Source: Squalus acanthias (lineage: Eukaryota). Taken from it: DNA of 64,000 nt. A program made the translations under genes and the position numbers. Shown here one piece after another: positions 1-64,000 of this stretch. The DNA is taken from the NCBI GenBank assembly GCA_030390025.1, contig CM059431.1, forward strand, positions 105,030,001 to 105,094,000, written 5' to 3'. The notes beneath the pieces are model-generated. The model was not told the origin of the DNA and did no database searches. It saw only the letters and a list, made by a program, of their open reading frames with translations. Each line of letters begins with the position of its first letter. Positions within the stretch are counted from its first letter, which is position 1.

Positions 1-456
1 AAGACTTGCATTTCTATAGCGCCTGTCATGACCACCGGATGTCCCAAAGCGCTTTACAGCCAATGAAGTACTTTGGAAATATAGTCACTGCTGTAATATA
101 GAAAACACGGCAGCCAATTTGCGCACAGCAAGCTCCCACAAACAGCCATGATAATGACCAGATAATCAGTTTTAGTGATGTTGATTCAGGGATAATATTG
201 GCCAGGACACCGGGGACAAACTCCCCTGCTCTTCTTCGAAATAGTGCCGTGGGATCTTTTATGTCCACCTGAGAGAGCAGACAGGGCCTCGATTTAACGT
301 TTCATCTGAAAGACGGCACCTCCGACAGAGCAGCATTTCCTCAGCACTGCACTGGGAGCATCAGCCTAGATTTTGTGCTCAAGTCTCTGGAGTGGGACTT
401 GAACCCACAACCTTCTAACTCAGAGGTAAGAGGGTGACCCACTGAGCCACGGCTGA
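1..456 (-). mobile_element. tRNA-derived Deu-domain SINE (SacSINE1/AmnSINE-like), near full length
   Basis: Minus strand reads tRNA-like head (TGGCTCAGTGG...GGTTCAAGTCC A/B boxes), Deu core (GATGAAACGTTAAATCGAGGCCC...AAAGATCCCACGGCACTATT) and L2-type tail (AAAGCGCTTTGGGA...GGCGCTATAGAAATGCAAGTC); many other copies in window. Confidence 0.85.
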
Positions 457-1393
457 TAGCTAAAATGGGGTTGAATTCTTCTTCAGCTCACATAGAGAAC
501 GAATATACGCACTAAATGGACAACTGAGAATCTAATATCACATTAAAGGACAATATCCTGTTTATTCACCAAAGCCAATCATTGAGCTTTTGAATTGATT
601 CCGGTCTACAACGGATTCCAGGCCACCGTTGATAAATTACAGTAATTGATGCAGATCTATAATTAATGCAGTCAGTATAATACTTGGCATAATTAACTTC
701 ATATTGTGCATTCATTGTTTGGCATCTGGAACAGCCAAACACCACAAAAACACATCCCACATCTCATTCACAATTACTGGGGCTCCATACAGATCAACAT
801 ACTTTACTCTGCAGGTGATTCTAGCAATTTCTAGTATATTTTGTAACATTTTCAGGGTACTAAACTGTCCAAACAGCATCATCTGTGTCGCAATAAACTT
901 GGATATAAAGTATGGTTTTCCCCCCATGTTCTATTTTGACAGTTTTGGTCAGGTGTGGCTGTAATGGCAGATTCTAGTTAAGGGCCCAGTCCCAATGCCG
1001 GATTATGCCCTGGCTACACACCGTGTCGTTTAAAAAGATGGCAAATAGGCTTAATGACCATCATGCACTCTGTCCCTTGCAGTGGGATTCATCCATCATA
1101 AAAAATGATGTACTGTGGAAAATCAAGTGCCTTTGCGTTGGTTCAGTAACCAGAGGCGAGTCACAGAGAATTGTTTTTGATCTTAGTAGTCAAGTTGGAA
1201 GATGAGGTCTTTGGCAAAATCCTGGTGGGGGTGGGTATGATAGGAGTTCAGTGCGCACCAGGCAACAAGCACCCTCATGCACCATTCATAAACCCATCAT
1301 TCGCTTTCAAATCAGGCACCATATGTTTCTTAACTTGTCCCATTACCCATCTCCTTTTGCCTCGCACCATCATCCCTTTAGTCTCTTAATCTA

Positions 1394-1525
1394 ATGTGGG
1401 AAATGCGGCAGCTACAATTGCGCACAGCAAGCTCCCACAAACAGCAATGTGATAATGACCAGGTCATCTGTTTTAGTAATGTTGGTTGAGGGATAAATAT
1501 TGGCCCTAGGACACTGGGGAGAACT
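1394..1525 (-). mobile_element. Deu-SINE internal fragment
   Basis: Matches the core of the SINE at 1-456. Confidence 0.75.
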
Positions 1526-1536
1526 AATTTCTAGAT

Positions 1537-1834
1537 TCACCTTTTGTTTCTTAACTTGTCCCATTACCATCTCCTTTTGCCTTGCACCATCATCCCTTGG
1601 AATCTCTCCTGCCTTCCATCCTATCACAGACCTTCCCTTTTGTTCTTTCCTTCCCCTCCCCCGTCTCCCTGCCCCTACACTTGCTTAAAAACCTGTTCCA
1701 TCCCCAACGAAGGGTCATCGACCTGAAACGTTGACTCTGTTTCTCTCTCCACCGATGCTGCCTGACCTGCTGAGTATTTCCAGCATTTTCTGTTTTTATT
1801 TCAGATTTCCAGCATCCGCAGTGTTTTGCTTTTG
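1537..1834 (+). mobile_element. Penelope-like element 3' end (family 2); shorter copy of the same sequence at ~1322-1392
   Basis: Same sequence as 43828-44907 (reverse), 33168-33297 and 62160-62336; contains a damaged hammerhead motif (ACGAAGGGTCATCGACCTGAAACGTT). Confidence 0.7.
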
Positions 1835-2067
1835 ACCATATGTGGGAAGACGGGCGTTACCATGGAGATGTTAATATTGCCATATACTTAGGCAGACACA
1901 GTGCACCTGTAACAATGTCACGCTGATGCAAGCTTTATTAATGACTTAGTTGATAAATGTTTCATTTGGTACCAAGACAACGAACCACAAGGATTCCCCA
2001 GGTCCAACTATCAATCGGTGCTGAGCCAACCAGGGTGAGAGTGAGGGTTCTACAATTGGATGCAGCA

Positions 2068-2493
2068 CTGTACTCATTGGAGTTTAGAAGAATGAGAGGT
2101 GATCTTATTGAAACATATAAGATTCTGAGGGGGCACGACAAGGTAGATGCAGAGAGGATGTTTCCCCTCGTGGGGGAATCTAGAACTAGAGGGCACAGTT
2201 TCAGGATAAGGGGTCACCCATTTAAAATGGAGATGAGGAGGAATTTCTTCTCTCAGAGGGTCATGAATCTTTGGAATTCTCTACCCCAGAGAGCTGTGGA
2301 GGCTGAGTCATTGAATATATTCAAGGCGGAGATAGACATATATTTGAGCTACAGGGGTGTAAAGGGTTATGGGGAGCGGGCGGGAAAGTGGCGTTGAGGC
2401 CAAGATGAGATCAGCCATGATCTTATTGAATGGCGGGGCAGGCTCGAGGGGCCGAATGGCCTACTCCTGCTCCTAGTTCTTATGTTCTTATGT
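2068..2493 (+). mobile_element. CR1 LINE 3' fragment
   Basis: ORF2 C-terminus [20 protein letters not shown]...FFSQRVMNLWNSLP, CR1 3' UTR and short tandem tail. Confidence 0.9.
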
Positions 2494-2494
2494 A

Positions 2495-2775
2495 CTACTG
2501 GGCGAGGGAGGGGAACGTTAGCCTGGGTTCTTGCACTTGGGCCTTATCCAGTGGCCCCGGATCAAAAACGCACGGGCCACTTTAAGAAAGGCAACAACCC
2601 CATCAGTGGCAAGGACCGCCGTGAGTGGACGGACATGCAAGGGGACCACACAAAATTGGTCCTTCTTGGTCCTGCCCAGCCCAGCAAAGAGCTACCACCT
2701 TCAGGAAAGTAGGAGGAGACAGAAAATATTAAGGGCAAGGTATTAAGGGGAACAGATAGGGTAGATATAGAGAGA
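2495..2775 (+). mobile_element. SINE-like chimeric repeat, copy 1 (unique 5' body plus start of CR1 tail)
   Basis: About 200 bp nearly identical to 4757-4953. Confidence 0.6.
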
Positions 2776-3060
2776 GGGCAATATCAGAGTCACCAGCGAT
2801 GCCCCGACAGTCAAATAGTCGGCCAGCACCTATTGTCAAGTTTGATACTTGAAGAATAATTATTTGAGTGAGGCATTTGGGTTAATGAACTCTCAGCACC
2901 CTTGAAATTGTACCCTGGCACAGGTCAGCTCCTTGAGGAGAGAAGGAGTAAAAAAAGAGGAGCCAATTCAGGTTCATGTTGCATACTAAACATACCTCTT
3001 CCAATAGGTAAGGATCCCCCATTAATGAAATGAAATGCTGACTAACTGATACGGTAATCT

Positions 3061-3391
3061 TGCCTTCATCTTTCGGATGAGACGTTAAACCGAGGCCTCG
3101 TCTGCTCTCTCAGGTAGACATAAAAGATCCCACGGCACTATTTCGAAGAAGAGTAGGGAAGTTATCCCCGGTGTCCTGACCAATATTTATCCCTCAACCA
3201 ACATCACAACAAAACAGATTATCTAGTCATTATCGCATTGCTGTTTGTGGGAGCTTGCTGTGTGCAAATTGGCTGCCGCATTTCCTATATTTCAACAGTG
3301 ACTACACTTCAAAATGTACTTCATTGGCTGTAAAGCGCTTTGGGACGTCCGGTGGTGGTGACAGGCGCTATAGAAATGCAAGTCTTTTTTT
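3061..3391 (+). mobile_element. Deu-SINE, 5' truncated
   Basis: Deu core and L2-like tail. Confidence 0.85.
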
Positions 3392-3920
3392 AAATAAAAA
3401 AGGAATTTTTTAGACCTGGAGCACCTTTTTCTTTGCTAAATTATCTCCTTACCATCTTCTCTCAACTTTTTCATCTCTTTCCCCAAGAGCGCCTCACCTT
3501 CATGTGCAGTGAAAAGAAAAATCAGAAGGAAATATTGCTAAGCAATATATTTTTTTGCTGAAATAGAACTCCTTAAAAAAAAACCAGCGAAACTCATCAA
3601 AGAGACAATGCTTAAGGCTAAATTGGTAAATCAGATTTAAGTTGCTTGTCATTGTTAGATTATGCTTCGTTTTATTTTGTTTAATTTAATTCCTGGCTCA
3701 GCAGATGGCCTTGTAAATTGGCACAGAAGTGGCAATCAATGAAATCGGATTGACATTGCAGAACTCAGCCTCCAAGGTTCTGAAGTTTACATGAATTAGA
3801 GACTCTATGCAGACAATAGTTTCACTCACTGTCCTTCGCTAATGAGATTCACGTTCAACTTCAGATCCTTGAAGCTACAAAGAGCACCTTATCTTACTGG
3901 TAGCCATTAAGTCACAGGAT

Positions 3921-4635
3921 GGGGAGAGTTTTAGCACACAAAAGCGGATGGGTTGGGTTCGGGTCACACGTTAACATTTTTAAAATCTGAGCCGCGCCTC
4001 CAACCCGCCCACTTCCGAGTTTGACGGACGCGGGGCAAAGGGTGGGCAGCCAACCCGCTCCCAGGAAGGCGGGTTGGCAATTTAAATATTGTAATGAGGC
4101 TGGCAGCCTCTGATTTAGCCTGCTTACAGTGGGCAGCCAGGTTTCCCAGGCCTTAGGAAAGCCGGCAACTGAAAGGAGGCGACGACATCTTTGGGGAGAT
4201 GGCAAGTGCCTTCATAGCACTGCTTGTGGGCCAGGAGGAGCAGGAGTGCCTACGCCCCCAACCCGCCCCCCACCTCAAGCTCCCCCCCATCAGACCTCCC
4301 CCCCCCCACACTATAAAGGCCTCTAGGGTTGGAAATCAGACCCCCTGGGTTCAGACAGCCGCCCCCCCCCCCTGTCCCCGGGTTTGTACCTGCCCTGTGG
4401 TCGTGGATCAAACCTACCTGGTCCTGCGGCCTGCTCCGGAGTGCTCCCCGCCTGACTGGAAGCCAAGCTCGTCAATCAGGCTGACTTCCGGGCGGGGAAC
4501 CTGTCAGGGCCAACAGACGCACACCTCTACAGAAATCCGGGTTTCCCGTCCGAAACTCCGCACCCACCTCCTCCTCCTCCCCCCACCCCCCCGCCGCCCC
4601 GACCTACGTAACCCGCCCCTGCTAATATCCAGAGC
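3921..4635. mobile_element. Degenerate GC-rich non-autonomous DNA transposon (Harbinger-type MITE, tentative)
   Basis: GGGG start, repeated ACCCGCC/GGCGGGT motifs like other MITEs here; TIRs poorly preserved. Confidence 0.4.
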
Positions 4636-4756
4636 AATGAGTTCAGTTCCTGCATCCTCCGTCTTGGGAGGTTCACTCTGCGTTGGCCAATTCCCATTCA
4701 TTCAAAAATAAATTTGAATTTTGCCTTTACTCATAATTACATTCGAACGCACAGAT

Positions 4757-5277
4757 CACTATAAGAAAAGAAACAGCCCCGCCAGTGGCAAGGACCGCCG
4801 TGAGTGGACGGACATGCAAGGGGACCACGCAAAATTGGTCCTTGTTGGTCCTGCCCAGCCCAGCAAAGAGCTACCACCTTCAGGAAAGTAGAAGGAGGCA
4901 GAAAATATTACGGGCAAGATATTAAGGGGAACAGATAGGGTAGACAGAGAGAAACTATTTGTGCTGGTCGGGGATTCTAGGACTAGGGGTGGCATAATCT
5001 AAAAATTAGAGCCAGTCCTTTAAAGAGTGAAGTTAGGAAACACTTCTACACATAAAGGATGGTAGAAGTTTGGAACTCTCTTCCGCAAACGGCAATTGAT
5101 GCTAGATCAATTGTTAATTTTAAATCAGAGATTTTTGTTAACCAAAGGTATTAAGGGATGTGGGCCAAAGACGGGTAGATGGAGTTAGATCACAGATCAG
5201 CCATGGTCTCATTGAATGGCGGAACAGTCCCGAGGGGCTGAATGGCCTCCTCCTGTTCCTATGTTCCCATGTTCCTA
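4757..5277 (+). mobile_element. SINE-like chimeric repeat, copy 2 (unique body plus ~360-bp CR1 3' tail)
   Basis: 4757-4915 shared with 2578-2735; from 4916 matches the CR1 3' end seen in reverse at 19915-20262. Confidence 0.7.
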
Positions 5278-5876
5278 AAATAGACGCGGAAGAGCCAACA
5301 CTTTGTAAAACCATGCCACTACATAACTGATGTGCCTGAATTCTGTGCTCTGCATTTAAATGGTGTTTCGGAAGGATAGCCATTCATGGTGTCAGTTTCA
5401 CCAGACAGTTGAGGATGATCTTGAGCAGCTTAAAATTACGAAGAAAAGATAATGTAATAGTTTAATTTTCTTTTTATAATCCTTTGCCTCCGAGGCCCTG
5501 AGACATGCAATCACGCCTGACAAGAATCCACGTTACAGATCGTGACTGAAGTGCACTGGCACCATTTAATCAGGGAACGGCTCATCTTTAAGTAGCAGAG
5601 AAGGGCCGATTTTAACCTTGCCCACTCAACAGGAATGGTGCAGGCGGGGGGATTAAAATGGAGGCCGGGCAGAAGCCCGCTGGCTTTTCGCAAAATTCCA
5701 CACACCAACTCCCCCTGCATGTAGCTGCCGAGGTTTGAGGAGCGTGTCCTTACAAATATTGAAAGGTCGGAGTCCGATAATGCCATTCAGAATCCGATGC
5801 CAATTTAACGCAACTAAGTGTAAATCGTGCCGTCTCCAGGCAACAGCAAAAGATGGCGTCAAACAGCATCGGGCCA

Positions 5877-6344
5877 GAATGAATGAATGAACGAAGGAAC
5901 TTCCTTTTCTATAACGACTTTCACGACCTCAGGACGTACAAAAGCGCTTTACAACCAATGAAGTACATTTTTGAAGTGCAGCCACTGATGTAATGTAGGA
6001 AACTCGGCAACCAAATTGCGCACAGCAAGCTCCCACAAACAGCAATGAGATAATGACCAGATAAACAGTTTTCATGATGTTGGTTGAGCGATAAATATTG
6101 GCCCAGGACACTGGGGAAGAACTCCCCCTGCTCTTCTTCGAAATAGTGGCCATGGGATTTTTACGTCCACCTGAGAGGGCAGACGAGGCCTCGGTTTAAC
6201 GGCTCATCCAAAAGACGGCACCTCCGACAGTGCAGCACTCCCTCAGCACTGCACTGGAGTGTCAGCCTAGATTTTTGTTCTCAAGTCTCTGGAGTGGGAC
6301 TTGAACCCACAACCTTCTGATTCAGAGGTGAGAGTGCTACCCAC
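5877..6344 (-). mobile_element. Deu-SINE whose tRNA head is split; remainder at 10021-10053
   Basis: SINE stops at GAGAGTGCTACCCAC (6330-6344) and resumes with the same 15-mer at 10021-10035 followed by TGAGCCACTGGCTGACAC. Confidence 0.9.
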
Positions 6345-7954
6345 ACTTTTTTTAATATATTATTTATTAAACATTAAAAACATTTACAACATCGTGATCA
6401 TTCCATTGTATCATACTAATCCATTCCGCCGCTCTGCACAGCCATTCCTCCACCACATATTAACATCAAAACCTAAAGTTTAATTTGTCTCCCATAACAT
6501 ATACTAATCTATTGTACTTTAAAAATTGATCAGTAATCATGGCTCCGAATAAGGGAAGTGTGCCTGATAATCCCCCCATCATTTAATCTCCGGCCCTTCC
6601 CTCCTCTCATGCTCCTTCCCAACTTTTCGGGCAGCTGTTGCTTTCTCCTGCAGCCTCCGGCTCTTTTTCACCTCCTGTTTGAACCTTCCCTGCAGTTTCA
6701 GCCTCTTCCTTACATTGGGTTTGGGCCGAGGAGCTGCCCCTTCTCCCTCCTTCTGCCCCTCACTAGCCTTTCCCTTTCCACACAATGCCACTTCACCCCC
6801 CACTTCCATGTCTCTGTCCCCCTCTGACTCCTCACTCTCGAGCTCTTCTGTAACCTCCCGTCCCTGCTCCCCGTCAGATACTTAATCTCCCTTAGAGAGT
6901 CTTCTTGCTCTCACGGTTTCTCCAATAGTGCTGCTCCCTTCGGCTTGATCTCCACCGCTGACCCTTGCTCCCCGTTTCTTCTCTCTCTGGGACAATGGCG
7001 CATCTGTACCTATCTTGTTCCCTTCTGGCGTCTTTGTCTCCCTGCTCCTGTCCTGCTGCCCCTTTAAGGCTCCTGCCTCTTGCACCCTCTGCTTGTCTTG
7101 CCCCCTCCTGATTCCCGAGATGTCCGACTCCCCGTCTTTCTTTGGAATACTTACACTTACCCCACTCCCGCCTCCTCTCCCCCCGCGGACACCAGATTCT
7201 TTAGGGAGAGCCAAGCCGTATTATGACTCGACTCTGCCCTCGACCCGTGCTGCCCGCTGCAGTCTTTGTCCTTTTCCACCGTACTTGGTGTGTTTTCCAC
7301 CATCTCCATCCTGTTCTCTGCTCTGCAATTTTCTGCCTCTTCCTGCGCTCTTTTCTCCTTCCATTCACCAGCTGTGTCCTCCACCTGCTCCACTTCTCCA
7401 GCTACTCCACTTGCACCTCCTGCTCCCTCTCCTTCTCCCATCTCCTCGTCACTCCAGGAGCTTCCTTCTGCCTCACACTCACAGCGGGTGGGGCCTTTGT
7501 GACACACCCCACAGCTCTCCGCCTTACAGCTGCGAGCGATGTGTCCAGACTCGCTGCAGTTATAACAGTAGAAGTCTGGACAGCTTCTTACAAGATGGTC
7601 GTGTCCAAGACAATAATATCAAACCGTCACCTGGTTATCATGCAGTACTCGGAAGTACTGCACTCCTTCCATTGTCTCGAATTTCATGCTATACGGAAAT
7701 GACTTCACCCCCTCTGGAAACCGTACCTTTACATAACGGGTTCCATCTGCTACCCGCGTTCCTGGATAGTATTTCCTCTTTATTGCCCAGAAAATTTTAA
7801 TGTCCCTTGACTCCAACTTTTTTCTTCTTCTTCTTCTTCTTCTTCTTAGGCAGTCCCTCGGAACCGAGGATGACTTGCTTCCACACTAAAAATGAGTTCT
7901 CAGGTGACTGATGAGTCCAATGCGGGACCTACAGTCTCTGTCACAGGTGGGGCA

Positions 7955-8127
7955 TGATGTGAAGATGCCGGTGTTGGACTGGGGTGGACAAAAGTGAGAA
8001 GTCGCACAATACCAGGTTATAGTCCAACAGTTTTATTTGAAATCTCACCTGACGAAGGGGCAGCCGCTCCGAAAGCTTGTGATTTCAAATAAAACTGTTG
8101 GACTATAACCTGGTGTTGTGCGACTTC
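7955..8127. mobile_element. Penelope-like element (family 1), minimal inverted-pLTR insertion
   Basis: 14-bp TSD TCACAGGTGGGGCA (7941-7954, 8128-8141); ~50-bp inverted arms around one hammerhead; ~39-bp terminal extension. Confidence 0.85.
8045..8082 (+). ncRNA. Minimal type I hammerhead ribozyme (PLE)
   Basis: UCAC-CUGACGA-A-GGGGC/GCUCC stem II-GAAA-GC-UU-GUGA. Confidence 0.75.
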
Positions 8128-9274
8128 TCACAGGTGGGGCAGACGGTGGTTGAAGGGGTCGGTGGGTGGGGTGCTTGGGTTGACGTGCGCGCCTTCCGCT
8201 GTTTGCGCTTGGCTTCCGCTTGCTCCCGACGAAGAGACTCGAGGTGTTCGGCGCCTTCCCGGATGCTTCTCCTCCACTTTGTGCGGCCTTGGGCCAGGGA
8301 TTCCCAGGTGTCGGTGGGGATGTTGCACTTTTTCAAGGAGGCTTTGAGAGTGTCCTTGAAGCATTTCCTCTGCCTACCTGGGGCTCTCTTGCCGTGTCGG
8401 AGCTCCGAGTAGAGCGCTTGTTTTGGGAGTCTCGTATCGGACATGCGGACGATGTGGCCCGTCCATCGGAGCTGATTGAGCGTGGTCAAAGCTTCGATGC
8501 TGGGGATGTTGGCCTGAGTGAGAACATTGATGTTGGTGCGCCTATCCTGCCAATGGATTTGCAGGATCTTGCGGAGGCAGCGTTGGTGGTACCTCTCCAG
8601 TGCTTTGAGGTGCCTGCTGTACATGGTCCATGTCTCTGAAGCATACAGGAGGGCGGGTATCAATACTGCTCTGTAGACCATGAGCTTGGTGCTGCGTTTG
8701 AGGTCCTGGTCTTCAAACATTCTCTTCCTCAGGCGACCAAAGGCTGCACTGGCATACTGAAGGCAGTGTTGGACTTTGTCATCAATGACGACTTGTTGAC
8801 AGTAGGCTCCCGAGGTATGGAAAGTGGTCCACGTTGTCCAAGGCCTCGTCGTGGATTTTGATAATCGGGGGGCAGTACTGTGTGGCGGGGGCAGGTTGGT
8901 AGAGGACCTTTGTCTTACGGATGTTTAGTGGAAGGCCCATGCTCCCGTATGCTTCAGTGAAGGTGTTGACGATGGTTTGGAGTTTGGCCTCAGAGTGTGT
9001 GCAGACGCAAGCGTCGTCTGCATACTGTAATTCGATGACAGAGGATGGGATGACCTTGGATCTGGACTGGAGGCGACGGAGGTTGAACAGTTTCCTGTTT
9101 GTTCTGTAGATTAGCTCCACACCAGCGGGGAGCTTACTGAGGGTGAGATGGAGCATTGCAGCCAGGAAGATCGAGAAGAGCTTTGGTGCGATGACACAGC
9201 CTTGCTTGACCCCGGTCAGTACTTGAATTGGGTCTGTAGTGGATCCGTTGGTCAGGATCCGACCTCCTTATAGT

Positions 9275-9456
9275 GTGTCTCCTTCCAGTGACTGTGTCCC
9301 GCAGTGTCTCCTTCTAGTGAATGTGTCTCACGGTGTCTCCTTCCAGTGACTGTGTCCCGCGGTGTCTCCTTCTAGTGAGTGTGTCTCACGGTGTCTCCTT
9401 CCAGTGAGTGTGTCCCGCGGTGTCTCCTTCCAGTGAGTGTGTCCCGCAGTGTCTCC
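9275..9456. repeat. 29-bp minisatellite, ~6.3 units
   Basis: GTGTCTCCTTCYAGTGAVTGTGTCYCRCR units start at 9275, 9304, 9333, 9362, 9391, 9420, 9449. Confidence 0.95.
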
Positions 9457-10234
9457 ATCTAATAACTTTTTTATTGGCATATCGTCCTCAATATAAACCG
9501 GCAGGTTTAAGAAAGAGACCACCACCTCTTCAGAATTTAGCAGAGAAACCTCCAAGAACTTATCTCCAACCTTCAAACTCAGTAAAAGTCTTTTCACCTC
9601 CTCTCAGCCACTGACCATCACCTTGAACCCAACATTCGGCTTTGGTCGGCAGGCAAAGCAGCTTCGCTCACCGCAGTCCTCATGTACCACCTGGATAATA
9701 TCCCAAGCTCGTATCTCCTTATCTTCACACTGAACCACCACCGTGTTTCCTTTTCCAAACCCCTGGGGTCCCGGCGCAAATCTTTGGGCCTTTTCTTCTC
9801 CCTTCCCCCAACATTTTCTCCCCTGATTAAAATAATTCTGGGAACATTGTCCTCTGAGGGGCCTGGCACTCAGCTGTCCAGCCATCAGGCTGCTGTTTAA
9901 GGACCAAAAAGGCCCTAAAACCTGAAAAAAAACATCACCAACTTTTTACAACCTCACTCCAACCCCCTGCAGTAATCAAGCACCCAGCAGCACCTGCTCA
10001 CTCCTAGCCCCTCCCACCTAGAGAGTGCTACCCACTGAGCCACTGGCTGACACGAGGACAAGAGGTGAAGTATTGGATAGTTGAGAAGTTCCCTGTGGCC
10101 CAGGAAGAGCAGGAGGACCGTTTCCTTCGGTCCAGGGCAGCCGGTAGCAGTGCAATTTTTCATTCCCGTCCACCAGCCTCCACATTATCCCCGCCAGCTT
10201 TGGGCAGGAGTCCGAAATGAGGCCTGATAGTTCG

Positions 10235-10765
10235 CCCTCCTGGGCAGCCTGCCATCTTCCACCCTCCGTAAACTTGAACTAATCCAAACCTCTGCTTACC
10301 GTGTCCTAACTCACACCAAGTCCCATTCACCTATCACCCCTGTGCTTGCTGACCTGCACTGGTTCACAATCCAGAAATGACTCAAATTTAAAATTCTCAC
10401 CCTTGTGTTGAAATCCCTCCATGGCCCTCCCTATCTCTGTAACCTCCTCCAGCCCCTACAATCCTCTGAGATCTCTGCGCTCCTCCAATTCTGGCCTCTT
10501 GCGCATCCCCGATTTTAATCGCTGCACCATTGGGGGGCCGTGCCTTCAGCTGCCTGGGCCCCGAGCTCTGGAATTCCCTCCCTAAGCCTCTCTCTCCTCC
10601 TTTTCGACGCTCCTTAAAACCAACCTCTTTGATCGAGCTTTTGATCACCTGCCCCAATATCTCTTTATGCGGCTCGGTGTCTCATTTTATCTGATGACGC
10701 TCCTGTGAAGCGCCGCGGGACGTTTTGCTACATTAAAGGTGCTATATAAATGCAAGTTGTTGCTG
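10235..10765 (+). mobile_element. L2 LINE 3' fragment
   Basis: LHWL..FKIL-type C-terminus and tail TGTGAAGCGCC...GCTATATAAATGCAAGTTGTTG. Confidence 0.85.
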
Positions 10766-11377
10766 GTAAATTCTCCAGGGACGCACGCTTCGGTTCTCCT
10801 CCCCCCTCACCCCGAATCCCACCTCGAGTTAAAGTCAGGAATGTAGTCACTGTCTCTAAGCAGAGGAGCTCTATAAAATTGACACTTTTAGTATGATTTT
10901 AATGGATGCAATCTGACATTACTTCCCAATAACTGTCACTTAAATTCCACAAGAGAGCCAGTATTTTTAAAATCCTGTTGTTATATAACCCTGACTAGAT
11001 CAATAGATGGAATTATTGCTTTTTTTCAAAATGGTTTAATATATATATTTTTTTGTGTTTACAGCCTTGCCATTTAATATTTACCCCAACTCTGCTCCCA
11101 GCATACAGTACATCAAATTCCTGCCGAGTGCAGCAATCAATACGTCTTGAGCTTTGCTACAAAAGCACCGTGATTGTCACAATATTGCACGCCAGCTGCG
11201 TTTCCATTTACTCTCATCATTAAACAAGGTAAAAGGTTCAGCTGTAGTTGTTAAGTAAAGCAAGGCTGAACGAGAAGGGTGCTACAACTACACCTTTTTT
11301 TTTTCTCCATGAGATTAGCTGGTACTCCAAGTCACCTTTGTAAATTTAAAAAGTAATTTCCAGTCTTTCTTAACCGA

Positions 11378-11600
11378 TTCACAGAATCAAGGAATAGCCC
11401 AGCGCAGAAGGAGGCCATTCGGCCCATCGAATCTGCGCCGGCTCTTTCGAAGAGCTGTCCAGTTAGCCCCACTCCCCCCCACTCTCTCCCCATATCCCTG
11501 CAATTTTGTCTCCTTCAAGTATTTATCCAATTCCCTTTTGAAGGCTGCCATTGAATCTGCCTCCACCGCCCTTTCTGGCAGCGCATTCCAGATCCAAAGC
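11378..11600 (-). mobile_element. CR1 LINE 3' fragment
   Basis: WIWNALPERAVEADS...FKRELDKYL plus CR1 3' UTR. Confidence 0.85.
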
Positions 11601-12028
11601 ATTCTTTTCTGAAAAGAAACTGGAAGCTTTGCAGCTTCTTTGACATGTTTGCTCCTGGTCCTGGACCCATTTTCCAGCCACCATTTTCTTTTTCTTGGAT
11701 ATTTGCTGGGAGGGCGGGGGGGGGGGGGGGGGAGGGGAGGTGGGGGGAGGTAGGGGGGTCGGTTAAAAGAAGTAACCATGGCAACAGTTGGAGGTGGCGA
11801 ATGAGGTGAAGTTCTGATCTGGTGGCAATGACAATCTGGTGTCAGGACATAGCAGTCACGAGGCTAAACTGGTGGTGGGACAATTGCAGTTTGTAGTGAA
11901 TAAATCAGTGTCTAAACTTGTGGCACAACAGTGCCAATCTCATTTGGTGACGATGTCATGACAATATTTGTTGAATAAATAAATGGTCGGATTTGTTCCA
12001 ACTTCAGTCGGGCTGGGGATCAGTATTG

Positions 12029-12275
12029 AGCTGTGGCTCAGTGGGCAGCACTCTCGCCTCTGAGTCAGAAGGTTGTGGGTTCAAAGTCCCACTCCAGGAG
12101 ACTTGTGCACAAAAATCTAGGCTGACACTCCCAGTGCAGTACTGAGGGAGCGCCGCACTGTCGGAGGTGCCGGCTTTTGGATGAGACGTTAAACATGTTT
12201 ATTATACTGGTGCGCTTCTCAAAAGAAAATCTTTTACATCCACCTGAGAGGGCAGACGGGGCCTCGGTTTAACAC
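12029..12275 (+). mobile_element. Deu-SINE 5' half, followed by a short inverted SINE fragment
   Basis: tRNA head and Deu start 12029-12194; reverse-oriented core piece ~12227-12273. Confidence 0.75.
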
Positions 12276-13799
12276 CTCCACAACAACTTGCATTTATACA
12301 GCCTGTTTAATGTAGAAAAATGTCCTCATCTGAAAGACAGATTTAGTTGCAAAACTAGGTTGATTTAGTGGAAGAAACAATTCCCCGGTTACAACTTTAA
12401 CAATAGCCAGGTTAGAATTATGTTTCAAGCTTGTTTGCTATTGTTTGAACTCATTGTCAAAGCAGATATTTGCCTTAGATGAGTCTTAAGGTTAAGGTTA
12501 TGCTTCTAGTATTTAAAATACATCTCACCGCAGGGAAAGTAATCCTCCGTCTGATGAAAATATTTTACTGGATAGTAGTTTGGGAAGCATTACTATGTCA
12601 AGAGATGGCTATCAGCCATGCCAACCACTTCTGCAACTAAACCATTCAAGAGGCTGAATAACAAATATAATTCTTTACAGAAGCACATAGCGAAATACTA
12701 AATAGTGCAAAAAGGTCTAGAAACAGTAATCAAGGGGTTAATCCAACCAGTCAGGCAGACTCCTTTGAGAGGTGACAGACTTTGGGACAGAATTAGTCTC
12801 GGAAAAAAAAGTATGTAATGTTGTTCATGAGAGCAGAAACAGAATGCAATCTTCTTAATGATGTAAGTGCAAGTTTACAAGGCTTCATTCCATACGGTGC
12901 CCCCCACGGCAAAACACACCTAACTGCTAACAAGCAAAATTTGCTGTCTCTTATACTCATGAGGGGCAAGTTCCTGAATTGGCGCTGCTGGTCAGGAATT
13001 TGTGCATATGTAAAGGGTCCAACACCTGTTTCGGGCGTGGGCACTGCACGCCAATTTTTTGGCCTTTACCAATATGGCGGGCGGCACACTTGCAGTTCAC
13101 AGCGAGCATGTGCTACCTGCCCGCCATATTGGAGGCTGTTTAGTGCCCGAAAAACTGGTGCAGCGTGGCTGAATTTCTAGGCCGCTGAGCTTGAATTAGC
13201 TCATCGCTTGGAGACGAGCACTGGCCAGAGGTAACTGCAATTGAGCTTCTCTTAGCGGCCATACAATCCACTTTGTAGGCAGGGCAGAGAGGGACTGACA
13301 GGTAGATTCAGGAATTAGAGAGAAAATTCAGGGTTTCCGAAATGTGATGATCTGGGCTGTACAGATTCCCAGGCAAGGAGAACATGTACATCTGATCCAT
13401 GGCCTCTGATAATGCAGCTCTATAACTAGTGACCACCAGGAGAACAAAAAATGGCCCCAGGTAACTCTCCCCTCTCACATTCCAGTCCCTAATCTATGAG
13501 GAAACATCGATTCTCACTTCTACACAGCCAAGATTGGTAACACACCACAGTATATAACTCAAGGTAACAGTTGACTGGAACTCCAATTAAGCCATTGCCT
13601 GTTTACCATTGTTATTAATTTGGGCTATTGACACTTTAAATTATTTGTTAAATTAAGGATATTTCTGCCGACTTTCAAAAATACAAAAAATGTTTTAGGA
13701 AGAGCTTGTACATTTTCAAATGCTCCAAAACGTTTGTGTTTTACAAAATATGACAGACTTGTATTTCTGTCACGCTCTGATTTACTGAACACACTGCAT

Positions 13800-15072
13800 C
13801 TTTGAAACCCTTGGGATTGAAGGGGCAGTGGCTGTGTGGATGAGTAATTGGCTAGGGGACAGAGAGCAGAGAGCAGTGGAGAGAATGGCCCTGAATTTCC
13901 GATCGGAGGCTCCCTGCGGGCGGATGCCTCCGATCAGCAAAAAATCTACGAACCTGCCAGCTGGTCCCGGAGGTACGGAGGTTTCCGATCTTGACCCTCT
14001 CCTCTTGGAAATGTGCAGAGGCCCGTGTATCCCGGGGGCGCAGGCGGTTCGCAAGCTCCCCTGGGATCACGTGGGCCAGGCAAACCAATGGAAGAAGGGA
14101 ATCCCCCTTCATACTTTTGACAGTACCGTACGCACAGACCTGTCAAAAGTATGAATGGGGATAACTACAAAAATGCACCAACACACTGAAATAAATAAAT
14201 AAAAACCATTACATACATAAAATTAATTAAAATGGCATTTAATTAAATATGTTAAACAAAAATTTAATTTTTTTAATATGTTTTAACGAGGCTTAATATA
14301 ACCTTACCTTATTGGACAGGGTTTTTAATTTATAAGTGAGTGATAAAATCTTATTTTACTATTTTTTTAAATCTTATGCTGGTAAAAGCAGGCCTTACTA
14401 CTGCTTTTACCAGGCGTAAGAATTCTATGGCCTTTCAGCGGGTGGACGTTGGGCAAATAGCGCAACTCTCCACCCGCAGAGGCCCTTTTCTTTGGCATGT
14501 GGAGGATCTGTCAAGAGAATTCTCGACAGATCGCAAGTTCCGGGTTTCAGCGCATGCGCTACGCGTGCCTAAACCCGGAACTTGCGCAGGCCTCTACGGG
14601 CGCGTGCGCACCTCGTACGCACCCGTGGGGGTCGGCAAATATGGGCCATTATGTTTTTCAGACTGAAGTGTGCCTTGGTGTCCCCCAGGGGTCAGTGTTG
14701 GGACAACTGCTCTTTTTGATTTATATTAATAACCTGGACTTGGATGTACAGGGCAGAATGTCAAAGTGTGCAGGTGACACGAAACTCGGAAATGTAGTGA
14801 ACAGTGAGGAGGATAGTAACAGACTTCAGGAGGACAGACTGTAAAGTGGGCAGACATATGGCAGTGAAATTTAATGCAGAGAAGTGTGAAGTGAATCATT
14901 TTGGTAAGAAGTATGTGGAGAGCCAATATAAACTAAATGGTACAATTTGAAAGGAGGTACAGGAACAGAGAGACCTGGGGATATATGTACACAAGTCTTT
15001 GAAGGTGTCAGGACAAGTTGAGAAGGCTGTTAAAAAGGCATGCGGGATTCTTGGCTTTATAATTGGAGGCAT
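13800..15072 (+). mobile_element. CR1 LINE RT fragment split by MITE A1
   Basis: W..NWL.DR.QR before the MITE; GVPQGSVLGQLLFLIYIN.L and degenerate FADD region after. Confidence 0.85.
13887..14647 (+). mobile_element. Harbinger-type MITE family A, copy 1
   Basis: GGCCC...GGGCC termini, AAT/ATT flanks, GC-rich ends and AT-rich core; homologous to 32959, 34169 and 43488 copies. Confidence 0.8.
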
Positions 15073-16690
15073 AGGCCGCGATTTTGCCAGCGCTCAGAGT
15101 GCGGGATCGGAGGTGGGCCTGCTGTCAAAATCGAAATGATTGGCAGCGGGTTGGGAACTCACTGTGAACCCGCCTCCATGTAAATTTCCAAAGTGTCAGG
15201 TCAGCGATTTCAGAACAGACCCGACACCAAGCAGCGGGGGAGGCATTTAAGATGGTTAAATGCTTGTTAAATGCTTGTTAACTACTGTTTTGCCAGCCTA
15301 TTTCTATTTTCCCACTTTTTTAACGGGGTTCACGTTGTTCAGAGATCACGTCAGGTAAGTGGGTTGGGTTCTCTATGTCTCCCCATTGCTGTGAATAGGT
15401 GACAGCTGCAAAAGTGGTATGAAAGCTACCATTTTACAGCTGGTCATGTTCCAATGTCAGAAGCTTGAGCCTTCAGGACTTGGAAGACACTTTTGAGCTG
15501 TATGCAGTTTGCTGTAAACTCTCTATCCACTGTCACCTCCTTGGAGCAAGCTCTCTCACCATTGACAGATCGCTTCTATCATCTCAACTTAAGCTGCCAT
15601 CTTTTCCAGCAACATCGGTGCCCTTGAAAAAATCTCACCTTGGTCCTCTGAATCCCTCCACGATCAGCCCCAACACCAACATCACCAGGCACACCAACAT
15701 CAACAGGCACACCAGCAGCACCAACAACAATACCGCAATCACCTTATGCTGCACAGGACACAAGGCATCAGCACCCGACAATATTGCTGTCCGGGAGGCC
15801 AGCGATGGCATCACCATGGCCAGATTTACTTCACTTGACTCCTGAACACCTTGGCTGCCACATGATGCGCCAGGTTGGCACCACCCCACAACAGTACCAT
15901 AAAGCAACCCTACAATGTCCAAGCCATTCCTTTCACACTCATCACAATTGGGGGTGGGTGGGGCGGGGGAGTTATGTCTCAACATTCACTGGAACCTACT
16001 AAGACACTTCCAAAGGTAAGCACAGATCTGTCCAATAAGGTAAAGGATTGAAAATATAGATTTCAATGTTTGACAACACATTAACAGAAACTTCACATGA
16101 ACATTGGCTAAACCACCCAGGTGCCTACCCTTGTGTGTTGTTAGTTGGTATGCTTGCAATAGGATGAGGGTGAGTGTGAGGGGTGGCTAGTGAGATGGGG
16201 AAGCGATAATGTATTTAGAGAGGGATGGGTGAAGGTTCAAGATAAGTTGGTGTGAGTAAAGATGTGCAGGAGTAGGGTAGGGAAGGCAGAGGGATGTGGA
16301 TGTGATGAGTGGCACAGCAGGATGAGGTTGAGTGTGGCTTGGCAGTAACATTTCCTCATCTGCTCAGATCATTGAAAGGCTTGCGCCACAGCAGCCTGGT
16401 CCTCCTGACCACATCCCTGCTTCTGCCCTCCTCTGCAATGTGCAACCAGGCTGAGTTGATCTCCTTGGGAGGTCTCTTCCTCCCATGGGAAGGGGAGAGA
16501 ACTTCCCTGCGTGCTGTGATTCCCTCCATAAGCATATGAAGGGAGTCATGGGAGAGCCTGGGTGCAGCCATGCACCTTTGTGCAGTGCTTGTCAGTGTTT
16601 GCAGCACCTCAATGCTGTAGAATTCTGACAGCAGAACTGTCAAGATCAATTTGGACATGGGCCCTTTAAGGAAACCAGATGATGACTCCA
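15073..16690. mobile_element. Decayed Harbinger element remnant
   Basis: Starts GGCCGCGATTTT directly after a CR1 break; contains a Myb/SANT-like exon on the minus strand; right end not found. Confidence 0.6.
16356..16572 (-). pseudogene. Harbinger-associated Myb/SANT-like DNA-binding exon (decayed)
   Basis: AAPRLSHDSLHMLMEGITARREVLSPSHGRKRPP...AWLHIAEE...RRTRLLWRKPFNDLSR aligns by eye with exon 1 at 45268-45504. Confidence 0.75.
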
Positions 16691-16810
16691 GACCCACAGC
16701 AATGTGGTTCACTCTTAACTACCCTCTGAAAGCCACCATCTTCTCAAGGGCAATTAGGGATGGGCAATAAATGCTGGCCTTGCTGGCGACATTTGCTTTT
16801 TTTTAAGCGA

Positions 16811-17470
16811 CACAGGTTAACAAGGCATAAAAAAAGCAAACCAGGCACTAGAGGGATAGAATTGAAAAGTAGTGAAGTTATGTTAAACTTGTATCGAACC
16901 TTGGTTAGACCACACTTGGAGTACTGTGTGCAATTCTGGTCGCCATATTATAAAAAGGATATAGAGGCACTGGAGAGGGTGCAGAGAAGATTTACAAGGA
17001 TGATAATGGAAATGCGAGGGTATACATATCAGGAAAGGATGAACAAACTGGGTCTCTTTTCGCTTGAAAAAAGAAGGCTGGGGGGGTGACCTAATAGAGG
17101 TCTTTAAAATTATGAAAGGTTTTGATAGAGTGGATACAGAGAGAATGTTTCCACTTGTGGGGAAGAGCAAAACTAGAGGCCATCAATATAAGATAGTCAC
17201 CAAGAAATCCAATAGGGAATTCAGGAGAAACTTCTTTACCCAGAGAGTGGCGAGAATGTGGAACTCGCTACCACAGGAAGTGGTTGAGGCAAATAGTATA
17301 GATGCATTTAAGGGGAGGCTAGACAAGCATATGAGGGAGAAGGGAATAGAGGGTTATGCTGATAGAGTTAGATGAGGAAAGACGGGGGGAAGCTCGAGTG
17401 GAGCATAAACATGAATTGGTTGGGCCGAATGGCCTGTTTCTGTGCCGTATATCTTATGTAATCATACGTA
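16811..17470 (+). mobile_element. CR1 LINE 3' fragment
   Basis: [19 protein letters not shown]...[11 protein letters not shown]...[12 protein letters not shown]...FFTQRVARMWNSLP. Confidence 0.9.
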
Positions 17471-18372
17471 ATCTGATGTAGTCCCCGTCCCGTGAATGAA
17501 TTTTAAAAAAATTGATTACTGTAGTTTACCACAGATTTCCAGAATATGACATATGTGTAGCAGAAAAGTAAACTTTTAAAAAAAATGAAAGTTCCACCAT
17601 TCAAAATTACTTTTATGTGTGGACAGGGGAAAGGTGAAACAGCTTGTAATCGCAGATAGTCTTGAAGACATTTCCTTTTCAGTAGCAGAGTCGGGGAGTC
17701 AGAGTTTACTATATATATATATAGCGCTGATCTTCGTTGCTTGACTGATCTCTCCCAGTTCCTCATGTTATGATTAAGTGAAATCTGATGCCAGTTGCAG
17801 ACTTCACCACCATGACTGAACAAAATCCACATTTTCTTTGATCGATCTGCGCTACTAAAAGGTATTTTTAACATCAATTGATTGTGAGCCCTACAGGCTT
17901 ACGCTAAAGCCCTGGCTAATTAGCAAGCTCCTACGCCAGAGGCTCTACATCAAACTGGAGTTGCACTGCCTAACTTGTAGACGGGGAGAGAGAGATGAAG
18001 CACAAAAACCTCCAGCTCCGCAAAATCTTCACGGCTTCAGTCTTTTCGCACACAACGCATTGGATAAGAGCACGAAAACGTTCCGGCGTCTTGTGTGCAC
18101 AGCTATGTCTTGAGGCAAACTCTTGCATTTGCTTGCAGCAATTGTCCACCTGCCATAACAGAGGAGCTGGTACATGGGAGCAGAAATGGATATGATGGTG
18201 ACTTGATACTCTATCATACTGCCCAACATCTCAGGTAGATCCAGTAGCCTTGTAAAGACCAAACTAGTCCCAGAAAAAAAGTGCACGTCTCCTGTATAAA
18301 TGAGCTACAATTCATATAGAATAGTGAGAAGTCGCACAACACCAGGCTATAGTTCAACAGCTTTATTTGAAA

Positions 18373-18409
18373 TCACAAGCTTTCGGAGCGCTGCTCCTTC
18401 GTCAGGTGA
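18373..18409 (-). ncRNA. Minimal hammerhead ribozyme (PLE)
   Basis: UCAC CUGACGA A GGAGC AGC GCUCC GAAA GC UU GUGA on minus strand. Confidence 0.8.
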
Positions 18410-18741
18410 AGTGAAGAGATACATATGGGCACAGCATATATAGTCAGAGAACACTGCCAGATGATTACAGTTAATCTTTCTAACTGCCCTTTATCACACC
18501 TCGGCAGAGAGATAATCACGGCAATCAAAGGTGTGGATGGTGTCCAGACAGGTCAGTCAGGAAAACATTACATCAAAGACCATGAGGTGGGGTCACAAGG
18601 GGTCAAATGCGGCAGATGCTGGGGTCTGTATGGAAAACAAAAAACTTTTTTTGCTGGAAATCACAGCAGGTCCAGCCGCATCTGTGTAGAGAGAACAAGC
18701 CAACGACGACTCGAGTCTGGATGACTCTACGTCAGGTGGGG

Positions 18742-18861
18742 TTACATGTAGCGTGACATGAACCCAAGATCCCGGTTGAGACCGTCCTCATTGGCGCAGA
18801 ACTTGGCTATCAGTTTCTGCGCGACGATTTTGCGTTGTCGTGTGTCTCGAAGGCCGCCTTC
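18742..18861 (-). pseudogene. PLE ORF C-terminus (end of GIY-YIG endonuclease domain)
   Basis: EGGLRDTRQRKIVAQKLIAKFCANEDGLNRDLGFMSRYM*; the GLN.D motif is typical of PLE endonuclease ends. Confidence 0.8.
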
Positions 18862-18870
18862 ACCTTGACT

Positions 18871-18907
18871 TCACCTGACGAAGGAGCAGCGCTCCGAAAG
18901 CTTGTGA
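18871..18907 (+). ncRNA. Minimal hammerhead ribozyme (PLE)
   Basis: UCAC CUGACGA A GGAGC AGC GCUCC GAAA GC UU GUGA. Confidence 0.8.
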
Positions 18908-19914
18908 TTTCAAATAAAGCCGTTGGACTATAACCTGGTGTTGTGCGACTTCTCACATTTGTCCACCCCAGTCCAATACCGGCATCTCCACATCATGGCA
19001 TATAGAATAGAATCACAGATTGCGACTGCACATCAAGTCCACATAAGTGCCGTTCTCCACATGAGCTAATTATTCCATTTCTACTCTCCCCTTCACTCTA
19101 CATATTAATTTATTATCATGCAACTAATTCCCTTGTAAAGATTTATGGACTCTCCTTCAGCAATGGTTTGTGGCAGAGAAGTCCAAATTCTAGCCACTCT
19201 CTCTATAAAGACATTTTTACTAACTTCCCCATTAATTCTTTCTTGTCATTATCTTAAATGTGTGCCTTCATTTTATCATCTCACAGACCAGTGGAGAGAA
19301 TCTATCACTATTTGCCCAATTATAACTTTTAATAATCTTGAAGACATCTGTCAGGTTTCTGTACAATATTATATGAAATATGTACATGTGTATGAGCTTA
19401 TACAGTGTTTGTGCCATGTACAATCAACTGCTATGGCTCCTCTGGTATCATAAATTGTGTGCTGAAATTGATTTTTAAATTTTGGTTATTTATTTGTGAT
19501 GTATTATTAAATCTGATCTATACTATTAATTTAGAAAATTCAATCCTTTTCATTTGTCATCTGCAGCATACCTATCCTTTAAGGTTAATGATAATACTGA
19601 CCTTATTGAGGCTGCATTTTCATCTCAACACTTGCATTCATTTCCCATTTTGTCTGGACTCAACCACCAGTATTTTCATGTGCTGTTGGATTGAATTTTC
19701 TCAGTTCTGTTGAATAAAGTCTGTTGAGGTGAGTTGAGTGCGTATTAACTCTGTCCTAATTTGTATTGTAATAGGAGCAAAAAATAATTCAGATCTTAGT
19801 TGGCAAAACTGAATCTACTGCCTCCAAAGCAGTAAACCACTGCCTCTTAATTAAAAGTCATTTGCATGAGGGAGTATGTTTACAAAGAATTTGTGGATTC
19901 TTTTGATACAGCCC

Positions 19915-20655
19915 AGCATAGGAACAAGAGTAAGCTTCTGAGCCCCTCGAGCCTGTTCCGCCATCCAATGAGACCATGGCTGATCTGTGACCTAACTCCA
20001 TCTACCCGTCTTTGGCCCACATCCCTTAAGACCTTTGGTTAACAAAAATCTCCGATTTAAAATTAACAATTGATCGAGCATCAATTGCCGTTTGCGGAAG
20101 AGAGTTCCAAACTTCTACCACCCTTTGTGTGTAGAAGTGTTTCCTAATTTCACTCCTGAAAGGTCTGGCTCTAATTTTTAGACTATGCCTCCTAGTCCTA
20201 GACTCCCCAACCAGTGGAAATAGTTTCTCTCTATCTACCCCATCTGTTTCCCTTAATATCTTGAAAACTTCAATCAGATCACCCTTAACCTTCTAAACTC
20301 CAGGGAATACAACCCTAGTTTGTGTAATCTCTCCTCGTAATTTAACCCTTGAAGTCCGGGTATCATTCTGGTAAACCTACGCTGCACTCCCTCCAAGGCC
20401 AATATATCCTTCCTAAGGTGTGGTGCCCAGAACTGCTCACAGTACTCCAGGTGTGGTCTAACCAGGGCTTTCTATATCTGCAGCATAACTTCTACCCCCT
20501 TGTATTCTAGTCCTCTAGATATAAAGGCCAGCATTCCATTAGCCTTTTTGATTATTTACTGTACCTGTTCATGACATTTTAATGATCTATGTACCTGGAC
20601 CCTCAAGTCTCTTTTGACCGACACTTTATTTAGCTTTTCACCTTTTAGAAAGTAA
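19915..20655 (-). mobile_element. CR1 LINE 3' fragment
   Basis: ORF2 C-terminal homology and CR1 3' UTR. Confidence 0.85.
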
Positions 20656-20708
20656 ACATTTATTTATTCATGCCAACAAATGTATTGCATACCGTAACAA
20701 TAACTTCA

Positions 20709-21155
20709 GTTACGTGGATAGACTGGAGAAGCTGGGTTATTCTCCTTAGAGCAGAGAAGATTGAGAGGAGATTTGATAGAGGTGTTCAAAATCATGAGGG
20801 GTCTGGACAGAGTAGATAGAGAGAAACTGTTCCCATTGGCGGAAGAGTCGAGAACCAGAGGACACAGATTTAAGGTGATTGGCAGAAGAATCAAAGGCGA
20901 CATGAGGAAAAACTTTTTTACGCAGCGAGTGGTTATGATCTAGAATGCACTGCCTGAAAGGGTGGTGGAGGCAGATTCAATCGTGGCTTTCAAAAGGGAA
21001 TTGGATAAGGACCTGAAGGTAAAACATTTGCAGGGCTACGGGGAAAGGGTGGGGGAGTGGGACTAGCTGAAGTGCTCTTGCAGAGAGCCGGCACGGGCTC
21101 GACGGGCCGAATGGCCTCCTTCTGTGTTGTAACCATTCTATGATTCTATGATTCA
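20709..21155 (+). mobile_element. CR1 LINE 3' fragment
   Basis: [18 protein letters not shown]..., (ATTCTATG)n tail. Confidence 0.9.
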
Positions 21156-21328
21156 TTCATAGCATGTCATTCAACTTCCAAATAATCAATCTTCTAGAAT
21201 TTTACAATTCAGTTAATAGCCAATGACAAGTACCAGAGTACAAACTGGATACATTTTAAAATACCTTTCTAGAAATAAAAATGCTTTATCTTTGCTGTTT
21301 CCTTCTGTAGTTTGTACTAACATTCTTT

Positions 21329-22072
21329 AGGCTAGAAATTTGGTGCATTTGCGCCTCTCGTTACCCCCCGGTGGGCACTAACGGGCCGTAAGCGACATTT
21401 CGCCCAGGTGTGACACCGCTAACGACTCCCGCTAAATTCAGCAGGAGTTTAGCGGTTGCGGTAACCGGTAGCGCCCCGGTCCGCTGTGCAGGCGATGACA
21501 ACATCATCACTGCGCTCAGCACCCCGTTTTCGCCCTGCCTGAAAAATTGGCCCGCGCCCCCCTGAATCTGCACCAGGCAATGACAGCGATCAACTCAGGG
21601 GGCGGGAACAAAGCGGCAGGAGGCTCACGGGGCGCTAACTAAAAGGGGAGGTGGCGGGCGGGGAAAAAAAAACGGCTGACTTGTCGCGGCCCGTTGCATC
21701 TTTGAACGCGGCGTCCGTGCCGCGATCTGGCAGCCTGGCACTCCTCTTGTGTGCCGGGCTGCTGGCACGGCACCTCGCCCCCTGGTGGTCCAAGTAGGGC
21801 CCCACAGAGTTGTGGGCTTTGGCCCTCCCCTTTAATGGGGGGAAGAGCCCTTCCATGCGGCAGCGCTACTTGGCCCAGTGCGTAGCGCTGCAGAACGCAC
21901 CGCCCCGATATTCCTAAGAAGGAAGTGGAGTGCTTACATTAGCACTCCACCTCCCTCTTGGGGCGTTAAATCTGAAGTTCACGGTCACCGGCGCTATTTT
22001 CCGCCAGGCGCTAAATTTAGCATCCAGGCGATGTTAGCGACCCAAAATGGTCGCTAACAAAATTTTTCCCCC
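21329..22072 (-). mobile_element. MITE related to the autonomous Harbinger at 44908 (family C)
   Basis: Right ~170 bp is homologous to the reverse complement of 44908-45070; TTT/TTT TSD. Confidence 0.8.
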
Positions 22073-22477
22073 TTTGTGTTTCAACCAGGAAAAGGAGATG
22101 ATCATGGCACAAAGGCTTCTCAATGTCCAGCATTATCATTTCTTGTCAATGGCCAACAGAAAGTAATGATGAATATCAAATTCGGGCCCAGAAATTTGTC
22201 TCGGCCGGTGGCGCCAAACAGTCGGTATCGGATCGGCCGCCCCTTGTACTGCAATGGAACTGAATATCAGGTGCTGCGTAGAATGGCCGACTGGTCCAAT
22301 ACCGCCCGTTTTGTGCCACCACCTGAGACAGAATTCTAGGTTTAAGTTTCTAGCCCAGTGTGACCCAAATTGGGTCCATTCACAATGACCCAAATATACA
22401 TTTGGTCCACTTTGTTACTTCTCTATAAACTTACATGTAACCATACATTTTATTTCTAGTTTAGCCTGAAATATATA

Positions 22478-23130
22478 GGGGGAAAAATTCAGTTGGTTAG
22501 CGCCTCCTGTTAGCACCTGGCGGGGGCACTAATGGGGTGCTGATGCAGTATCGCCGGGGCGAGGCGAATCCAGCGCTGCATGGCAAATCTGCCCCCCCCC
22601 GTAGTGCTTCCGCTAATAGTTACCACCGGGGACTTCAGTGCCAGGCAGATCGTGACATCAGTGAGCGTGCAACGCTCACTGGGCGCCCGATCTGCAAAAT
22701 TCATTGTCACCTCTTGCCTTAGCGCCTCACCCCGAAAATGAAAGGGAGAACAGGCGTCAAGCAGATGGATGTCATGAGGGCTGCTTGAGTCATCCGGCTC
22801 CTTCTCCTTGACCTGCTGCTGTTGGCTAAGACGGCTGCAAAGCCAGCAATGATGAGAAGGAGATCTGCAGCATCAATGAACCTCCCCTTTAAGAACTGGA
22901 GAGAACCTGTGGCAATGATGACTTGTGATTCGACTGCACCTGATATTGGTCAGCACTTTGAGTTTAATGCCACTGAGCTAGGACATTAACGCTTGATTTA
23001 ACGCTTTAATCCTTTTTTTGTGCAATGAGACTGAATTTTGCATGCAGTCTGAAGCATTAGCACCTGGCGCTAATTCTCAAACTTTTTAAAAGTTACCGCC
23101 CATTCCTGGGCTATAATAAATTTCTCTGCC
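22478..23130 (-). mobile_element. Harbinger family C-related MITE
   Basis: Begins GGGGGAAAAATTCAGTTGGTTAGCGCCTCC, matching the reverse complement of the Harbinger right end; ATA/ATA TSD. Confidence 0.75.
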
Positions 23131-23163
23131 ATAGTTTGTCAGCATGGTGTTTTTCCACATAAT

Positions 23164-23906
23164 GGCCCAGAAATTAAACACTGAGCGTTCCTGCGGGGGT
23201 AAGGCTTCCCCGCGATATCTCACTACGCGCCTACCTGTTCCCTCCGGGCCCACACAAACTTTAGTTTCAAGGCTGCAGCTGTGCAGTGCTTGCGTGACCC
23301 ACAGATGCAGTTAGTTCGTGCGAGCTCTGGGATCACGTGATTCAGTTAGAGCCAATGGCAGCACACCATCTTTCATTCATAGTTTTGACAGGAGAACTGT
23401 CAAAGCTATGAATACAACTTACCCCCAAAAGAACAGCTAAACCTCAATTAAATTTTTTTAAAACCCATCACATTAATAAAATAAGTATAGTTAAATAAAT
23501 TAACCACTTTAAACAAAAATTTAAATTTTTGAAAAAGTTTAAAATCTTTTTAAAAGTTATAAAAATAAACTTACCTTTCTTTAAAGTCTCTAAAAAAGAT
23601 AAACCTGTTGAAAAAAATTTAAAATAATACTTAATTAACTACTTACCTTGTTAAAAGAGGGTCTTATGCCTCCTTTCTTTATGTGTAAAATCTTCCATGC
23701 TTACCTGCGCGTTCAAAGCACTAAGTGCACTGCGTGCGCGCAGCCTGTAGCGCGCACGCGGTTCACTTAGGAACCGCCCCCTTTTGAATTCACGAAGTGC
23801 CGGTTTCCCGCGCATGCGCAGTGCATGCTGGAAACCGGCAATTGGAGACCTAAAACGCGAGAGTACACAGTGCGTACTCTCGCGTATTAGGTCTAATTTT
23901 CGGGCC
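23164..23906 (+). mobile_element. Harbinger-type MITE family B, copy 1
   Basis: TIR GGCCCAGAAATT/AATTTTCGGGCC; AAT/ATT flanks; homologous to 44098 and 58339 copies. Confidence 0.85.
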
Positions 23907-24082
23907 ATTGTAACAGGCAGGAGAGTGCAGTGGGCATCCTGTATATCCTCCTAGTCTGTAACTCAAGAAAGGGTAATCATTAGTTGTTCAACATGCTAAC
24001 CCATTCATTCCATGCATAAGGATGTGTGGACCTGCCCATAGATACATAGACCAACAGCAACATTATATGTTTTATAACATTA

Positions 24083-25430
24083 CAATCATCAGCAAAGTGA
24101 TGGAAGGTGTCATCGACAGTGCTATCAAGCGGCACTTACTCACGAATAACCTGCTCACTGATGCCCAGTTTGGGTTCCGCCAAGACCACTCGGCTCCCGA
24201 CCTCATTACAGCCTTGGTCCAAACATGGACAAAGGAATTGAATTCCAGAGGTGAGTTGAGAGTGACTGCCCTTGCCATCAAGGCAGCATTTGACCGAGTG
24301 TGGCATCAAGGAGCCCTAGTAAAACTGAAGTCAATGGGAAGCAGGGGGAAAACTCTCCACTGGCTGGAGTCATACAAAGGAAGATGGTTGTGGTGATTGA
24401 AGGTCAATCACCACAGCCCCAGGACATCGCTGCAGGAGTTCCTCAGGGCAGTGTCCTAGGCCCAACCATCTTCAGCTGTTTCATCAATGACCTTCCCTCC
24501 AACATAAGGTCAGAAATGGGGATGTTCGCTGATGACTGCACAGTGTTCAGCGCCATTCACAACTCCTCAGATAATGAAGCAGTTCATGTCCGCATGCAAC
24601 AAGACCTGGACGACGTTCAGGCTTGGGCTGATAAGTGGCAGGTAACATTTGCGGCACAGAAGTGCTAGGCAATGACTATCTCCAACAAGCGAGAATCTAA
24701 CCACCTCCCCTTGACATTCAACAGCATTACCATCATCGAATCTCCCACCATCAACATCCTGGGGGTCACCATTGACCAGAAACTTAACTGGACCAGCCAC
24801 ATAAATACTGTGGCAACAAGAGCAGGTCGAAGGTTAGGTATTCTGCAGAGAGTGTCTCACCTCCTGACTCCCCAAAGCCTTTCCACCATCTACAAGGCGC
24901 AAGTAAGGAGTGTAATGGAATACTCTCCACTTGACTGGATGAGTGCAGCTGCAACAACACTCAAGAAGCTTGACACCATCCCGGACAAAGCAGCCCGTTT
25001 GATTGGCACCCCATCTACCACCTTAAACATTCACTCCCTCCACCACCGGCGTACCATGGCTGCAGTGTGTACCATCTACAAGATGCACTGCAGCAACTTG
25101 CCAAGGCTTCTTTGGCAGCACCTCCCAAACCCACGACCTCTTCCACCTAGAAGGAGAAGGGCAGCAGATGCATGGGAACACCACCACCTCCAAGTTCCCC
25201 TCCAAGTCACACACCATCCTGACTTAGAAGTATATCGCCGATCCTTCATCGTCACTGGGTCAAAATCCTGGAACTCCCTCCCTAACAACACTGTGGGAGT
25301 ACCATCACCACACGGACTGCAGCGTTTCAAGAAGGCGGCTCACCACCACCTTCTCAAGGGCAACTAGGGATGGGCAATAAATGCTGGCCTTGCCAGCGAC
25401 GCACAGATCCCATAAACGAATAAAAAAAAC
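24083..25430 (+). mobile_element. CR1-group LINE (second family), RT to 3' end
   Basis: QFGFR, KAAFDRVWH, GVPQGSVLGP, FADD motifs with frameshift and stop; 3' UTR GGGATGGGCAATAAATG and A-rich tail. Confidence 0.9.
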
Positions 25431-25684
25431 AAACAAACCTTATAGATTATTACAATTCAGGCTTCTCCCAACAGTTTATTCATTCTTCAAAGACAGGCCC
25501 ACACTTCCTATGCACAAAATCTTAATATTATGAATAAAGTGACTTGGAATAATGTGCCTCAGGGTTAACCATCCCCATTTTAACAAAATAGGTTGCATAC
25601 TGTACATTACTCGACAGTAAATAGAAAAACACTATGTTGGCAGAGCATATAGTTCAAATTAAAACCACAAAATTAATTTATTAT

Positions 25685-26150
25685 GTGTCAGCTGTGGCTC
25701 AGTGGGTAGCACTCTCACCTCTAAGTCAGAAGGTTGTGGTTTCAAGTCCCACTCCAGGGACTCGAGCACATAAAGCTAGGCTGACACTCCCAGTGCAGTG
25801 CTGAAGGAGCGCTGCACTGTCAGAGGTACCGTCTTTCAGATGAGACGCTAAACCGAGACCCCCCGTCTGCTCTCTCAGGTGGACGTAAAAGATCCCATGG
25901 CACTATTTCAAAGAAGAGCAGGAGAGTTATCCCCAGTGTCCTGGGCCAATATTTATCCTTCAATCAACATCACTAAAACAGATTATCTGGTCATTATCAT
26001 ATGGCTGTTTGTGGGAGCTTGCTGTGCGCAAATTGGCTGCCACGTTTCCCACATTACAACAGTGACTGCACGCCAAAAAGTACTTCATTGGCTGTAAAGC
26101 GCTTTGAGACGTCCGGTGGTCGTGAAAGGCGCTGTATAAATGCAAGTCTT
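25685..26150 (+). mobile_element. Deu-SINE, full length
   Basis: tRNA head, Deu core and L2 tail. Confidence 0.9.
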
Positions 26151-26941
26151 ATTTTCGTTCTTCTTTCTATGTAAGATATATTGAAAAAACATACAACGCC
26201 ATAATCTCAGCGTTTGCAGAAGGATGGGGCTGGACTTCTGCCTTATAAAGGAGAATAACTTCAACAATTAGCCTCAAACCTATGACTCATGTTGGCTCTT
26301 GCCAATAAAACCTGTCAGATGGATTCACAACCCAAGTCTCATCTGCTGCCTCACCACCACCCACATATGAACACCACTCACTATTTTCCTCTCGCGTAAC
26401 AGCTGGCCATTTTACAAACTTATTAAAAAAGTAAGTTTCTAATCGGCATCCATGCGCATTATTCAAATGGCATCAAAATGATGCAACGCCTCAATTTTTA
26501 CGATCAATATCAATCATTGGTCCTTACAAAAGGCATCAAAAAAAATCAGCTTCAAGGGTTTAACTGCGCTGTAAAATGCTCCACTGAATAAAATATGATG
26601 CCATCTTACTTTCTGTTGTCCACATAGTTTTTTGTTTCCATTCTGTTTGATGTGCAGCACAGTGACACAATCGTGTTGCACGATGCAAAGATAAAGGGAG
26701 TAATGAAAGGTTGATTTTTCAAGGGGTAATGTATTTTCTGGGCAGGCAGAAAAAAGCAAGGGATGCAACGTATCACTTCCTGTGGTGGGATCATATACAA
26801 TGGGGTTTCTGTGATCAAAGATGTGTTTCAAACTGAATTACCCCTACCATGTTAAATGTTTGGAAAAGAATTGATGGAACGGTTTGCCAAGCACTTTAAT
26901 GAAGACTGCTCACCTCTGACTGGCATACTTAGTGTAGTTTG

Positions 26942-27583
26942 GGACCAGCCACATAAATACCGTGGCTACAAGAGCAGGTCAGAGGCTGGGTATTCTGCCG
27001 CGAGCGTCTCACCTCCTGACTCCCCAAAGCCTTTTTCACCATCTACAAGGCGCAAGTCAGGAGTGTGATGGAATACTCTCCACTTGCCTGGATGAGTGCA
27101 GCTCCAACAACACTCAAGAAGCTCGACACCATCCAGGACAAAGCAGCCCGCTTGATCGGCACCCCATCCTTCACCTTAAACATTGACTCCCTCCACCACC
27201 GGCGTACTGTGGCTGCAGTGTGTACCATCTACAAGATGCACTGCAGCAACTCGCCAAGGCTTCTTCGACAGCACCTCCCAAACCCGCGACCTCTACCACC
27301 TAGAATGACAAGGGCAGCAGGCGCATGGGAACACCATCACCTCCAAGTTCCCCTCCAAGTCACACACCATCCTGACTTGGAAATAAATCGCCGTTCCTTC
27401 ATCGTCGCTGGGTCAAAATTCTGGAACTCGCTCCCTAAAAGCACTATGGGAGTACCTTTACCACAAGGACTGCAGCGGTTCAAGAAGGCGGCTCACCACC
27501 ACCTTCTCGAGGGCAATTAGGGATGGGCAATAAACATTGGCCTAGCCAGCTATGCCCAGATCCCAGAAACAAATTAAAAAAAA
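26942..27583 (+). mobile_element. CR1-group LINE (second family) 3' fragment
   Basis: Near-identical to 24790-25430. Confidence 0.9.
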
Positions 27584-28995
27584 GTTTTACAAGTAGGCTA
27601 CTATCAGAGAGGATGAGGAGGCACCTGCCACATTTTTCCACATGGCTAGGAGAAAGAAGCAGGGAGATGGAGTGGAGAGGTAAGGATGGGGTGTTTAATG
27701 GGGTGACCTGGGATAGGGGTTGGATGTAGGCGAGTATCTGTTGAGGTAACTTTTGTGAAAGTGATGTTCCAGTTGGTCTGTTGACTAAAAATTATCAAGT
27801 GTGAAGTATCAAAGTGCTCAAAATTTTCAAGGGAGCATTTCCCAGACCTCTTGTAAATGCAGCAGACAATTTTTAATTTAATTTTTGTGTTTCCATCGTC
27901 AGGATTTCATGTACTTATGCTTTTTTTAAAACCATCCAATACAAGTGAAGGGATGGAGAGGAGGAGAGGCGAAAACTGAGGGGGCAAAGGCCAGGTGCTT
28001 CTTATTATCATTCTCTTGTCCATATTCTGGCTTGCACAGTTACAACCTATATTTTAATGCAGTGAATCGTGCCAATGTGTCGGCCAATGAGTTTGAGGTG
28101 GAGCGGTACTTATGGTTTTAAATTTACTCATGAACTGCGGCAAACAGAGTCTCCCAAGTAAGACAGGATTATCTCCAGCAAAATGCAGTGAGCGAAGGAT
28201 AGTTACATAATACAAATTGTGTGCGTAAAATCAACCCCAGTCACTCACAGCAGTGCAGTCTCCAGGCGTGACTGACGGGGGAATTACACTATCATCTCCG
28301 TTCTGGCCGGGTGTCACTGCATGGGAGAATTATGATGAATTTATTTGACCACTAACCTATTTTAAGACTGTGACATTCCTGAATATTAATTCCCTACCTA
28401 ACACCAGCATGGGGACACAATTGCGCCCCATCACTCCCTCCTCAGGGGAACTAAGGACAGGCAATAGAATGTGGCCTTCCCAGCATTGTCCTCATACTGA
28501 GAAAAAAAGACACAATTTGTTGTATGTCTGTTTGAAATCAGTGCTGCTTATATCAAATTTTGCAACTAATTCTAATAATTGTGATACAAATAAAATATAT
28601 AATACTTGCATTTATGTCGCAACTCAGCAGGAGTATTGTGGAGATTTCTGGGCACCACACTTCAGGAAAGATGTAAGGGCCTCAGAAAGGGTGCAGAGGA
28701 GGTTTACCAGGATGTTACCAGGGATCAGGGACTTCAGTAATGAGGAGAGGTTGGAAAAGTTCAGAATGTTCTCCCTGGAACAGAGAAGGTTAAGAGGCGA
28801 CCTGATAGAGGTTTTCAAGATGATGAGAGGTTTCGATAGAGTAGAGAGAGAAAGACTATTCCCCCTGGCGAGTGGGTCAATAACCAGAGATCACAGATTC
28901 AAAATCATTGGTAAAAAGATCTAGAGGGGAATGAGGAGAAGTCTTTTCACTCAGAGAGATGTCAGGATCTGGAACGCTTGACCTGAAAAGGTGGT

Positions 28996-29230
28996 CATGA
29001 TATGGAGATGCCGGTGTTGGACTGGGGTGGACAAAAGTGAGAAGTCGCACAACACCAGGTTATAGTCCAACAGCTTTATTTGAAATCACAAGCTTTCGGA
29101 GCGCTGCTCCTTCGTCAGGTGAAGTGAAGTGATGCATATAGGCAGAGCATATATAGTCAGAGAACTCCCCTCTAGATCTTTCAAATAAAGCTGTTGGACT
29201 ATAACCTGGTGTTGTGCGACTTCTCACATT
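28996..29230. mobile_element. Penelope-like element (family 1) with partial inverted pLTR
   Basis: TSD TGAAAAG(G/C)TGGT at 28984-28995 and 29231-29242; ~50-bp inverted terminal arm. Confidence 0.85.
29086..29122 (-). ncRNA. Minimal hammerhead ribozyme (PLE)
   Basis: Identical to the motif at 18373-18409. Confidence 0.8.
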
Positions 29231-29703
29231 TGAAAAGCTGGTGGAAGCTGATTCCATCAATAATTTTAAAAGGGAGTTGGACAGGTTCTGGAGGATGAGG
29301 AGCTCACAGGGTTACGGACAAAAAGCGGGGATGTGGGACTAAGCACGACGGCTCTTTCAAAGAGCCAGCACAGGCACGACGGGCCGAATGGCCTCCTCCT
29401 GTGCTATAAGTTTCTATGATTCTATAACTTTATCACACTGAAACTTCTCAATACATCTCATACAGTTATTACTTTGAAGTGCAGTTACAGCTTTATGTCG
29501 CCAAATGATTCAACCATTCAGCACCAGCAACGTCTCACAGCAGCCAGGAGGTGAACTACCACAGTTAATCTGTGGTACTGGTTCAGAGGGAAACACAAGC
29601 CAGGAAACCAGGAGAATTCGCTAATCTTCTTCAAATAGTGCCATGGATTCTTTAACAACTTCCTGTATCACCAGAATTGGCAGATGAGGACATTCAGCTT
29701 AAT

Positions 29704-30476
29704 GAACTAAAATTTACTGTAGTCGCCCAACAAACATCACCCGCTGTTAGTAAGACTTGCCCTTGCACAGTTAATCTCCATAATATTTTATGCAGCAAGT
29801 TGCTGGAAGTGGGTGATGGAAACAGCGCTGCGCCCTCTACAGGGCATCTGGGACCTGAGTGAACAGGACAAGCAACTGCGTATCTCCTTAACCAATCAGA
29901 TTAAAGAATCGTTAATAAACAGCCTAAGGTCTGAACCAGGAAGTGTCAGTTAGAATATTTAATTCAATGTCAAATCAGGAGCAGAAAGCAAAATAAAGAG
30001 GGAAAGAAAGATTGGATTAAGAGAAAGAGAAAAAAAGAGAGAGAAAGAAAAAGTTTTAAAAACATTAATTAGAATTTTATTTTGAAATCTCCAACAACAA
30101 TTAGATTTTGAAGGAATGAGACCACACACTTGTAAAAGTTAATTTTCAGCGCCAGAGAGGTTGTTTGGCAGTAATTAAGGCTTATCACGCCGTTGAAAAG
30201 GTACTTAGACTGAAATGGACAAGTCCTAACTTTCTGCGGTGAGTTTAGCTCGTATCTCCCATGCAAGTACAGCAATTTCACGCTATTCAATTCATTTCAA
30301 TGGTGAGGCAGACGGTGAGATGCTGTTTTCGGGAAGCTAACGGTGTTGCATCTCCAACAGCAACTTCTCAATTTCCACGTTTAACCGCCCCTCGCCTGAA
30401 GTTGCCGTGCGATTTGCGCTTAGATTAAAGCGAGCGCCATGAGCGTGACCCTTATTTTCACAGTAAACTCTGGCCC
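29704..30476. mobile_element. Older Harbinger-type MITE inserted in a decayed Deu-SINE (~29460-29703 and 30480-30535, minus strand)
   Basis: Imperfect TIR GAACTAAAATTTACTGT / ACAGTAAACTCTGGCCC; SINE sequence joins across it. Confidence 0.6.
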
Positions 30477-31474
30477 ATTATCTCATCCAAATGATGGCAG
30501 CTCGAAAAATACATTGCATGCCTGAAGTGTCAGTACAAGCAAAACAGCCGCGGCGATGATTTTCTCTTGTCACTAAGCATAACAATTCCGTAAACACACT
30601 CGGGAAGATTTCCTTTGGTCGGCGTTTATGAACACATCAGGAATGGACTCTTTCTGAAATTGTTTTCTGTGGCCGTAACAACCGAACCAAATCTACCCGA
30701 GTGCGTTTGTGATATTGGTACAAAAAGCAGCAAGAGAAAATCATCCTCATGTACCAGTTCTGAGCAGTTATCAAACCACCATTGTAGATTCCTCGTTATA
30801 TGAGAGGACTGGTGTGCTTTTTACAGCAACAAAAAAAAATAATAAGCACACAATGTATCTTCACCCTCTTCTCAGTGTCAATTAGAACTGCCTGGTGTGA
30901 CACCAGTTATTGTGATAAATCTTCCCTTAGAAACAAAGTTTAGTCACAGAATAGTCAGCTCATCCATATTCAATTCAGCACAATTAAAAATGTAAAAATG
31001 TGAAATGCTATGTACTTGCGACCAGGCTGTTGGTGATGGAATCCCGATATCAGCAGTCCTTGCCATCAACCGCGCTAATTAAGCCATAGTGATCTTTTAA
31101 GATTAAATGCATTATTCTCATTCCCACATCACATTAACTTGCTCATCAAATTAATGCAAAAGTACAGTACTAATGGCTGTGAATGCCTATAATGTGGTGA
31201 TTTGATTGCTCAAATGGTGCTACAATATCCTTTAATTGCCATTAGATAGTTTTACTGCACTTTGCAAATCTTTGATGTATGCCAACTGAACTAGTTACCT
31301 CAAGTAGCAGAAAGCAGGCTCAGGGATTAAGGTTATTTTATCTTTAGTATTAAACTAGTAAGGTTTGTTAATATCAGTCACACTTTTCCCGGTCAAAGAA
31401 GAACTAACCTTACTAGGAATCTATTGCACTGGCCTCTTGTCCATCCTCCACAACCTTCCACCCACAACCTTCTC

Positions 31475-31648
31475 CCAACATTGGTGACTGCGCCTTCAGC
31501 TGCCTTAGGCCTTAAACTCTGGAATTCCCTCCCTAAACCTCTCCTTCTTTGGCTCGGTGTCAATTTTTGCCTGACTTACGCTCCTGTGAAGCACCTTTGA
31601 GATGTTTTAATACGATAAGGGCGCTATACAAACACAAGTTGTTGTTGA
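31475..31648 (+). mobile_element. L2 LINE 3' tail fragment
   Basis: GCCTTCAGCTGCC...GGAATTCCCTCCC...(TGT)n tail. Confidence 0.8.
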
Positions 31649-31959
31649 TTTTCCAATCTTTTATTTCAGAAAAGAAATTTTGATTCTGTGGGAAGTCTTT
31701 GCTGCACAAAACTATCTAACCAATCAAACTGCGACCAATTTTTACTCAACTGAAGTATGATACAAATGCCAATGCTCCAATATATAATTGCAGCTAAATG
31801 CACTCCACATTAAGGAAACCTATGACTTTGATGTGCCATGGGGCTTCATTATTAGTTTTATACCACATTGTGAATGTCCATGAGATCCATTTAGACTGCC
31901 TGGAAATGAGTCGAGATGACGCATTTGGATCAACCATCACTTGCTAATCTAGGGCTGTA

Positions 31960-32330
31960 GGAGCATTCATTAGGCCTTGGGAATAGATCTAAGCACATAG
32001 GTGGTTAGATAAACTCTTAATACGGGGACATATTAACTGCTTTAAAATAAATACACAACCTGACGAATTACATCTTTTCAGCATTATATCTTGACATCCC
32101 AAGGACCTACTTTGATAAAATTAAAGCCATTTATTCACAGTTTCTATGGGGAAATAAGAAATCCTCAGATTAATATTGTCAAATTAAAATGGCATAAATG
32201 GAAAGAGGGATTGTGACTTACAGGCCCGTATTTATGTGATTTCTTATTTATGCTGCAAAGCTTTTGTGTTATTAGAAACAAAAACAATCAAACTGTTCTT
32301 CTGCCTGGCTGATATTTGAGGAGGAGACAC
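31960..32330 (+). pseudogene. Old L1-clade ORF2 fragment
   Basis: Translates in pieces to ...DIPRTYFDKIKAIYSQFLWGNKK/PQINIVKLKWHKWKEGL..., resembling the L1 F.W..K.PRI....L...K..GGL motif. Confidence 0.6.
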
Positions 32331-32639
32331 ATCCTATATCTTACTGATCTATTTTTTCTATTTAAAACCGCCTAAAGGATTTAGAGAACATGAAACTGGT
32401 TTCGCTCATGGTGATTCCTACAGGAATGTACAAAAACACAAATCTTCGGAGATGATGGTTCATCTATTCTGAGCGGTGAACTGCTGCTCTTTGATTTAGT
32501 GGCAAAGATGTTTATTCATTCTCAATCTGCAGATTAAATACAAATCCAAATCATTTACAATGGCATACATCATCAATAAATAACCTTAAAGTTGCATTGA
32601 ATGTACTTTAATGCTTCTTAAACTGTGAGCAAAACACGT

Positions 32640-32871
32640 CTACATAGAATTTACAGCACAGAAACAGGCCATTCGGTCCAACCGGTGTTTGTGCTCCACG
32701 CCGGCCTCCTCCCACCCTACTTCATCTCACCCTATCAGCATATCCTTCTATTCCTTTCTCCCTCGTGTACTTATCCAGCTTCCCCTTAAATTCATGAATG
32801 CTGATCACCCCAACTACTCCGCGTGGTAGCAAGTTCCACATTCTAACCACTCTCTGGGTAAAGAAATTTCT
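32640..32871 (-). mobile_element. CR1 LINE 3' fragment
   Basis: CR1 3' UTR matching 17230-17460. Confidence 0.8.
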
Positions 32872-32958
32872 TTATGTTGCAGTTTAGTGAAGATCCTCAC
32901 CTAGGAGTTGAAAACTGATTCGAAAAGGGATCATCAGTAAAGCCTTGCCCTTCATATT

Positions 32959-33808
32959 GGCCCAACATTTGCGTTTGGAGGCTTCCCACGACCGGACGCC
33001 TCCGGCCTATAAAATATCTACGCATTTACCTGGTGGCCCGGGAGATACGGAGACTGGCGATCCTGGGTCTCTCCGGGTATGCGCGGGCAGAGTCCCACGT
33101 GTCCCAGGGGCGCATGCGGTTCGCAATCACCCCTGGGATCATGTGGGCCGGCCCAATGTGGGCCGGCCTGATGAAAGGTCTTCGACCTGAAACGTTAACT
33201 CTGTTTCTCTCTCCACGGATGCTGCCTGGCCTGCTGAGTTTTTCCAGCGTTTTCTGTCGTTATTTTGGATTTCCAGCATCCGCAGTATTTTGCTATCGTA
33301 ATAAAAGAAGGGAATCCCCATTCATACTTATGGGAGATCCGTACGTACAGAATCCCCAGAAGTGTGAATGGGGATCACATTAAAAATACACCAACACATG
33401 AAATACATATTTTTTTAATTTCATATTTAAAAGTAATTAAAATGCCATTTAATTAAATATTTTAAACAATAATTTAACTTTTTGGAAAAAAAAATATGTT
33501 TTAACGGGGCTAAAAATAAACTTACTTTATTGGACAGGGTTTTTAATGTATAAATGAGTGATAACATTTCATTTTTCTATTTTTTAAAACTCTTATGCTG
33601 GTAAAAGCAGGCATAAGAATAGTGCAACTCTCCACCCGCAGAGGCCCATCTCTCGGTGATGCGGAGGATCTATCAAGAGGATTTTTGACAGATCGCAAGT
33701 GTCAGGTTTCAGCTCGTGCGCTTCGCATGCCTAAACCCGGAACTTGTGCGGCCCCTATGGGCGCGTACACACCTCGTACGCACCCGTGGGGGTCGGAAAA
33801 TACGGCCC
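32959..33808 (+). mobile_element. MITE family A, copy 2, carrying a PLE family 2 fragment at 33168-33297
   Basis: ATT/ATT TSD; homology to A1; insert begins at CTGATGA of the hammerhead. Confidence 0.85.
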
Positions 33809-34168
33809 ATTGTTGGGAATGAACTGTTTTTAACACCGCAAAACATAAACATATTACAGGTGCTACGAATAAGTGAATTGCTATTGTTTAAGTAAAATGA
33901 ATATACTTAAAAACATTTCCCTCATTTAATTTTGAAAATAATCCTAAGGAGTTTATCACACAAAATTCAAAATGAGCTGCAAGTAAATCAGCACCCTCTG
34001 TTTTTGTTATTAGAATGTAAAATAAATCTTGATTTTTAATTACATTTAATGAAATGGTAAATTAAATGGTTGATTTACCATTTACAGCCCTGGACAAGGA
34101 GAATAATAGGGAAGACAAGGCTATTGTAACCTCTGCAAAGAATTGTCTTTAAAAGGAAAAGACATATT

Positions 34169-34861
34169 GGCCTGGAAATTGCGGTCGGAGGCTTGCCGCC
34201 CGCGTGTGCCTCTGAACCACAAGACTGCTCCGTACTTACCTGCTGTCTCCGGAGCTTCAGAGTCTTCGGGTCCTGGGCCTGACTAAAGTCCCACGCATCC
34301 CCGGGGTGCAGGCGGTTCGCAAGCGTCCCTGGGATCACGTGGGCCAGGCCAACCACTTAGAAAGGGAGATTTCTATTATGCTTATGGGGATTCCATTTAA
34401 CGTACGCAATCCCCCATGAGCATAATAGAAATCACCTAATAAATAAGAATTCACAGCACTGAAATAAAAATAAATGATTGCAGGTTCAAAATTAATTAAA
34501 ATACCCTTTAATTAAACATTTTAAACAAAAATTTAATTTTTTGAAAAATAACTAAACATTTCAAACGGGTCAAAAATAACCTAAACTAAATTTTAAGTGT
34601 AATTGAATGTTTAAATCATTTAAAAAAACTTTATTTTAACATTTGTTTTAACCCTTACGCTGGTAAAAGGAGGTCTTACGCCTGCTTTTACCAGGCGCAA
34701 ATAGCCCAACTCTCCGCCGGCGAACGTGAATTTACAGCGGATGTGTACGATCTGTCAAGGAGAAACTCGACAGCTCGCAAGTTCCGGGTTTTCGCGCAGG
34801 AGACCCGGAACTTGCGGGGCGCTTACGACGGTGTACGTGCGTACGCTGTAAAATCCGGGCC
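34169..34861 (+). mobile_element. MITE family A, copy 3 (divergent subfamily)
   Basis: TIR GGCCTGGAAATT/AAATCCGGGCC; ATT/ATT TSD. Confidence 0.8.
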
Positions 34862-34969
34862 ATTAATACAAAGTATTTACACAAAAATACCCTCTTATTT
34901 ACAGAGATAGGTAACTTGATCAGCAAGTGCCAACACTGGTAACTATTTATTAATAGAATGCCTTCGTAG

Positions 34970-35138
34970 CAATGTTCCCTTTGCGGCCATGCAGCGCCTC
35001 TGCAGCTCCCGCGCAGCCGGCTCACCGGCTTACAAATAGGAATAACCGCGCATGCGCAGTATTTTGAATGGGCCGCGCAGCCCCTTGAAGGGGCCATGGA
35101 TCGCCCCCTCCCCCCCAAAAAAATTAAAGGGAACATTG
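34970..35138. mobile_element. hAT-type MITE (169 bp)
   Basis: Perfect TIR CAATGTTCCCTTT/AAAGGGAACATTG; 8-bp TSD CTTCGTAG/CTTCTTAG. Confidence 0.85.
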
Positions 35139-35632
35139 CTTCTTAGGTTTTTCATTTTGTTTTTACTGGAAGCCTTTCTCGTGTTTCCATTTGCAGGGTT
35201 TGTCCGCACAGTCCAGCAGGAACCGTGGTAGGAAAAGAAGTAACGTAGATTAAGGGAACTGCTCTTACTATGCCCAACACATCCCTTTAGAGACAGATTG
35301 CAGGTCTGATATTTCAGTGAAGGGATTCCAGTTTCTGACAGGTGTCAAACAATATTTATTAGATATTGATGAAAAACAAAACACGCGACATAACCTAGCC
35401 CCCAAAATCTCCTCCAAATTCCCAAACTGCTCAGAAAATATTGCCTGGAAATTCTGTGAGTGATGTTGCCATACAAATACTCATTTCAAATTCCTCTCTG
35501 TGCTACTTTCACACAGGCATTAATTTGTTTATACAAACAGTAACATCGCCACCATCACAGAAATTTAAATCACTGCTGAGTGTCCTACTCCACTGAACGC
35601 TGCTGTAAGGATTCTACAGTGAATTGATACCA

Positions 35633-38600
35633 GAACTGTGAGGTTATAACAATCAGGGCAGACTGAACAGGCTGGGGCTCTTTTCTCTAGAATCATAGCA
35701 TCATAGAATGGTTACAGCACAGAAGGAGGCCATTCGGCCCGTTGAGCCCATGCCAGCTCTCTGCAAGAGCACTTCAGCTAGTCCCACTTCCCCCGCCCTT
35801 TCCCCGTAGCCCTGCAAAAAAATTTCCTTCAGTTACTTATCCAACTCCCTTTTGAAAGCCACGATTGAGTCTGCCTCCACCACCCTTTCAGGCAGTGCAT
35901 TCCAGATCATAACCATTCGCTGCGTAAAGAATTCTGTGGTAGAGAATTCCACAGGTTCACCACTCTCTGGGTGAAGAAATTCTTCCTCATTTCTGTCCTA
36001 AATGGCTTACCCCTTATCCTTAGATTATGACCCCTGGTTCTGGACTCTCCGACCATCGGGTCTGGATGTTCTTGCCATGGAAGGAGTTCAGTGAAGATTC
36101 ACAAGGCTGATACCTGGGATGGCAGGAATGACATATGAGGAGAGATTGGGTCGATTGGGCTTATACTCGCTGGAGTATGGAAGAATGAGAGGGGATCTCA
36201 TTGAAACATATAAAATTCTGACAGGTCTGGACAAACTAGATGCAGGAAGAATGTTCCCGATAGTCGGAGAGTCCAGAACCAGGGGTCATAATCTAAGGAT
36301 AAGGGGTAAGCCATTTAGGACAGAAATGAGGAAGAATTTCTTCACCCAGAGAGTGGTGAACCTGTGGAATTCTCTACCACAGAAGGTAGTTGAGGTCAAA
36401 TCATTAAATATATTCAAGAATGAGTTAGATATATTTCTTAAAGCTAAAGGTATCAAGGGATATGGGGAGAAGGCAGGTACAGGGTACTGAGTTTGGATGA
36501 TCAGCCATGATCTTGTCGAATGGTGGAGCAGGCTCGAGGGGCCGAATGGCCTACTCCTGCTCCTATCTTCTATGTTTCTATGTTTCTATGTCTAAAAAAG
36601 GTTTTCCTCATGTCACCGTTGGTTCTTTTGCCAATCACCTTAAATCTGTGTCCTCTGGTTCTCGACCCTTCCGCCAAAAGAGAAGGCTGAGAGATGACCT
36701 GATAGGGGTCTTTAAAATTATGAAGGGGCTCGATAGGATAGATGTAGAGAAGATGGGCTGGATTTTCAATGACCCGTGGAGTCGGGTTTCGAGGCAGCGG
36801 GGGGGGGGGGGGGGTTAAAGTTGCAGATTCGGGGGTCCCGACCCCATCCCGACTCCAACCCGCCTCCATGCCAGTTTCTCTGGCGGCGGGTACTCGACCT
36901 GTTCTGAGACCCGACTCCCCGAGGCGGGAAGGGATTAGTGACAATTAACTGCCTGTTAACAGACAGTTTTTTGCATAATCTCTATTTTAAAAAGAAAACT
37001 GTGGGCTTCCCGACAGGTGGCAACCACTCCAAGTTATCGGGGCGGGCCGTGGGTCTGCAGGGGTTGGAGGGGTCGATATGTCCGGTAGGCAGGTGAGTGA
37101 TGGGTGCATGTGTGCAGAGGTAAGTGTGTAAGGTAAGTGCTAAGTGTTGAAAAAAGTTTTACTTACCTTAACTTCCTCCTGCAGGTGTCAGCCCTTCAGT
37201 TCTCGGGAGTTAGAAATCTCACCCGCACAGAAAGCAGGAAAGCCGTGGTTCTGTCAAAAACTGCAACCTTCTGTTTTCTGTGCTGGAATGATTTCTAACT
37301 CAGCCTGAGAGGAAGGACTGAAGTTAGAAATCATATTGTGAGTGTTTGACAGCTTTACAGAGCTGTCAAACGCTGATATTTCATCTGTCAAAAGCTCTTG
37401 ACAGATGAAATGTCAATCTGTGACATCACCTGTTGCTGGGTGGCCCTTAATTGGCCTGCTGAGCCCACTGGGCGGGCTCAACAAGGTCAATCAAGGGAAA
37501 ATACAGTGGGTTGGCCACATCTCGATGGAGGCGGGTTTACAAGCCAGAATGTGTGATTCCCGACCCCAGCCCGACTCCAACTTCAAAATCCAGCCCAATG
37601 TTTCCACTTGTAGTGGAGTCCAAAACTAAGGGTCATAAATATTATATAGTCACTGATAAATTCAGTAGGGTATTCGGGAGAAACCTCTTCACTCAGAGAG
37701 TGTTGAGAATGTGGAACTCGCTACCACGTGGAATAGTTGAGGCGAATAGCATAGATGCATTTAAGGGCAAGCTAGATTAGTACATGAGGGAGAAAGGAAT
37801 AGAAGGACATAAGAACATAAGAACATAAGAAATAGGAGCAGGAGTAGGCCAATCGGCCCCTCGAGCCTGCTCCACCATTCAATAAGATCATGGCTGATCT
37901 GATCCTAACCTCAAATCTAAAGAACACAAGAAGTAGGAGCAGGACCCGGCCACTCAGCCCCTGGGCCCGCTCCGCCACCCACAGGGCCATGACCGATCCG
38001 AACTCAGCCTCATGTCCAATTTCCTGCCCGCTCCCCGTAACCCCTAATTCCATTTACTTCTAGGAAACTGTCTATTTCTGTTTTAAATTTATTAATGATG
38101 TAGCTTCCACAGCTTCCTGGGGCAGCAAATTCCACAGACCTACTACCCTCTGAGTGAAGAAGTTTCTCCTCATCTCAGTTTGAAAGAGCAGCCCCTCATT
38201 CTAAGATTATGCCCCCTAGTTCTAGTTTCACCCATCCTTGGGAACATCCTTACTGCATCCACCCGATCAAGCCCCTTCACAATCTTATATGTTTCAATAA
38301 GATCACCTCTCATTCTTCTGAACTCCAATGAGTAGAGTCCCAATCTACTCAACCTCTCCTCATATGCCCACCCCCTCATCCCCGGGATTAACCGAGTGAA
38401 CCTTCTTTGTACTGCCTCGAGAGCAAGTATGTCTTTTCTTAAGTATGGACACCAAAACTGTATGCAGTATTCCAGGTGCGGTCTCACCAATACCTTATAT
38501 AACTGCAGTAATACCTCCCTGTTTTTATAATCTATCCCCCTAGCAATAATGTTGATGGGGTGAGTTGAAGGAGGGTGGGAGGAGGCTCGTGTGGAGCATA

Positions 38601-38668
38601 AACACCGGCACAGACCTGCTGGACTGAATGGCCTGTTTCTGTGCTGTAAATTCTATGTCATTCAATGT
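35633..38668. mobile_element. Nested CR1 cluster: outer + strand CR1 (35633-35690, 36677-36754, 37597-37807, 38549-38668) containing further CR1 copies and a MITE
   Basis: Outer CR1 reads through the junctions; inner CR1s at 35690-35928 plus 36592-36675 (-), 36061-36591 (+), 37808-38548 (-). Confidence 0.8.
36755..37596. mobile_element. Harbinger-type MITE (family D)
   Basis: Perfect 12-bp TIR GGGCTGGATTTT/AAAATCCAGCCC; GAT/AAT 3-bp flanks inside a CR1. Confidence 0.85.
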
Positions 38669-39426
38669 AGGTTATATATAACTGAGATACTTGGAAAAAA
38701 TGGAAGAGGCATCAAAATGAACTGGACTGGAGAGATGCTCCACAGTTTAAGACCACAGTGGCAGCACTTATCCAGTCGCCTGCCCTTTAATAAGTTTGTC
38801 AGAAAATGTGGTTTGCCATCAACAATTTGTTTTAGACAGAAGAATCTGAAAAAAGTAATTTTGTTTATATCCAAAGTTCACATCTCTTGATCCTGACAAA
38901 AATGTGCCTGAATATCAAGCAATAATCTACTTCAAATAAAAACAAGAAAATTCATGAATATATTACAGGAATGTACCGCTCATTTTCCTGCACATTTTCC
39001 TCGACCTAGAGTCAGAATCTTTAATGTTGGTCATCTTTTTCCATAGGTGTGATTTGTTTCTCTATTCTCTTAGTCCCTGTCTGCAGGAAATGCCACAGCT
39101 CGATACAATATAAAGACGCTGCCGCACACTGGTGATGTCCTTCAGGTCAAATATCATAACAAGTGTTTGCATTCATCTGTCCAGTGTCACCTCACGCCTC
39201 AGTTGTGTGCAAGAGAAGACACTGAATGAGCAATGGCACAACATGCCGACACCGCACCCCAAGGACATTGCCTTGACTCATTGCTGCTCATACACTGCTC
39301 ACTGACAGCCTGCATGTCACAGCTAACTGGCAGCACCAGTAACAACCGCAAGTAACAAACTTTCACTTTTTTTTTGGAACATGAAATGGTGTTAAAGTAG
39401 ATTTAAACTGAAATAATAAATACCTG

Positions 39427-39838
39427 GGGGGGGGAAATTCGGTGGCTACTTTTAGCACCCCGAAAAAGTTAGCGCCCCTGTGCCGTAAATTCGATGGTAG
39501 CGCCCCAAGCTGACCGGTCGCGGCCGGCACCCCGCATAAAAAAGCGGAAGGTGCTGGCAGGCAGCCAAAAAAAAAGGCTGCGGCCTCGAAAACGCCGCCC
39601 TGACCCTGTCGGACATACCGTCTGGCGGCAGGTCAGGGGGCACGAGCCAAGTTTGCGGCCGGGGCACGAGCGGGGCGCTGCGCACGGCAATGACATTATC
39701 GCCGGAGGCACGGCACCACGGGGCGCTACCGGCTCCTGCCACCGCTAACCTCCCGCTGGATTACACAGGAGCCATTAGCGGTGCCGCGCCCGGGCGCTGG
39801 GGCTAACGGGAGGCGCAAAGCAACCCAATTTTTCCCCC
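39427..39838 (+). mobile_element. Harbinger family C MITE (short)
   Basis: GGGG..AAATT/AATTTTTCCCCC ends; CTG/CTG TSD; right end matches 49040-49070; related to 63088-63753. Confidence 0.8.
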
Positions 39839-40812
39839 CTGGGAGTTGGGAAAGTCTGCGACTCTACCACATTCATGCATTGCTCCAAGGGTTTGTGATA
39901 GCATCAGGACCCCTCAATTGAATTATGGCTTTAGGGTTCCTTCTCAGGTACATGCGCTTCTATACCTCACAGCTTATGTTCCTCCAAATCTGTTCAGTGT
40001 ATCGCAGTTGAGTGTAATTATATGGGAGAAGAATCTCGAAGCAAATTCATGTGCACTAAAATGGCTCCCGATTTGGACAAATTTCTCCACATGACTTGTT
40101 AGACTGTATTTTAATTTGGCAAGACTGTGCCTGAAAGATTGAGACTGGGTAGTTTCTTTTGATTTTATGCATCAGATCCTCAAGGGAAAGTATATCTTGT
40201 AAAAAAAAAATTCTGTTCCTCTTACTCTAAGTTAAGAACCGTACAGTGCCTGAAGAAACTGAATTTTTGAACAAAAGCTTTGGACTGGAATAACCTCAAT
40301 AGGCTCGTCCTTTAAAGTTTGGATATAGTTTAGGAGATACCAATTTCAGTTGAGCAACAACGGATGTCCAATTGTGCGATCTTGCCAAACAGAGGACATC
40401 TAAAGGATAACATCGAGGGGCTCTTTACACCAGCTTGCCTATGTTTTTAATCTCAATTGCCAATCTCCTCCCCTTCTCCTCTCGTGCTGGAGTACGGTTC
40501 CACAATAGGCAGTCACCCTCTGGTATCTTGGCCAAGGGCCATTCTTCACAGGTGAGCCGAGATGTTGATTGCCTGCAAGCTATTCCACTGTGAAGAGTAG
40601 CATGACAAGTGCAACCTTGTTAACACCCCTAATTCCTCAGCTGTGCACTTGTGAACCATGGTTGCTGGATAGTGATCAAGAGCCGAATCTCGTGCTGATT
40701 TTCCCCTCCCTAGCCCGAGAGTGTTAAGACCAATGGTAATGCTGTACTGTCACAAAGAAAGAAATGAGAAGTCGCACAACACCAGGTTATAGTCCAACAG
40801 ATTTATTTAATG

Positions 40813-40850
40813 TTACAAGCTTTCGGAGCTATCGCTCCTTCGTCAGGTAA
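40813..40850 (-). ncRNA. Minimal hammerhead ribozyme (PLE)
   Basis: UUAC CUGACGA A GGAGC GAUA GCUCC GAAA GC UU GUAA. Confidence 0.8.
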
Positions 40851-41383
40851 GTTAGCAATGAGAGAATCTCCCAGAATTCACAATTTAAACCCAGACAAAA
40901 TCTATTCACATTATTCGCTACAACAAAGAGCACAGCCAAGACAATGAGATGTGTCCCAGGGGGTCCAACGTGTCAAACCACCTGCTGGCTGCATATCCTG
41001 TCAATTTGTGTTCTTGTGTTAGCCTTTTAAAAAAAAAAAAAAAAAAAAAACCCAAAAAAAAACACCTGGGAAGACCGGCCATGATGTCAAGTCACGTTCT
41101 GTATCGTGACATGAACCTCCGTATGTATCGATACAGAACGTGACTTGACATCATGGCCGGTCTTCCCAGGTGTTTTTTTTTGGGTTTTTTTTTTGGTTTT
41201 TTTTTAAAAGGCTAACACAAGAACACAAATTGACAGGATATGCAGCCAGCAGGTGGTTTGACACGTTGGACCCCCTGGGACACATCTCATTGTCTTGGCT
41301 GTGCTCTTTGTTGTAGCGAATAATGTGAATAGATTTTGTCTGGGTTTAAATTGTGAATTCTGGGAGATTCTCTCATTGCTAAC

Positions 41384-41421
41384 TTACCTGACGAAGGAGC
41401 GATAGCTCCGAAAGCTTGTAA
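41384..41421 (+). ncRNA. Minimal hammerhead ribozyme (PLE)
   Basis: UUAC CUGACGA A GGAGC GAUA GCUCC GAAA GC UU GUAA. Confidence 0.8.
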
Positions 41422-41509
41422 CATTAAATAAATCTGTTGGACTATAACCTGGTGTTGTGCGACTTCTCATTTTTGTCCACCCCAGTCCAACGCCGGCATC
41501 TCCACATCA

Positions 41510-41607
41510 CAAAGAAAGAAGACAAAGACAGAGACAGAAAGAGACAGAGACAGAGACAGAGAAAGAGATAGAGAAAGAGATAAAGAAAGAAAGAAAAGGA
41601 AAGAGGG
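41510..41607. repeat. GA-rich simple repeat (expanded SINE tail)
   Basis: (GAAA)/(GACAGA) runs abutting the SINE 3' end. Confidence 0.8.
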
Positions 41608-42060
41608 AACTTTCATTTACAAATCACCTTTCATGACTTCAGGACGTATCAAATTGCTTCAGAGCCAATGAAGTACTTTTGAAGTGTCGTCAATGTTGTA
41701 ACGCAGGAAGTGTGGCAGCCAATTTGTGTACAGCAAGATCCCACAAACAGCAATGAGATAATTGATCAGATAATCTGTTTTAATGAAGTGGGTTGAGGCA
41801 TAAATATTGCCAGAGCACCGAGATAGCTTCTCTGCTCTTCTTCTAATAGTGCCATGGAATCTTCTACATCCCCTTGAGAGGGCTGTTGTTGCCTTGGTTT
41901 AACGTTTCATCTGTAAGACAGCACCTCCGACAGTACGGCATTCACTCGGTCCTGCACTGAAGTGTCAGCCTGGATGATGTGCTCAAGTCCTGCAGTGGGG
42001 CTTGGACACACAACCTTCTGACTCAGAGGTGAGAGTGCTGCCCACTGAGCCACGACTGAC
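41608..42060 (-). mobile_element. Deu-SINE, full length, older
   Basis: tRNA head at ~41990-42060, Deu core and tail. Confidence 0.85.
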
Positions 42061-43925
42061 AATATAACAGAATATAGGGAAAACCATCAGCATCTCCCTT
42101 ATTTTCGGATAAATCCTATGATTTGTAGGACTGACAAGGAACAGAGAGAGATACACTGGTTGAGAAGTAATACAAGGCAGATTTTGCAGAAAGGAACTGC
42201 TCAGAGTTGGATAGACAGGGTTGTAAAATTGTAAAGTTGTAATACGCTGCAGTTTCACTAGATTTCCTTTGGAAGTAAGGGAAAAATGTAAGAGCTTTAA
42301 CTTTTTGGATGTTTATCATAGTCTCTACTCAATCATGATGACTGCCTCTTCATAATGGAAAAAATACATTCATGACTTGTGGAAAGAATGAGCTTGGTAG
42401 GCCGAGTGACCTTTACTCAATGGTTTTATTCTTGATACTTGAGTAATTTCATTGTTAAATACTCATTGTCATCTTTTTTTCAACAAGTAGGAGTTGGTGG
42501 CAAAGGTGACACATTGGGAGATGGTGAATGGGGGGAGGGTGGGGGAGGGAGGAGGGACCCATCATGAAGGTGAGGGCAGGCAGGCCATCACCAATGCATA
42601 AGAGACCGAATGATCACCCTGCAAAAACTTAAGCAATCCATTCTCTCTCTAGAAGTCTTCAGGATAAAGCGTCAGGGCAACAGATGCATCCAGCTACAGC
42701 CACAGATAAGATGGATAACGGAGGGCTGAAGGACATACCAAAAGGGTATGCAGAAATGGGTCAGTTGTAATGGGGGAATAGCGAGGGGTCTGAAGGGGCA
42801 ACAACACAAGGGTAAACACGAACGGGGAAAGGGTCACAATGAGGGAAGTGCAAAGAGCTGATGTGTGATGCAGGAACGGTAAGGAATAGCGAGTTGAGGG
42901 AGACTGAGCAAAGTGAGAGAGGATGCACCAATGTGCACGTGTGTATGTGTGTGTGTGGGGGGGGGGGAAGAGTTGTACAGATACCTCAAGAATGGGGAGC
43001 ATTCAACAACTCTGGAAAAACATCACAAAGAGGCCAAGGGGTTTAAGAAGGGCAGTGGAGAACAACAGAAGTGCTCCACAGCAGAATTAGCAAGTACAGT
43101 CAGGAAATAGTAAGTGCAGCAGGACAGGGCAAAAAAGAACAACAGGGAATAGCAAACTCTAGAGAAACAGAATGGGAGAAGGAGAGGAACAGTGGCATAG
43201 GGAGCACATAGAAAGTAAACACAAAGGAAAACATTATGCAGGACAACAAATAAGACAAGCGCTACACACCATATGCTTCCTCCTACCCACAAAAAGAAGA
43301 AAAACATGAAAAAAAGGATAAAGGAAGACAAAGAGGGACAGAAGCAAAATAACAGAGACACAAATGCAAAATAAACAGAAAGCGACAGACAGAACCACAG
43401 GAAGACACAGTGACTCCACCAGGAATATGAGGACAACAAACATAGTTAAGGCCCAGAGCTAATCCTGCAACTTACTGCAAACAAATTGGGCCGTATTTTG
43501 CGATCCCTACGGGTGCGTACGAGGTGTGTACATGTCCATAGGGGCCGCACAAGTTCCGGGTTTAGGCATGTGAAGCACATACGCTAAAACGCGGAACTTG
43601 CGATCTGTCAAGAATCTTCTTGACAGATCCTCGGCATCCCCGGGCGGTGACCCTCTGCGGGCGGAGAGTTGCTCTATTTGCCCAATTTCTGCTCGCTGAA
43701 TGCCCGTGAAATTCTTATGCCTGGTAAGGCCTGCTTTTACCAGCATAAGAGTTTTAAAAAATAGAAAAATAAAATGTTATCACTCATTTATACATTAAAA
43801 ACCCTGTCCAATAAGGAAAGTTTATTGCAAAAAGAAAATCCTGCAGATGCTGGAAATCTGAAATAAAAACAGAAAATGCTGGAGATACTCAGCAGGTCGG
43901 GCAGCATCCGTGAAGAGAGAAACAG

Positions 43926-43962
43926 AGTTAACGTTTCAGGTTGATGACCTTTCGTCAGAACT
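43926..43962 (-). ncRNA. Minimal hammerhead ribozyme (PLE family 2)
   Basis: AGUU CUGACGA A AGGU CAUCA ACCU GAAA CG UU AACU. Confidence 0.7.
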
Positions 43963-44097
43963 GGAAAAAAGCAGGAAATGGAACAGATTTTTAAGCAAGT
44001 GTAGGGGCTAGGAAAGGGGGGAGGGGATTAAAGAACAAAAGGGAAGGTCTGTGATAGGATAGAAGGCAGGAGAGATTAAGAGACATTAAGAGATATT

Positions 44098-44862
44098 GGC
44101 CCGAAAATTAGACCTAATACGGGAGATTACGCACTGTGTACTCTCGCGTATTAGGTCCCGAAGTGCCGGTTTCCTGCATGCACTGCGCATGCGCGGGAAA
44201 CCGGCACTTCGGGTATTGCGAAGGGGGCGGTTCCTAAGTGAACCGCGTGCGCGCTACAGGTTGTGCGCACGCAGCGCACTTAGTTTTTTTTTCAGGTTTG
44301 AACGCGCAGGTAAGTGTTGAAGATTTTACACATAAAGAAAGCAGGTGTAAGACCCCCTTTTAACAAGGTAAGTAGTTAATTAAGTATTATTTTAAATTTT
44401 TTTCAACAGGTTTATCTTTTTTAGAGACTTTAAAGAAAGGTAAGTTTATTTTTATAACTTTTAAAAAGAATTTAAATTTTTTCAAAAATTTAAATTTTTG
44501 TTTAAAGTGGTTAATTTATTTAACTATAGTTATTTTATTAATGTGATGGCTTTTTTTTAAATTTAATTGAGGTTTAGCTGTTCTTTTGGGGGCTTGTTGT
44601 ATTCATTGTTTTGACAGCTCTTGCTGTCAAAACTATGAATGAAAGATGGTGTACTGCCATTGGCTCTAACTGGCCCACGTGATCCCAGAGGTAGCATCGA
44701 ACTAACTGCGCCTCTGGGACACGCACACACTGCGCGCCGGCACCAGGGAGAGGCCCAGGAACTGAAGTTCGTGTGGGCCAAAACCATAAAGGTAGGCGCG
44801 GAGTGCGATATCGCGGGGGATCCTTACCCCCGCGGCAACCATCGAACTCCAATTTCTGGGCC
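44098..44862 (-). mobile_element. MITE family B, copy 2
   Basis: TIR GGCCCGAAAATT/AATTTCTGGGCC; reverse complement of 23164-23906. Confidence 0.88.
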
Positions 44863-45267
44863 AATCAAGGCAAAAGGAGATGGTAATGGCACAGGTTAAG
44901 AAACAAAGGGGGAAAAATTAGGTCGCGCCCCATTTGGGGTGCAAATATCGTCTGGACGCAAATATTAGCGCCTGGCGCTAATTATCGCCACTGACTGGAA
45001 ACTTCACTTTTACCGGCCCCGGGAGGTGAGTGGAGCGCTAAATCAGGCGCTGCACACCTGTCTTAAGGCGCAAAGGCCGAGCAGTGAGGCGCTAACTCAG
45101 AGCGCGAGCGCAGCGCAGCTGCTGCCAGTTAGCGAGGGAACACAGACACACTGGCGCCGGCCACTTCTTAAAGCGGGGGGGGCCAACTTGCTCCCCAGCC
45201 ACACCCTGCTCATTGCAGCCTTGAATCTCGGCCTGGAGAGACCTGTGAATCCATTTTGCTGCCAAGG

Positions 45268-47153
45268 ATGGAGAGGGTGAGAGAACGAGCTCATCGCTTC
45301 ACCGAGCGGGCCTTGGATGCTCTGGTTGGCGCGGTGGAGCACAGAAGATGTATACTCTTCCCTGAGAGTGGCAGGAGGCCTTTGCCACGCGAGTACAGAA
45401 GAGTGTGGAGGGAGGTGGCTCAGAGCGTCTCCTCCAGGAGCATGGTGCCCAGGACCCATACTCAATGCTGCAAAAAGTTCAACGACCTCACTCGGGTCGT
45501 CAGGGTGAGTGGCTTTTTCTCAATACCTCTCCATCCCTCCATCTCAACCTCACTCTATGGCCAGAGGGTCTTAAAACCCCAATGCACAACACTCATCCAA
45601 CACCTATGGCCCTTTCATGAAACACACACACACATTCCACACTTTGCATACAGTAAGGGCTATTCACCTATGGGAGGCACATCAGGCAAGACCATGGCTG
45701 CATACAGTCAGGGCTATTCACCTATGGGAGGCACATCAGGCAAGACCATGGCTGTATACTTACTCAGATGCTGTCCTTTTTCTTACAGGCCAAGCTGGCG
45801 CATAATCGGAGACAGCAGCAATGGACAGGTGGAGGGCGGCCTCAGCTGCAACCCCTCAGCGATCTTGAGGAGCGCGTCCACAGGATTGTGGCAAGCCGGG
45901 TGATTGGTCCCGTCGCCACTGGAGACGCCGACCCCGTTGTGGACAGCAATGGTAAGGTCATCACCTTTTTGTCCTCTGTCCTTCCACTTGTCCCTCACAA
46001 CACCAGCCTTTGACACTTTCAATCCAACTTGCTAACTCGCTGCACTTATTCCTCCCTTACTGCCACCCTGTCCTCACGCTAAAGCCACTCTTGTACCTCC
46101 CTGCTTTCAGATGGTGATTCACCAGCTGAGGAGACGGGCCCTGAAGCTGCCACTGGGAGTGAAGCTGCAGCCGAGGAGGAAGAGGAAGCCGGAGCATCAG
46201 TGCCACCCTCTCCCGAGGAAGCCCATGCCCACACTGGGAACACGCCTTCCCTGGAGGGGAGCAGGGGGGAAGGGTCTGATGAGGGTGAAGCTCCAGGACC
46301 CAGCGGGCTGCAGCAACGCCATGGGGGTAGGGAAGAACGGGGGCCTTCTCCCCAGAGGGAGAGTATGCCAGACACTCCTACTGCAATGGACGCAGAGGAG
46401 GAGCGGCTGATCGCAGAAATGAACACCCAGGCGGTGGGCATGCACACTGAGCTCATGGGTGCAGTGGGAAGGGTGCCCGAATGCATTGAGTCACTGGCAA
46501 GGAGTGTGGAGCACTTCGCTGTAGCACAGGCGGATGCCACACTAACGCTTAGTGCTGCAATTCAGTCACTGGCTGCCGTGATCCCATCTCTGACTGCTCT
46601 CATGCAGACTCAGATTGAGGCCACGCGAGCACAGGCTGCTGCCAACCTTGATGGTTCGTTCACATGTCCCCGGGGCTGTCACCGCGCCGCAGCAGGCCAG
46701 CAATCTGTTCTCCAGCAGATTGCTCCGGATGCTGAAGTGCTGCCCCGTGGGAGTGCCAGTGTGTCGGGCGAGCAGGGAGTTGCTGTCCTCTCTCACGATG
46801 ACAGCATTCCTGCTGCCAACACTGTCACTTCTCCACTGCACTTGCCACTGCCTGTAGGACAGACTGCTGCCGCCCATGCAGAGTTGTTGCAGTCTGCAGC
46901 CGGGCCCTCCAGGCCCAGAACTGGTCGAGGCCGTCCTTCAGGGGCATCTGCAGTGTCAGGGTCTGACGAGCAGCAGTCTTCCACCAGCCTTGCTGCAGCC
47001 ACTGAGGTCCCATTACGGAGGAGCAGTAGGGTTAGAAGGGGGGAAGTGCGCAAGGGAAGGAGATCACCCTCGAAGGGCAAAAGTAGGAGGTGTGACAAAA
47101 TGCTGGTCATTTTTATATTAAAGGTCGAGGTTCATGGTCCAACTTTTGTTTAG
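45268..47153 (+). CDS. Harbinger Myb/SANT-like DNA-binding protein, predicted 480 aa; exons 45268-45504, 45789-45951, 46111-47153
   Basis: Exon 1 RFTERALDALVGAV...ILFP...VWREVAQSVS...RTHTQCCKKFNDL; exon 2 AKLAHNRR...TGGG; GT-AG introns (AGG|GTGAGT, TACAG|, ATG|GTAAGG, TTTCAG|) in compatible phases 0 and 1; no stops. Confidence 0.85.
45647..45754 (+). repeat. 54-bp tandem duplication in intron 1 of the Myb-like gene
   Basis: CATACAGT(A/C)AGGGCTATTCACCTATGGGAGGCACATCAGGCAAGACCATGGCTG twice. Confidence 0.95.
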
Positions 47154-47213
47154 TGTTTTGGACATTATCTCCAGGTTGTGAGAACCAGTTATGTTATTGA
47201 CTGTTTTTTTGTG

Positions 47214-47269
47214 TTTATTTCTATGAGTTTGTCATGAGGAATTGACACACACAGAGTTTGTAAAATAAA
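47214..47269. terminator. Candidate opposed polyadenylation signals between the convergent genes
   Basis: AATAAA on minus (47214-47219) and plus (47264-47269) strands. Confidence 0.5.
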
Positions 47270-47398
47270 TAAGTTTCTGTATTCAAAATATACATGGTTG
47301 GTGGTTGGAATTATTGGTGCCTTGGCCGGCTTAGGGGTTGCGTGCTGGGTTCATTGATGTTGTTAGCAATGGCAGAAGCCATTTCCACAGCAGGGGCC

Positions 47399-48559
47399 CT
47401 AGAAGCGGCTTGCTATCAGCCGTTGACGGACGGCCCTTGCAGTTTCACCATTGTGGGCCGCCCTCCCGCCTTGGTGCTGCTGATGATCATCCTCCTCGTC
47501 CTCTTCCTCCTCTTCCTCCTCCTCCTCTGGTGGTGCTCCAAGGCCTGGTGGCATTGGCTGGGTCCTGAGGATTGCCATGTTATGCAACATGCAGCACACA
47601 ACTACGAAGTTGGATACTCGCTCAGGCGAGTACTGCAGGGCTCCTCCAGAACGGTCGAGACAGCGGAACCGTTGCTTCAGCACGCCGATTGTGCGCTCAA
47701 TTATGTTCCTGGTAGCTTGATGGCTCTCATTGTACCGCAGCTCAGCAGGGGTGTTGGGCGTACGGAGCGGTGTCATCAGCCAGGTGCTCAATGCATACCC
47801 CTTGTCCCCGAGAAGCCAACCAACTGGCTGATGCGGTGCCTCGAAAAGTTCTGCCACAGTAGTCTGGCGCAGGATAAAAGCATCGTGGCAGCTGCCAGGA
47901 TAGTGGGCATTGACAGTGAGTATCAGCTGTCTGTGGTCACAGACCAACTGAACCTTCAAGGAATGGAACCCCTTTCTGTTCCGGAATTCCTCGGCATTCT
48001 CATGCGGAGCACGCAAAGCCACATGCGTGCAGTCAATGGCGCCCTGCACCATGGGGAAGCCCGCTACCCTCGCAAAGCCCAGAGCGCGGTCACGCTGCTT
48101 GTCTGGGGTCATAGGGAAAGAGATGAACTCTCGTCTCCTTTTAAAGAGGGCATTTGTGACCTGCCGGATGCAGCAATGCACCGCGAACTGGGAGATATTG
48201 GCGAGGTCCCCAGCAGCAGCTTGAAATGAGTCAATAGCGTAGAAGTTGAGAGCCACTGTGACCTTCACTGCCACCGACAGAGACGTCCTGGACCTCATTT
48301 GAGGCTGCAGATCTGGCTGCAGCAGGTGGCAGAGCTCAATGACCACCTCCTTGCTGAATCGCAGCCTTCGCAAACACAGCTCCTCAGACATATGAATGTA
48401 GGAGAGCTGTTCACGATATACCCTGGGAGGGTAAGCTCTCCTGTACATACGCCTGTTGGCCCTCCTCCGTCTGGCCATCATTGCCACTCTCTCTCTGCAT
48501 CTCTGTGTCCTCCGATTCAGCTGGAGCAGGACGACGCCCCCAATCAGTGCAGCCCCCAT
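47399..48559 (-). CDS. Harbinger DDE transposase (HARBI1-like family), 386 aa from first ATG
   Basis: Uninterrupted ORF with catalytic motifs GAIDCTH, LLGDKGY, RNIIERTIGVLKQRFRCL; N-terminal HTH-like region; CCMLHN. Confidence 0.93.
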   Translation of the reverse strand: MGAALIGGVVLLQLNRRTQRCRERVAMMARRRRANRRMYRRAYPPRVYREQLSYIHMSEELCLRRLRFSKEVVIELCHLLQPDLQPQMRSRTSLSVAVKVTVALNFYAIDSFQAAAGDLANISQFAVHCCIRQVTNALFKRRREFISFPMTPDKQRDRALGFARVAGFPMVQGAIDCTHVALRAPHENAEEFRNRKGFHSLKVQLVCDHRQLILTVNAHYPGSCHDAFILRQTTVAELFEAPHQPVGWLLGDKGYALSTWLMTPLRTPNTPAELRYNESHQATRNIIERTIGVLKQRFRCLDRSGGALQYSPERVSNFVVVCCMLHNMAILRTQPMPPGLGAPPEEEEEEEEEDEEDDHQQHQGGRAAHNGETARAVRQRLIASRF

Positions 48560-48749
48560 AGTCTCTTTGCAAGCAAAGTAATGAAGGACAGCAACTAAAG
48601 TACTAGCGAAGTTAGGATCAGTAGGCAAAACTACCTCACAAAGCGTTGAGTCAATGCAGAAGTCTCTCTTTCTCTCTCTCCGAATCTCTCTCTCTCTCTC
48701 AGAACGAGTGGTGCAAAAATGTCCACCACAGAAAAAGACAGGAAGAGGC

Positions 48750-48765
48750 CCCCTTTAAATAGCGC
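48750..48765 (-). promoter_or_regulatory. TATA-like box of the transposase gene (tentative)
   Basis: TATTTAAAGGGG on minus strand ~190 bp upstream of the ATG; possible 5' UTR intron ending TTGCAAAG just before the ATG. Confidence 0.4.
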
Positions 48766-49675
48766 CCCCCCCAGCCCCACAGCGATTGATAGCGTTCCAG
48801 TCTTCCGGTCGTTGGATGCGCCAGGCGGTAAGGCAGGGGGCGCCACTCAATTTCCGCTCCGGGGCGCCACAAGGGCGTTGCACCATGGAATGACGTCACA
48901 ATCTGCGCGCGCAGGTGGTCGCAGCGGTAAGGTTTAGCGCCGCTGCACAATCTCTAGTTAAGTTCCCGAGCGGCGCAAACATTGCTGCGCCCGGGCGTTA
49001 GCGCCTTTGCGCCCCATTAGCGCCCTCTTAAGGCGCTAGCGGGAGGCGCAAACAACTGAATTTTTACCCCAAAGTTTATTGTTAGCCCTGTTAAAACATA
49101 TATATTATTTTTTCAAAAAATTAAATTTTTGTTTAAAATATTTAATTAAATAGCATTTTAATTAATTTTAAATATATAATTAAAAAAGAAATTTCTTCTG
49201 TTTGTGTATTTTTTAAGTGATCCCCATTCATACTTATGGGGATTCCGTATGTTCAGAACTCCCATAAGTATGAATGGGGATTCCCTTCTTTTATTGGCTG
49301 GGCCGGCCCACGTGATCCCAGGGGTGCTTGCGAACCGCCTGCACCCTGGGATACGTGGGGCTCTGCCCGCGCGGACCCGGAGAGGCCCAGGATCACGAGT
49401 CTGCGTACCTCCCGGGCCACCAGGTAAATGTACAGATATTTTACAGGCCGGAGGCGTCTGCCCACGGGAAACCACCGATGGCAAATGTTGGGCCAATGCC
49501 ATGAAGGATCGACAAGTGTATAAAACAAAGAGAAGACATTACAAGGTTTCACTGTGGGTACAGAGTCTCACTAGACACAAGCGGGGAGATGTGATAAGAT
49601 GATGCTGCAACACTGCAATCCTGATTCTGTGGCCCACGTGTGCATCTACCAAGGCTGCGTGTTGACAGTGGAGAA

Positions 49676-50139
49676 AAAAGAAAGGAAGACTTGCATTTAT
49701 ATAGCGCCTTTCACGACCACCGGACGTCTCAAAGCGCTTTACAGCCAACAAAGAACTTTTGTCACTGTTGTAATGTGGGAAACGCTACAGCCACTTTGCG
49801 CACAGCAAGCTCCCACAAACAGCAATGGGAAAATGACCAGATAATCTGTTTTAGTGATGTTGATTGAGGGATAAATATTGGCCAGGACACTGGGGATAAC
49901 TTCACTGCTCTTTTTCGAAATAGTGCCTTGGGATCTTTCACGTCCACCTGAGAGAGTAGGCAAAACCACTGTGTAATATCTTATCTGAAAGACGGCACCT
50001 CTGACAGTGCAGCACTCCCTCAGCACTGCACTGGAGTGTCAGCTTCGCTTTAATGTGCTCAAAGCCTCTGGAGTGGAATTTGAACCCACAACCTTTGACT
50101 CAGAGGCGAGTGTGCGACCCACTGAGCCACAGCTGACAC
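49676..50139 (-). mobile_element. Deu-SINE, full length
   Basis: tRNA head, Deu core and tail. Confidence 0.9.
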
Positions 50140-50619
50140 TGTTTTTTGTCCTTGTGGATATTGTTTGGAAGGTACACATGAAAAATGATATTACAAAGGC
50201 GGTTTCCTTATGAAGTCGATTTGATATGAATTCCTAGGTTACCGAGGGAGATGCAAACAATTAATGATCTATCACGCAGCCCTATAATATGGCTCAACTA
50301 CATCTTATTTTTCATCTCCAGGGTTTGCTGACTAGTTCTGCAGAAAACGCATTGGCTCCGAGCCTCATCTGTTCTTTCTATCTGTTCCAATCTGGCGCTG
50401 CAGTGTGCACTTAGCAGATGATGCCCTGACACGAACACTATCTGATCACCAGCTCCGTTGAGCTCATCTGCCAGCAATCAACATTCAGGAGGCATGTTAA
50501 CCAAACATCCCTCACTACTGTAAAGAGGACCAGGAAGCTATTCCAATGTAAAAACAAATGTATAAAATTGACAGTTGTTTGCGTGTAGGTGCTTTTCTCC
50601 CGATATTTTTTGCCCTGTC

Positions 50620-51010
50620 TCCATTTTAAAATTCTCATCCTTGATTTCAAATCCCTCCATGGCCTCGCCCCCCTCCTTATCTCTAACCTCGCCTAGAACC
50701 TACAACCCTTCGAGATCTCTGCGTTCCTCCAATTCTGGCCTCTTGCGCATCCCCGATTTTAATCGCTCTACCATTGGTGGCCGTGCCTTCTGTTGCCTGG
50801 GCCCTGAGCTCTGGAATTCCCTCCCTAAACCTCTCCGCCTCTCTACCTCTTTCTCATCCTTTAAGACGCTCCTTAAAACCTACCTCTTGGACCAAGCTTT
50901 TGGTCACCTGCCCTAATTTATCCTTATGTGGCTCGGTGTCAAATTTTGTCCGATAACGCTCCTGTGAAGCGCCTTGGGATGTTTAAGGCACTATATAAAT
51001 GCAAGTGGTT
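50620..51010 (+). mobile_element. L2 LINE 3' fragment
   Basis: RSLRSS...GGRAF....P.LWNSLP...FKTLLKTYL and L2 tail. Confidence 0.88.
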
Positions 51011-51098
51011 GATCTTGTTGAGGGATCAATTTTGATATAAATGCCCCATTTGTTCCCAGTGCTAATATAATGCATTGGCTCTGTGCCACTGATTCTTT

Positions 51099-53009
51099 GG
51101 GCTAATAATTCGGGGGTTTAGCGCTACCAGTTACCGCCAGATTCAGGAAAAAAGATGGCGGCCACCACACTATCGCCCGCTGCCGGCGGGTCCCGTGGTG
51201 GCTGCCATTTTCGCAGGTTGGCTACGCTCGCACAAAGTATTGTAATGAGTCGGGAGCGTGCCGTCAATCACCGTGCAACGCCGTGTTGACGCCCGCTCAT
51301 CCATTTTTGGATTTTGCCGCTCCTATTGCTGCCCTCTCCAAAGCACACCAGTGCGTGCAGCCGCTAAAAGCGCTTCGGCAGCATTAACGGCCATGAAGAG
51401 TCTGGCAGGACTTGGCAGATTGTAGACGAGGATGGAGGCGGACAAGTGGAAAACAGCACAGGCGGATGCCGGAACTTCAAACGCCTCCTTCGCAAAGGTT
51501 CTTCTTTCATACTTTAATTTTATGCCCATCAGTTGTGTGGCGGGGAGGGTTGGCCGTGGGGGGAGTTATTGCATTTTCTGGCGGCTTTCCAGTAGGCCTA
51601 CAGTGTTTGTGGATCAGTAAATCAATGGGTGAAACCTTGTGGTAAAAGCTTTTAGTTCAGAACTGAACACCTGCACAAAACTGCAAATCCCTCGGCGGAT
51701 TCCCAGCAAATAAAAAAACAAATTGCTGAAGAGCATCAGAATGGCTTGAACTCCATTGCAACGTTTGACAGTCATCTCTGATAAGATCTCTTTTATCTTT
51801 ATGATAGGGTCACCAGAACGTCACCCCCTAGCAAATCTGGACTCAACTGCTTAAGATTTTAAGGAATTATAATGAATTTATTCAAAATTCCATAACCAAT
51901 TATTTATCAAATAATTATTTTCTGTCGAGTATGCAAGACCACTAAAAGCTGGCACGATAAATACACATTTGAGCACTTTGAAGAGTAATCATTGGGGAAA
52001 GATCAGTGTTACAGAGAACGCAGATGCATTAATTTCATGAACTAATAAAAAATCAACAAACATCGCCCGTCTCCGCCCTTGCCTCAGCTCATCCGCTGCT
52101 GAAACCCTCATCCATGCCTTTGTTACCTCTAGACTTGACTATTCCAACGCACTCCTGGCTGGCCTCCCACATTCTACCCTATGTAAACTTGAGGTGATCC
52201 AAAACTCGGCTGCCCGTGTCCTAACTCGCACCAAGTCCCGTTCACTCATCACCCCCTGTGCTCTCTGACCTACATTGGCTCCCGGTTAAGCAGCGCCTCG
52301 ATTTCAAAATTCTCATCCTTGTTTTCAAATCCCTCCAAGGCCTCGCCCCTCCCTATCTCTGTAATCTGCTTCAGCTCCACAACCCCCCGAGATATCTGCG
52401 CTCCTCTAATTCTGCCCTTTTGAGGATCCCTGATTATAATCGCTCCACCATTGGTGGCCGTGCCTTCAGCTGCCTAGGGCCCTAAGCTCTGGAATTCCCT
52501 CCCTAAACCTCTCCGCCTCTCTACCTCTCTTTCCTCCTTTAAAAGGCTCCTTAAAACCTACTTCTTTGACCAAGCTTTTGGTCATCTGCCCTAATTTCTC
52601 CTTATGTGGCTCGGTGTCGAATTTTCTGTCTTATAACACTCCTGTGAAGCGCCTTGGGATGTTTTACTTTGTTAAAGGTGCTATATAAATACAAGTTGTT
52701 GTTGTTGTTGTTGTTGTTGGCAATATTTTTGTAGCAAGTATGGAAACTGTTTCGTGCCTGGCCGACAGGTTCACTCCTTTCTTCCACGTTCCCCTTCACT
52801 GCAAGCGGGACACAGATGCGACCTTTGGCCTCCTGCTGAGCTTAGCGTCGGATAGAGCACGCAACGCCACAAAATCAACGCTCCGCTGATGTTAATTAGC
52901 AGGCAGCACCAAAATACCGGTGCTGCCAGCGCTCTCTCTCGGCGGGCGGCCATTAGCCTTGGCCAGCGTTGTTATCGGCAGGTTTCCAGCATACTGGAAT
53001 TTTTAGCCC
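51099..53009. mobile_element. Possible old Harbinger-type element, or two partial ones, enclosing an L2
   Basis: Ends GGGCTAATAATTC / GAATTTTTAGCCC with TTT/TAT flanks; continuity of the interior not shown. Confidence 0.4.
52059..52719 (+). mobile_element. L2 LINE 3' fragment
   Basis: LIHAFVTSRLDYSNALL...LHWLPVKQRLDFKIL; (TGT)n tail. Confidence 0.92.
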
Positions 53010-54094
53010 TATGTCTTTAACCTCGGATTAGGTGATTTAAGAGTAGCTGCTTGATGTTTTCATTCAATCACTTGTGCAATCATACAGATTATATTTCTCA
53101 TCATTCATACCCTTGTTAGTATTGCTTTTGATCCTATTAAAGCAACTTTTGCTCCATAACCGGGATAATTCTCTTTGAAAGGCAAAGATTTTAAAGGGTC
53201 ATCTATTGGGTTTGCAATTTTGATTTCAGTTTGTCTTCCTTTTCTCACTCAAAGATCGAGAGGTTTCTCTCAATCCCTGTGTTTACAAACGTGGGTAGCA
53301 TCAATCTTGCACTGAGAGCTCTATCAAGCCACTGAGCCATAAACTAGCATTGCTAGACCAATTTCACCCAGGTTGGTAAACAGCTCGTGAGCGAAATCTC
53401 AATCTCTGATGGAACAACAAGAGAGCCTTTCAAAGAAATAGACAAATACGACAATGCGCTAGCGCACTGAGGTGCAGCGCCACGGAGTCATAGATGCCCC
53501 AGTTCCTAAAGATGTGGCATTAGGTTGATGTACCAATTGAAGACCAGACTGTCCATACAGGGAAGGAAAGAAAATGAAAGCTCTCATAAGCGAACAGAAA
53601 AATTACATAGAATTACATGGAATTTACAGCACAGAGACAGGCCTTTCGGCCCAACCTGTCTATGCCGGCGTTTATGCTCCACACGAGCCTCCTCCCACCC
53701 CTCTTCCTCTAAGCAAAGTGATGATTGGAAACGCTTTCGGCCTCTGGAAATGGACATTGGCGTTGGGGAACCATGAAGAGAGGCGAGAAAAATACGCCCT
53801 TCACCCAAATACAAAATACTTGGCAGACGAGCATCTTGAATCAAAATAAATAGTCAACACCGACTCGAGGACTCATTAGTCTTCACGTTGCTTGAAATGA
53901 TACAAATGAGCTACCTCGATAGGTGAGACAGTGAGTTGCTGAGTCGCACAGATCAGAACGTCCCAGATTCGAGCGTCAGCATACGGTGTGCTAATTGGCC
54001 AGGGCAGTGCTACAGTGGGCCTCAGTGCCCATGTGTTAGCCAGAGGCGTATCAGTGCTCTGGCTGATGGTTATTCAGTGACCATCGCTGAACAG

Positions 54095-54741
54095 CTTTCT
54101 TGAAGCTGTTAAAAAACCATACGGGACCCTAGGCTTTATAAATAGAGGCATAGAGTACAAAAACAAGGAAGTTATGCTAAACTGTTATAAAACACCGATT
54201 AGGCCTCTATTGGAGTACTGTGTCCAATTCTGGGCACCACACTTTAGGAAGGATGTCAAAGCCTTGGAGTGAGATTTACTAGAATGGTACCAGGGATGAG
54301 GGACTTCAGCTTTGTGGAGCGACTAGAGAAGCTGGGATTGTTCTCCTCAGAGCAGAGAAGGTTAAGGGAAGATTTAACAGAGGTGTTCAAAATTACAAAG
54401 GGTTTTGTTTGAGTAAATAAGGAGAAACTGCTTTCACTGGTAGGAGTGTCGGTAACCAGGGAACACAGATTTACGATAATTGGCAAAAGAGCCAGGGGAG
54501 AGATGAGGAGAATTTTTTTTTACACTGTGAGTTGCTGTGATCTGGAATGTGCTGCCTGAAAGGGCGGTGGAAGCAGATTCAATAGTAACTTTCAAAAGGG
54601 AATTAGATAAATACTTTAAAAATGAAAAAATTGCTATGGGGAAAGAGCAGAGGAGTAGGACTAATTGGATAGCTCTTAGAAAGAGCCGGCACAAGCTCGA
54701 TGGGCCCAATAGCCTCCTTTTGTGCTGTATGATTCTATGAC
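54095..54741 (+). mobile_element. CR1 LINE 3' fragment
   Basis: ORF2 C-terminus and CR1 tail. Confidence 0.88.
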
Positions 54742-55454
54742 CACTGTTGGAATGTGTGCGTGTAGGGCGAGGACGAAATTAAGCTTGGCTGTGATGCCCT
54801 CCTGCGGTCTAATTGCGGTCTCTCAGCTCACACATGAATAACCGAGATTTGGACAAGGTACTAGAGATTAAACGGCACCCATAGAAGCATCCCTGGCAGG
54901 GGTTAAATCCTTCAAGAGAGATGGAGAGAAAGCTGCCACAAAAAGGAGGGGGAAAAAAATCAAAATAATGCCATGAACAATTTAGAATTTTTTCACCCTC
55001 TATGCTGTGATTGGCCAGACTATTAACCCATGAGGTTCATGCAAGGAACAACAAAGGACAAATTATTACACTGACCTCTCACCTACAGATGTGCTCATTT
55101 GTGTGCAGCTGTTGGAAATACTTTAAAATGTACCATTGGTTTTTTGGACTTGTTTGGAGTTAGTGGACATTCGGAGATTCACATTCAGCTGAAACCACAC
55201 ATGTTACTCATTGCCCATCAAAATAATCAAAAGCAATGCTTGGGAAAGAATACTGCTTGCAATTCAGTGAAAGGCCCAGGTCACTGCACCTTCGACAGCA
55301 AGATAGAGTCAATTAGCAGCTAATCAATGTGAAGGTTATTCCTTCTCACATCTAAATTGGGTACTTCATCAAACTATTAAACAGAGAGATCGCACCAACA
55401 TTGTTCAATCTCTGAGCAAGACTGAAAGTAAAAATGGAAATCTCTTACTGAAGT

Positions 55455-55820
55455 TACATTACATACATGCATTACATGCACAGAAACAGGCCATTCGGCC
55501 CAACTGCTCCGTGCCGGTGTTTCTGCTCCACACCAGCCTCTTCCACCCCTCTTCATCTCACCCTATCAGTATAACCTTCTATTTCTTTCTCCCTCATGTA
55601 CTTATCCAGCTTCCCCTTAAATACACCTATGCTATTCGCCTCAACTACTCCATATGGTAGCGAGTTCCACATTCTCACCACTGTCTGGGTAAACAAGTTT
55701 CTCCAGAATTCCTTGTTGGATTTATCAGTGACTGCCTTATATTTATGACCCCTAGTTTTGGATTAACCCACAAGTGGAAGCATCTTCTCAACGTTTACCC
55801 TATCGAGCCCCTTCATAATT
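55455..55820 (-). mobile_element. CR1 LINE 3' fragment
   Basis: Reverse complement of CR1 3' end. Confidence 0.85.
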
Positions 55821-57142
55821 AACATTAATCTCTTGTTTGATTACAATCGTCTCCATGTGCACAGAGAATTAATCTATATAATCCATAAATTCAGGTAAAA
55901 GTGCTGATTTAGATAAAAAGTTAGCCGTTATCCTGAATCATATCAGCAAATCTAGAGGCCAATTTATACCTCAGCTCCATAAAGATCACATTCAGATCTT
56001 CAGGTCAGAATGATTCTGACTGAAGGTGAATTGAAGGTTTCCCCTGAATCAGTTCACGCATTAAGCAGAATAAATGACCTGCTCAACAATGGCACTAAGA
56101 TTTTTTGTGTCTCCCATGGAAATTGACAAGAGATTTGTATCCGGTGTTTACACCAGCCTAGGGCAAATGTCCTGTTTCACAGCCCCAGCCAACTCCACAG
56201 CGAAACATGTCACATCTTTTAATCGTAACCACCATGAGAGTTAAGAGCTCCACACTCCACACGCCGACTTGTTGGTGCAATTAAGATACATGTTAATGCG
56301 GCGCTGGCATAAAGAAACTAAACTCCCAGCTCCCGCAGCCAAGAAATCCTGCTATTTTTAGACATGTGGGAGCAGTTGAACGAGTTTCTATACAAGCTGG
56401 TCTATTGTGCTGCACTCGGAGCAGGATAGGATTTAATATTAAGACGTGCGCGTGAAAATTTCTCAAGCGCAGTAAATTCACCAATTTCTTTTCAAACTTA
56501 AAGCTGCATTATCCACAATTAAATTTGCAAAAACAATAATCAAATACTTTGAAAGACAATTATTAATGAAACGTGACAATTTCTGATTCAAAAACAAAAG
56601 CCAAAAATATTTTCAAATGTCTTTCGTCTTGGCACTTTGATCATTTTTCTCTTGCTCTCTCTCAAACTGATGTTTTCCATAAAATAATTTAGGCATGGCC
56701 GTCAAAATTCAGACTGTACTCAGTTTTGAGAAGGATGAACTTCAGTTCTGGTTTTCCCAATATGTGTACAATGTGATTGACAGGTAGGAGTGTGAGCAAT
56801 GCGGACGTACAAAGCAATAGCAGAAGAGTCACACCAACAGGCTCTCCATTTTAATAACACAGAAATGAAATGATGGGAGTGAGATTTCAGCAGGATCTGT
56901 TTATTCGGGAGACACTGCTAATTTTAGACCTGGGCTTGATCAAAGTGGTGTAGGGAGTGGAGTGGAGTGGGGATGATGGGGGGAGATGGGGTGGGTGGGG
57001 GGGGCGGAGGGGAAGGACATTCTGTGGGGGCATATCAGGCTAGAATCAAATAGGGAAGTAGTGGGGGTTGATGAATATTCTGAGCTTTTGTGTGACGACC
57101 TCAGGGCATAGGTTTTCCTCAAGTCGCCCCTGAGGCCCAATG

Positions 57143-57492
57143 ACAACAGCAACAACTTGTACTTATATAGCACCTTTAATGTAGTAAAATGTCCCCAAGG
57201 TGCTTCACAGGAGCATTATCAGACAAAATTTGACACCGAGCCACATAAAGAGATATTAGGTGACCAAAAGGTTGGTCAAAGAGATAGGATTTAAGGAGCG
57301 TCTTAAAGGATGAGGGAGAGAGGTAGAGAGGCGGTTAGCATTAGGGAGGGAATTCCAGAGCTTAAGGTCTAGGCAGCTGAAGGCATGACCACCAATGGTG
57401 GGGCGAAGGGAGTGGTGGCTGCACTAGAGGGCAGAATTGGAGGAACCCAGAGTTCTTGGAGGGTTGTAGGGCTGGAGGAGGTTACAGAGATA
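57143..57492 (-). mobile_element. L2 LINE 3' fragment
   Basis: (ACA)n then reverse L2 tail. Confidence 0.85.
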
Positions 57493-58338
57493 TGATTTTT
57501 GGGGAGGGGCAGAATGGCCACCAACAATGCAAAATAGACAAGAAGCATGGCAGGAAGTGACGGACAGAGTCCACCATATCTCCATGACTTAGAAAGATCT
57601 GCAGAACTTTCTCAGATTACGGCTGGGATACAATCGCTGACCGGGTAGATTGTACAGGATTTGTGTAAAGAGTGGACTTGATGGGCTGAATTCCATTCTT
57701 CATTATATTTTCAATTAAAGGCTGAGTTGTCCATTGGAGTTTCATTTAAGTCCTGCAGTTCCGATTGGTAAAACCTTGAGGCACTCATGGGAATAATGTT
57801 GAGTGCGCATTGCAAAATCTTGTTATTTTAATTTGTGCTGGGGCAGGGTGGTGGGGCGGGGGGAGGATGAGGGAAGTAGTCCTGACTGCTGATGAGGAAA
57901 TCTTGAGTCAATGGTCATGGGCAAGTACAGAGGATGAACCTTCCTTTGGGGTAGGGGGGTGATGAATAGTGAAAGGCCTTTTGGGGGGGGGGGGGGAAGA
58001 AAGAAACGGGAACAGGAAGAAATCCAGAAATAAACCTTCAATGCAAAGCAAAAGTTATCCTATTCCATCTGTTGGAATAGTACATGACCCCATGGATTGT
58101 CAAACTTTCAAAATTTTGGATATTCTGTGTAAATTGCACGAATATATATATATTTCTACAGTCAAATGCATTACTTTAGTAGCATCGGTAAATTTAGAAT
58201 TTTTAGGTGCCTTGTTTTGAGCAGAATTTCAAATCGATTCTTGGGTTTTCGATGGTGGAATTAATTGGGATGCTATAATTGGCCTCAACGATTAGAGAGG
58301 GCAGAATAAAGGTAGGATTGCAACTCCTGATAGTTATT

Positions 58339-59080
58339 GGCCCAGAAATTGATCTCGCTCTGTTCCCGCGGGGGTAAGGCTTCCCCGCGATCTCTCACTC
58401 CGCGTTGGCTTTTTCAGATCCAGCTCGCACGAACTTGATGTTCCAGACATCAGCTGGGCAGTGCTTGCGTATCCCACCGGCGTAGTGAATTCGTGCGCGC
58501 TGTGGGATCACGTGACTCAGTTAGAGCCAATGGCAGCACACCATCTTCCATTCATAAGTTTCACATACGTGCTATGAAATCTATGAATCTTACACCCCCC
58601 CAAAATAACAGCTAAACCTCAATTAAATTTAAAAAAAACCATCACATTAATAAAATAAGCATAGTTAAATAAATTAACCATTTTAAATAAAAAATTAAAT
58701 TTTTGAAAAAATGTAAAATCTTTTATAAAGTTATAAAAATAAACTTACCTGTCTTTAAAGTCTCTAAAAAAGATATACCTGTTAAAAAAAATTCAAAAAA
58801 ATACTTAATTCACTACTTACCTTGTTAAAAGTGGGTCTTACTCCTCCTTTTTCCATTTCTAAAATCTTCCGTCCTTACCTGCGCGTCCAAAGCACGAAGT
58901 GCACAGCGTGCGCGCAGCCTGTAGCGCGCACGCGATGCACCGAGGAACCGCCCCCTTTTCAAAAGACCAAGTGCCGGTTTTCAGCGCATGCGCAGGGCAT
59001 GCAGAAAACCGGCAATTGGAGAGAGAATACGCGAGAGTACGCAGTGCGTACTCTCGCGCAGCGGGATGAATTTTTGGCCC
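58339..59080 (+). mobile_element. MITE family B, copy 3
   Basis: TIR GGCCCAGAAATT/AATTTTTGGCCC; homologous to B1. Confidence 0.85.
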
Positions 59081-59117
59081 AATAAGTGACACTTCCTGGA
59101 AAGTGTGCACGCATGGT

Positions 59118-59648
59118 GCTCTCTTGGTCAGCCTCCCACCTTCCGTAAACTTAAGCTCATCCAAAACTCTGCTGCCTGAATCTCAACTCTCATCCAGTCC
59201 CATTCACCCATCACCCCTGTGTTCACTGACTTACATTGGCTCCCGGTCTGGCAACACTTCTAATTTAGAATTCTCATCCTTGTGGTCTAATCCCTTCATA
59301 GCTTCACCCCTCCCTATCTCTGTAACCTCCTCCGGCCCTACAACCCTCCGAGAGCTCTGCGTTCCTCCAATTCTGGACTCTTGCACATCCCCCCACTCCC
59401 TTCGCCCCACCATTGGCGGCCGTGTCTTCAGCTGCCTGGGCCCTAAGCTCGGGAATTCCCTCCCTAATGCTAACCACCTCTCCGCCTCTCTCTCCTCCTT
59501 TACGACGCTCCTTAAATCCTACCTCACCCGTCCTAGTATCTCCTTAGGTGACTCGGTGTCAAATTTTGTCTGGTAACGCACCTGGGAAGCGCCTTGGGAC
59601 GTTTTACTACATTAAAGGCGCTGTATAAATGCAAGTTGTTGTTGTTGT
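59118..59648 (+). mobile_element. L2 LINE 3' fragment
   Basis: L2 C-terminus and (TGT)n tail. Confidence 0.88.
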
Positions 59649-60144
59649 CTTCGGGCCAAAGGAGCAATGCCAGTTTTTCATCAAAATTCACGACCTGCTA
59701 ACAATTAGAGATACGCGAGTCCTAAGAATATGATTTTGTTAGCAGCAAAGAAAAAAAACAGCCAATCATGAAACACCTGCAATAATGATCCTGTAACACT
59801 TCTCAAGTAGCTAACAAGCCACTTAATTGGTATAAATGTTTGTTCACCCAGCTATGCAATGCACAGAAGCAAGGAGCAATGGATCAACACTAAAGACAGG
59901 AAAGCCTATTTTACAGACCATGCCCCAGAGGAACTGAGCAACGCTGTAATGGAGACATGTGGTATGTTTTTTGGAGGAGGGGAGAATGGCCACCAATAAT
60001 GCAAAATAGACAAGAAGCGTGAAGACCCTGGTGGCAGATACATTAGCAGCCATGTGACTGCACAAAGGTAAGACATGACTGTTACAGCAAAAAATGACAG
60101 TGCAGGACATTTGTGGATGAAGGAAAATAGGAGCTTTAAAAAAT

Positions 60145-60650
60145 TTATTTTTTTATTCATTTATGGGATGTGGGCGTCGCTGGCAAAGCCAGCATTTATT
60201 GCCCATCCCTAATTGCCCTTGAGAAGGTGGTGGTGAGCCGCCTTCTTGAATCTCTAAGTCCGTGAGGTGAAGGTACTCCCACAGGGCTGTTAGGGAGGGA
60301 GTTCCAGGATTTTGACCCAGCGACGATGAAGGAACGGCCGATATACTTCTAAGTCAGGATGGTGTGTGACTTGGAGGGTAACTTGGAGGTGGTGGTGTTC
60401 CCATGCGCCTGCTGCCCTTGTCCTTCTAGGTGGAAGAGGTTGCGGGTTTGGGAGGTGCTGCTGAAGAAGCCTTGGCGAGTTGCTGCAGTGCATCTTGTAG
60501 ATGGTACGCACTGCAGCCACGGTACGCCGGTGGTGGAGGGAGTGAATGTTTAAGGTGGTGGATGGGGTGCCAATCAAGCGGGCTGCTTTGTCCGGGATGG
60601 TGTCGAGCTTCTTGAGTGTTGTTGGAGTTGCAACTCATCCAGTCAAGTGG
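60145..60650 (-). mobile_element. CR1-group LINE (second family) 3' fragment
   Basis: Reverse complement of 24925-25425. Confidence 0.9.
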
Positions 60651-61116
60651 GCTGCTTTGTCCTGGATTATTTTTAAAGATCTATGGAAAGAATATAGTAC
60701 TCGCAGAAAGAAATGTGAATGAGGATGTAACAGGTAAGGTTAACAGAAGGAAAAATAGCAGGGGGTTTGTATAAGCAGCAGAGTCATACAATTACACCCT
60801 ATGAGCCATGGCGAAAAAGTGGTAGGGAGGAATTTCCATGGGCTGAATCACACTGTCTTCACTGGTCGTGGAACTCCAACATGAAACTCAGGCAGCTCCT
60901 GTTGAGTTGTTTATCAGGGAGAGCTTGAGGGCCATGGGGCCTTTGGAAATTGGAGGAAAGCGCAGTGACTAGCACAACATGTTACATCAACATATCCATA
61001 CACGTTGACCAGAAGTGCATTATTGTGACATGGCATTATCCAAATAGATATCTGCTTAATTTCTCCTAATGTCCCATTTGCTCTCTTCAAAGAGCAAGGA
61101 GAAACCAATCATCCTA

Positions 61117-61737
61117 CAACAACAACTACTTGCATTTATATAGCCCCTTTAACATAGCAAAACGTCCCAAGGCACTTCACAGGAGCGATTATCAGACAAA
61201 ATTTGACACTGAGCCACATAAAGAGATATTGGGACAGGTGACCAAAAGCTTAGTCAAAGAGATAGGTTTTAAGGAGCGTCTTAAAGGAGGAGAAAGGGAG
61301 GTAGAGAGGCGGAGAAGTTTAGGGAGGGAATTCCAGAGCTTAGGGCCAAGGCAACAGAAGGCACGGCCACCAATGCGGGCGTGATTAAAATCGTGATGCA
61401 CAAGAGGCCATAATTGTAGGAGCGCAGATATCTCGGGGGGGTTGTAGGGCTGGAGGAGATTACAGAGATAGGGAGGGATGAGGCCATGGAGGGATTTGAA
61501 AACAAGGATGAGAATTTTGAAATCGAGGCGTCGCCAGACCGGGAGCCAATGTAGGTCAGCGAGCACAAGTGGTGATGGTTGAGCGGGACTTGGTGCGAGT
61601 TAGGAAACAGGGCAGCAAAGTTTTGGATGAGTTGAAGTTTATGGAGGGTGGGAGGTGGGAGGCCGGCCAGGAGTGCGTTGGAATAGCCGTGTCTAGAGGT
61701 AACAAAAGGCATGGGTGAGGATTTCGGCAGCAGATGG
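61117..61737 (-). mobile_element. L2 LINE 3' fragment
   Basis: LHWLPVWRRLDFKILILVFKSL...GGRAF...LWNSLP. Confidence 0.9.
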
Positions 61738-62159
61738 AAACCCTCACCTAGAGCCGAAACAAAGGAACACTACCTATGACACCGGCCGGTATCATTTATT
61801 TGTTGATTTCCAGGAGGAGACGCCCTCCAGCCTGGAAAAGTAGCACAGCAGCAACAGGTTGTCCTTCATGTCAGCTGCAGTTCTGTGCCATCATGTAGCC
61901 ATGGACAAGTGCCATCGGGTATTGCCTCTAAACACAATAAGCCTCCAGTGACTTCAGCAAAGGATGCCTCTGGGTTAGTCACAGACACAGTAACGGATCA
62001 CCTGAAACCCCCTGCAGTTTACCAGTTCTCTGTGCAACCATCCATCAGTGCTGTTGGCTTAGATAGCCGTGCAGATCAAGAATCCTCATTCGGAAAATCA
62101 TGACACACAAAATGCAATCAACATATAACTCACATGCACCCAAATACATGCTAAACTAA

Positions 62160-62336
62160 TACAAAAACAAAATACTGCAGATGCTGGAAATCTGAAATAA
62201 AAACAGAAAATGCTGGACATCCTGCTGCTTTTTTCCAGTTCTGACGAAGGGTCATCGACCTGAAATTTTAACTCTGTTTCTCTCTTCACAGATGCTGCCT
62301 GGCCTGCTGAGTATCTCCAGCATTTTCTGTTTTTAT
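62160..62336. mobile_element. PLE family 2 with short inverted pLTR and mutated hammerhead (62237-62273)
   Basis: 15-bp TSD TACATGCTAA(A/T)CTAA (62145-62159, 62337-62351); CTGACGA...GAAATTTT in place of GAAACGTT. Confidence 0.8.
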
Positions 62337-62911
62337 TACATGCTAATCTAAATTTGCTTTCATTTTATCTCATAATCTGTCATTCCTTTCTTGTGTGGAA
62401 AGGTGTCAGTTGTTCAAAGGTGCATCTGACGGAACATAATCAATTCCCTGCAAAAAAAAAATACTCAGTTTACCGATTGTAAATATGTGAATAGTGTCCG
62501 GTTACATAACTCATTGGAAGATCTGGACAACGAACCACACATGCACTCGTCTCTCCGCCTACAGAGGTCAGTGTGCTGCTGGTAACATGCTGAGCATCCT
62601 GCTGTTTAATTCAACGGTGAGGCCTGTGTCTAACAGCAACACTGTGCAACCTGCAGCACAGCACAATAACAGACTTTCGCCAGGGCACGTATTAATCCCC
62701 TTGCCCCCCCCCCCCCCCGCTTCCCCCAACCAGCAGCTAGCCCAAGCAGTGCAAAGCATCACCTCAGCACTGAAACAGTCTGCTGATTGAGGATGCTTCT
62801 TGAATTATGTGCCTTGTTGTATCTACTCTCTGCTTGGGGAAAAAGGATTGTGCAGAGCTTTCATGGCACTGTACAGCCTACATTTCAAAGGAGCCAGCTT
62901 TTCATCCCATG

Positions 62912-63087
62912 ATTAACTTTAAAAAGAGAATTGGACAAATAATTGAAAAGGAAAAATTTGCAGAGCTATGGGGAAAGAGCGGGGGAGAGGGACTAACTGG
63001 ATAGCTCTTCCAATTGGATAGCTCTTTCAAAGAACCGGCACAAGCACAATGGGCCGAATTAACTCTTTCTATGCTGCAAGGTTCTAT
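62912..63087 (+). mobile_element. CR1 3' tail, interrupted at its end by a MITE
   Basis: CR1 3' UTR; tail resumes TATGATTC at 63754. Confidence 0.75.
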
Positions 63088-63753
63088 GGGGCAAAACTTC
63101 GGTCGCGCCTTCTTTGGGGGCGTTAACTTCGCCGGGGCACTACTTTTAGCTCCCCGAAAAAGTTAGCACCCCCGCACCCAAAATTCACTGGTAGCGCCCC
63201 AAGAGGGAGGCGGGGCGCTACTGGAAGCGGTCCCCCTCACTCTTGGGGGGTTACCAGGGAATATCGCGGCGCTATGTGCCACCGCGCGTCTGCGGTACTG
63301 CAGGCCTTCCTCCCCTAGTGCAGTGTGACACGGGGCCCAGCTGGGCCACCAGGGATCGTGGTGCCGGCAAAAGAGCCCGGCACGCAAGAGAAGTGCCGGG
63401 CTCACGGAGCGCGGCCGGCACCCTGCGGGGGGGGGGGGGGGTCTGCAGAGGAGGCCGGGGACGGCAGAGGGGCAGGTGCTGGCAGCCAGCAACAAAAATG
63501 GCCGCCTGGCACCTCCCCTTTAATTATCGCCGTGCCGGCCGCACGTACACCCCCTGACCCTGTCGGACATAGCATCCGGCGGTAAGTCAGGGGGCGCTAC
63601 CAAAGTTCACGGCCGGGGCGCTACCGGTTACTGCCGCCGCTAACCTCCCACTGAATTTCGCGGGAGGCATTAGCGGTGCCGCGCCCGGGCGCTAGTTGAT
63701 TTGCGCCTCTTAGGGCGCTAACGGGAGGCGCAAAGAAACCAAATTTTGCCTCC
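63088..63753 (+). mobile_element. Harbinger family C MITE
   Basis: GGGGCAAAA/TTTTGCCTCC ends, TAT/TAT TSD, ends homologous to 44908-49070 and 39427-39838. Confidence 0.8.
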
Positions 63754-64000
63754 TATGATTCCTCCACAATGAAAGAATCATGCAAAACCTACTGTGCTAT
63801 TGTGCTTTGATATGCATTAATTTCTGATGCGAATTGTACTTTGGAGTGAATAGCCTGTCCTATCTCGATAAGTCATAGGGTTGACGGTGGGTGCACATAA
63901 GGCTACTTGGGTACAATGACAGCCTCTAGTTTGGGGAAGGCATCGATACTGAAAAGCTTCAAGTGCCTCTGTTGCTGCCATTGTTGGTCACTGGTAAAGT

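Follow-up and report, generated by a model that had tools for sequence, protein, structure and literature searches.

Minimal type-I hammerhead motifs in truncated, inverted Penelope-like element ends of a shark genome

How does one stretch of shark DNA come to hold seven complete-looking hammerhead ribozymes, and do they act where they lie? The stretch, called the window here, is 64,000 nucleotides of Squalus acanthias DNA. An initial annotation had placed the motifs in the terminal repeats of two families of Penelope-like elements (PLEs), and had proposed that their conserved structure implies selection for self-cleavage and that they could cut host pre-mRNAs crossing the region. Minimal hammerheads are found in terminal repeats of metazoan PLEs, including Xena, Poseidon and Neptune of fish (Cervera and De la Pena, 2014, PMC4209133). 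Those published are described as inactive as monomers, weak as dimers or dependent on the protein of the element (PMC4209133; PMC11167929), and their dimers are the topic of Lunse et al. (2016), cited here through a review (PMC6765202). This kind of hammerhead has thus been known since 2014, and the shark copies are a further example of a known association.

Seven minimal motifs in two families

The seven motifs are present where the initial annotation had put them and on the same strands (Table 1), as are four damaged copies (~1705, 18700-18735, 33168 and 62241). They are named below by the position of C3 of CUGA. All seven have the minimal type-I core, CUGANGA...GAAA...UH, with stems I and II. 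A descriptor of this core (CUGANGA and an optional bulge, then GAAA-NN-UH whose NN is self-complementary, with stems I and II each at least 4 bp long) gives 7 full and 9 core-only matches over the window, against 0 full and on average 0.03 core matches in 300 dinucleotide shuffles. The hammerhead search proposed as a check thus recovers every motif by descriptor and none by Rfam, which over the whole window, at E up to 1, returned no hammerhead family and five weak unrelated matches. An exact search for a 24-nt family-A motif matched no stretch in either metagenome or viral contigs.

Table 1. Hammerhead motifs, insertions and associated features, in window coordinates.
Feature	Position	Strand	Details
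Family-B fragment	1601..1834	+	Deletion near 1700-1708 takes stem I 5' strand and core start
Insertion 1, target duplication	7941-7954 / 8128-8141		14 bp
Insertion 1, inverted long (tailed) arm	7953..8044	-	Starts ~2 nt past predicted cut; lacks core
Minimal hammerhead, A1, insertion 1 short arm	8045..8082	+	C3 8049; arm 8045-8132
Insertion 2, target duplication	18313-18324 / 18999-19010		12 bp
Insertion 2, short-ended arm	18324..18860	-	PLE ORF end, dead hammerhead, 3' UTR, A1 hammerhead
Minimal hammerhead, A1, insertion 2 short-ended arm	18373..18409	-	C3 18405
Repeats bounding nested B-like fragment	18585-18597 / 18734-18746		13 bp, one mismatch
B-like terminal-repeat fragment nested in A1 3' UTR	18598..18733	-	
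Dead hammerhead	18700..18739	-	Stem II kept (5 bp); core positions 9, 14 and 15.1 changed
Last 38 codons of Neptune-type PLE ORF	18745..18858	-	End of GIY-YIG endonuclease; E 2e-15 to P0002 residues 597-643
Minimal hammerhead, A1, insertion 2 long (tailed) arm	18871..18907	+	C3 18875; arm 18864-18997
Insertion 3, target duplication	28984-28995 / 29231-29242		12 bp, one mismatch
Minimal hammerhead, A1, insertion 3 long arm	29086..29122	-	C3 29118; arm 28996-29165
Insertion 3, inverted short arm	29179..29232	+	Starts ~4 nt past predicted cut
Family-B fragment inside MITE	33168..33300	+	Starts at C3; no stem I 5' strand
Insertion 4, target duplication	40750-40763 / 41507-41520		14 bp
Minimal hammerhead, A2, insertion 4 short arm	40813..40850	-	C3 40846
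Minimal hammerhead, A2, insertion 4 long arm	41384..41421	+	C3 41388; insertion 4 is 40762-41509
Minimal hammerhead, family B	43926..43962	-	C3 43958; fifth stem II pair broken; repeat fragment 43828-44077
Family-B insertion, target duplication	62145-62159 / 62337-62351		15 bp, one mismatch
Family-B two-armed insertion	62162..62340		Tailed arm 62162-62223 (-), short arm (+)
Hammerhead in family-B insertion	62237-62273		Stem III palindrome lost

The motifs are minimal type-I hammerheads in truncated PLE ends, and the assignment to two PLE families is borne out. They share with the PLE hammerheads described in PMC4209133 the type-I layout, the 4-bp stem I, the unpaired base between positions 9 and 10.1, the G10.1-C11.1 pair (family A) and the palindromic 15.2/16.2 without loop III. 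The genomic setting is also alike: mostly solitary truncated copies, opposite-strand pairs 100-700 bp apart, and several covarying families per genome. The differences from that account are a stem II of 5 bp, as against 7-8 bp in the Schistosoma families, and a first stem II pair that is A-U or G-U in family B. Neither shark terms nor the AGCU/ACGU-type palindromes of families A and B were found in two supplementary files of the paper; listings of openly available papers gave no published account of these families or of the nested dead hammerhead.

Family A is linked to a protein by the ORF end in insertion 2, which is 85-87% identical to Heptranchias perlo proteins and 85% identical to P0002, a relative. 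This relative has a reverse transcriptase (RT) domain (RVT_1), a C-x4-C-xx-C linker and a GIY-YIG end with C/C/H/H residues; its endonuclease motifs were identified by visual inspection, Pfam giving no GIY-YIG match, and the linker and motif definitions are those of PMC8557442. The arrangement of an RT followed by a C-terminal GIY-YIG endonuclease with the CCHH motif, and the Neptune/Nematis-type CX2-5CxxC linker between them, are thus present in P0002, the window itself holding the last 38 codons only. A comparison of P0002 with solved structures gave no match. By this linker family A is of Neptune type, unlike the Poseidon element of Anolis carolinensis (PMC11167929). Family B is assigned to the PLEs from its anatomy alone, with no ORF fragment beside any of its copies in the window.

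Two-armed insertions and the age of the copies

The six family-A motifs come from four insertions, and an inverted copy, a tail at one end (~40 nt) and a target duplication (12-14 bp) are seen in all four. Insertion 1 disrupts an RTE-like LINE. Among the four family-B copies, all damaged, one (62162-62340) has the inverted arm, tail and duplication; the other three are single-armed, with duplication scores of 5-7, not above chance. At 33168 the insert starts from C3, within a MITE that has an empty paralogue at 49199-49507, and this accounts for the missing 5' strand of stem I. Direct repeats of 12-15 bp adjoin five of the eight insertions tested in both families (scores 14, 12, 9, 14 and 12), while out of 400 random pairs 1 scored at least 12 and 3 at least 9. 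For insertion 2 an empty site exists: in a contig of a related organism (organism B), 18312 is followed directly by 18999, with over 190 letters to either side of the joint. In X5, loose ends accumulate at the tail end of this insertion (18996-18997, 59 and 53 contigs), and its presence in a second individual is suggested by two X5 contigs that reach the junctions with 26-28 element-side letters, against a bar of 31.

This anatomy is that of the canonical insertion of endonuclease-bearing (EN+) PLEs, described as an inverted 5'-truncated copy with a 30-40-bp tail at one end only and a target duplication (Craig et al., 2021, PMC8557442; Arkhipova et al., 2013, PMC3846280). The shark insertions have the inverted arms, the one-arm tail (~31 nt in family B), one short and one long end, and a short duplication, which at 12-15 bp differs from the 8-10 bp given for rotifers in the same papers. 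Another parallel is the anole Poseidon element, whose hammerhead sits a short way upstream of the two RT start sites that set its tail; AT-rich sequence flanks the tail end, and both strands are cut and extended (Frangieh et al., 2024, PMC11167929). The short and long shark ends match these two start sites. When tested in the anole, the start sites were used without preference by either strand; here all five two-armed insertions (four of family A, one of family B) pair a short with a long end, a pattern that would be consistent with the two RT start sites being used in a coordinated way at the two nicks. Non-LTR retrozymes, animal repeats that carry type-I hammerheads and have a relationship to PLE ends, are similar to that extent, but are described as head-to-tail tandem repeats with canonical motifs (PMC7229834; 10.64898/2026.07.22.740005). 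Here the motifs are minimal and dispersed: copies on the same strand are separated by more than 10 kb, and the close pairs are inverted.

We consider it very probable that the motifs reside in 5'-truncated PLE ends, six of the seven by way of the four two-armed insertions, that they work only in the RNA of an active parent, and that the copies are silent passengers. By analogy with published PLE biochemistry, the GIY-YIG endonuclease of the element would make a staggered cut 12-15 bp apart, and RT would prime at both nicks, starting ~82 and ~123 nt after C3 (~100 and ~131 in family B). Both cDNAs would end early and then be joined head to head. Lying directly upstream of the start sites, the hammerhead would be carried even by 100-nt inserts, and this position would explain the density of motifs in the window. 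In tandem RNA of the parent, two copies may pair through the AGCU or ACGU palindrome, probably aided by the protein of the element, and cleave slowly after CUU or GUU; the window has no full-length or tandem PLE copy. Selection would maintain the fold in such masters, and copies would decay once inserted.

The A1 hammerheads carry 2 changes in 148 nt where their flanks (10 in 393 nt) predict 3.8, a comparison of four copies with little power (P=0.27), and the copies look intact because they are young. The count of seven independent intact ribozymes falls to five insertions, no more intact than youth predicts.

What the fold is kept for

Some details of the stems differ from the first description. 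Stem II, given as GGAGC/GCUCC, reads GGGGC/GCUCC at 8049, with one G-U pair. The family-B copy 43958 has already lost the fifth pair of this stem, since the remaining three B copies have 5 bp and a 3-nt loop there. The compensatory UUAC/GUAA pair in stem I is real but is a single event, since 40846 and 41388 are arms of one inverted duplication (98% identical). We take stem III, in the standard numbering, to be AGCU or ACGU only, with A14 and U17 unpaired. Its palindromic 15.2/16.2 (GC in family A, CG in family B, lost at 62241) lacks a loop III and would allow a dimer: stem III strands pair in trans at -4.9 and -4.1 kcal/mol like with like, and at -0.2 kcal/mol A with B. Co-folding of two monomers without constraints failed to produce the active dimer and, in a model that ignores tertiary contacts, is uninformative.

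Across families, 8 of 11 pairs change on both sides, a covariation score of 0.739 that 0 of 500 shuffles reach, on an input of 6 distinct rows and 3 lineages from which the structure itself was derived. One pair alone covaries within a family; nearly all of the signal lies between families. Such covariation between families suggests that the active master elements were selected for the fold.

The dead motif bears on what is selected. Subfamily A1, itself high copy, carries it in its 3' UTR, within a B-like fragment that is high copy in organisms A and B (contig depth being taken as 'very high copy' only, never as copy number). A captured hammerhead that lost its core, beside the element's own that kept it, serves as a natural control when selection on the catalytic core is assessed. 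An intramolecular heterodimer of the dead and live A1 hammerheads was considered and rejected, as the palindromes mismatch and the core is changed. The dead motif and the short-plus-tailed pairing should be useful to PLE specialists; otherwise the locus has modest value as a clean shark example.

The fold could also be kept in masters for RNA dimerization, protein binding or splicing signals, with cleavage incidental, and we regard this as unlikely though the strongest of the competing accounts. Catalytic mutants of the anole element had no effect on insertion in vitro (PMC11167929). The A1 majority and A2 share the same final 33 nt up to the short end, whereas their hammerheads diverge in loop II and at one pair of stem I, and in both families the hammerhead is flanked by acceptor-like pyrimidine-CAG motifs. 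Against such a role, the catalytic core letters are invariant across families despite the changed stem pairs, and the passenger in the same RNA lost three of them. Spliced forms arising through the acceptor-like motifs were not seen, with no GT..AG joint in the two runs presumed to be RNA among the 15 of 148 joints listed.

If cleaved RNA were the regular template, the cut would mark the ends of inverted arms and the insertions would be a record of cleavage in vivo, a reading that we think improbable. In insertions 1 and 3 one arm (two of eight family-A arms) begins 2-4 nt past the predicted cut, which fits a cleaved template and counts against our preferred explanation; the deepest X5 joint and the joint common to both presumed-RNA runs start at cut+1 and cut+2, among the joints listed. 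However, 4 letters of the X5 joint fit either side, and the evidence comes from 15 of 148 joints listed. Among the 14 arm-to-arm joints listed no pile-up of arm ends at the cut is seen: 3 of 28 ends fall at +28 to +32, where an even spread over -14 to +49 gives ~2.

Dispersed copies and host RNA

Our preferred reading of silent passengers has as its counterpart the proposal that the dispersed copies are active, cutting host transcripts across the region through trans pairing with abundant PLE RNA or with help from PLE protein. This is very unlikely. Core and stems are complete in seven copies, like-with-like stem III strands can pair in trans, the anole hammerhead cleaves once the element's protein is added (PMC11167929), and Xenopus introns and exons are reported in a preprint to hold fewer tandem retrozymes than expected (10.64898/2026.07.22.740005). 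In the window, however, 195 open frames of at least 78 codons and one short fragment yielded no recognisable host exon, a screen under which the region could still be intronic via shorter exons. Compatible partners on the same strand lie 10.7-22.5 kb off at the nearest, and 43958 has none. A single minimal motif is described as uncleaved and dimers as weak (PMC4209133), and the anole data as described have no RNA reads starting or ending at the cut (PMC11167929). No RNA record was listed for 17500-19500. The two runs presumed to be RNA cover the repeat and not the unique flanks of 18100-19250, and are uninformative about expression.

Folding in context points the same way for most copies. In equilibrium folds of 1.3-kb RNAs (+/-650 nt), which are a model only, stems I and II have probability 0.00 at 18405, 18875, 40846 and 41388. 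In read-through RNA each of these four is predicted to be sequestered in full by its antisense arm, which comes first in the transcript whichever strand is read. The other three are not buried, stem II being retained at 8049 and 29118 (P ~0.95) and partly at 43958 (~0.49). The earlier suggestion of pre-mRNA cutting is therefore not sustained by this region.

A more elaborate version, which we hold as a long shot, would make the dispersed half-ribozymes conditional cut sites: the unburied 8049 and 29118 would be completed in trans by PLE RNA or protein and cut host transcripts upon element expression, fold-back inserts would be tolerated for silencing their own hammerhead, and A1 would have had to lose the captured second core to stay mobile. 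Were dispersed copies shown to cut host RNA, their importance would be much greater; the present evidence shows none. Finally, chance matching and assembly error (false fold-backs) are both refuted as sources of the motifs, for although isolated motifs fold no better than shuffles (z -0.3 to -2.6) and Rfam recovers no hammerhead, the shuffled sequences give no full match, target duplications border the insertions, an empty site exists in another organism, and the arms differ from each other in sequence and end position.

Motifs, insertions and parent elements

Seven full hammerhead motifs, exactly those listed by the initial annotation, were recovered by a CUGANGA scan of both strands combined with a structural descriptor, and full descriptor matches occurred in 0 of 300 dinucleotide shuffles used as control. 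Named by the position of C3 of CUGA, they are 8049+, 18405-, 18875+, 29118-, 40846-, 41388+ and 43958-. The descriptor also gave core-only matches at 33168 and 62241, and damaged copies near 1705 and at 18700-18739 are evident from alignments. Folded as lone strands, the motifs do barely better than shuffles, as expected because they are 37 nt long and lack stem III; no Rfam model matches the window's hammerheads. The stems annotated earlier hold overall, with small corrections: stem II of 8049 contains one G-U pair, and the fifth stem II pair is broken in 43958. The motifs had been correctly recognized as minimal hammerheads belonging to Penelope-like elements (PLEs), of a kind known since 2014 to which they add shark members.

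Counted as seven, they look more independent than they are, since they trace to five insertions. The six family A motifs are spread over only four insertions, each consisting of two arms facing outward, with one arm end ~82-85 nt past C3 and the other at 122-123. All four are adjoined by direct repeats (Table); a direct-repeat score of 12 was reached by only 1 of 400 random pairs. A contig from a related organism (organism B) joins 18312 directly to 18999 and leaves a single repeat copy at the insertion 2 site, so both hammerheads of this insertion came by one event. One family B insertion has the same layout; the remaining three family B copies are single-armed, with no flanking repeat above chance.

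Table. Features of the window.
Feature	Position	Strand	Basis or detail
Family A insertion 1	7953-8132		14-bp direct repeats
Family A insertion 2	18324-18997		12-bp direct repeats
B-like repeat fragment, 136 bp, in A1 3' UTR	18598-18733	-	Alignment to family B, 13-bp repeats at sides
Family A insertion 3	28996-29232		12-bp direct repeats
Family A insertion 4	40762-41509		14-bp direct repeats
Myb/SANT ORF, Harbinger-type element	45172-45900	+	Pfam
DDE_Tnp_4 transposase, open 451-codon frame, Harbinger-type element	47402-48754	-	Pfam
Family B insertion, two-armed	62162-62340		15-bp repeat

Many contigs depart from the element at 18996-18997 into dissimilar AT-rich sequence, so that its 3' end is sharply marked. 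Among the PLE hallmarks described earlier are truncated copies in inverted arrangement, tailed at one end (PMC8557442, PMC3846280), and the two-armed window insertions share these arms and the one-ended tail. In an anole element, both strands have been shown to be cut and extended, and reverse transcription to begin at two sites by which the tail is defined (PMC11167929). A short and a long end are paired in 5/5 two-armed inserts (P = 0.03 under independent even-odds choice of ends). From these five inserts, a small set, we infer that priming was coordinated.

The last 38 residues of a PLE protein are encoded at 18745-18858 (-), with 85% identity to P0002, an RT-domain PLE protein of Heptranchias perlo, the source of the closest named proteins. 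Judged from this relative, family A appears to be a Neptune/Nematis-type PLE. At the centre of the insertion 4 palindrome, several codons from the end of this ORF remain, and subfamily A2 has a different UTR behind the ORF end common to A1 and A2. No ORF was found beside family B copies in the window, and this family is placed among the PLEs on anatomical grounds only. The H. perlo host-gene models P0001 and P0010 (Ku80 isoform; kinase-domain gene) contain family A PLE ORF sequence, which may reflect exonisation or annotation error.

Pyrimidine tracts with CAG, resembling splice acceptors, lie at 18959-18972 (+), 43860-43880 (-) and 43962-43975 (-). Such a motif occurs ~65-70 nt past the cut in both families, in family B also immediately ahead of stem I, and in family A with an ATG behind it at the tail end. 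Introns are known in PLEs; no spliced joint at these motifs was found among the 15 of 148 contig joints listed.

Conservation of the fold and a probably captured hammerhead

Across nine aligned motifs (six distinct), 92% of cells are pairing and 8 of 11 pairs show both-sided change, a covariation score unmatched in 500 shuffles. The signal is mostly a contrast of family A vs family B; within families, the only double change is one stem I pair, A1 vs A2, and both A2 copies derive from one event. Since the stems covary, mostly between families, the fold was kept through the history of the master elements. The covariation proposed earlier stands. The four A1 motifs carry 2 changes in 148 nt where their flanks would predict 3.8 (P=0.27), one of these changes being a loop variant frequent among family members, and all four family B copies are damaged; conservation at the level of masters therefore does not demonstrate selection on the copies in the window.

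In two organisms (A and B), high-copy A1 carries the B-like fragment with its dead hammerhead as an apparently fixed part of the 3' UTR. This hammerhead (18700-18739) comes directly after the ORF stop, and the surrounding fragment has 73% identity to B over 93 nt. Stem II is kept; positions 9, 14 and 15.1, which we take to be important in the core, are changed. The damage is not private to the window copy, because depth across the whole insertion 2 arm is 4-5 orders above the flank in both organisms, their contigs link the fragment with the ORF end and with the UTR, and no core-restoring variant occurs among the variants listed. As a caveat, a gap of 12-15 nt falls within 18709-18773 in some contigs. 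Most likely, the fragment inserted long ago into the A1 master and was later copied as a passenger. The core has drifted at 3 of ~13 positions, about equal to the 27% difference of flank from B, whereas the hammerhead belonging to the element itself, 330 nt further on, remained whole. No account of such a nested dead hammerhead was found among the literature listed.

Proposed cutting of host RNA

The initial annotation also raised the possibility that the dispersed copies cut host RNA crossing the region, which is very improbable. Whichever strand is transcribed through the insertion, synthesis of the antisense arm precedes that of the sense hammerhead, and partition-function folding with flanks of 650 nt at either side predicts four of the seven motifs to be buried (18405, 18875, 40846 and 41388, with zero probability of stems I and II) and 8049, 29118 and 43958 to be unburied. 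A partner with the same palindrome is required, the nearest on the same strand being at least 10.7 kb off. In published work, a lone minimal motif was inactive and dimers had weak activity (PMC4209133); cleavage by the anole motif required the element's protein, with no RNA reads ending at the cut (PMC11167929). An effect on host pre-mRNA is thus unsupported. Two arms in the window begin 2-4 nt past the predicted cut, but arm ends of other copies do not pile up there among the 15 of 148 joints listed (3/28 ends).

Repeat setting

The window, from a shark-type genome, is rich in repeats; its mobile-element content includes fragments of LINE reverse transcriptase as well as a Harbinger transposase accompanied by a Myb-type ORF. 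A Pfam screen of 195 frames of at least 78 codons and one shorter fragment matched mobile-element domains, one zinc knuckle and, weakly, one simple-repeat frame; no host-gene domains were found among these frames. The CCHC knuckle lies in an open frame at 7160-7618 (-), possibly a retroelement ORF1 fragment. A 29-bp minisatellite of ~8 units occupies 9246-9477, and a LINE 3' fragment contains an inverted repeat without a hammerhead (35932-36060 / 36256-36384; 129 nt, 99% complementary). Copies of a 770-bp repeat that contains palindromes lie at 23163-23907, 44094-44865 and 58336-59084, and one of them splits the upstream part of the family B copy at 43958. A family B upstream piece is duplicated (1317-1378 and 1538-1598), flanking another repeat at 1392-1525.

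Follow-up and report, generated by a model that had tools for sequence, protein, structure and literature searches.

Within the 64,000-nucleotide stretch of Squalus acanthias DNA analysed here (the window), we identified a full-length, structurally complete two-gene Harbinger DNA transposon of 4,163 bp (44908..49070), with its two genes arranged tail to tail. The element is bounded by 12-bp terminal inverted repeats (44908..44919, forward strand; 49059..49070, reverse strand), of which 11 of 12 bases match and which both begin with G, as for PIF/Harbinger-like (PHIS) DNA transposons. It is flanked on both sides by an AAA target-site duplication (44905..44907 and 49071..49073, without strand), and thus has the ends described in the initial annotation. 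A motif scan of the subterminal regions, irrespective of strand, revealed four WWGCGCC motifs at the left end (44966..45094) and seven at the right end (48935..49051). In the left 250 bp, shuffled sequences contained on average 0.47 such motifs, with 2 of 1,000 shuffles reaching four, while the right end compares with an average of 0.67 and none of 1,000 shuffles reaching seven. These motifs represent candidate binding sites for the Myb-like protein encoded by the element.

On the reverse strand, an open frame of 386 aa (47399..48559) encodes a DDE transposase retaining the D176, D252 and E288 triad and matching Pfam DDE_Tnp_4 (137 bits, E 4e-40) as well as Plant_tran, confirming the transposase originally reported; among solved structures, none matched the transposase profile. 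The forward strand carries a Myb-like gene comprising three predicted exons: exon 1 with the Myb/SANT domain (45268..45504), exon 2 (45789..45951), and exon 3 as read here (46111..47153). These are separated by two predicted GT..AG introns (45505..45788 and 45952..46110), the first of which contains a 54-bp tandem duplication at 45645-45752. The predicted product is 480 aa long, without an internal stop, and exon 1 matches Pfam Myb_DNA-bind_5 (E 4e-08; 33.5 bits against a cut-off of 21.7). Although a word-indexed search with exon 1 as query gave no match, a full HMMER search recovered 58 Myb-like homologues, with alignments covering residues 11-455 and spanning the joint between exons 1 and 2. 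No solved structure matched the Myb exon, and matches to the Myb profile were limited to coiled-coil and low-complexity ones.

Three candidate poly(A) signals lie between the genes: ATTAAA just 3' of the Myb-like gene's family stop, described below (47117..47122, forward strand), AATAAA for the transposase gene (47214..47219, reverse strand), and a second Myb-like candidate, AATAAA, at 47264..47269 (forward strand). The overlap of 3' UTRs proposed earlier is consistent with the AATAAA signals at 47264 on the forward and 47219 on the reverse strand, a pairing that also arose in 2.6% of 5,000 shuffled versions of the segment, but use of the ATTAAA at 47117 would leave no overlap. The abundance of CpGs noted previously was not borne out: the observed/expected ratio of the element is 0.55 against 0.53 for the whole window, being raised only at the ends (0.75 and 0.94) and zero in intron 1. 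We therefore rejected CpG content as an indicator of youth.

Nested insertions at the target site

The Harbinger element is the youngest layer of a pile of MITE and retroelement insertions. The oldest layer is a MITE, whose left half (43487..43827, forward strand) and right half (49071-49497) join into the MITE copies found at 13886-14648 and 32956-33809. Between these halves, and with the Harbinger at its end, lies an older retroelement-like repeat fragment (43828..44907, reverse strand), matching 1543-1834, 33168-33291 and 62162-62340 at 85-95%. A MITE at 44098-44863 in turn interrupts this fragment, and joints skipping that inner MITE are present in all four of the public sequencing runs considered below. 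The designation retroelement-like is our reading of an 11-bp duplication (49071-49081, identical to 43817-43827) left by the older insertion, not a library match.

The right AAA corresponds to the first bases of this 11-bp duplication. Since the two flanks belong to different repeats, we considered whether AAA/AAA could be a chance match, and rejected this because nesting of the insertions accounts for the flanks. Rebuilt via the duplication of the older insertion, the empty site reads AAAC-AAA-GTTT, palindromic about the triplet, such that the element has a 3-bp target-site duplication within an extended palindromic target. No empty-site joint occurred among the joints listed for the runs, with 55% of run X3 read.

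Family abundance and copy-specific differences

Of 23 runs of public sequence data, four (X3, X11, X15 and X18) were compared, with variants taken from 40 of 239 rows. Each of the four runs spans the whole element, and majority-letter contigs reach average depths 240-720 times that of the single-locus contig; a bin chosen as single-copy control (50188-50408) had no coverage in all four. The family probably comprises hundreds of copies. Its sequence lies approximately 1-2% from this copy (~1.3% for the majority contigs of X11), supporting the earlier view of a native element and placing it in a little-diverged, abundant family. This abundance also bears on whether the two genes could be a HARBI1/NAIF1-like pair domesticated at a single locus, as the open frames and the database name of homologues, 'putative nuclease HARBI1', might suggest. 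HARBI1/NAIF1-type genes are single-copy and lack inverted ends, whereas here the inverted ends and target duplication are intact, the element is nested in other repeats, its near-identical copies probably number in the hundreds, and its differences bear no sign of selection; domestication is scarcely credible.

For 17 of the 33 variants listed inside the element, each of the four runs has the other letter at no less than 89% of its depth; the remaining 16 are polymorphic among runs, with some contigs 4-7% away. In the Myb-like gene, this copy lacks one base at 47078 that most of the sequence in each of the four runs has: an extra A follows this position in 71%, 90%, 100% and 100% of depth, with 29% of depth in run X3 lacking the extra base. 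In the family frame, translation would end at a TAG at 47084-47086 to give a protein of 458 aa, and a sawshark Myb-like homologue terminates at the same point. The deletion skips this stop, and the 480-aa product is thus a read-through of the 458-aa protein, which loses its last three family residues and gains a 25-residue foreign tail while keeping the basic tail. The Myb-like gene predicted initially, with its canonical introns and open frame, stands, but its length does not represent the family. Of the runs listed as containing the element, none is recorded as RNA. Run X11, guessed to be RNA, contains contigs retaining intron sequence (45426-45674 and 45940-46134), although contigs indicate neither level nor strand. 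No spliced form occurs among 15 of 296 joints listed for this run, which, as contigs only, provides no evidence either way.

Both proteins carry further changes specific to this copy. In the Myb-like protein these are R68C in exon 1, R91W in exon 2, T309A and P423S. R68C falls within the third, conserved helix of the Myb domain, at a position occupied by arginine in 45/58 homologues and by cysteine in one. The transposase differs from the four runs by R21C, T109I, G110D, A215T and H303R. T109I and G110D fall in a conserved transposase motif, with position 110 being glycine in 96/120 homologues and aspartate in 4/120, and no contig in the four runs has this copy's letter at the corresponding sites (48234 and 48231, respectively). 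At position 303, by comparison, this copy has the commoner residue among homologues (R, 65/120) while the runs have H, indicating that not every difference represents damage. At two further transposase positions, N202K and P236A, this copy differs from most homologues (N in 90/120, P in 86/120); both lie outside the 40 of 239 variant rows listed.

Of ten coding differences among the 17 shared by all runs, nine change a residue, a ratio which in this small sample does not differ from neutral expectation (P = 0.16 for one or fewer silent). CpG decay accounts for 7 of the 17 changes, compared with CpG bases constituting 8.6% of the element. Further, a neutral copy at 1.3% divergence would keep both frames stop-free with a probability of about 0.39 (0.62 x 0.63). 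Stop-free frames are to be expected by chance at such divergence.

Owing to the frameshift and substitutions, neither protein retains the functional sequence of the family. We consider it likely that this copy, a full-length member of an abundant Harbinger family, is decaying without selection and can no longer move itself. Given the frameshift and the substitutions that hit conserved positions of both proteins, we regard it as probably a defective passenger and not a tool ready for gene transfer. Loss of function through these changes is suggested by residue conservation: R68C may weaken DNA binding by the Myb-like protein, and T109I/G110D may disturb the N-terminal helical region of the transposase. 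The differences presumably arose after insertion, in part through methyl-CpG decay, and, with nearly whole ends, the copy could still be moved by proteins supplied by sister copies. The initial annotation had viewed this copy as intact and usable for gene transfer, a claim it held would fail if the family sequence revealed inactivating changes; the frameshift, R68C and T109I/G110D largely appear to be such changes, and the claim is not supported.

That the copy is nevertheless still autonomous, its substitutions being tolerated, its longer Myb-like tail harmless and both genes expressed in the germ line, appears unlikely to us. Both frames are open, splice sites are canonical, the DDE triad is kept, the ends and 11 subterminal motifs are present, and the copy lies only ~1.3% from the X11 majority contigs. 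The transposase also departs from none of the 31 columns conserved at 90% and only one of 86 at 80%, faring better than nearly all homologues, and the catalytic triad is kept in only 53 of the 112 homologues covering it, with 59 having lost at least one catalytic residue. Against autonomy, the residues altered by R68C and G110D are conserved in approximately 80% of homologues and present in each of the four runs, and the frameshift and CpG-decay signature point the same way. Moreover, a mutation in the Myb helix-turn-helix of rice ORF1, albeit of a different residue, is described as abolishing excision (PMC2836001).

A further, quite improbable, explanation is that the differences reflect a minor subfamily or assembly errors, with the element being functional in this form, now or once. 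The family is heterogeneous (16/33 variants listed are polymorphic and some contigs 4-7% away), the deletion falls in a short A run, residue 303 agrees with distant homologues, and a small subfamily could escape contigs, which drop rare variants. Contrary to this explanation, the other letters at 48231 and 48234 make up all depth in four runs, and CpG transitions make up 7 of the 17 differences, a bias not expected of sequencing error.

Known Harbinger systems and the question of horizontal transfer

With a Harbinger-type DDE transposase and a second gene for a Myb/SANT protein, the element is a PIF/Harbinger-like (PHIS) DNA transposon. According to the available text of PMC4482050, it resembles NuwaI, NuwaII and PIF/Harbinger of PHIS in comprising a DDE ORF and a Myb/SANT ORF over about 4.1 kb, and in ends under 60 bp that start with G. 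The C and G around the triplet fit the NuwaII target C|TNA|G, but the AAA triplet does not, and one related element in the window has CTG. AAA also differs from the TWA duplication of the strict PIF/Harbinger group (Han et al. 2015), and lies outside the group-defining triplets given in that text (TWA, CWG, TNA and ANT).

The reconstructed zebrafish element Harbinger3_DR (Sinzelle et al. 2008, as cited in PMC2836001 and PMC3016246) was compared by description rather than sequence. As described there, both share a DDE transposase with a Myb-like gene, short inverted ends, and a 3-bp duplication within a palindrome. Relative to its target, AAACAC-CWG-GTCTTT, the flanks here (AGAAAC / GTTTAT) agree at A-6, A-4, A-2, C-1, G+1, T+2, T+4 and T+6, and differ in the triplet, AAA here and variable among related elements. 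By analogy with this system, the Myb-like protein of the family may bind the element ends, probably at the clustered WWGCGCC motifs, and carry the transposase into the nucleus and position it. The DDE transposase would then excise the element and insert it into a short palindrome at its central triplet, with duplication of 3 bp.

The nearest named proteins derive from sharks and rays (Pristiophorus, Heptranchias, Narcine, Mobula and others), annotated as 'putative nuclease HARBI1' and 'myb-related transcription factor'. The transposase is 55-66% identical to its best hits among 120 listed matches, and the Myb-like protein 36% identical to a sawshark protein over residues 11-455. Judged by these identities, no listed shark or ray protein is close enough to belong to this family.

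Recent movement of the family between distant organisms by horizontal transfer was also considered. Runs labelled with seven organisms hold over half of the element's words (shares of 0.53-0.65 in organisms B to G, besides A), and vertebrate-to-vertebrate Harbinger transfers have been published, as reported in PMC9179366 and PMC8437027. In X18 and X15, which represent two of the six other organism labels, the element occurs as short, branching contigs at a depth of about 45, and host flanking repeats are present in proportions as in the DNA of organism A (SINE-like bins 7.1x and 9.9x versus 6.1x). Since flanking host repeats accompany the element, horizontal transfer was rejected for these two runs, in which the matches look like trace host-lineage DNA. 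Also, none of the element's words occur in two further organism E runs belonging to the same study, and no protein exceeds 66% identity among the 120 hits listed. For the family as a whole, we regard recent horizontal transfer as very improbable.

Family activity and related elements in the window

Intact vertebrate Harbingers are already known, and their rarity was overstated in the initial annotation. The sea krait element Harbinger-Snek, as presented in PMC8437027, has 269 intact copies in Laticauda colubrina and one in L. laticaudata, both genes being covered by RNA reads, and Harbinger expression is also reported in teleosts and a newt. Harbinger-Snek is likewise a native vertebrate Harbinger with both genes, representing a large recent expansion (PMC8437027). 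It is described as having arrived by horizontal transfer, whereas relatives of the present family, at 47-66% identity, are spread over sharks and rays. A teleost survey reports no Harbinger in the elephant shark, the only cartilaginous species examined, from which they are reported to have been lost, and, in the text available, called for tests in other cartilaginous fish (PMC9179366). The present data show a complete, abundant and little-diverged two-gene Harbinger family in a shark, with a majority sequence within 1-2% of this copy.

While this copy is one of many and of little import, the family represents the lead. That it still contains autonomous, transposing members, which would make it a native DNA transposon still alive in a cartilaginous fish, is possible, if doubtful. 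Activity does not follow from open frames, a preserved DDE triad or CpG content, especially where a lineage mutates slowly. Were the family active, it would offer a new gene-transfer system, with two components, target selectivity and MITEs of its own.

As first noted, related MITEs lie nearby. Four non-autonomous elements in the window, none assigned a strand, share the end sequence and WWGCGCC motif: 21330..22072 (743 bp, five motifs, matching the left end at 74% across 134 bp), 22478..23130 (653 bp, ATA duplication, three motifs, matching the right end at 77% across 84 bp), 39428..39838 (about 410 bp, CTG duplication, four motifs) and 63088..63753 (666 bp, TAT duplication, nine motifs). Target triplets vary across the four, comprising ATA, TAT, CTG, and TTT or TTA.

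Organization of the element and its two genes

The element at 44908-49070 (4,163 bp) was found to be a real, complete Harbinger. Its terminal inverted repeats agree at 11 of 12 bases between the ends, with AAA on both sides. On the minus strand, an open transposase gene (48559-47399, 386 aa) matches Pfam DDE_Tnp_4 (137 bits) and, from comparison with homologues, retains the catalytic triad D176, D252 and E288, bearing out the initial annotation of a full two-gene transposon with inverted repeats, target-site duplication and an open transposase with its D-D-E residues. The plus-strand Myb-like gene comprises three exons (45268-45504, 45789-45951 and 46111-47153) separated by GT..AG introns, with a Myb_DNA-bind_5 match on exon 1; as predicted to be spliced, it encodes a stop-free 480 aa. 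Homologues spanning the first exon joint, one of which aligns with residues 11-455 (E 2e-61), support this predicted splicing. Also identified was a 54-bp tandem duplication in intron 1 (45645-45752); contigs from three public sequencing runs all end at 45674, 30 bases inside its first unit, as would be expected if many family members carried the duplication.

The best transposase matches bearing names, among the best 60 of 120 listed, were from sharks and rays (47-66% identity), as were all 7 Myb-like matches looked up, which points to a shark as the host. Many of the transposase homologues (P0001-P0120; shark, ray and other entries named 'putative nuclease HARBI1') lack at least one catalytic residue (59 of the 112 covering the triad), most commonly through replacement of E288 by K (19 of 120), and a large share of these gene models probably represent dead copies of transposons. 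Among vertebrates, native Harbingers that have intact genes or are expressed have been reported from sea kraits (PMC8437027), a newt (PMC5741667), and teleosts and coelacanth (PMC9179366), and domesticated Harbinger-derived genes are covered in PMC9392472. The teleost survey records no Harbinger in elephant shark and names other cartilaginous fish as still to be tested (PMC9179366). Among the papers listed by our literature searches, none was seen to describe an autonomous shark or ray Harbinger family; this family may have an entry in Repbase or Dfam. A term search of the main text of a shark and ray repeat survey returned no mention of Harbinger (10.1101/2025.06.08.657570), and in a whale shark paper the term is listed a single time (PMC8455134).

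Insertion site and terminal motifs

The flanks of the element belong to different repeats, which together form a nest. Its oldest layer, a MITE, is now in two parts (43487-43827 and 49071-49497) that, put together, match two other copies in the window. A retroelement-like fragment (43828-44907) split this MITE, leaving an 11-bp duplication (43817-43827 = 49071-49081), and the Harbinger inserted at the end of that fragment. Given such unlike flanks, AAA/AAA might be taken for a doubtful duplication, a reading ruled out because nesting accounts for the flanks; the AAA target-site duplication is genuine. The empty site as rebuilt reads AAAC-AAA-GTTT, a palindrome about the triplet, and its flanks agree at 8 of 12 positions with the reported Harbinger3_DR target AAACACCWGGTCTTT (PMC3016246). 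Triplets at four related short elements differ (ATA, TAT, CTG, and TTT or TTA), with G following the right triplet in all four; as we read the left ends, the left triplet is preceded by C or T. Since AAA is not among the triplets given as defining PHIS groups (PMC4482050), the element was placed in the superfamily and in no group.

The motif WWGCGCC is enriched in the left 250 bp (4 against 0.47 expected; count reached in 2 of 1,000 shuffles) and in the right 250 bp (7 against 0.67; 0 of 1,000). Across the window there are 55 matches against 19 expected; the Harbinger holds 14 of them and the four short elements together hold 21. From the Harbinger3_DR model, as cited in PMC2836001 and PMC9179366, WWGCGCC is a candidate binding site of the Myb-like protein. 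The four short elements have the Harbinger's end sequence, yet similarity reaches only 74-85% over stretches of 32-134 bp; they are relatives using the same signals rather than deletion copies of its family, and the related MITEs proposed initially are thus present nearby. The proposed abundance of CpG holds at the element's ends, which are CpG-rich because WWGCGCC itself contains CpG, but not overall, observed/expected being 0.55 in the element against 0.53 in the window, with none in intron 1. CpG content here is therefore no sign of youth.

Sequence family and probable decay of this copy

At least half of the element's words occur in 19 of 23 listed runs. Contigs of four runs (X3, DNA of organism A; X11, guessed to be RNA; X15; X18) were compared over 44000-50620, and all four cover the element end to end. 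In X3, of which 55% was read, a contig from the right flank of this locus has a depth of 25.1. Relative to it, mean depth is 240- to 720-fold for contigs that carry the majority letter, across six sites; this is a rough sign, rather than a copy number, of a family with hundreds of members. Divergence from this copy among the eight longest displayed contigs is 1.27% (X11), 1.97% (X15) and 2.06% (X18). Single contigs (32 of 118,478 pieces displayed) differ by 0-7.5%, so the family has a majority near to this copy and subfamilies that lie farther from it.

From 40 displayed variant rows of 239, seven flank rows were dropped and 33 scored; at 17 of these, a different letter makes up 89% or more of the depth in all four runs. 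CpG transitions make up 7 of the 17, against 8.6% of element bases in CpG, pointing to methylation-driven decay once the element was in place. Ten changes are coding, nine altering a residue and one silent, consistent with neutral change (P = 0.16). The Myb-like protein differs from the family by R68C, R91W, T309A and P423S; position 68 falls within a conserved stretch, C67-K69-N72-D73, and among 58 homologues 45 have R there, 3 have K and 1 has C. The transposase differs by R21C, T109I, G110D, A215T and H303R, with G in 96 and D in 4 of 120 homologues at position 110, and this copy's letter at positions 109 and 110 in no contig of the four runs. An extra A after 47078 accounts for 71% of depth in X3 and 90%, 100% and 100% in the others. 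Because this base restores a stop at 47084-47086, after 458 aa and at the point where a sawshark homologue also ends, the predicted 480-aa protein is a read-through with a foreign tail; it is stop-free as annotated, but the family form is 458 aa and this copy has a one-base deletion. We guess that ATTAAA at 47117, if used as a poly(A) signal, would end the message before the new stop.

The frameshift at 47078, R68C and T109I/G110D, set against the compared runs, speak against the initial annotation of an intact, potentially active copy; the copy is likely crippled. That it is still autonomous is improbable, although the triad survives (of 112 homologues, only 53 retain it), the transposase agrees with all 31 columns conserved at 90% and with all but 1 of 86 conserved at 80%, a record equalled by only 2 of 83 homologues covering the latter, position 303 has the commoner residue, and the frameshift removes just three family residues. 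Open frames are weak proof, since at 1.3% neutral change both would be stop-free with probability ~0.39. Rare variants are dropped from contigs, leaving room for a small subfamily that may carry this copy's letters. Active members of the family are conceivable, if doubtful. In citing papers, the Harbinger3_DR model combines a Myb-like protein and a transposase (PMC2836001, PMC9179366); by analogy, the Myb-like protein would bind the element ends and carry the transposase into the nucleus, where the transposase would excise and reinsert the element. Most likely this copy arrived by a similar route and has decayed since. With ends nearly whole, it could be moved in trans; supply of the two functions by separate copies is reported for a nematode family (PMC13668399).

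Age, foreign runs and neighboring repeats

By divergence (1.3%) the insertion is young, on the order of ten million generations at the pedigree rate reported for another species, the epaulette shark (7e-10 per base per generation, interval 1.4-14.1e-10; PMC10587355). The X3 flank contig differs from the window at 5 of 326 bases, the same order as the element's divergence; the insertion may therefore be as recent as the separation of these haplotypes, or more recent, and may also be polymorphic.

In runs labelled as organisms B to G, 53-65% of the element's words are present. In X18 and X15, short branching contigs (depth ~45) carry the element, and repeats of the host flanks keep to the proportions of X3 (1.6x and 2.3x for the left flank, where X3 has 1.8x; 7.1x and 9.9x for SINE-like bins, where X3 has 6.1x), while two sibling runs of organism E (X22 and X23) hold none of its words in a word-index comparison. 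A trace of host-lineage DNA explains the matches in X18 and X15, the two runs that this check covers, and horizontal transfer into their organisms is not needed. X15, a run of organism E, holds host repeats at trace depth and its siblings none, a signal that is likely carry-over of foreign DNA, which can mimic horizontal transfer in word-index searches.

The split MITE is the sixth of a GGCCC...GGGCC-ended set (44098-44863, 23164-23907, 58338-59081, 13886-14648 and 32956-33809) flanked by AAT or ATT, the two sides being reverse complements rather than direct repeats in 5 of 6. A 2-bp AT duplication, as in ISL2EU, or an ANT target would fit, and these MITEs seem different in kind from the Harbinger. 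Several donor-like GGTAAG motifs lie in the AT-rich centre of the MITE at 44098-44863 (44280-44460) and in matching parts of the sister MITEs, beside a pyrimidine-rich, acceptor-like stretch. A second Harbinger Myb-like gene is represented by a decayed exon 1 (16359-16559, minus strand; Myb_DNA-bind_5, E 5e-4), 36% identical to the one in the element; after it come a stop and an intron-like stretch, and no transposase was found beside it. Other repeats include an ORF with a CCHC zinc knuckle (7157-7618, minus strand), likely the first ORF of a retroelement, and a LINE-like reverse-transcriptase fragment with related pieces (7945-9267, 18320-18997, 28989-29232 and 40762-41509), where 40762-41472 forms a 711-bp near-perfect palindrome (97.5%).
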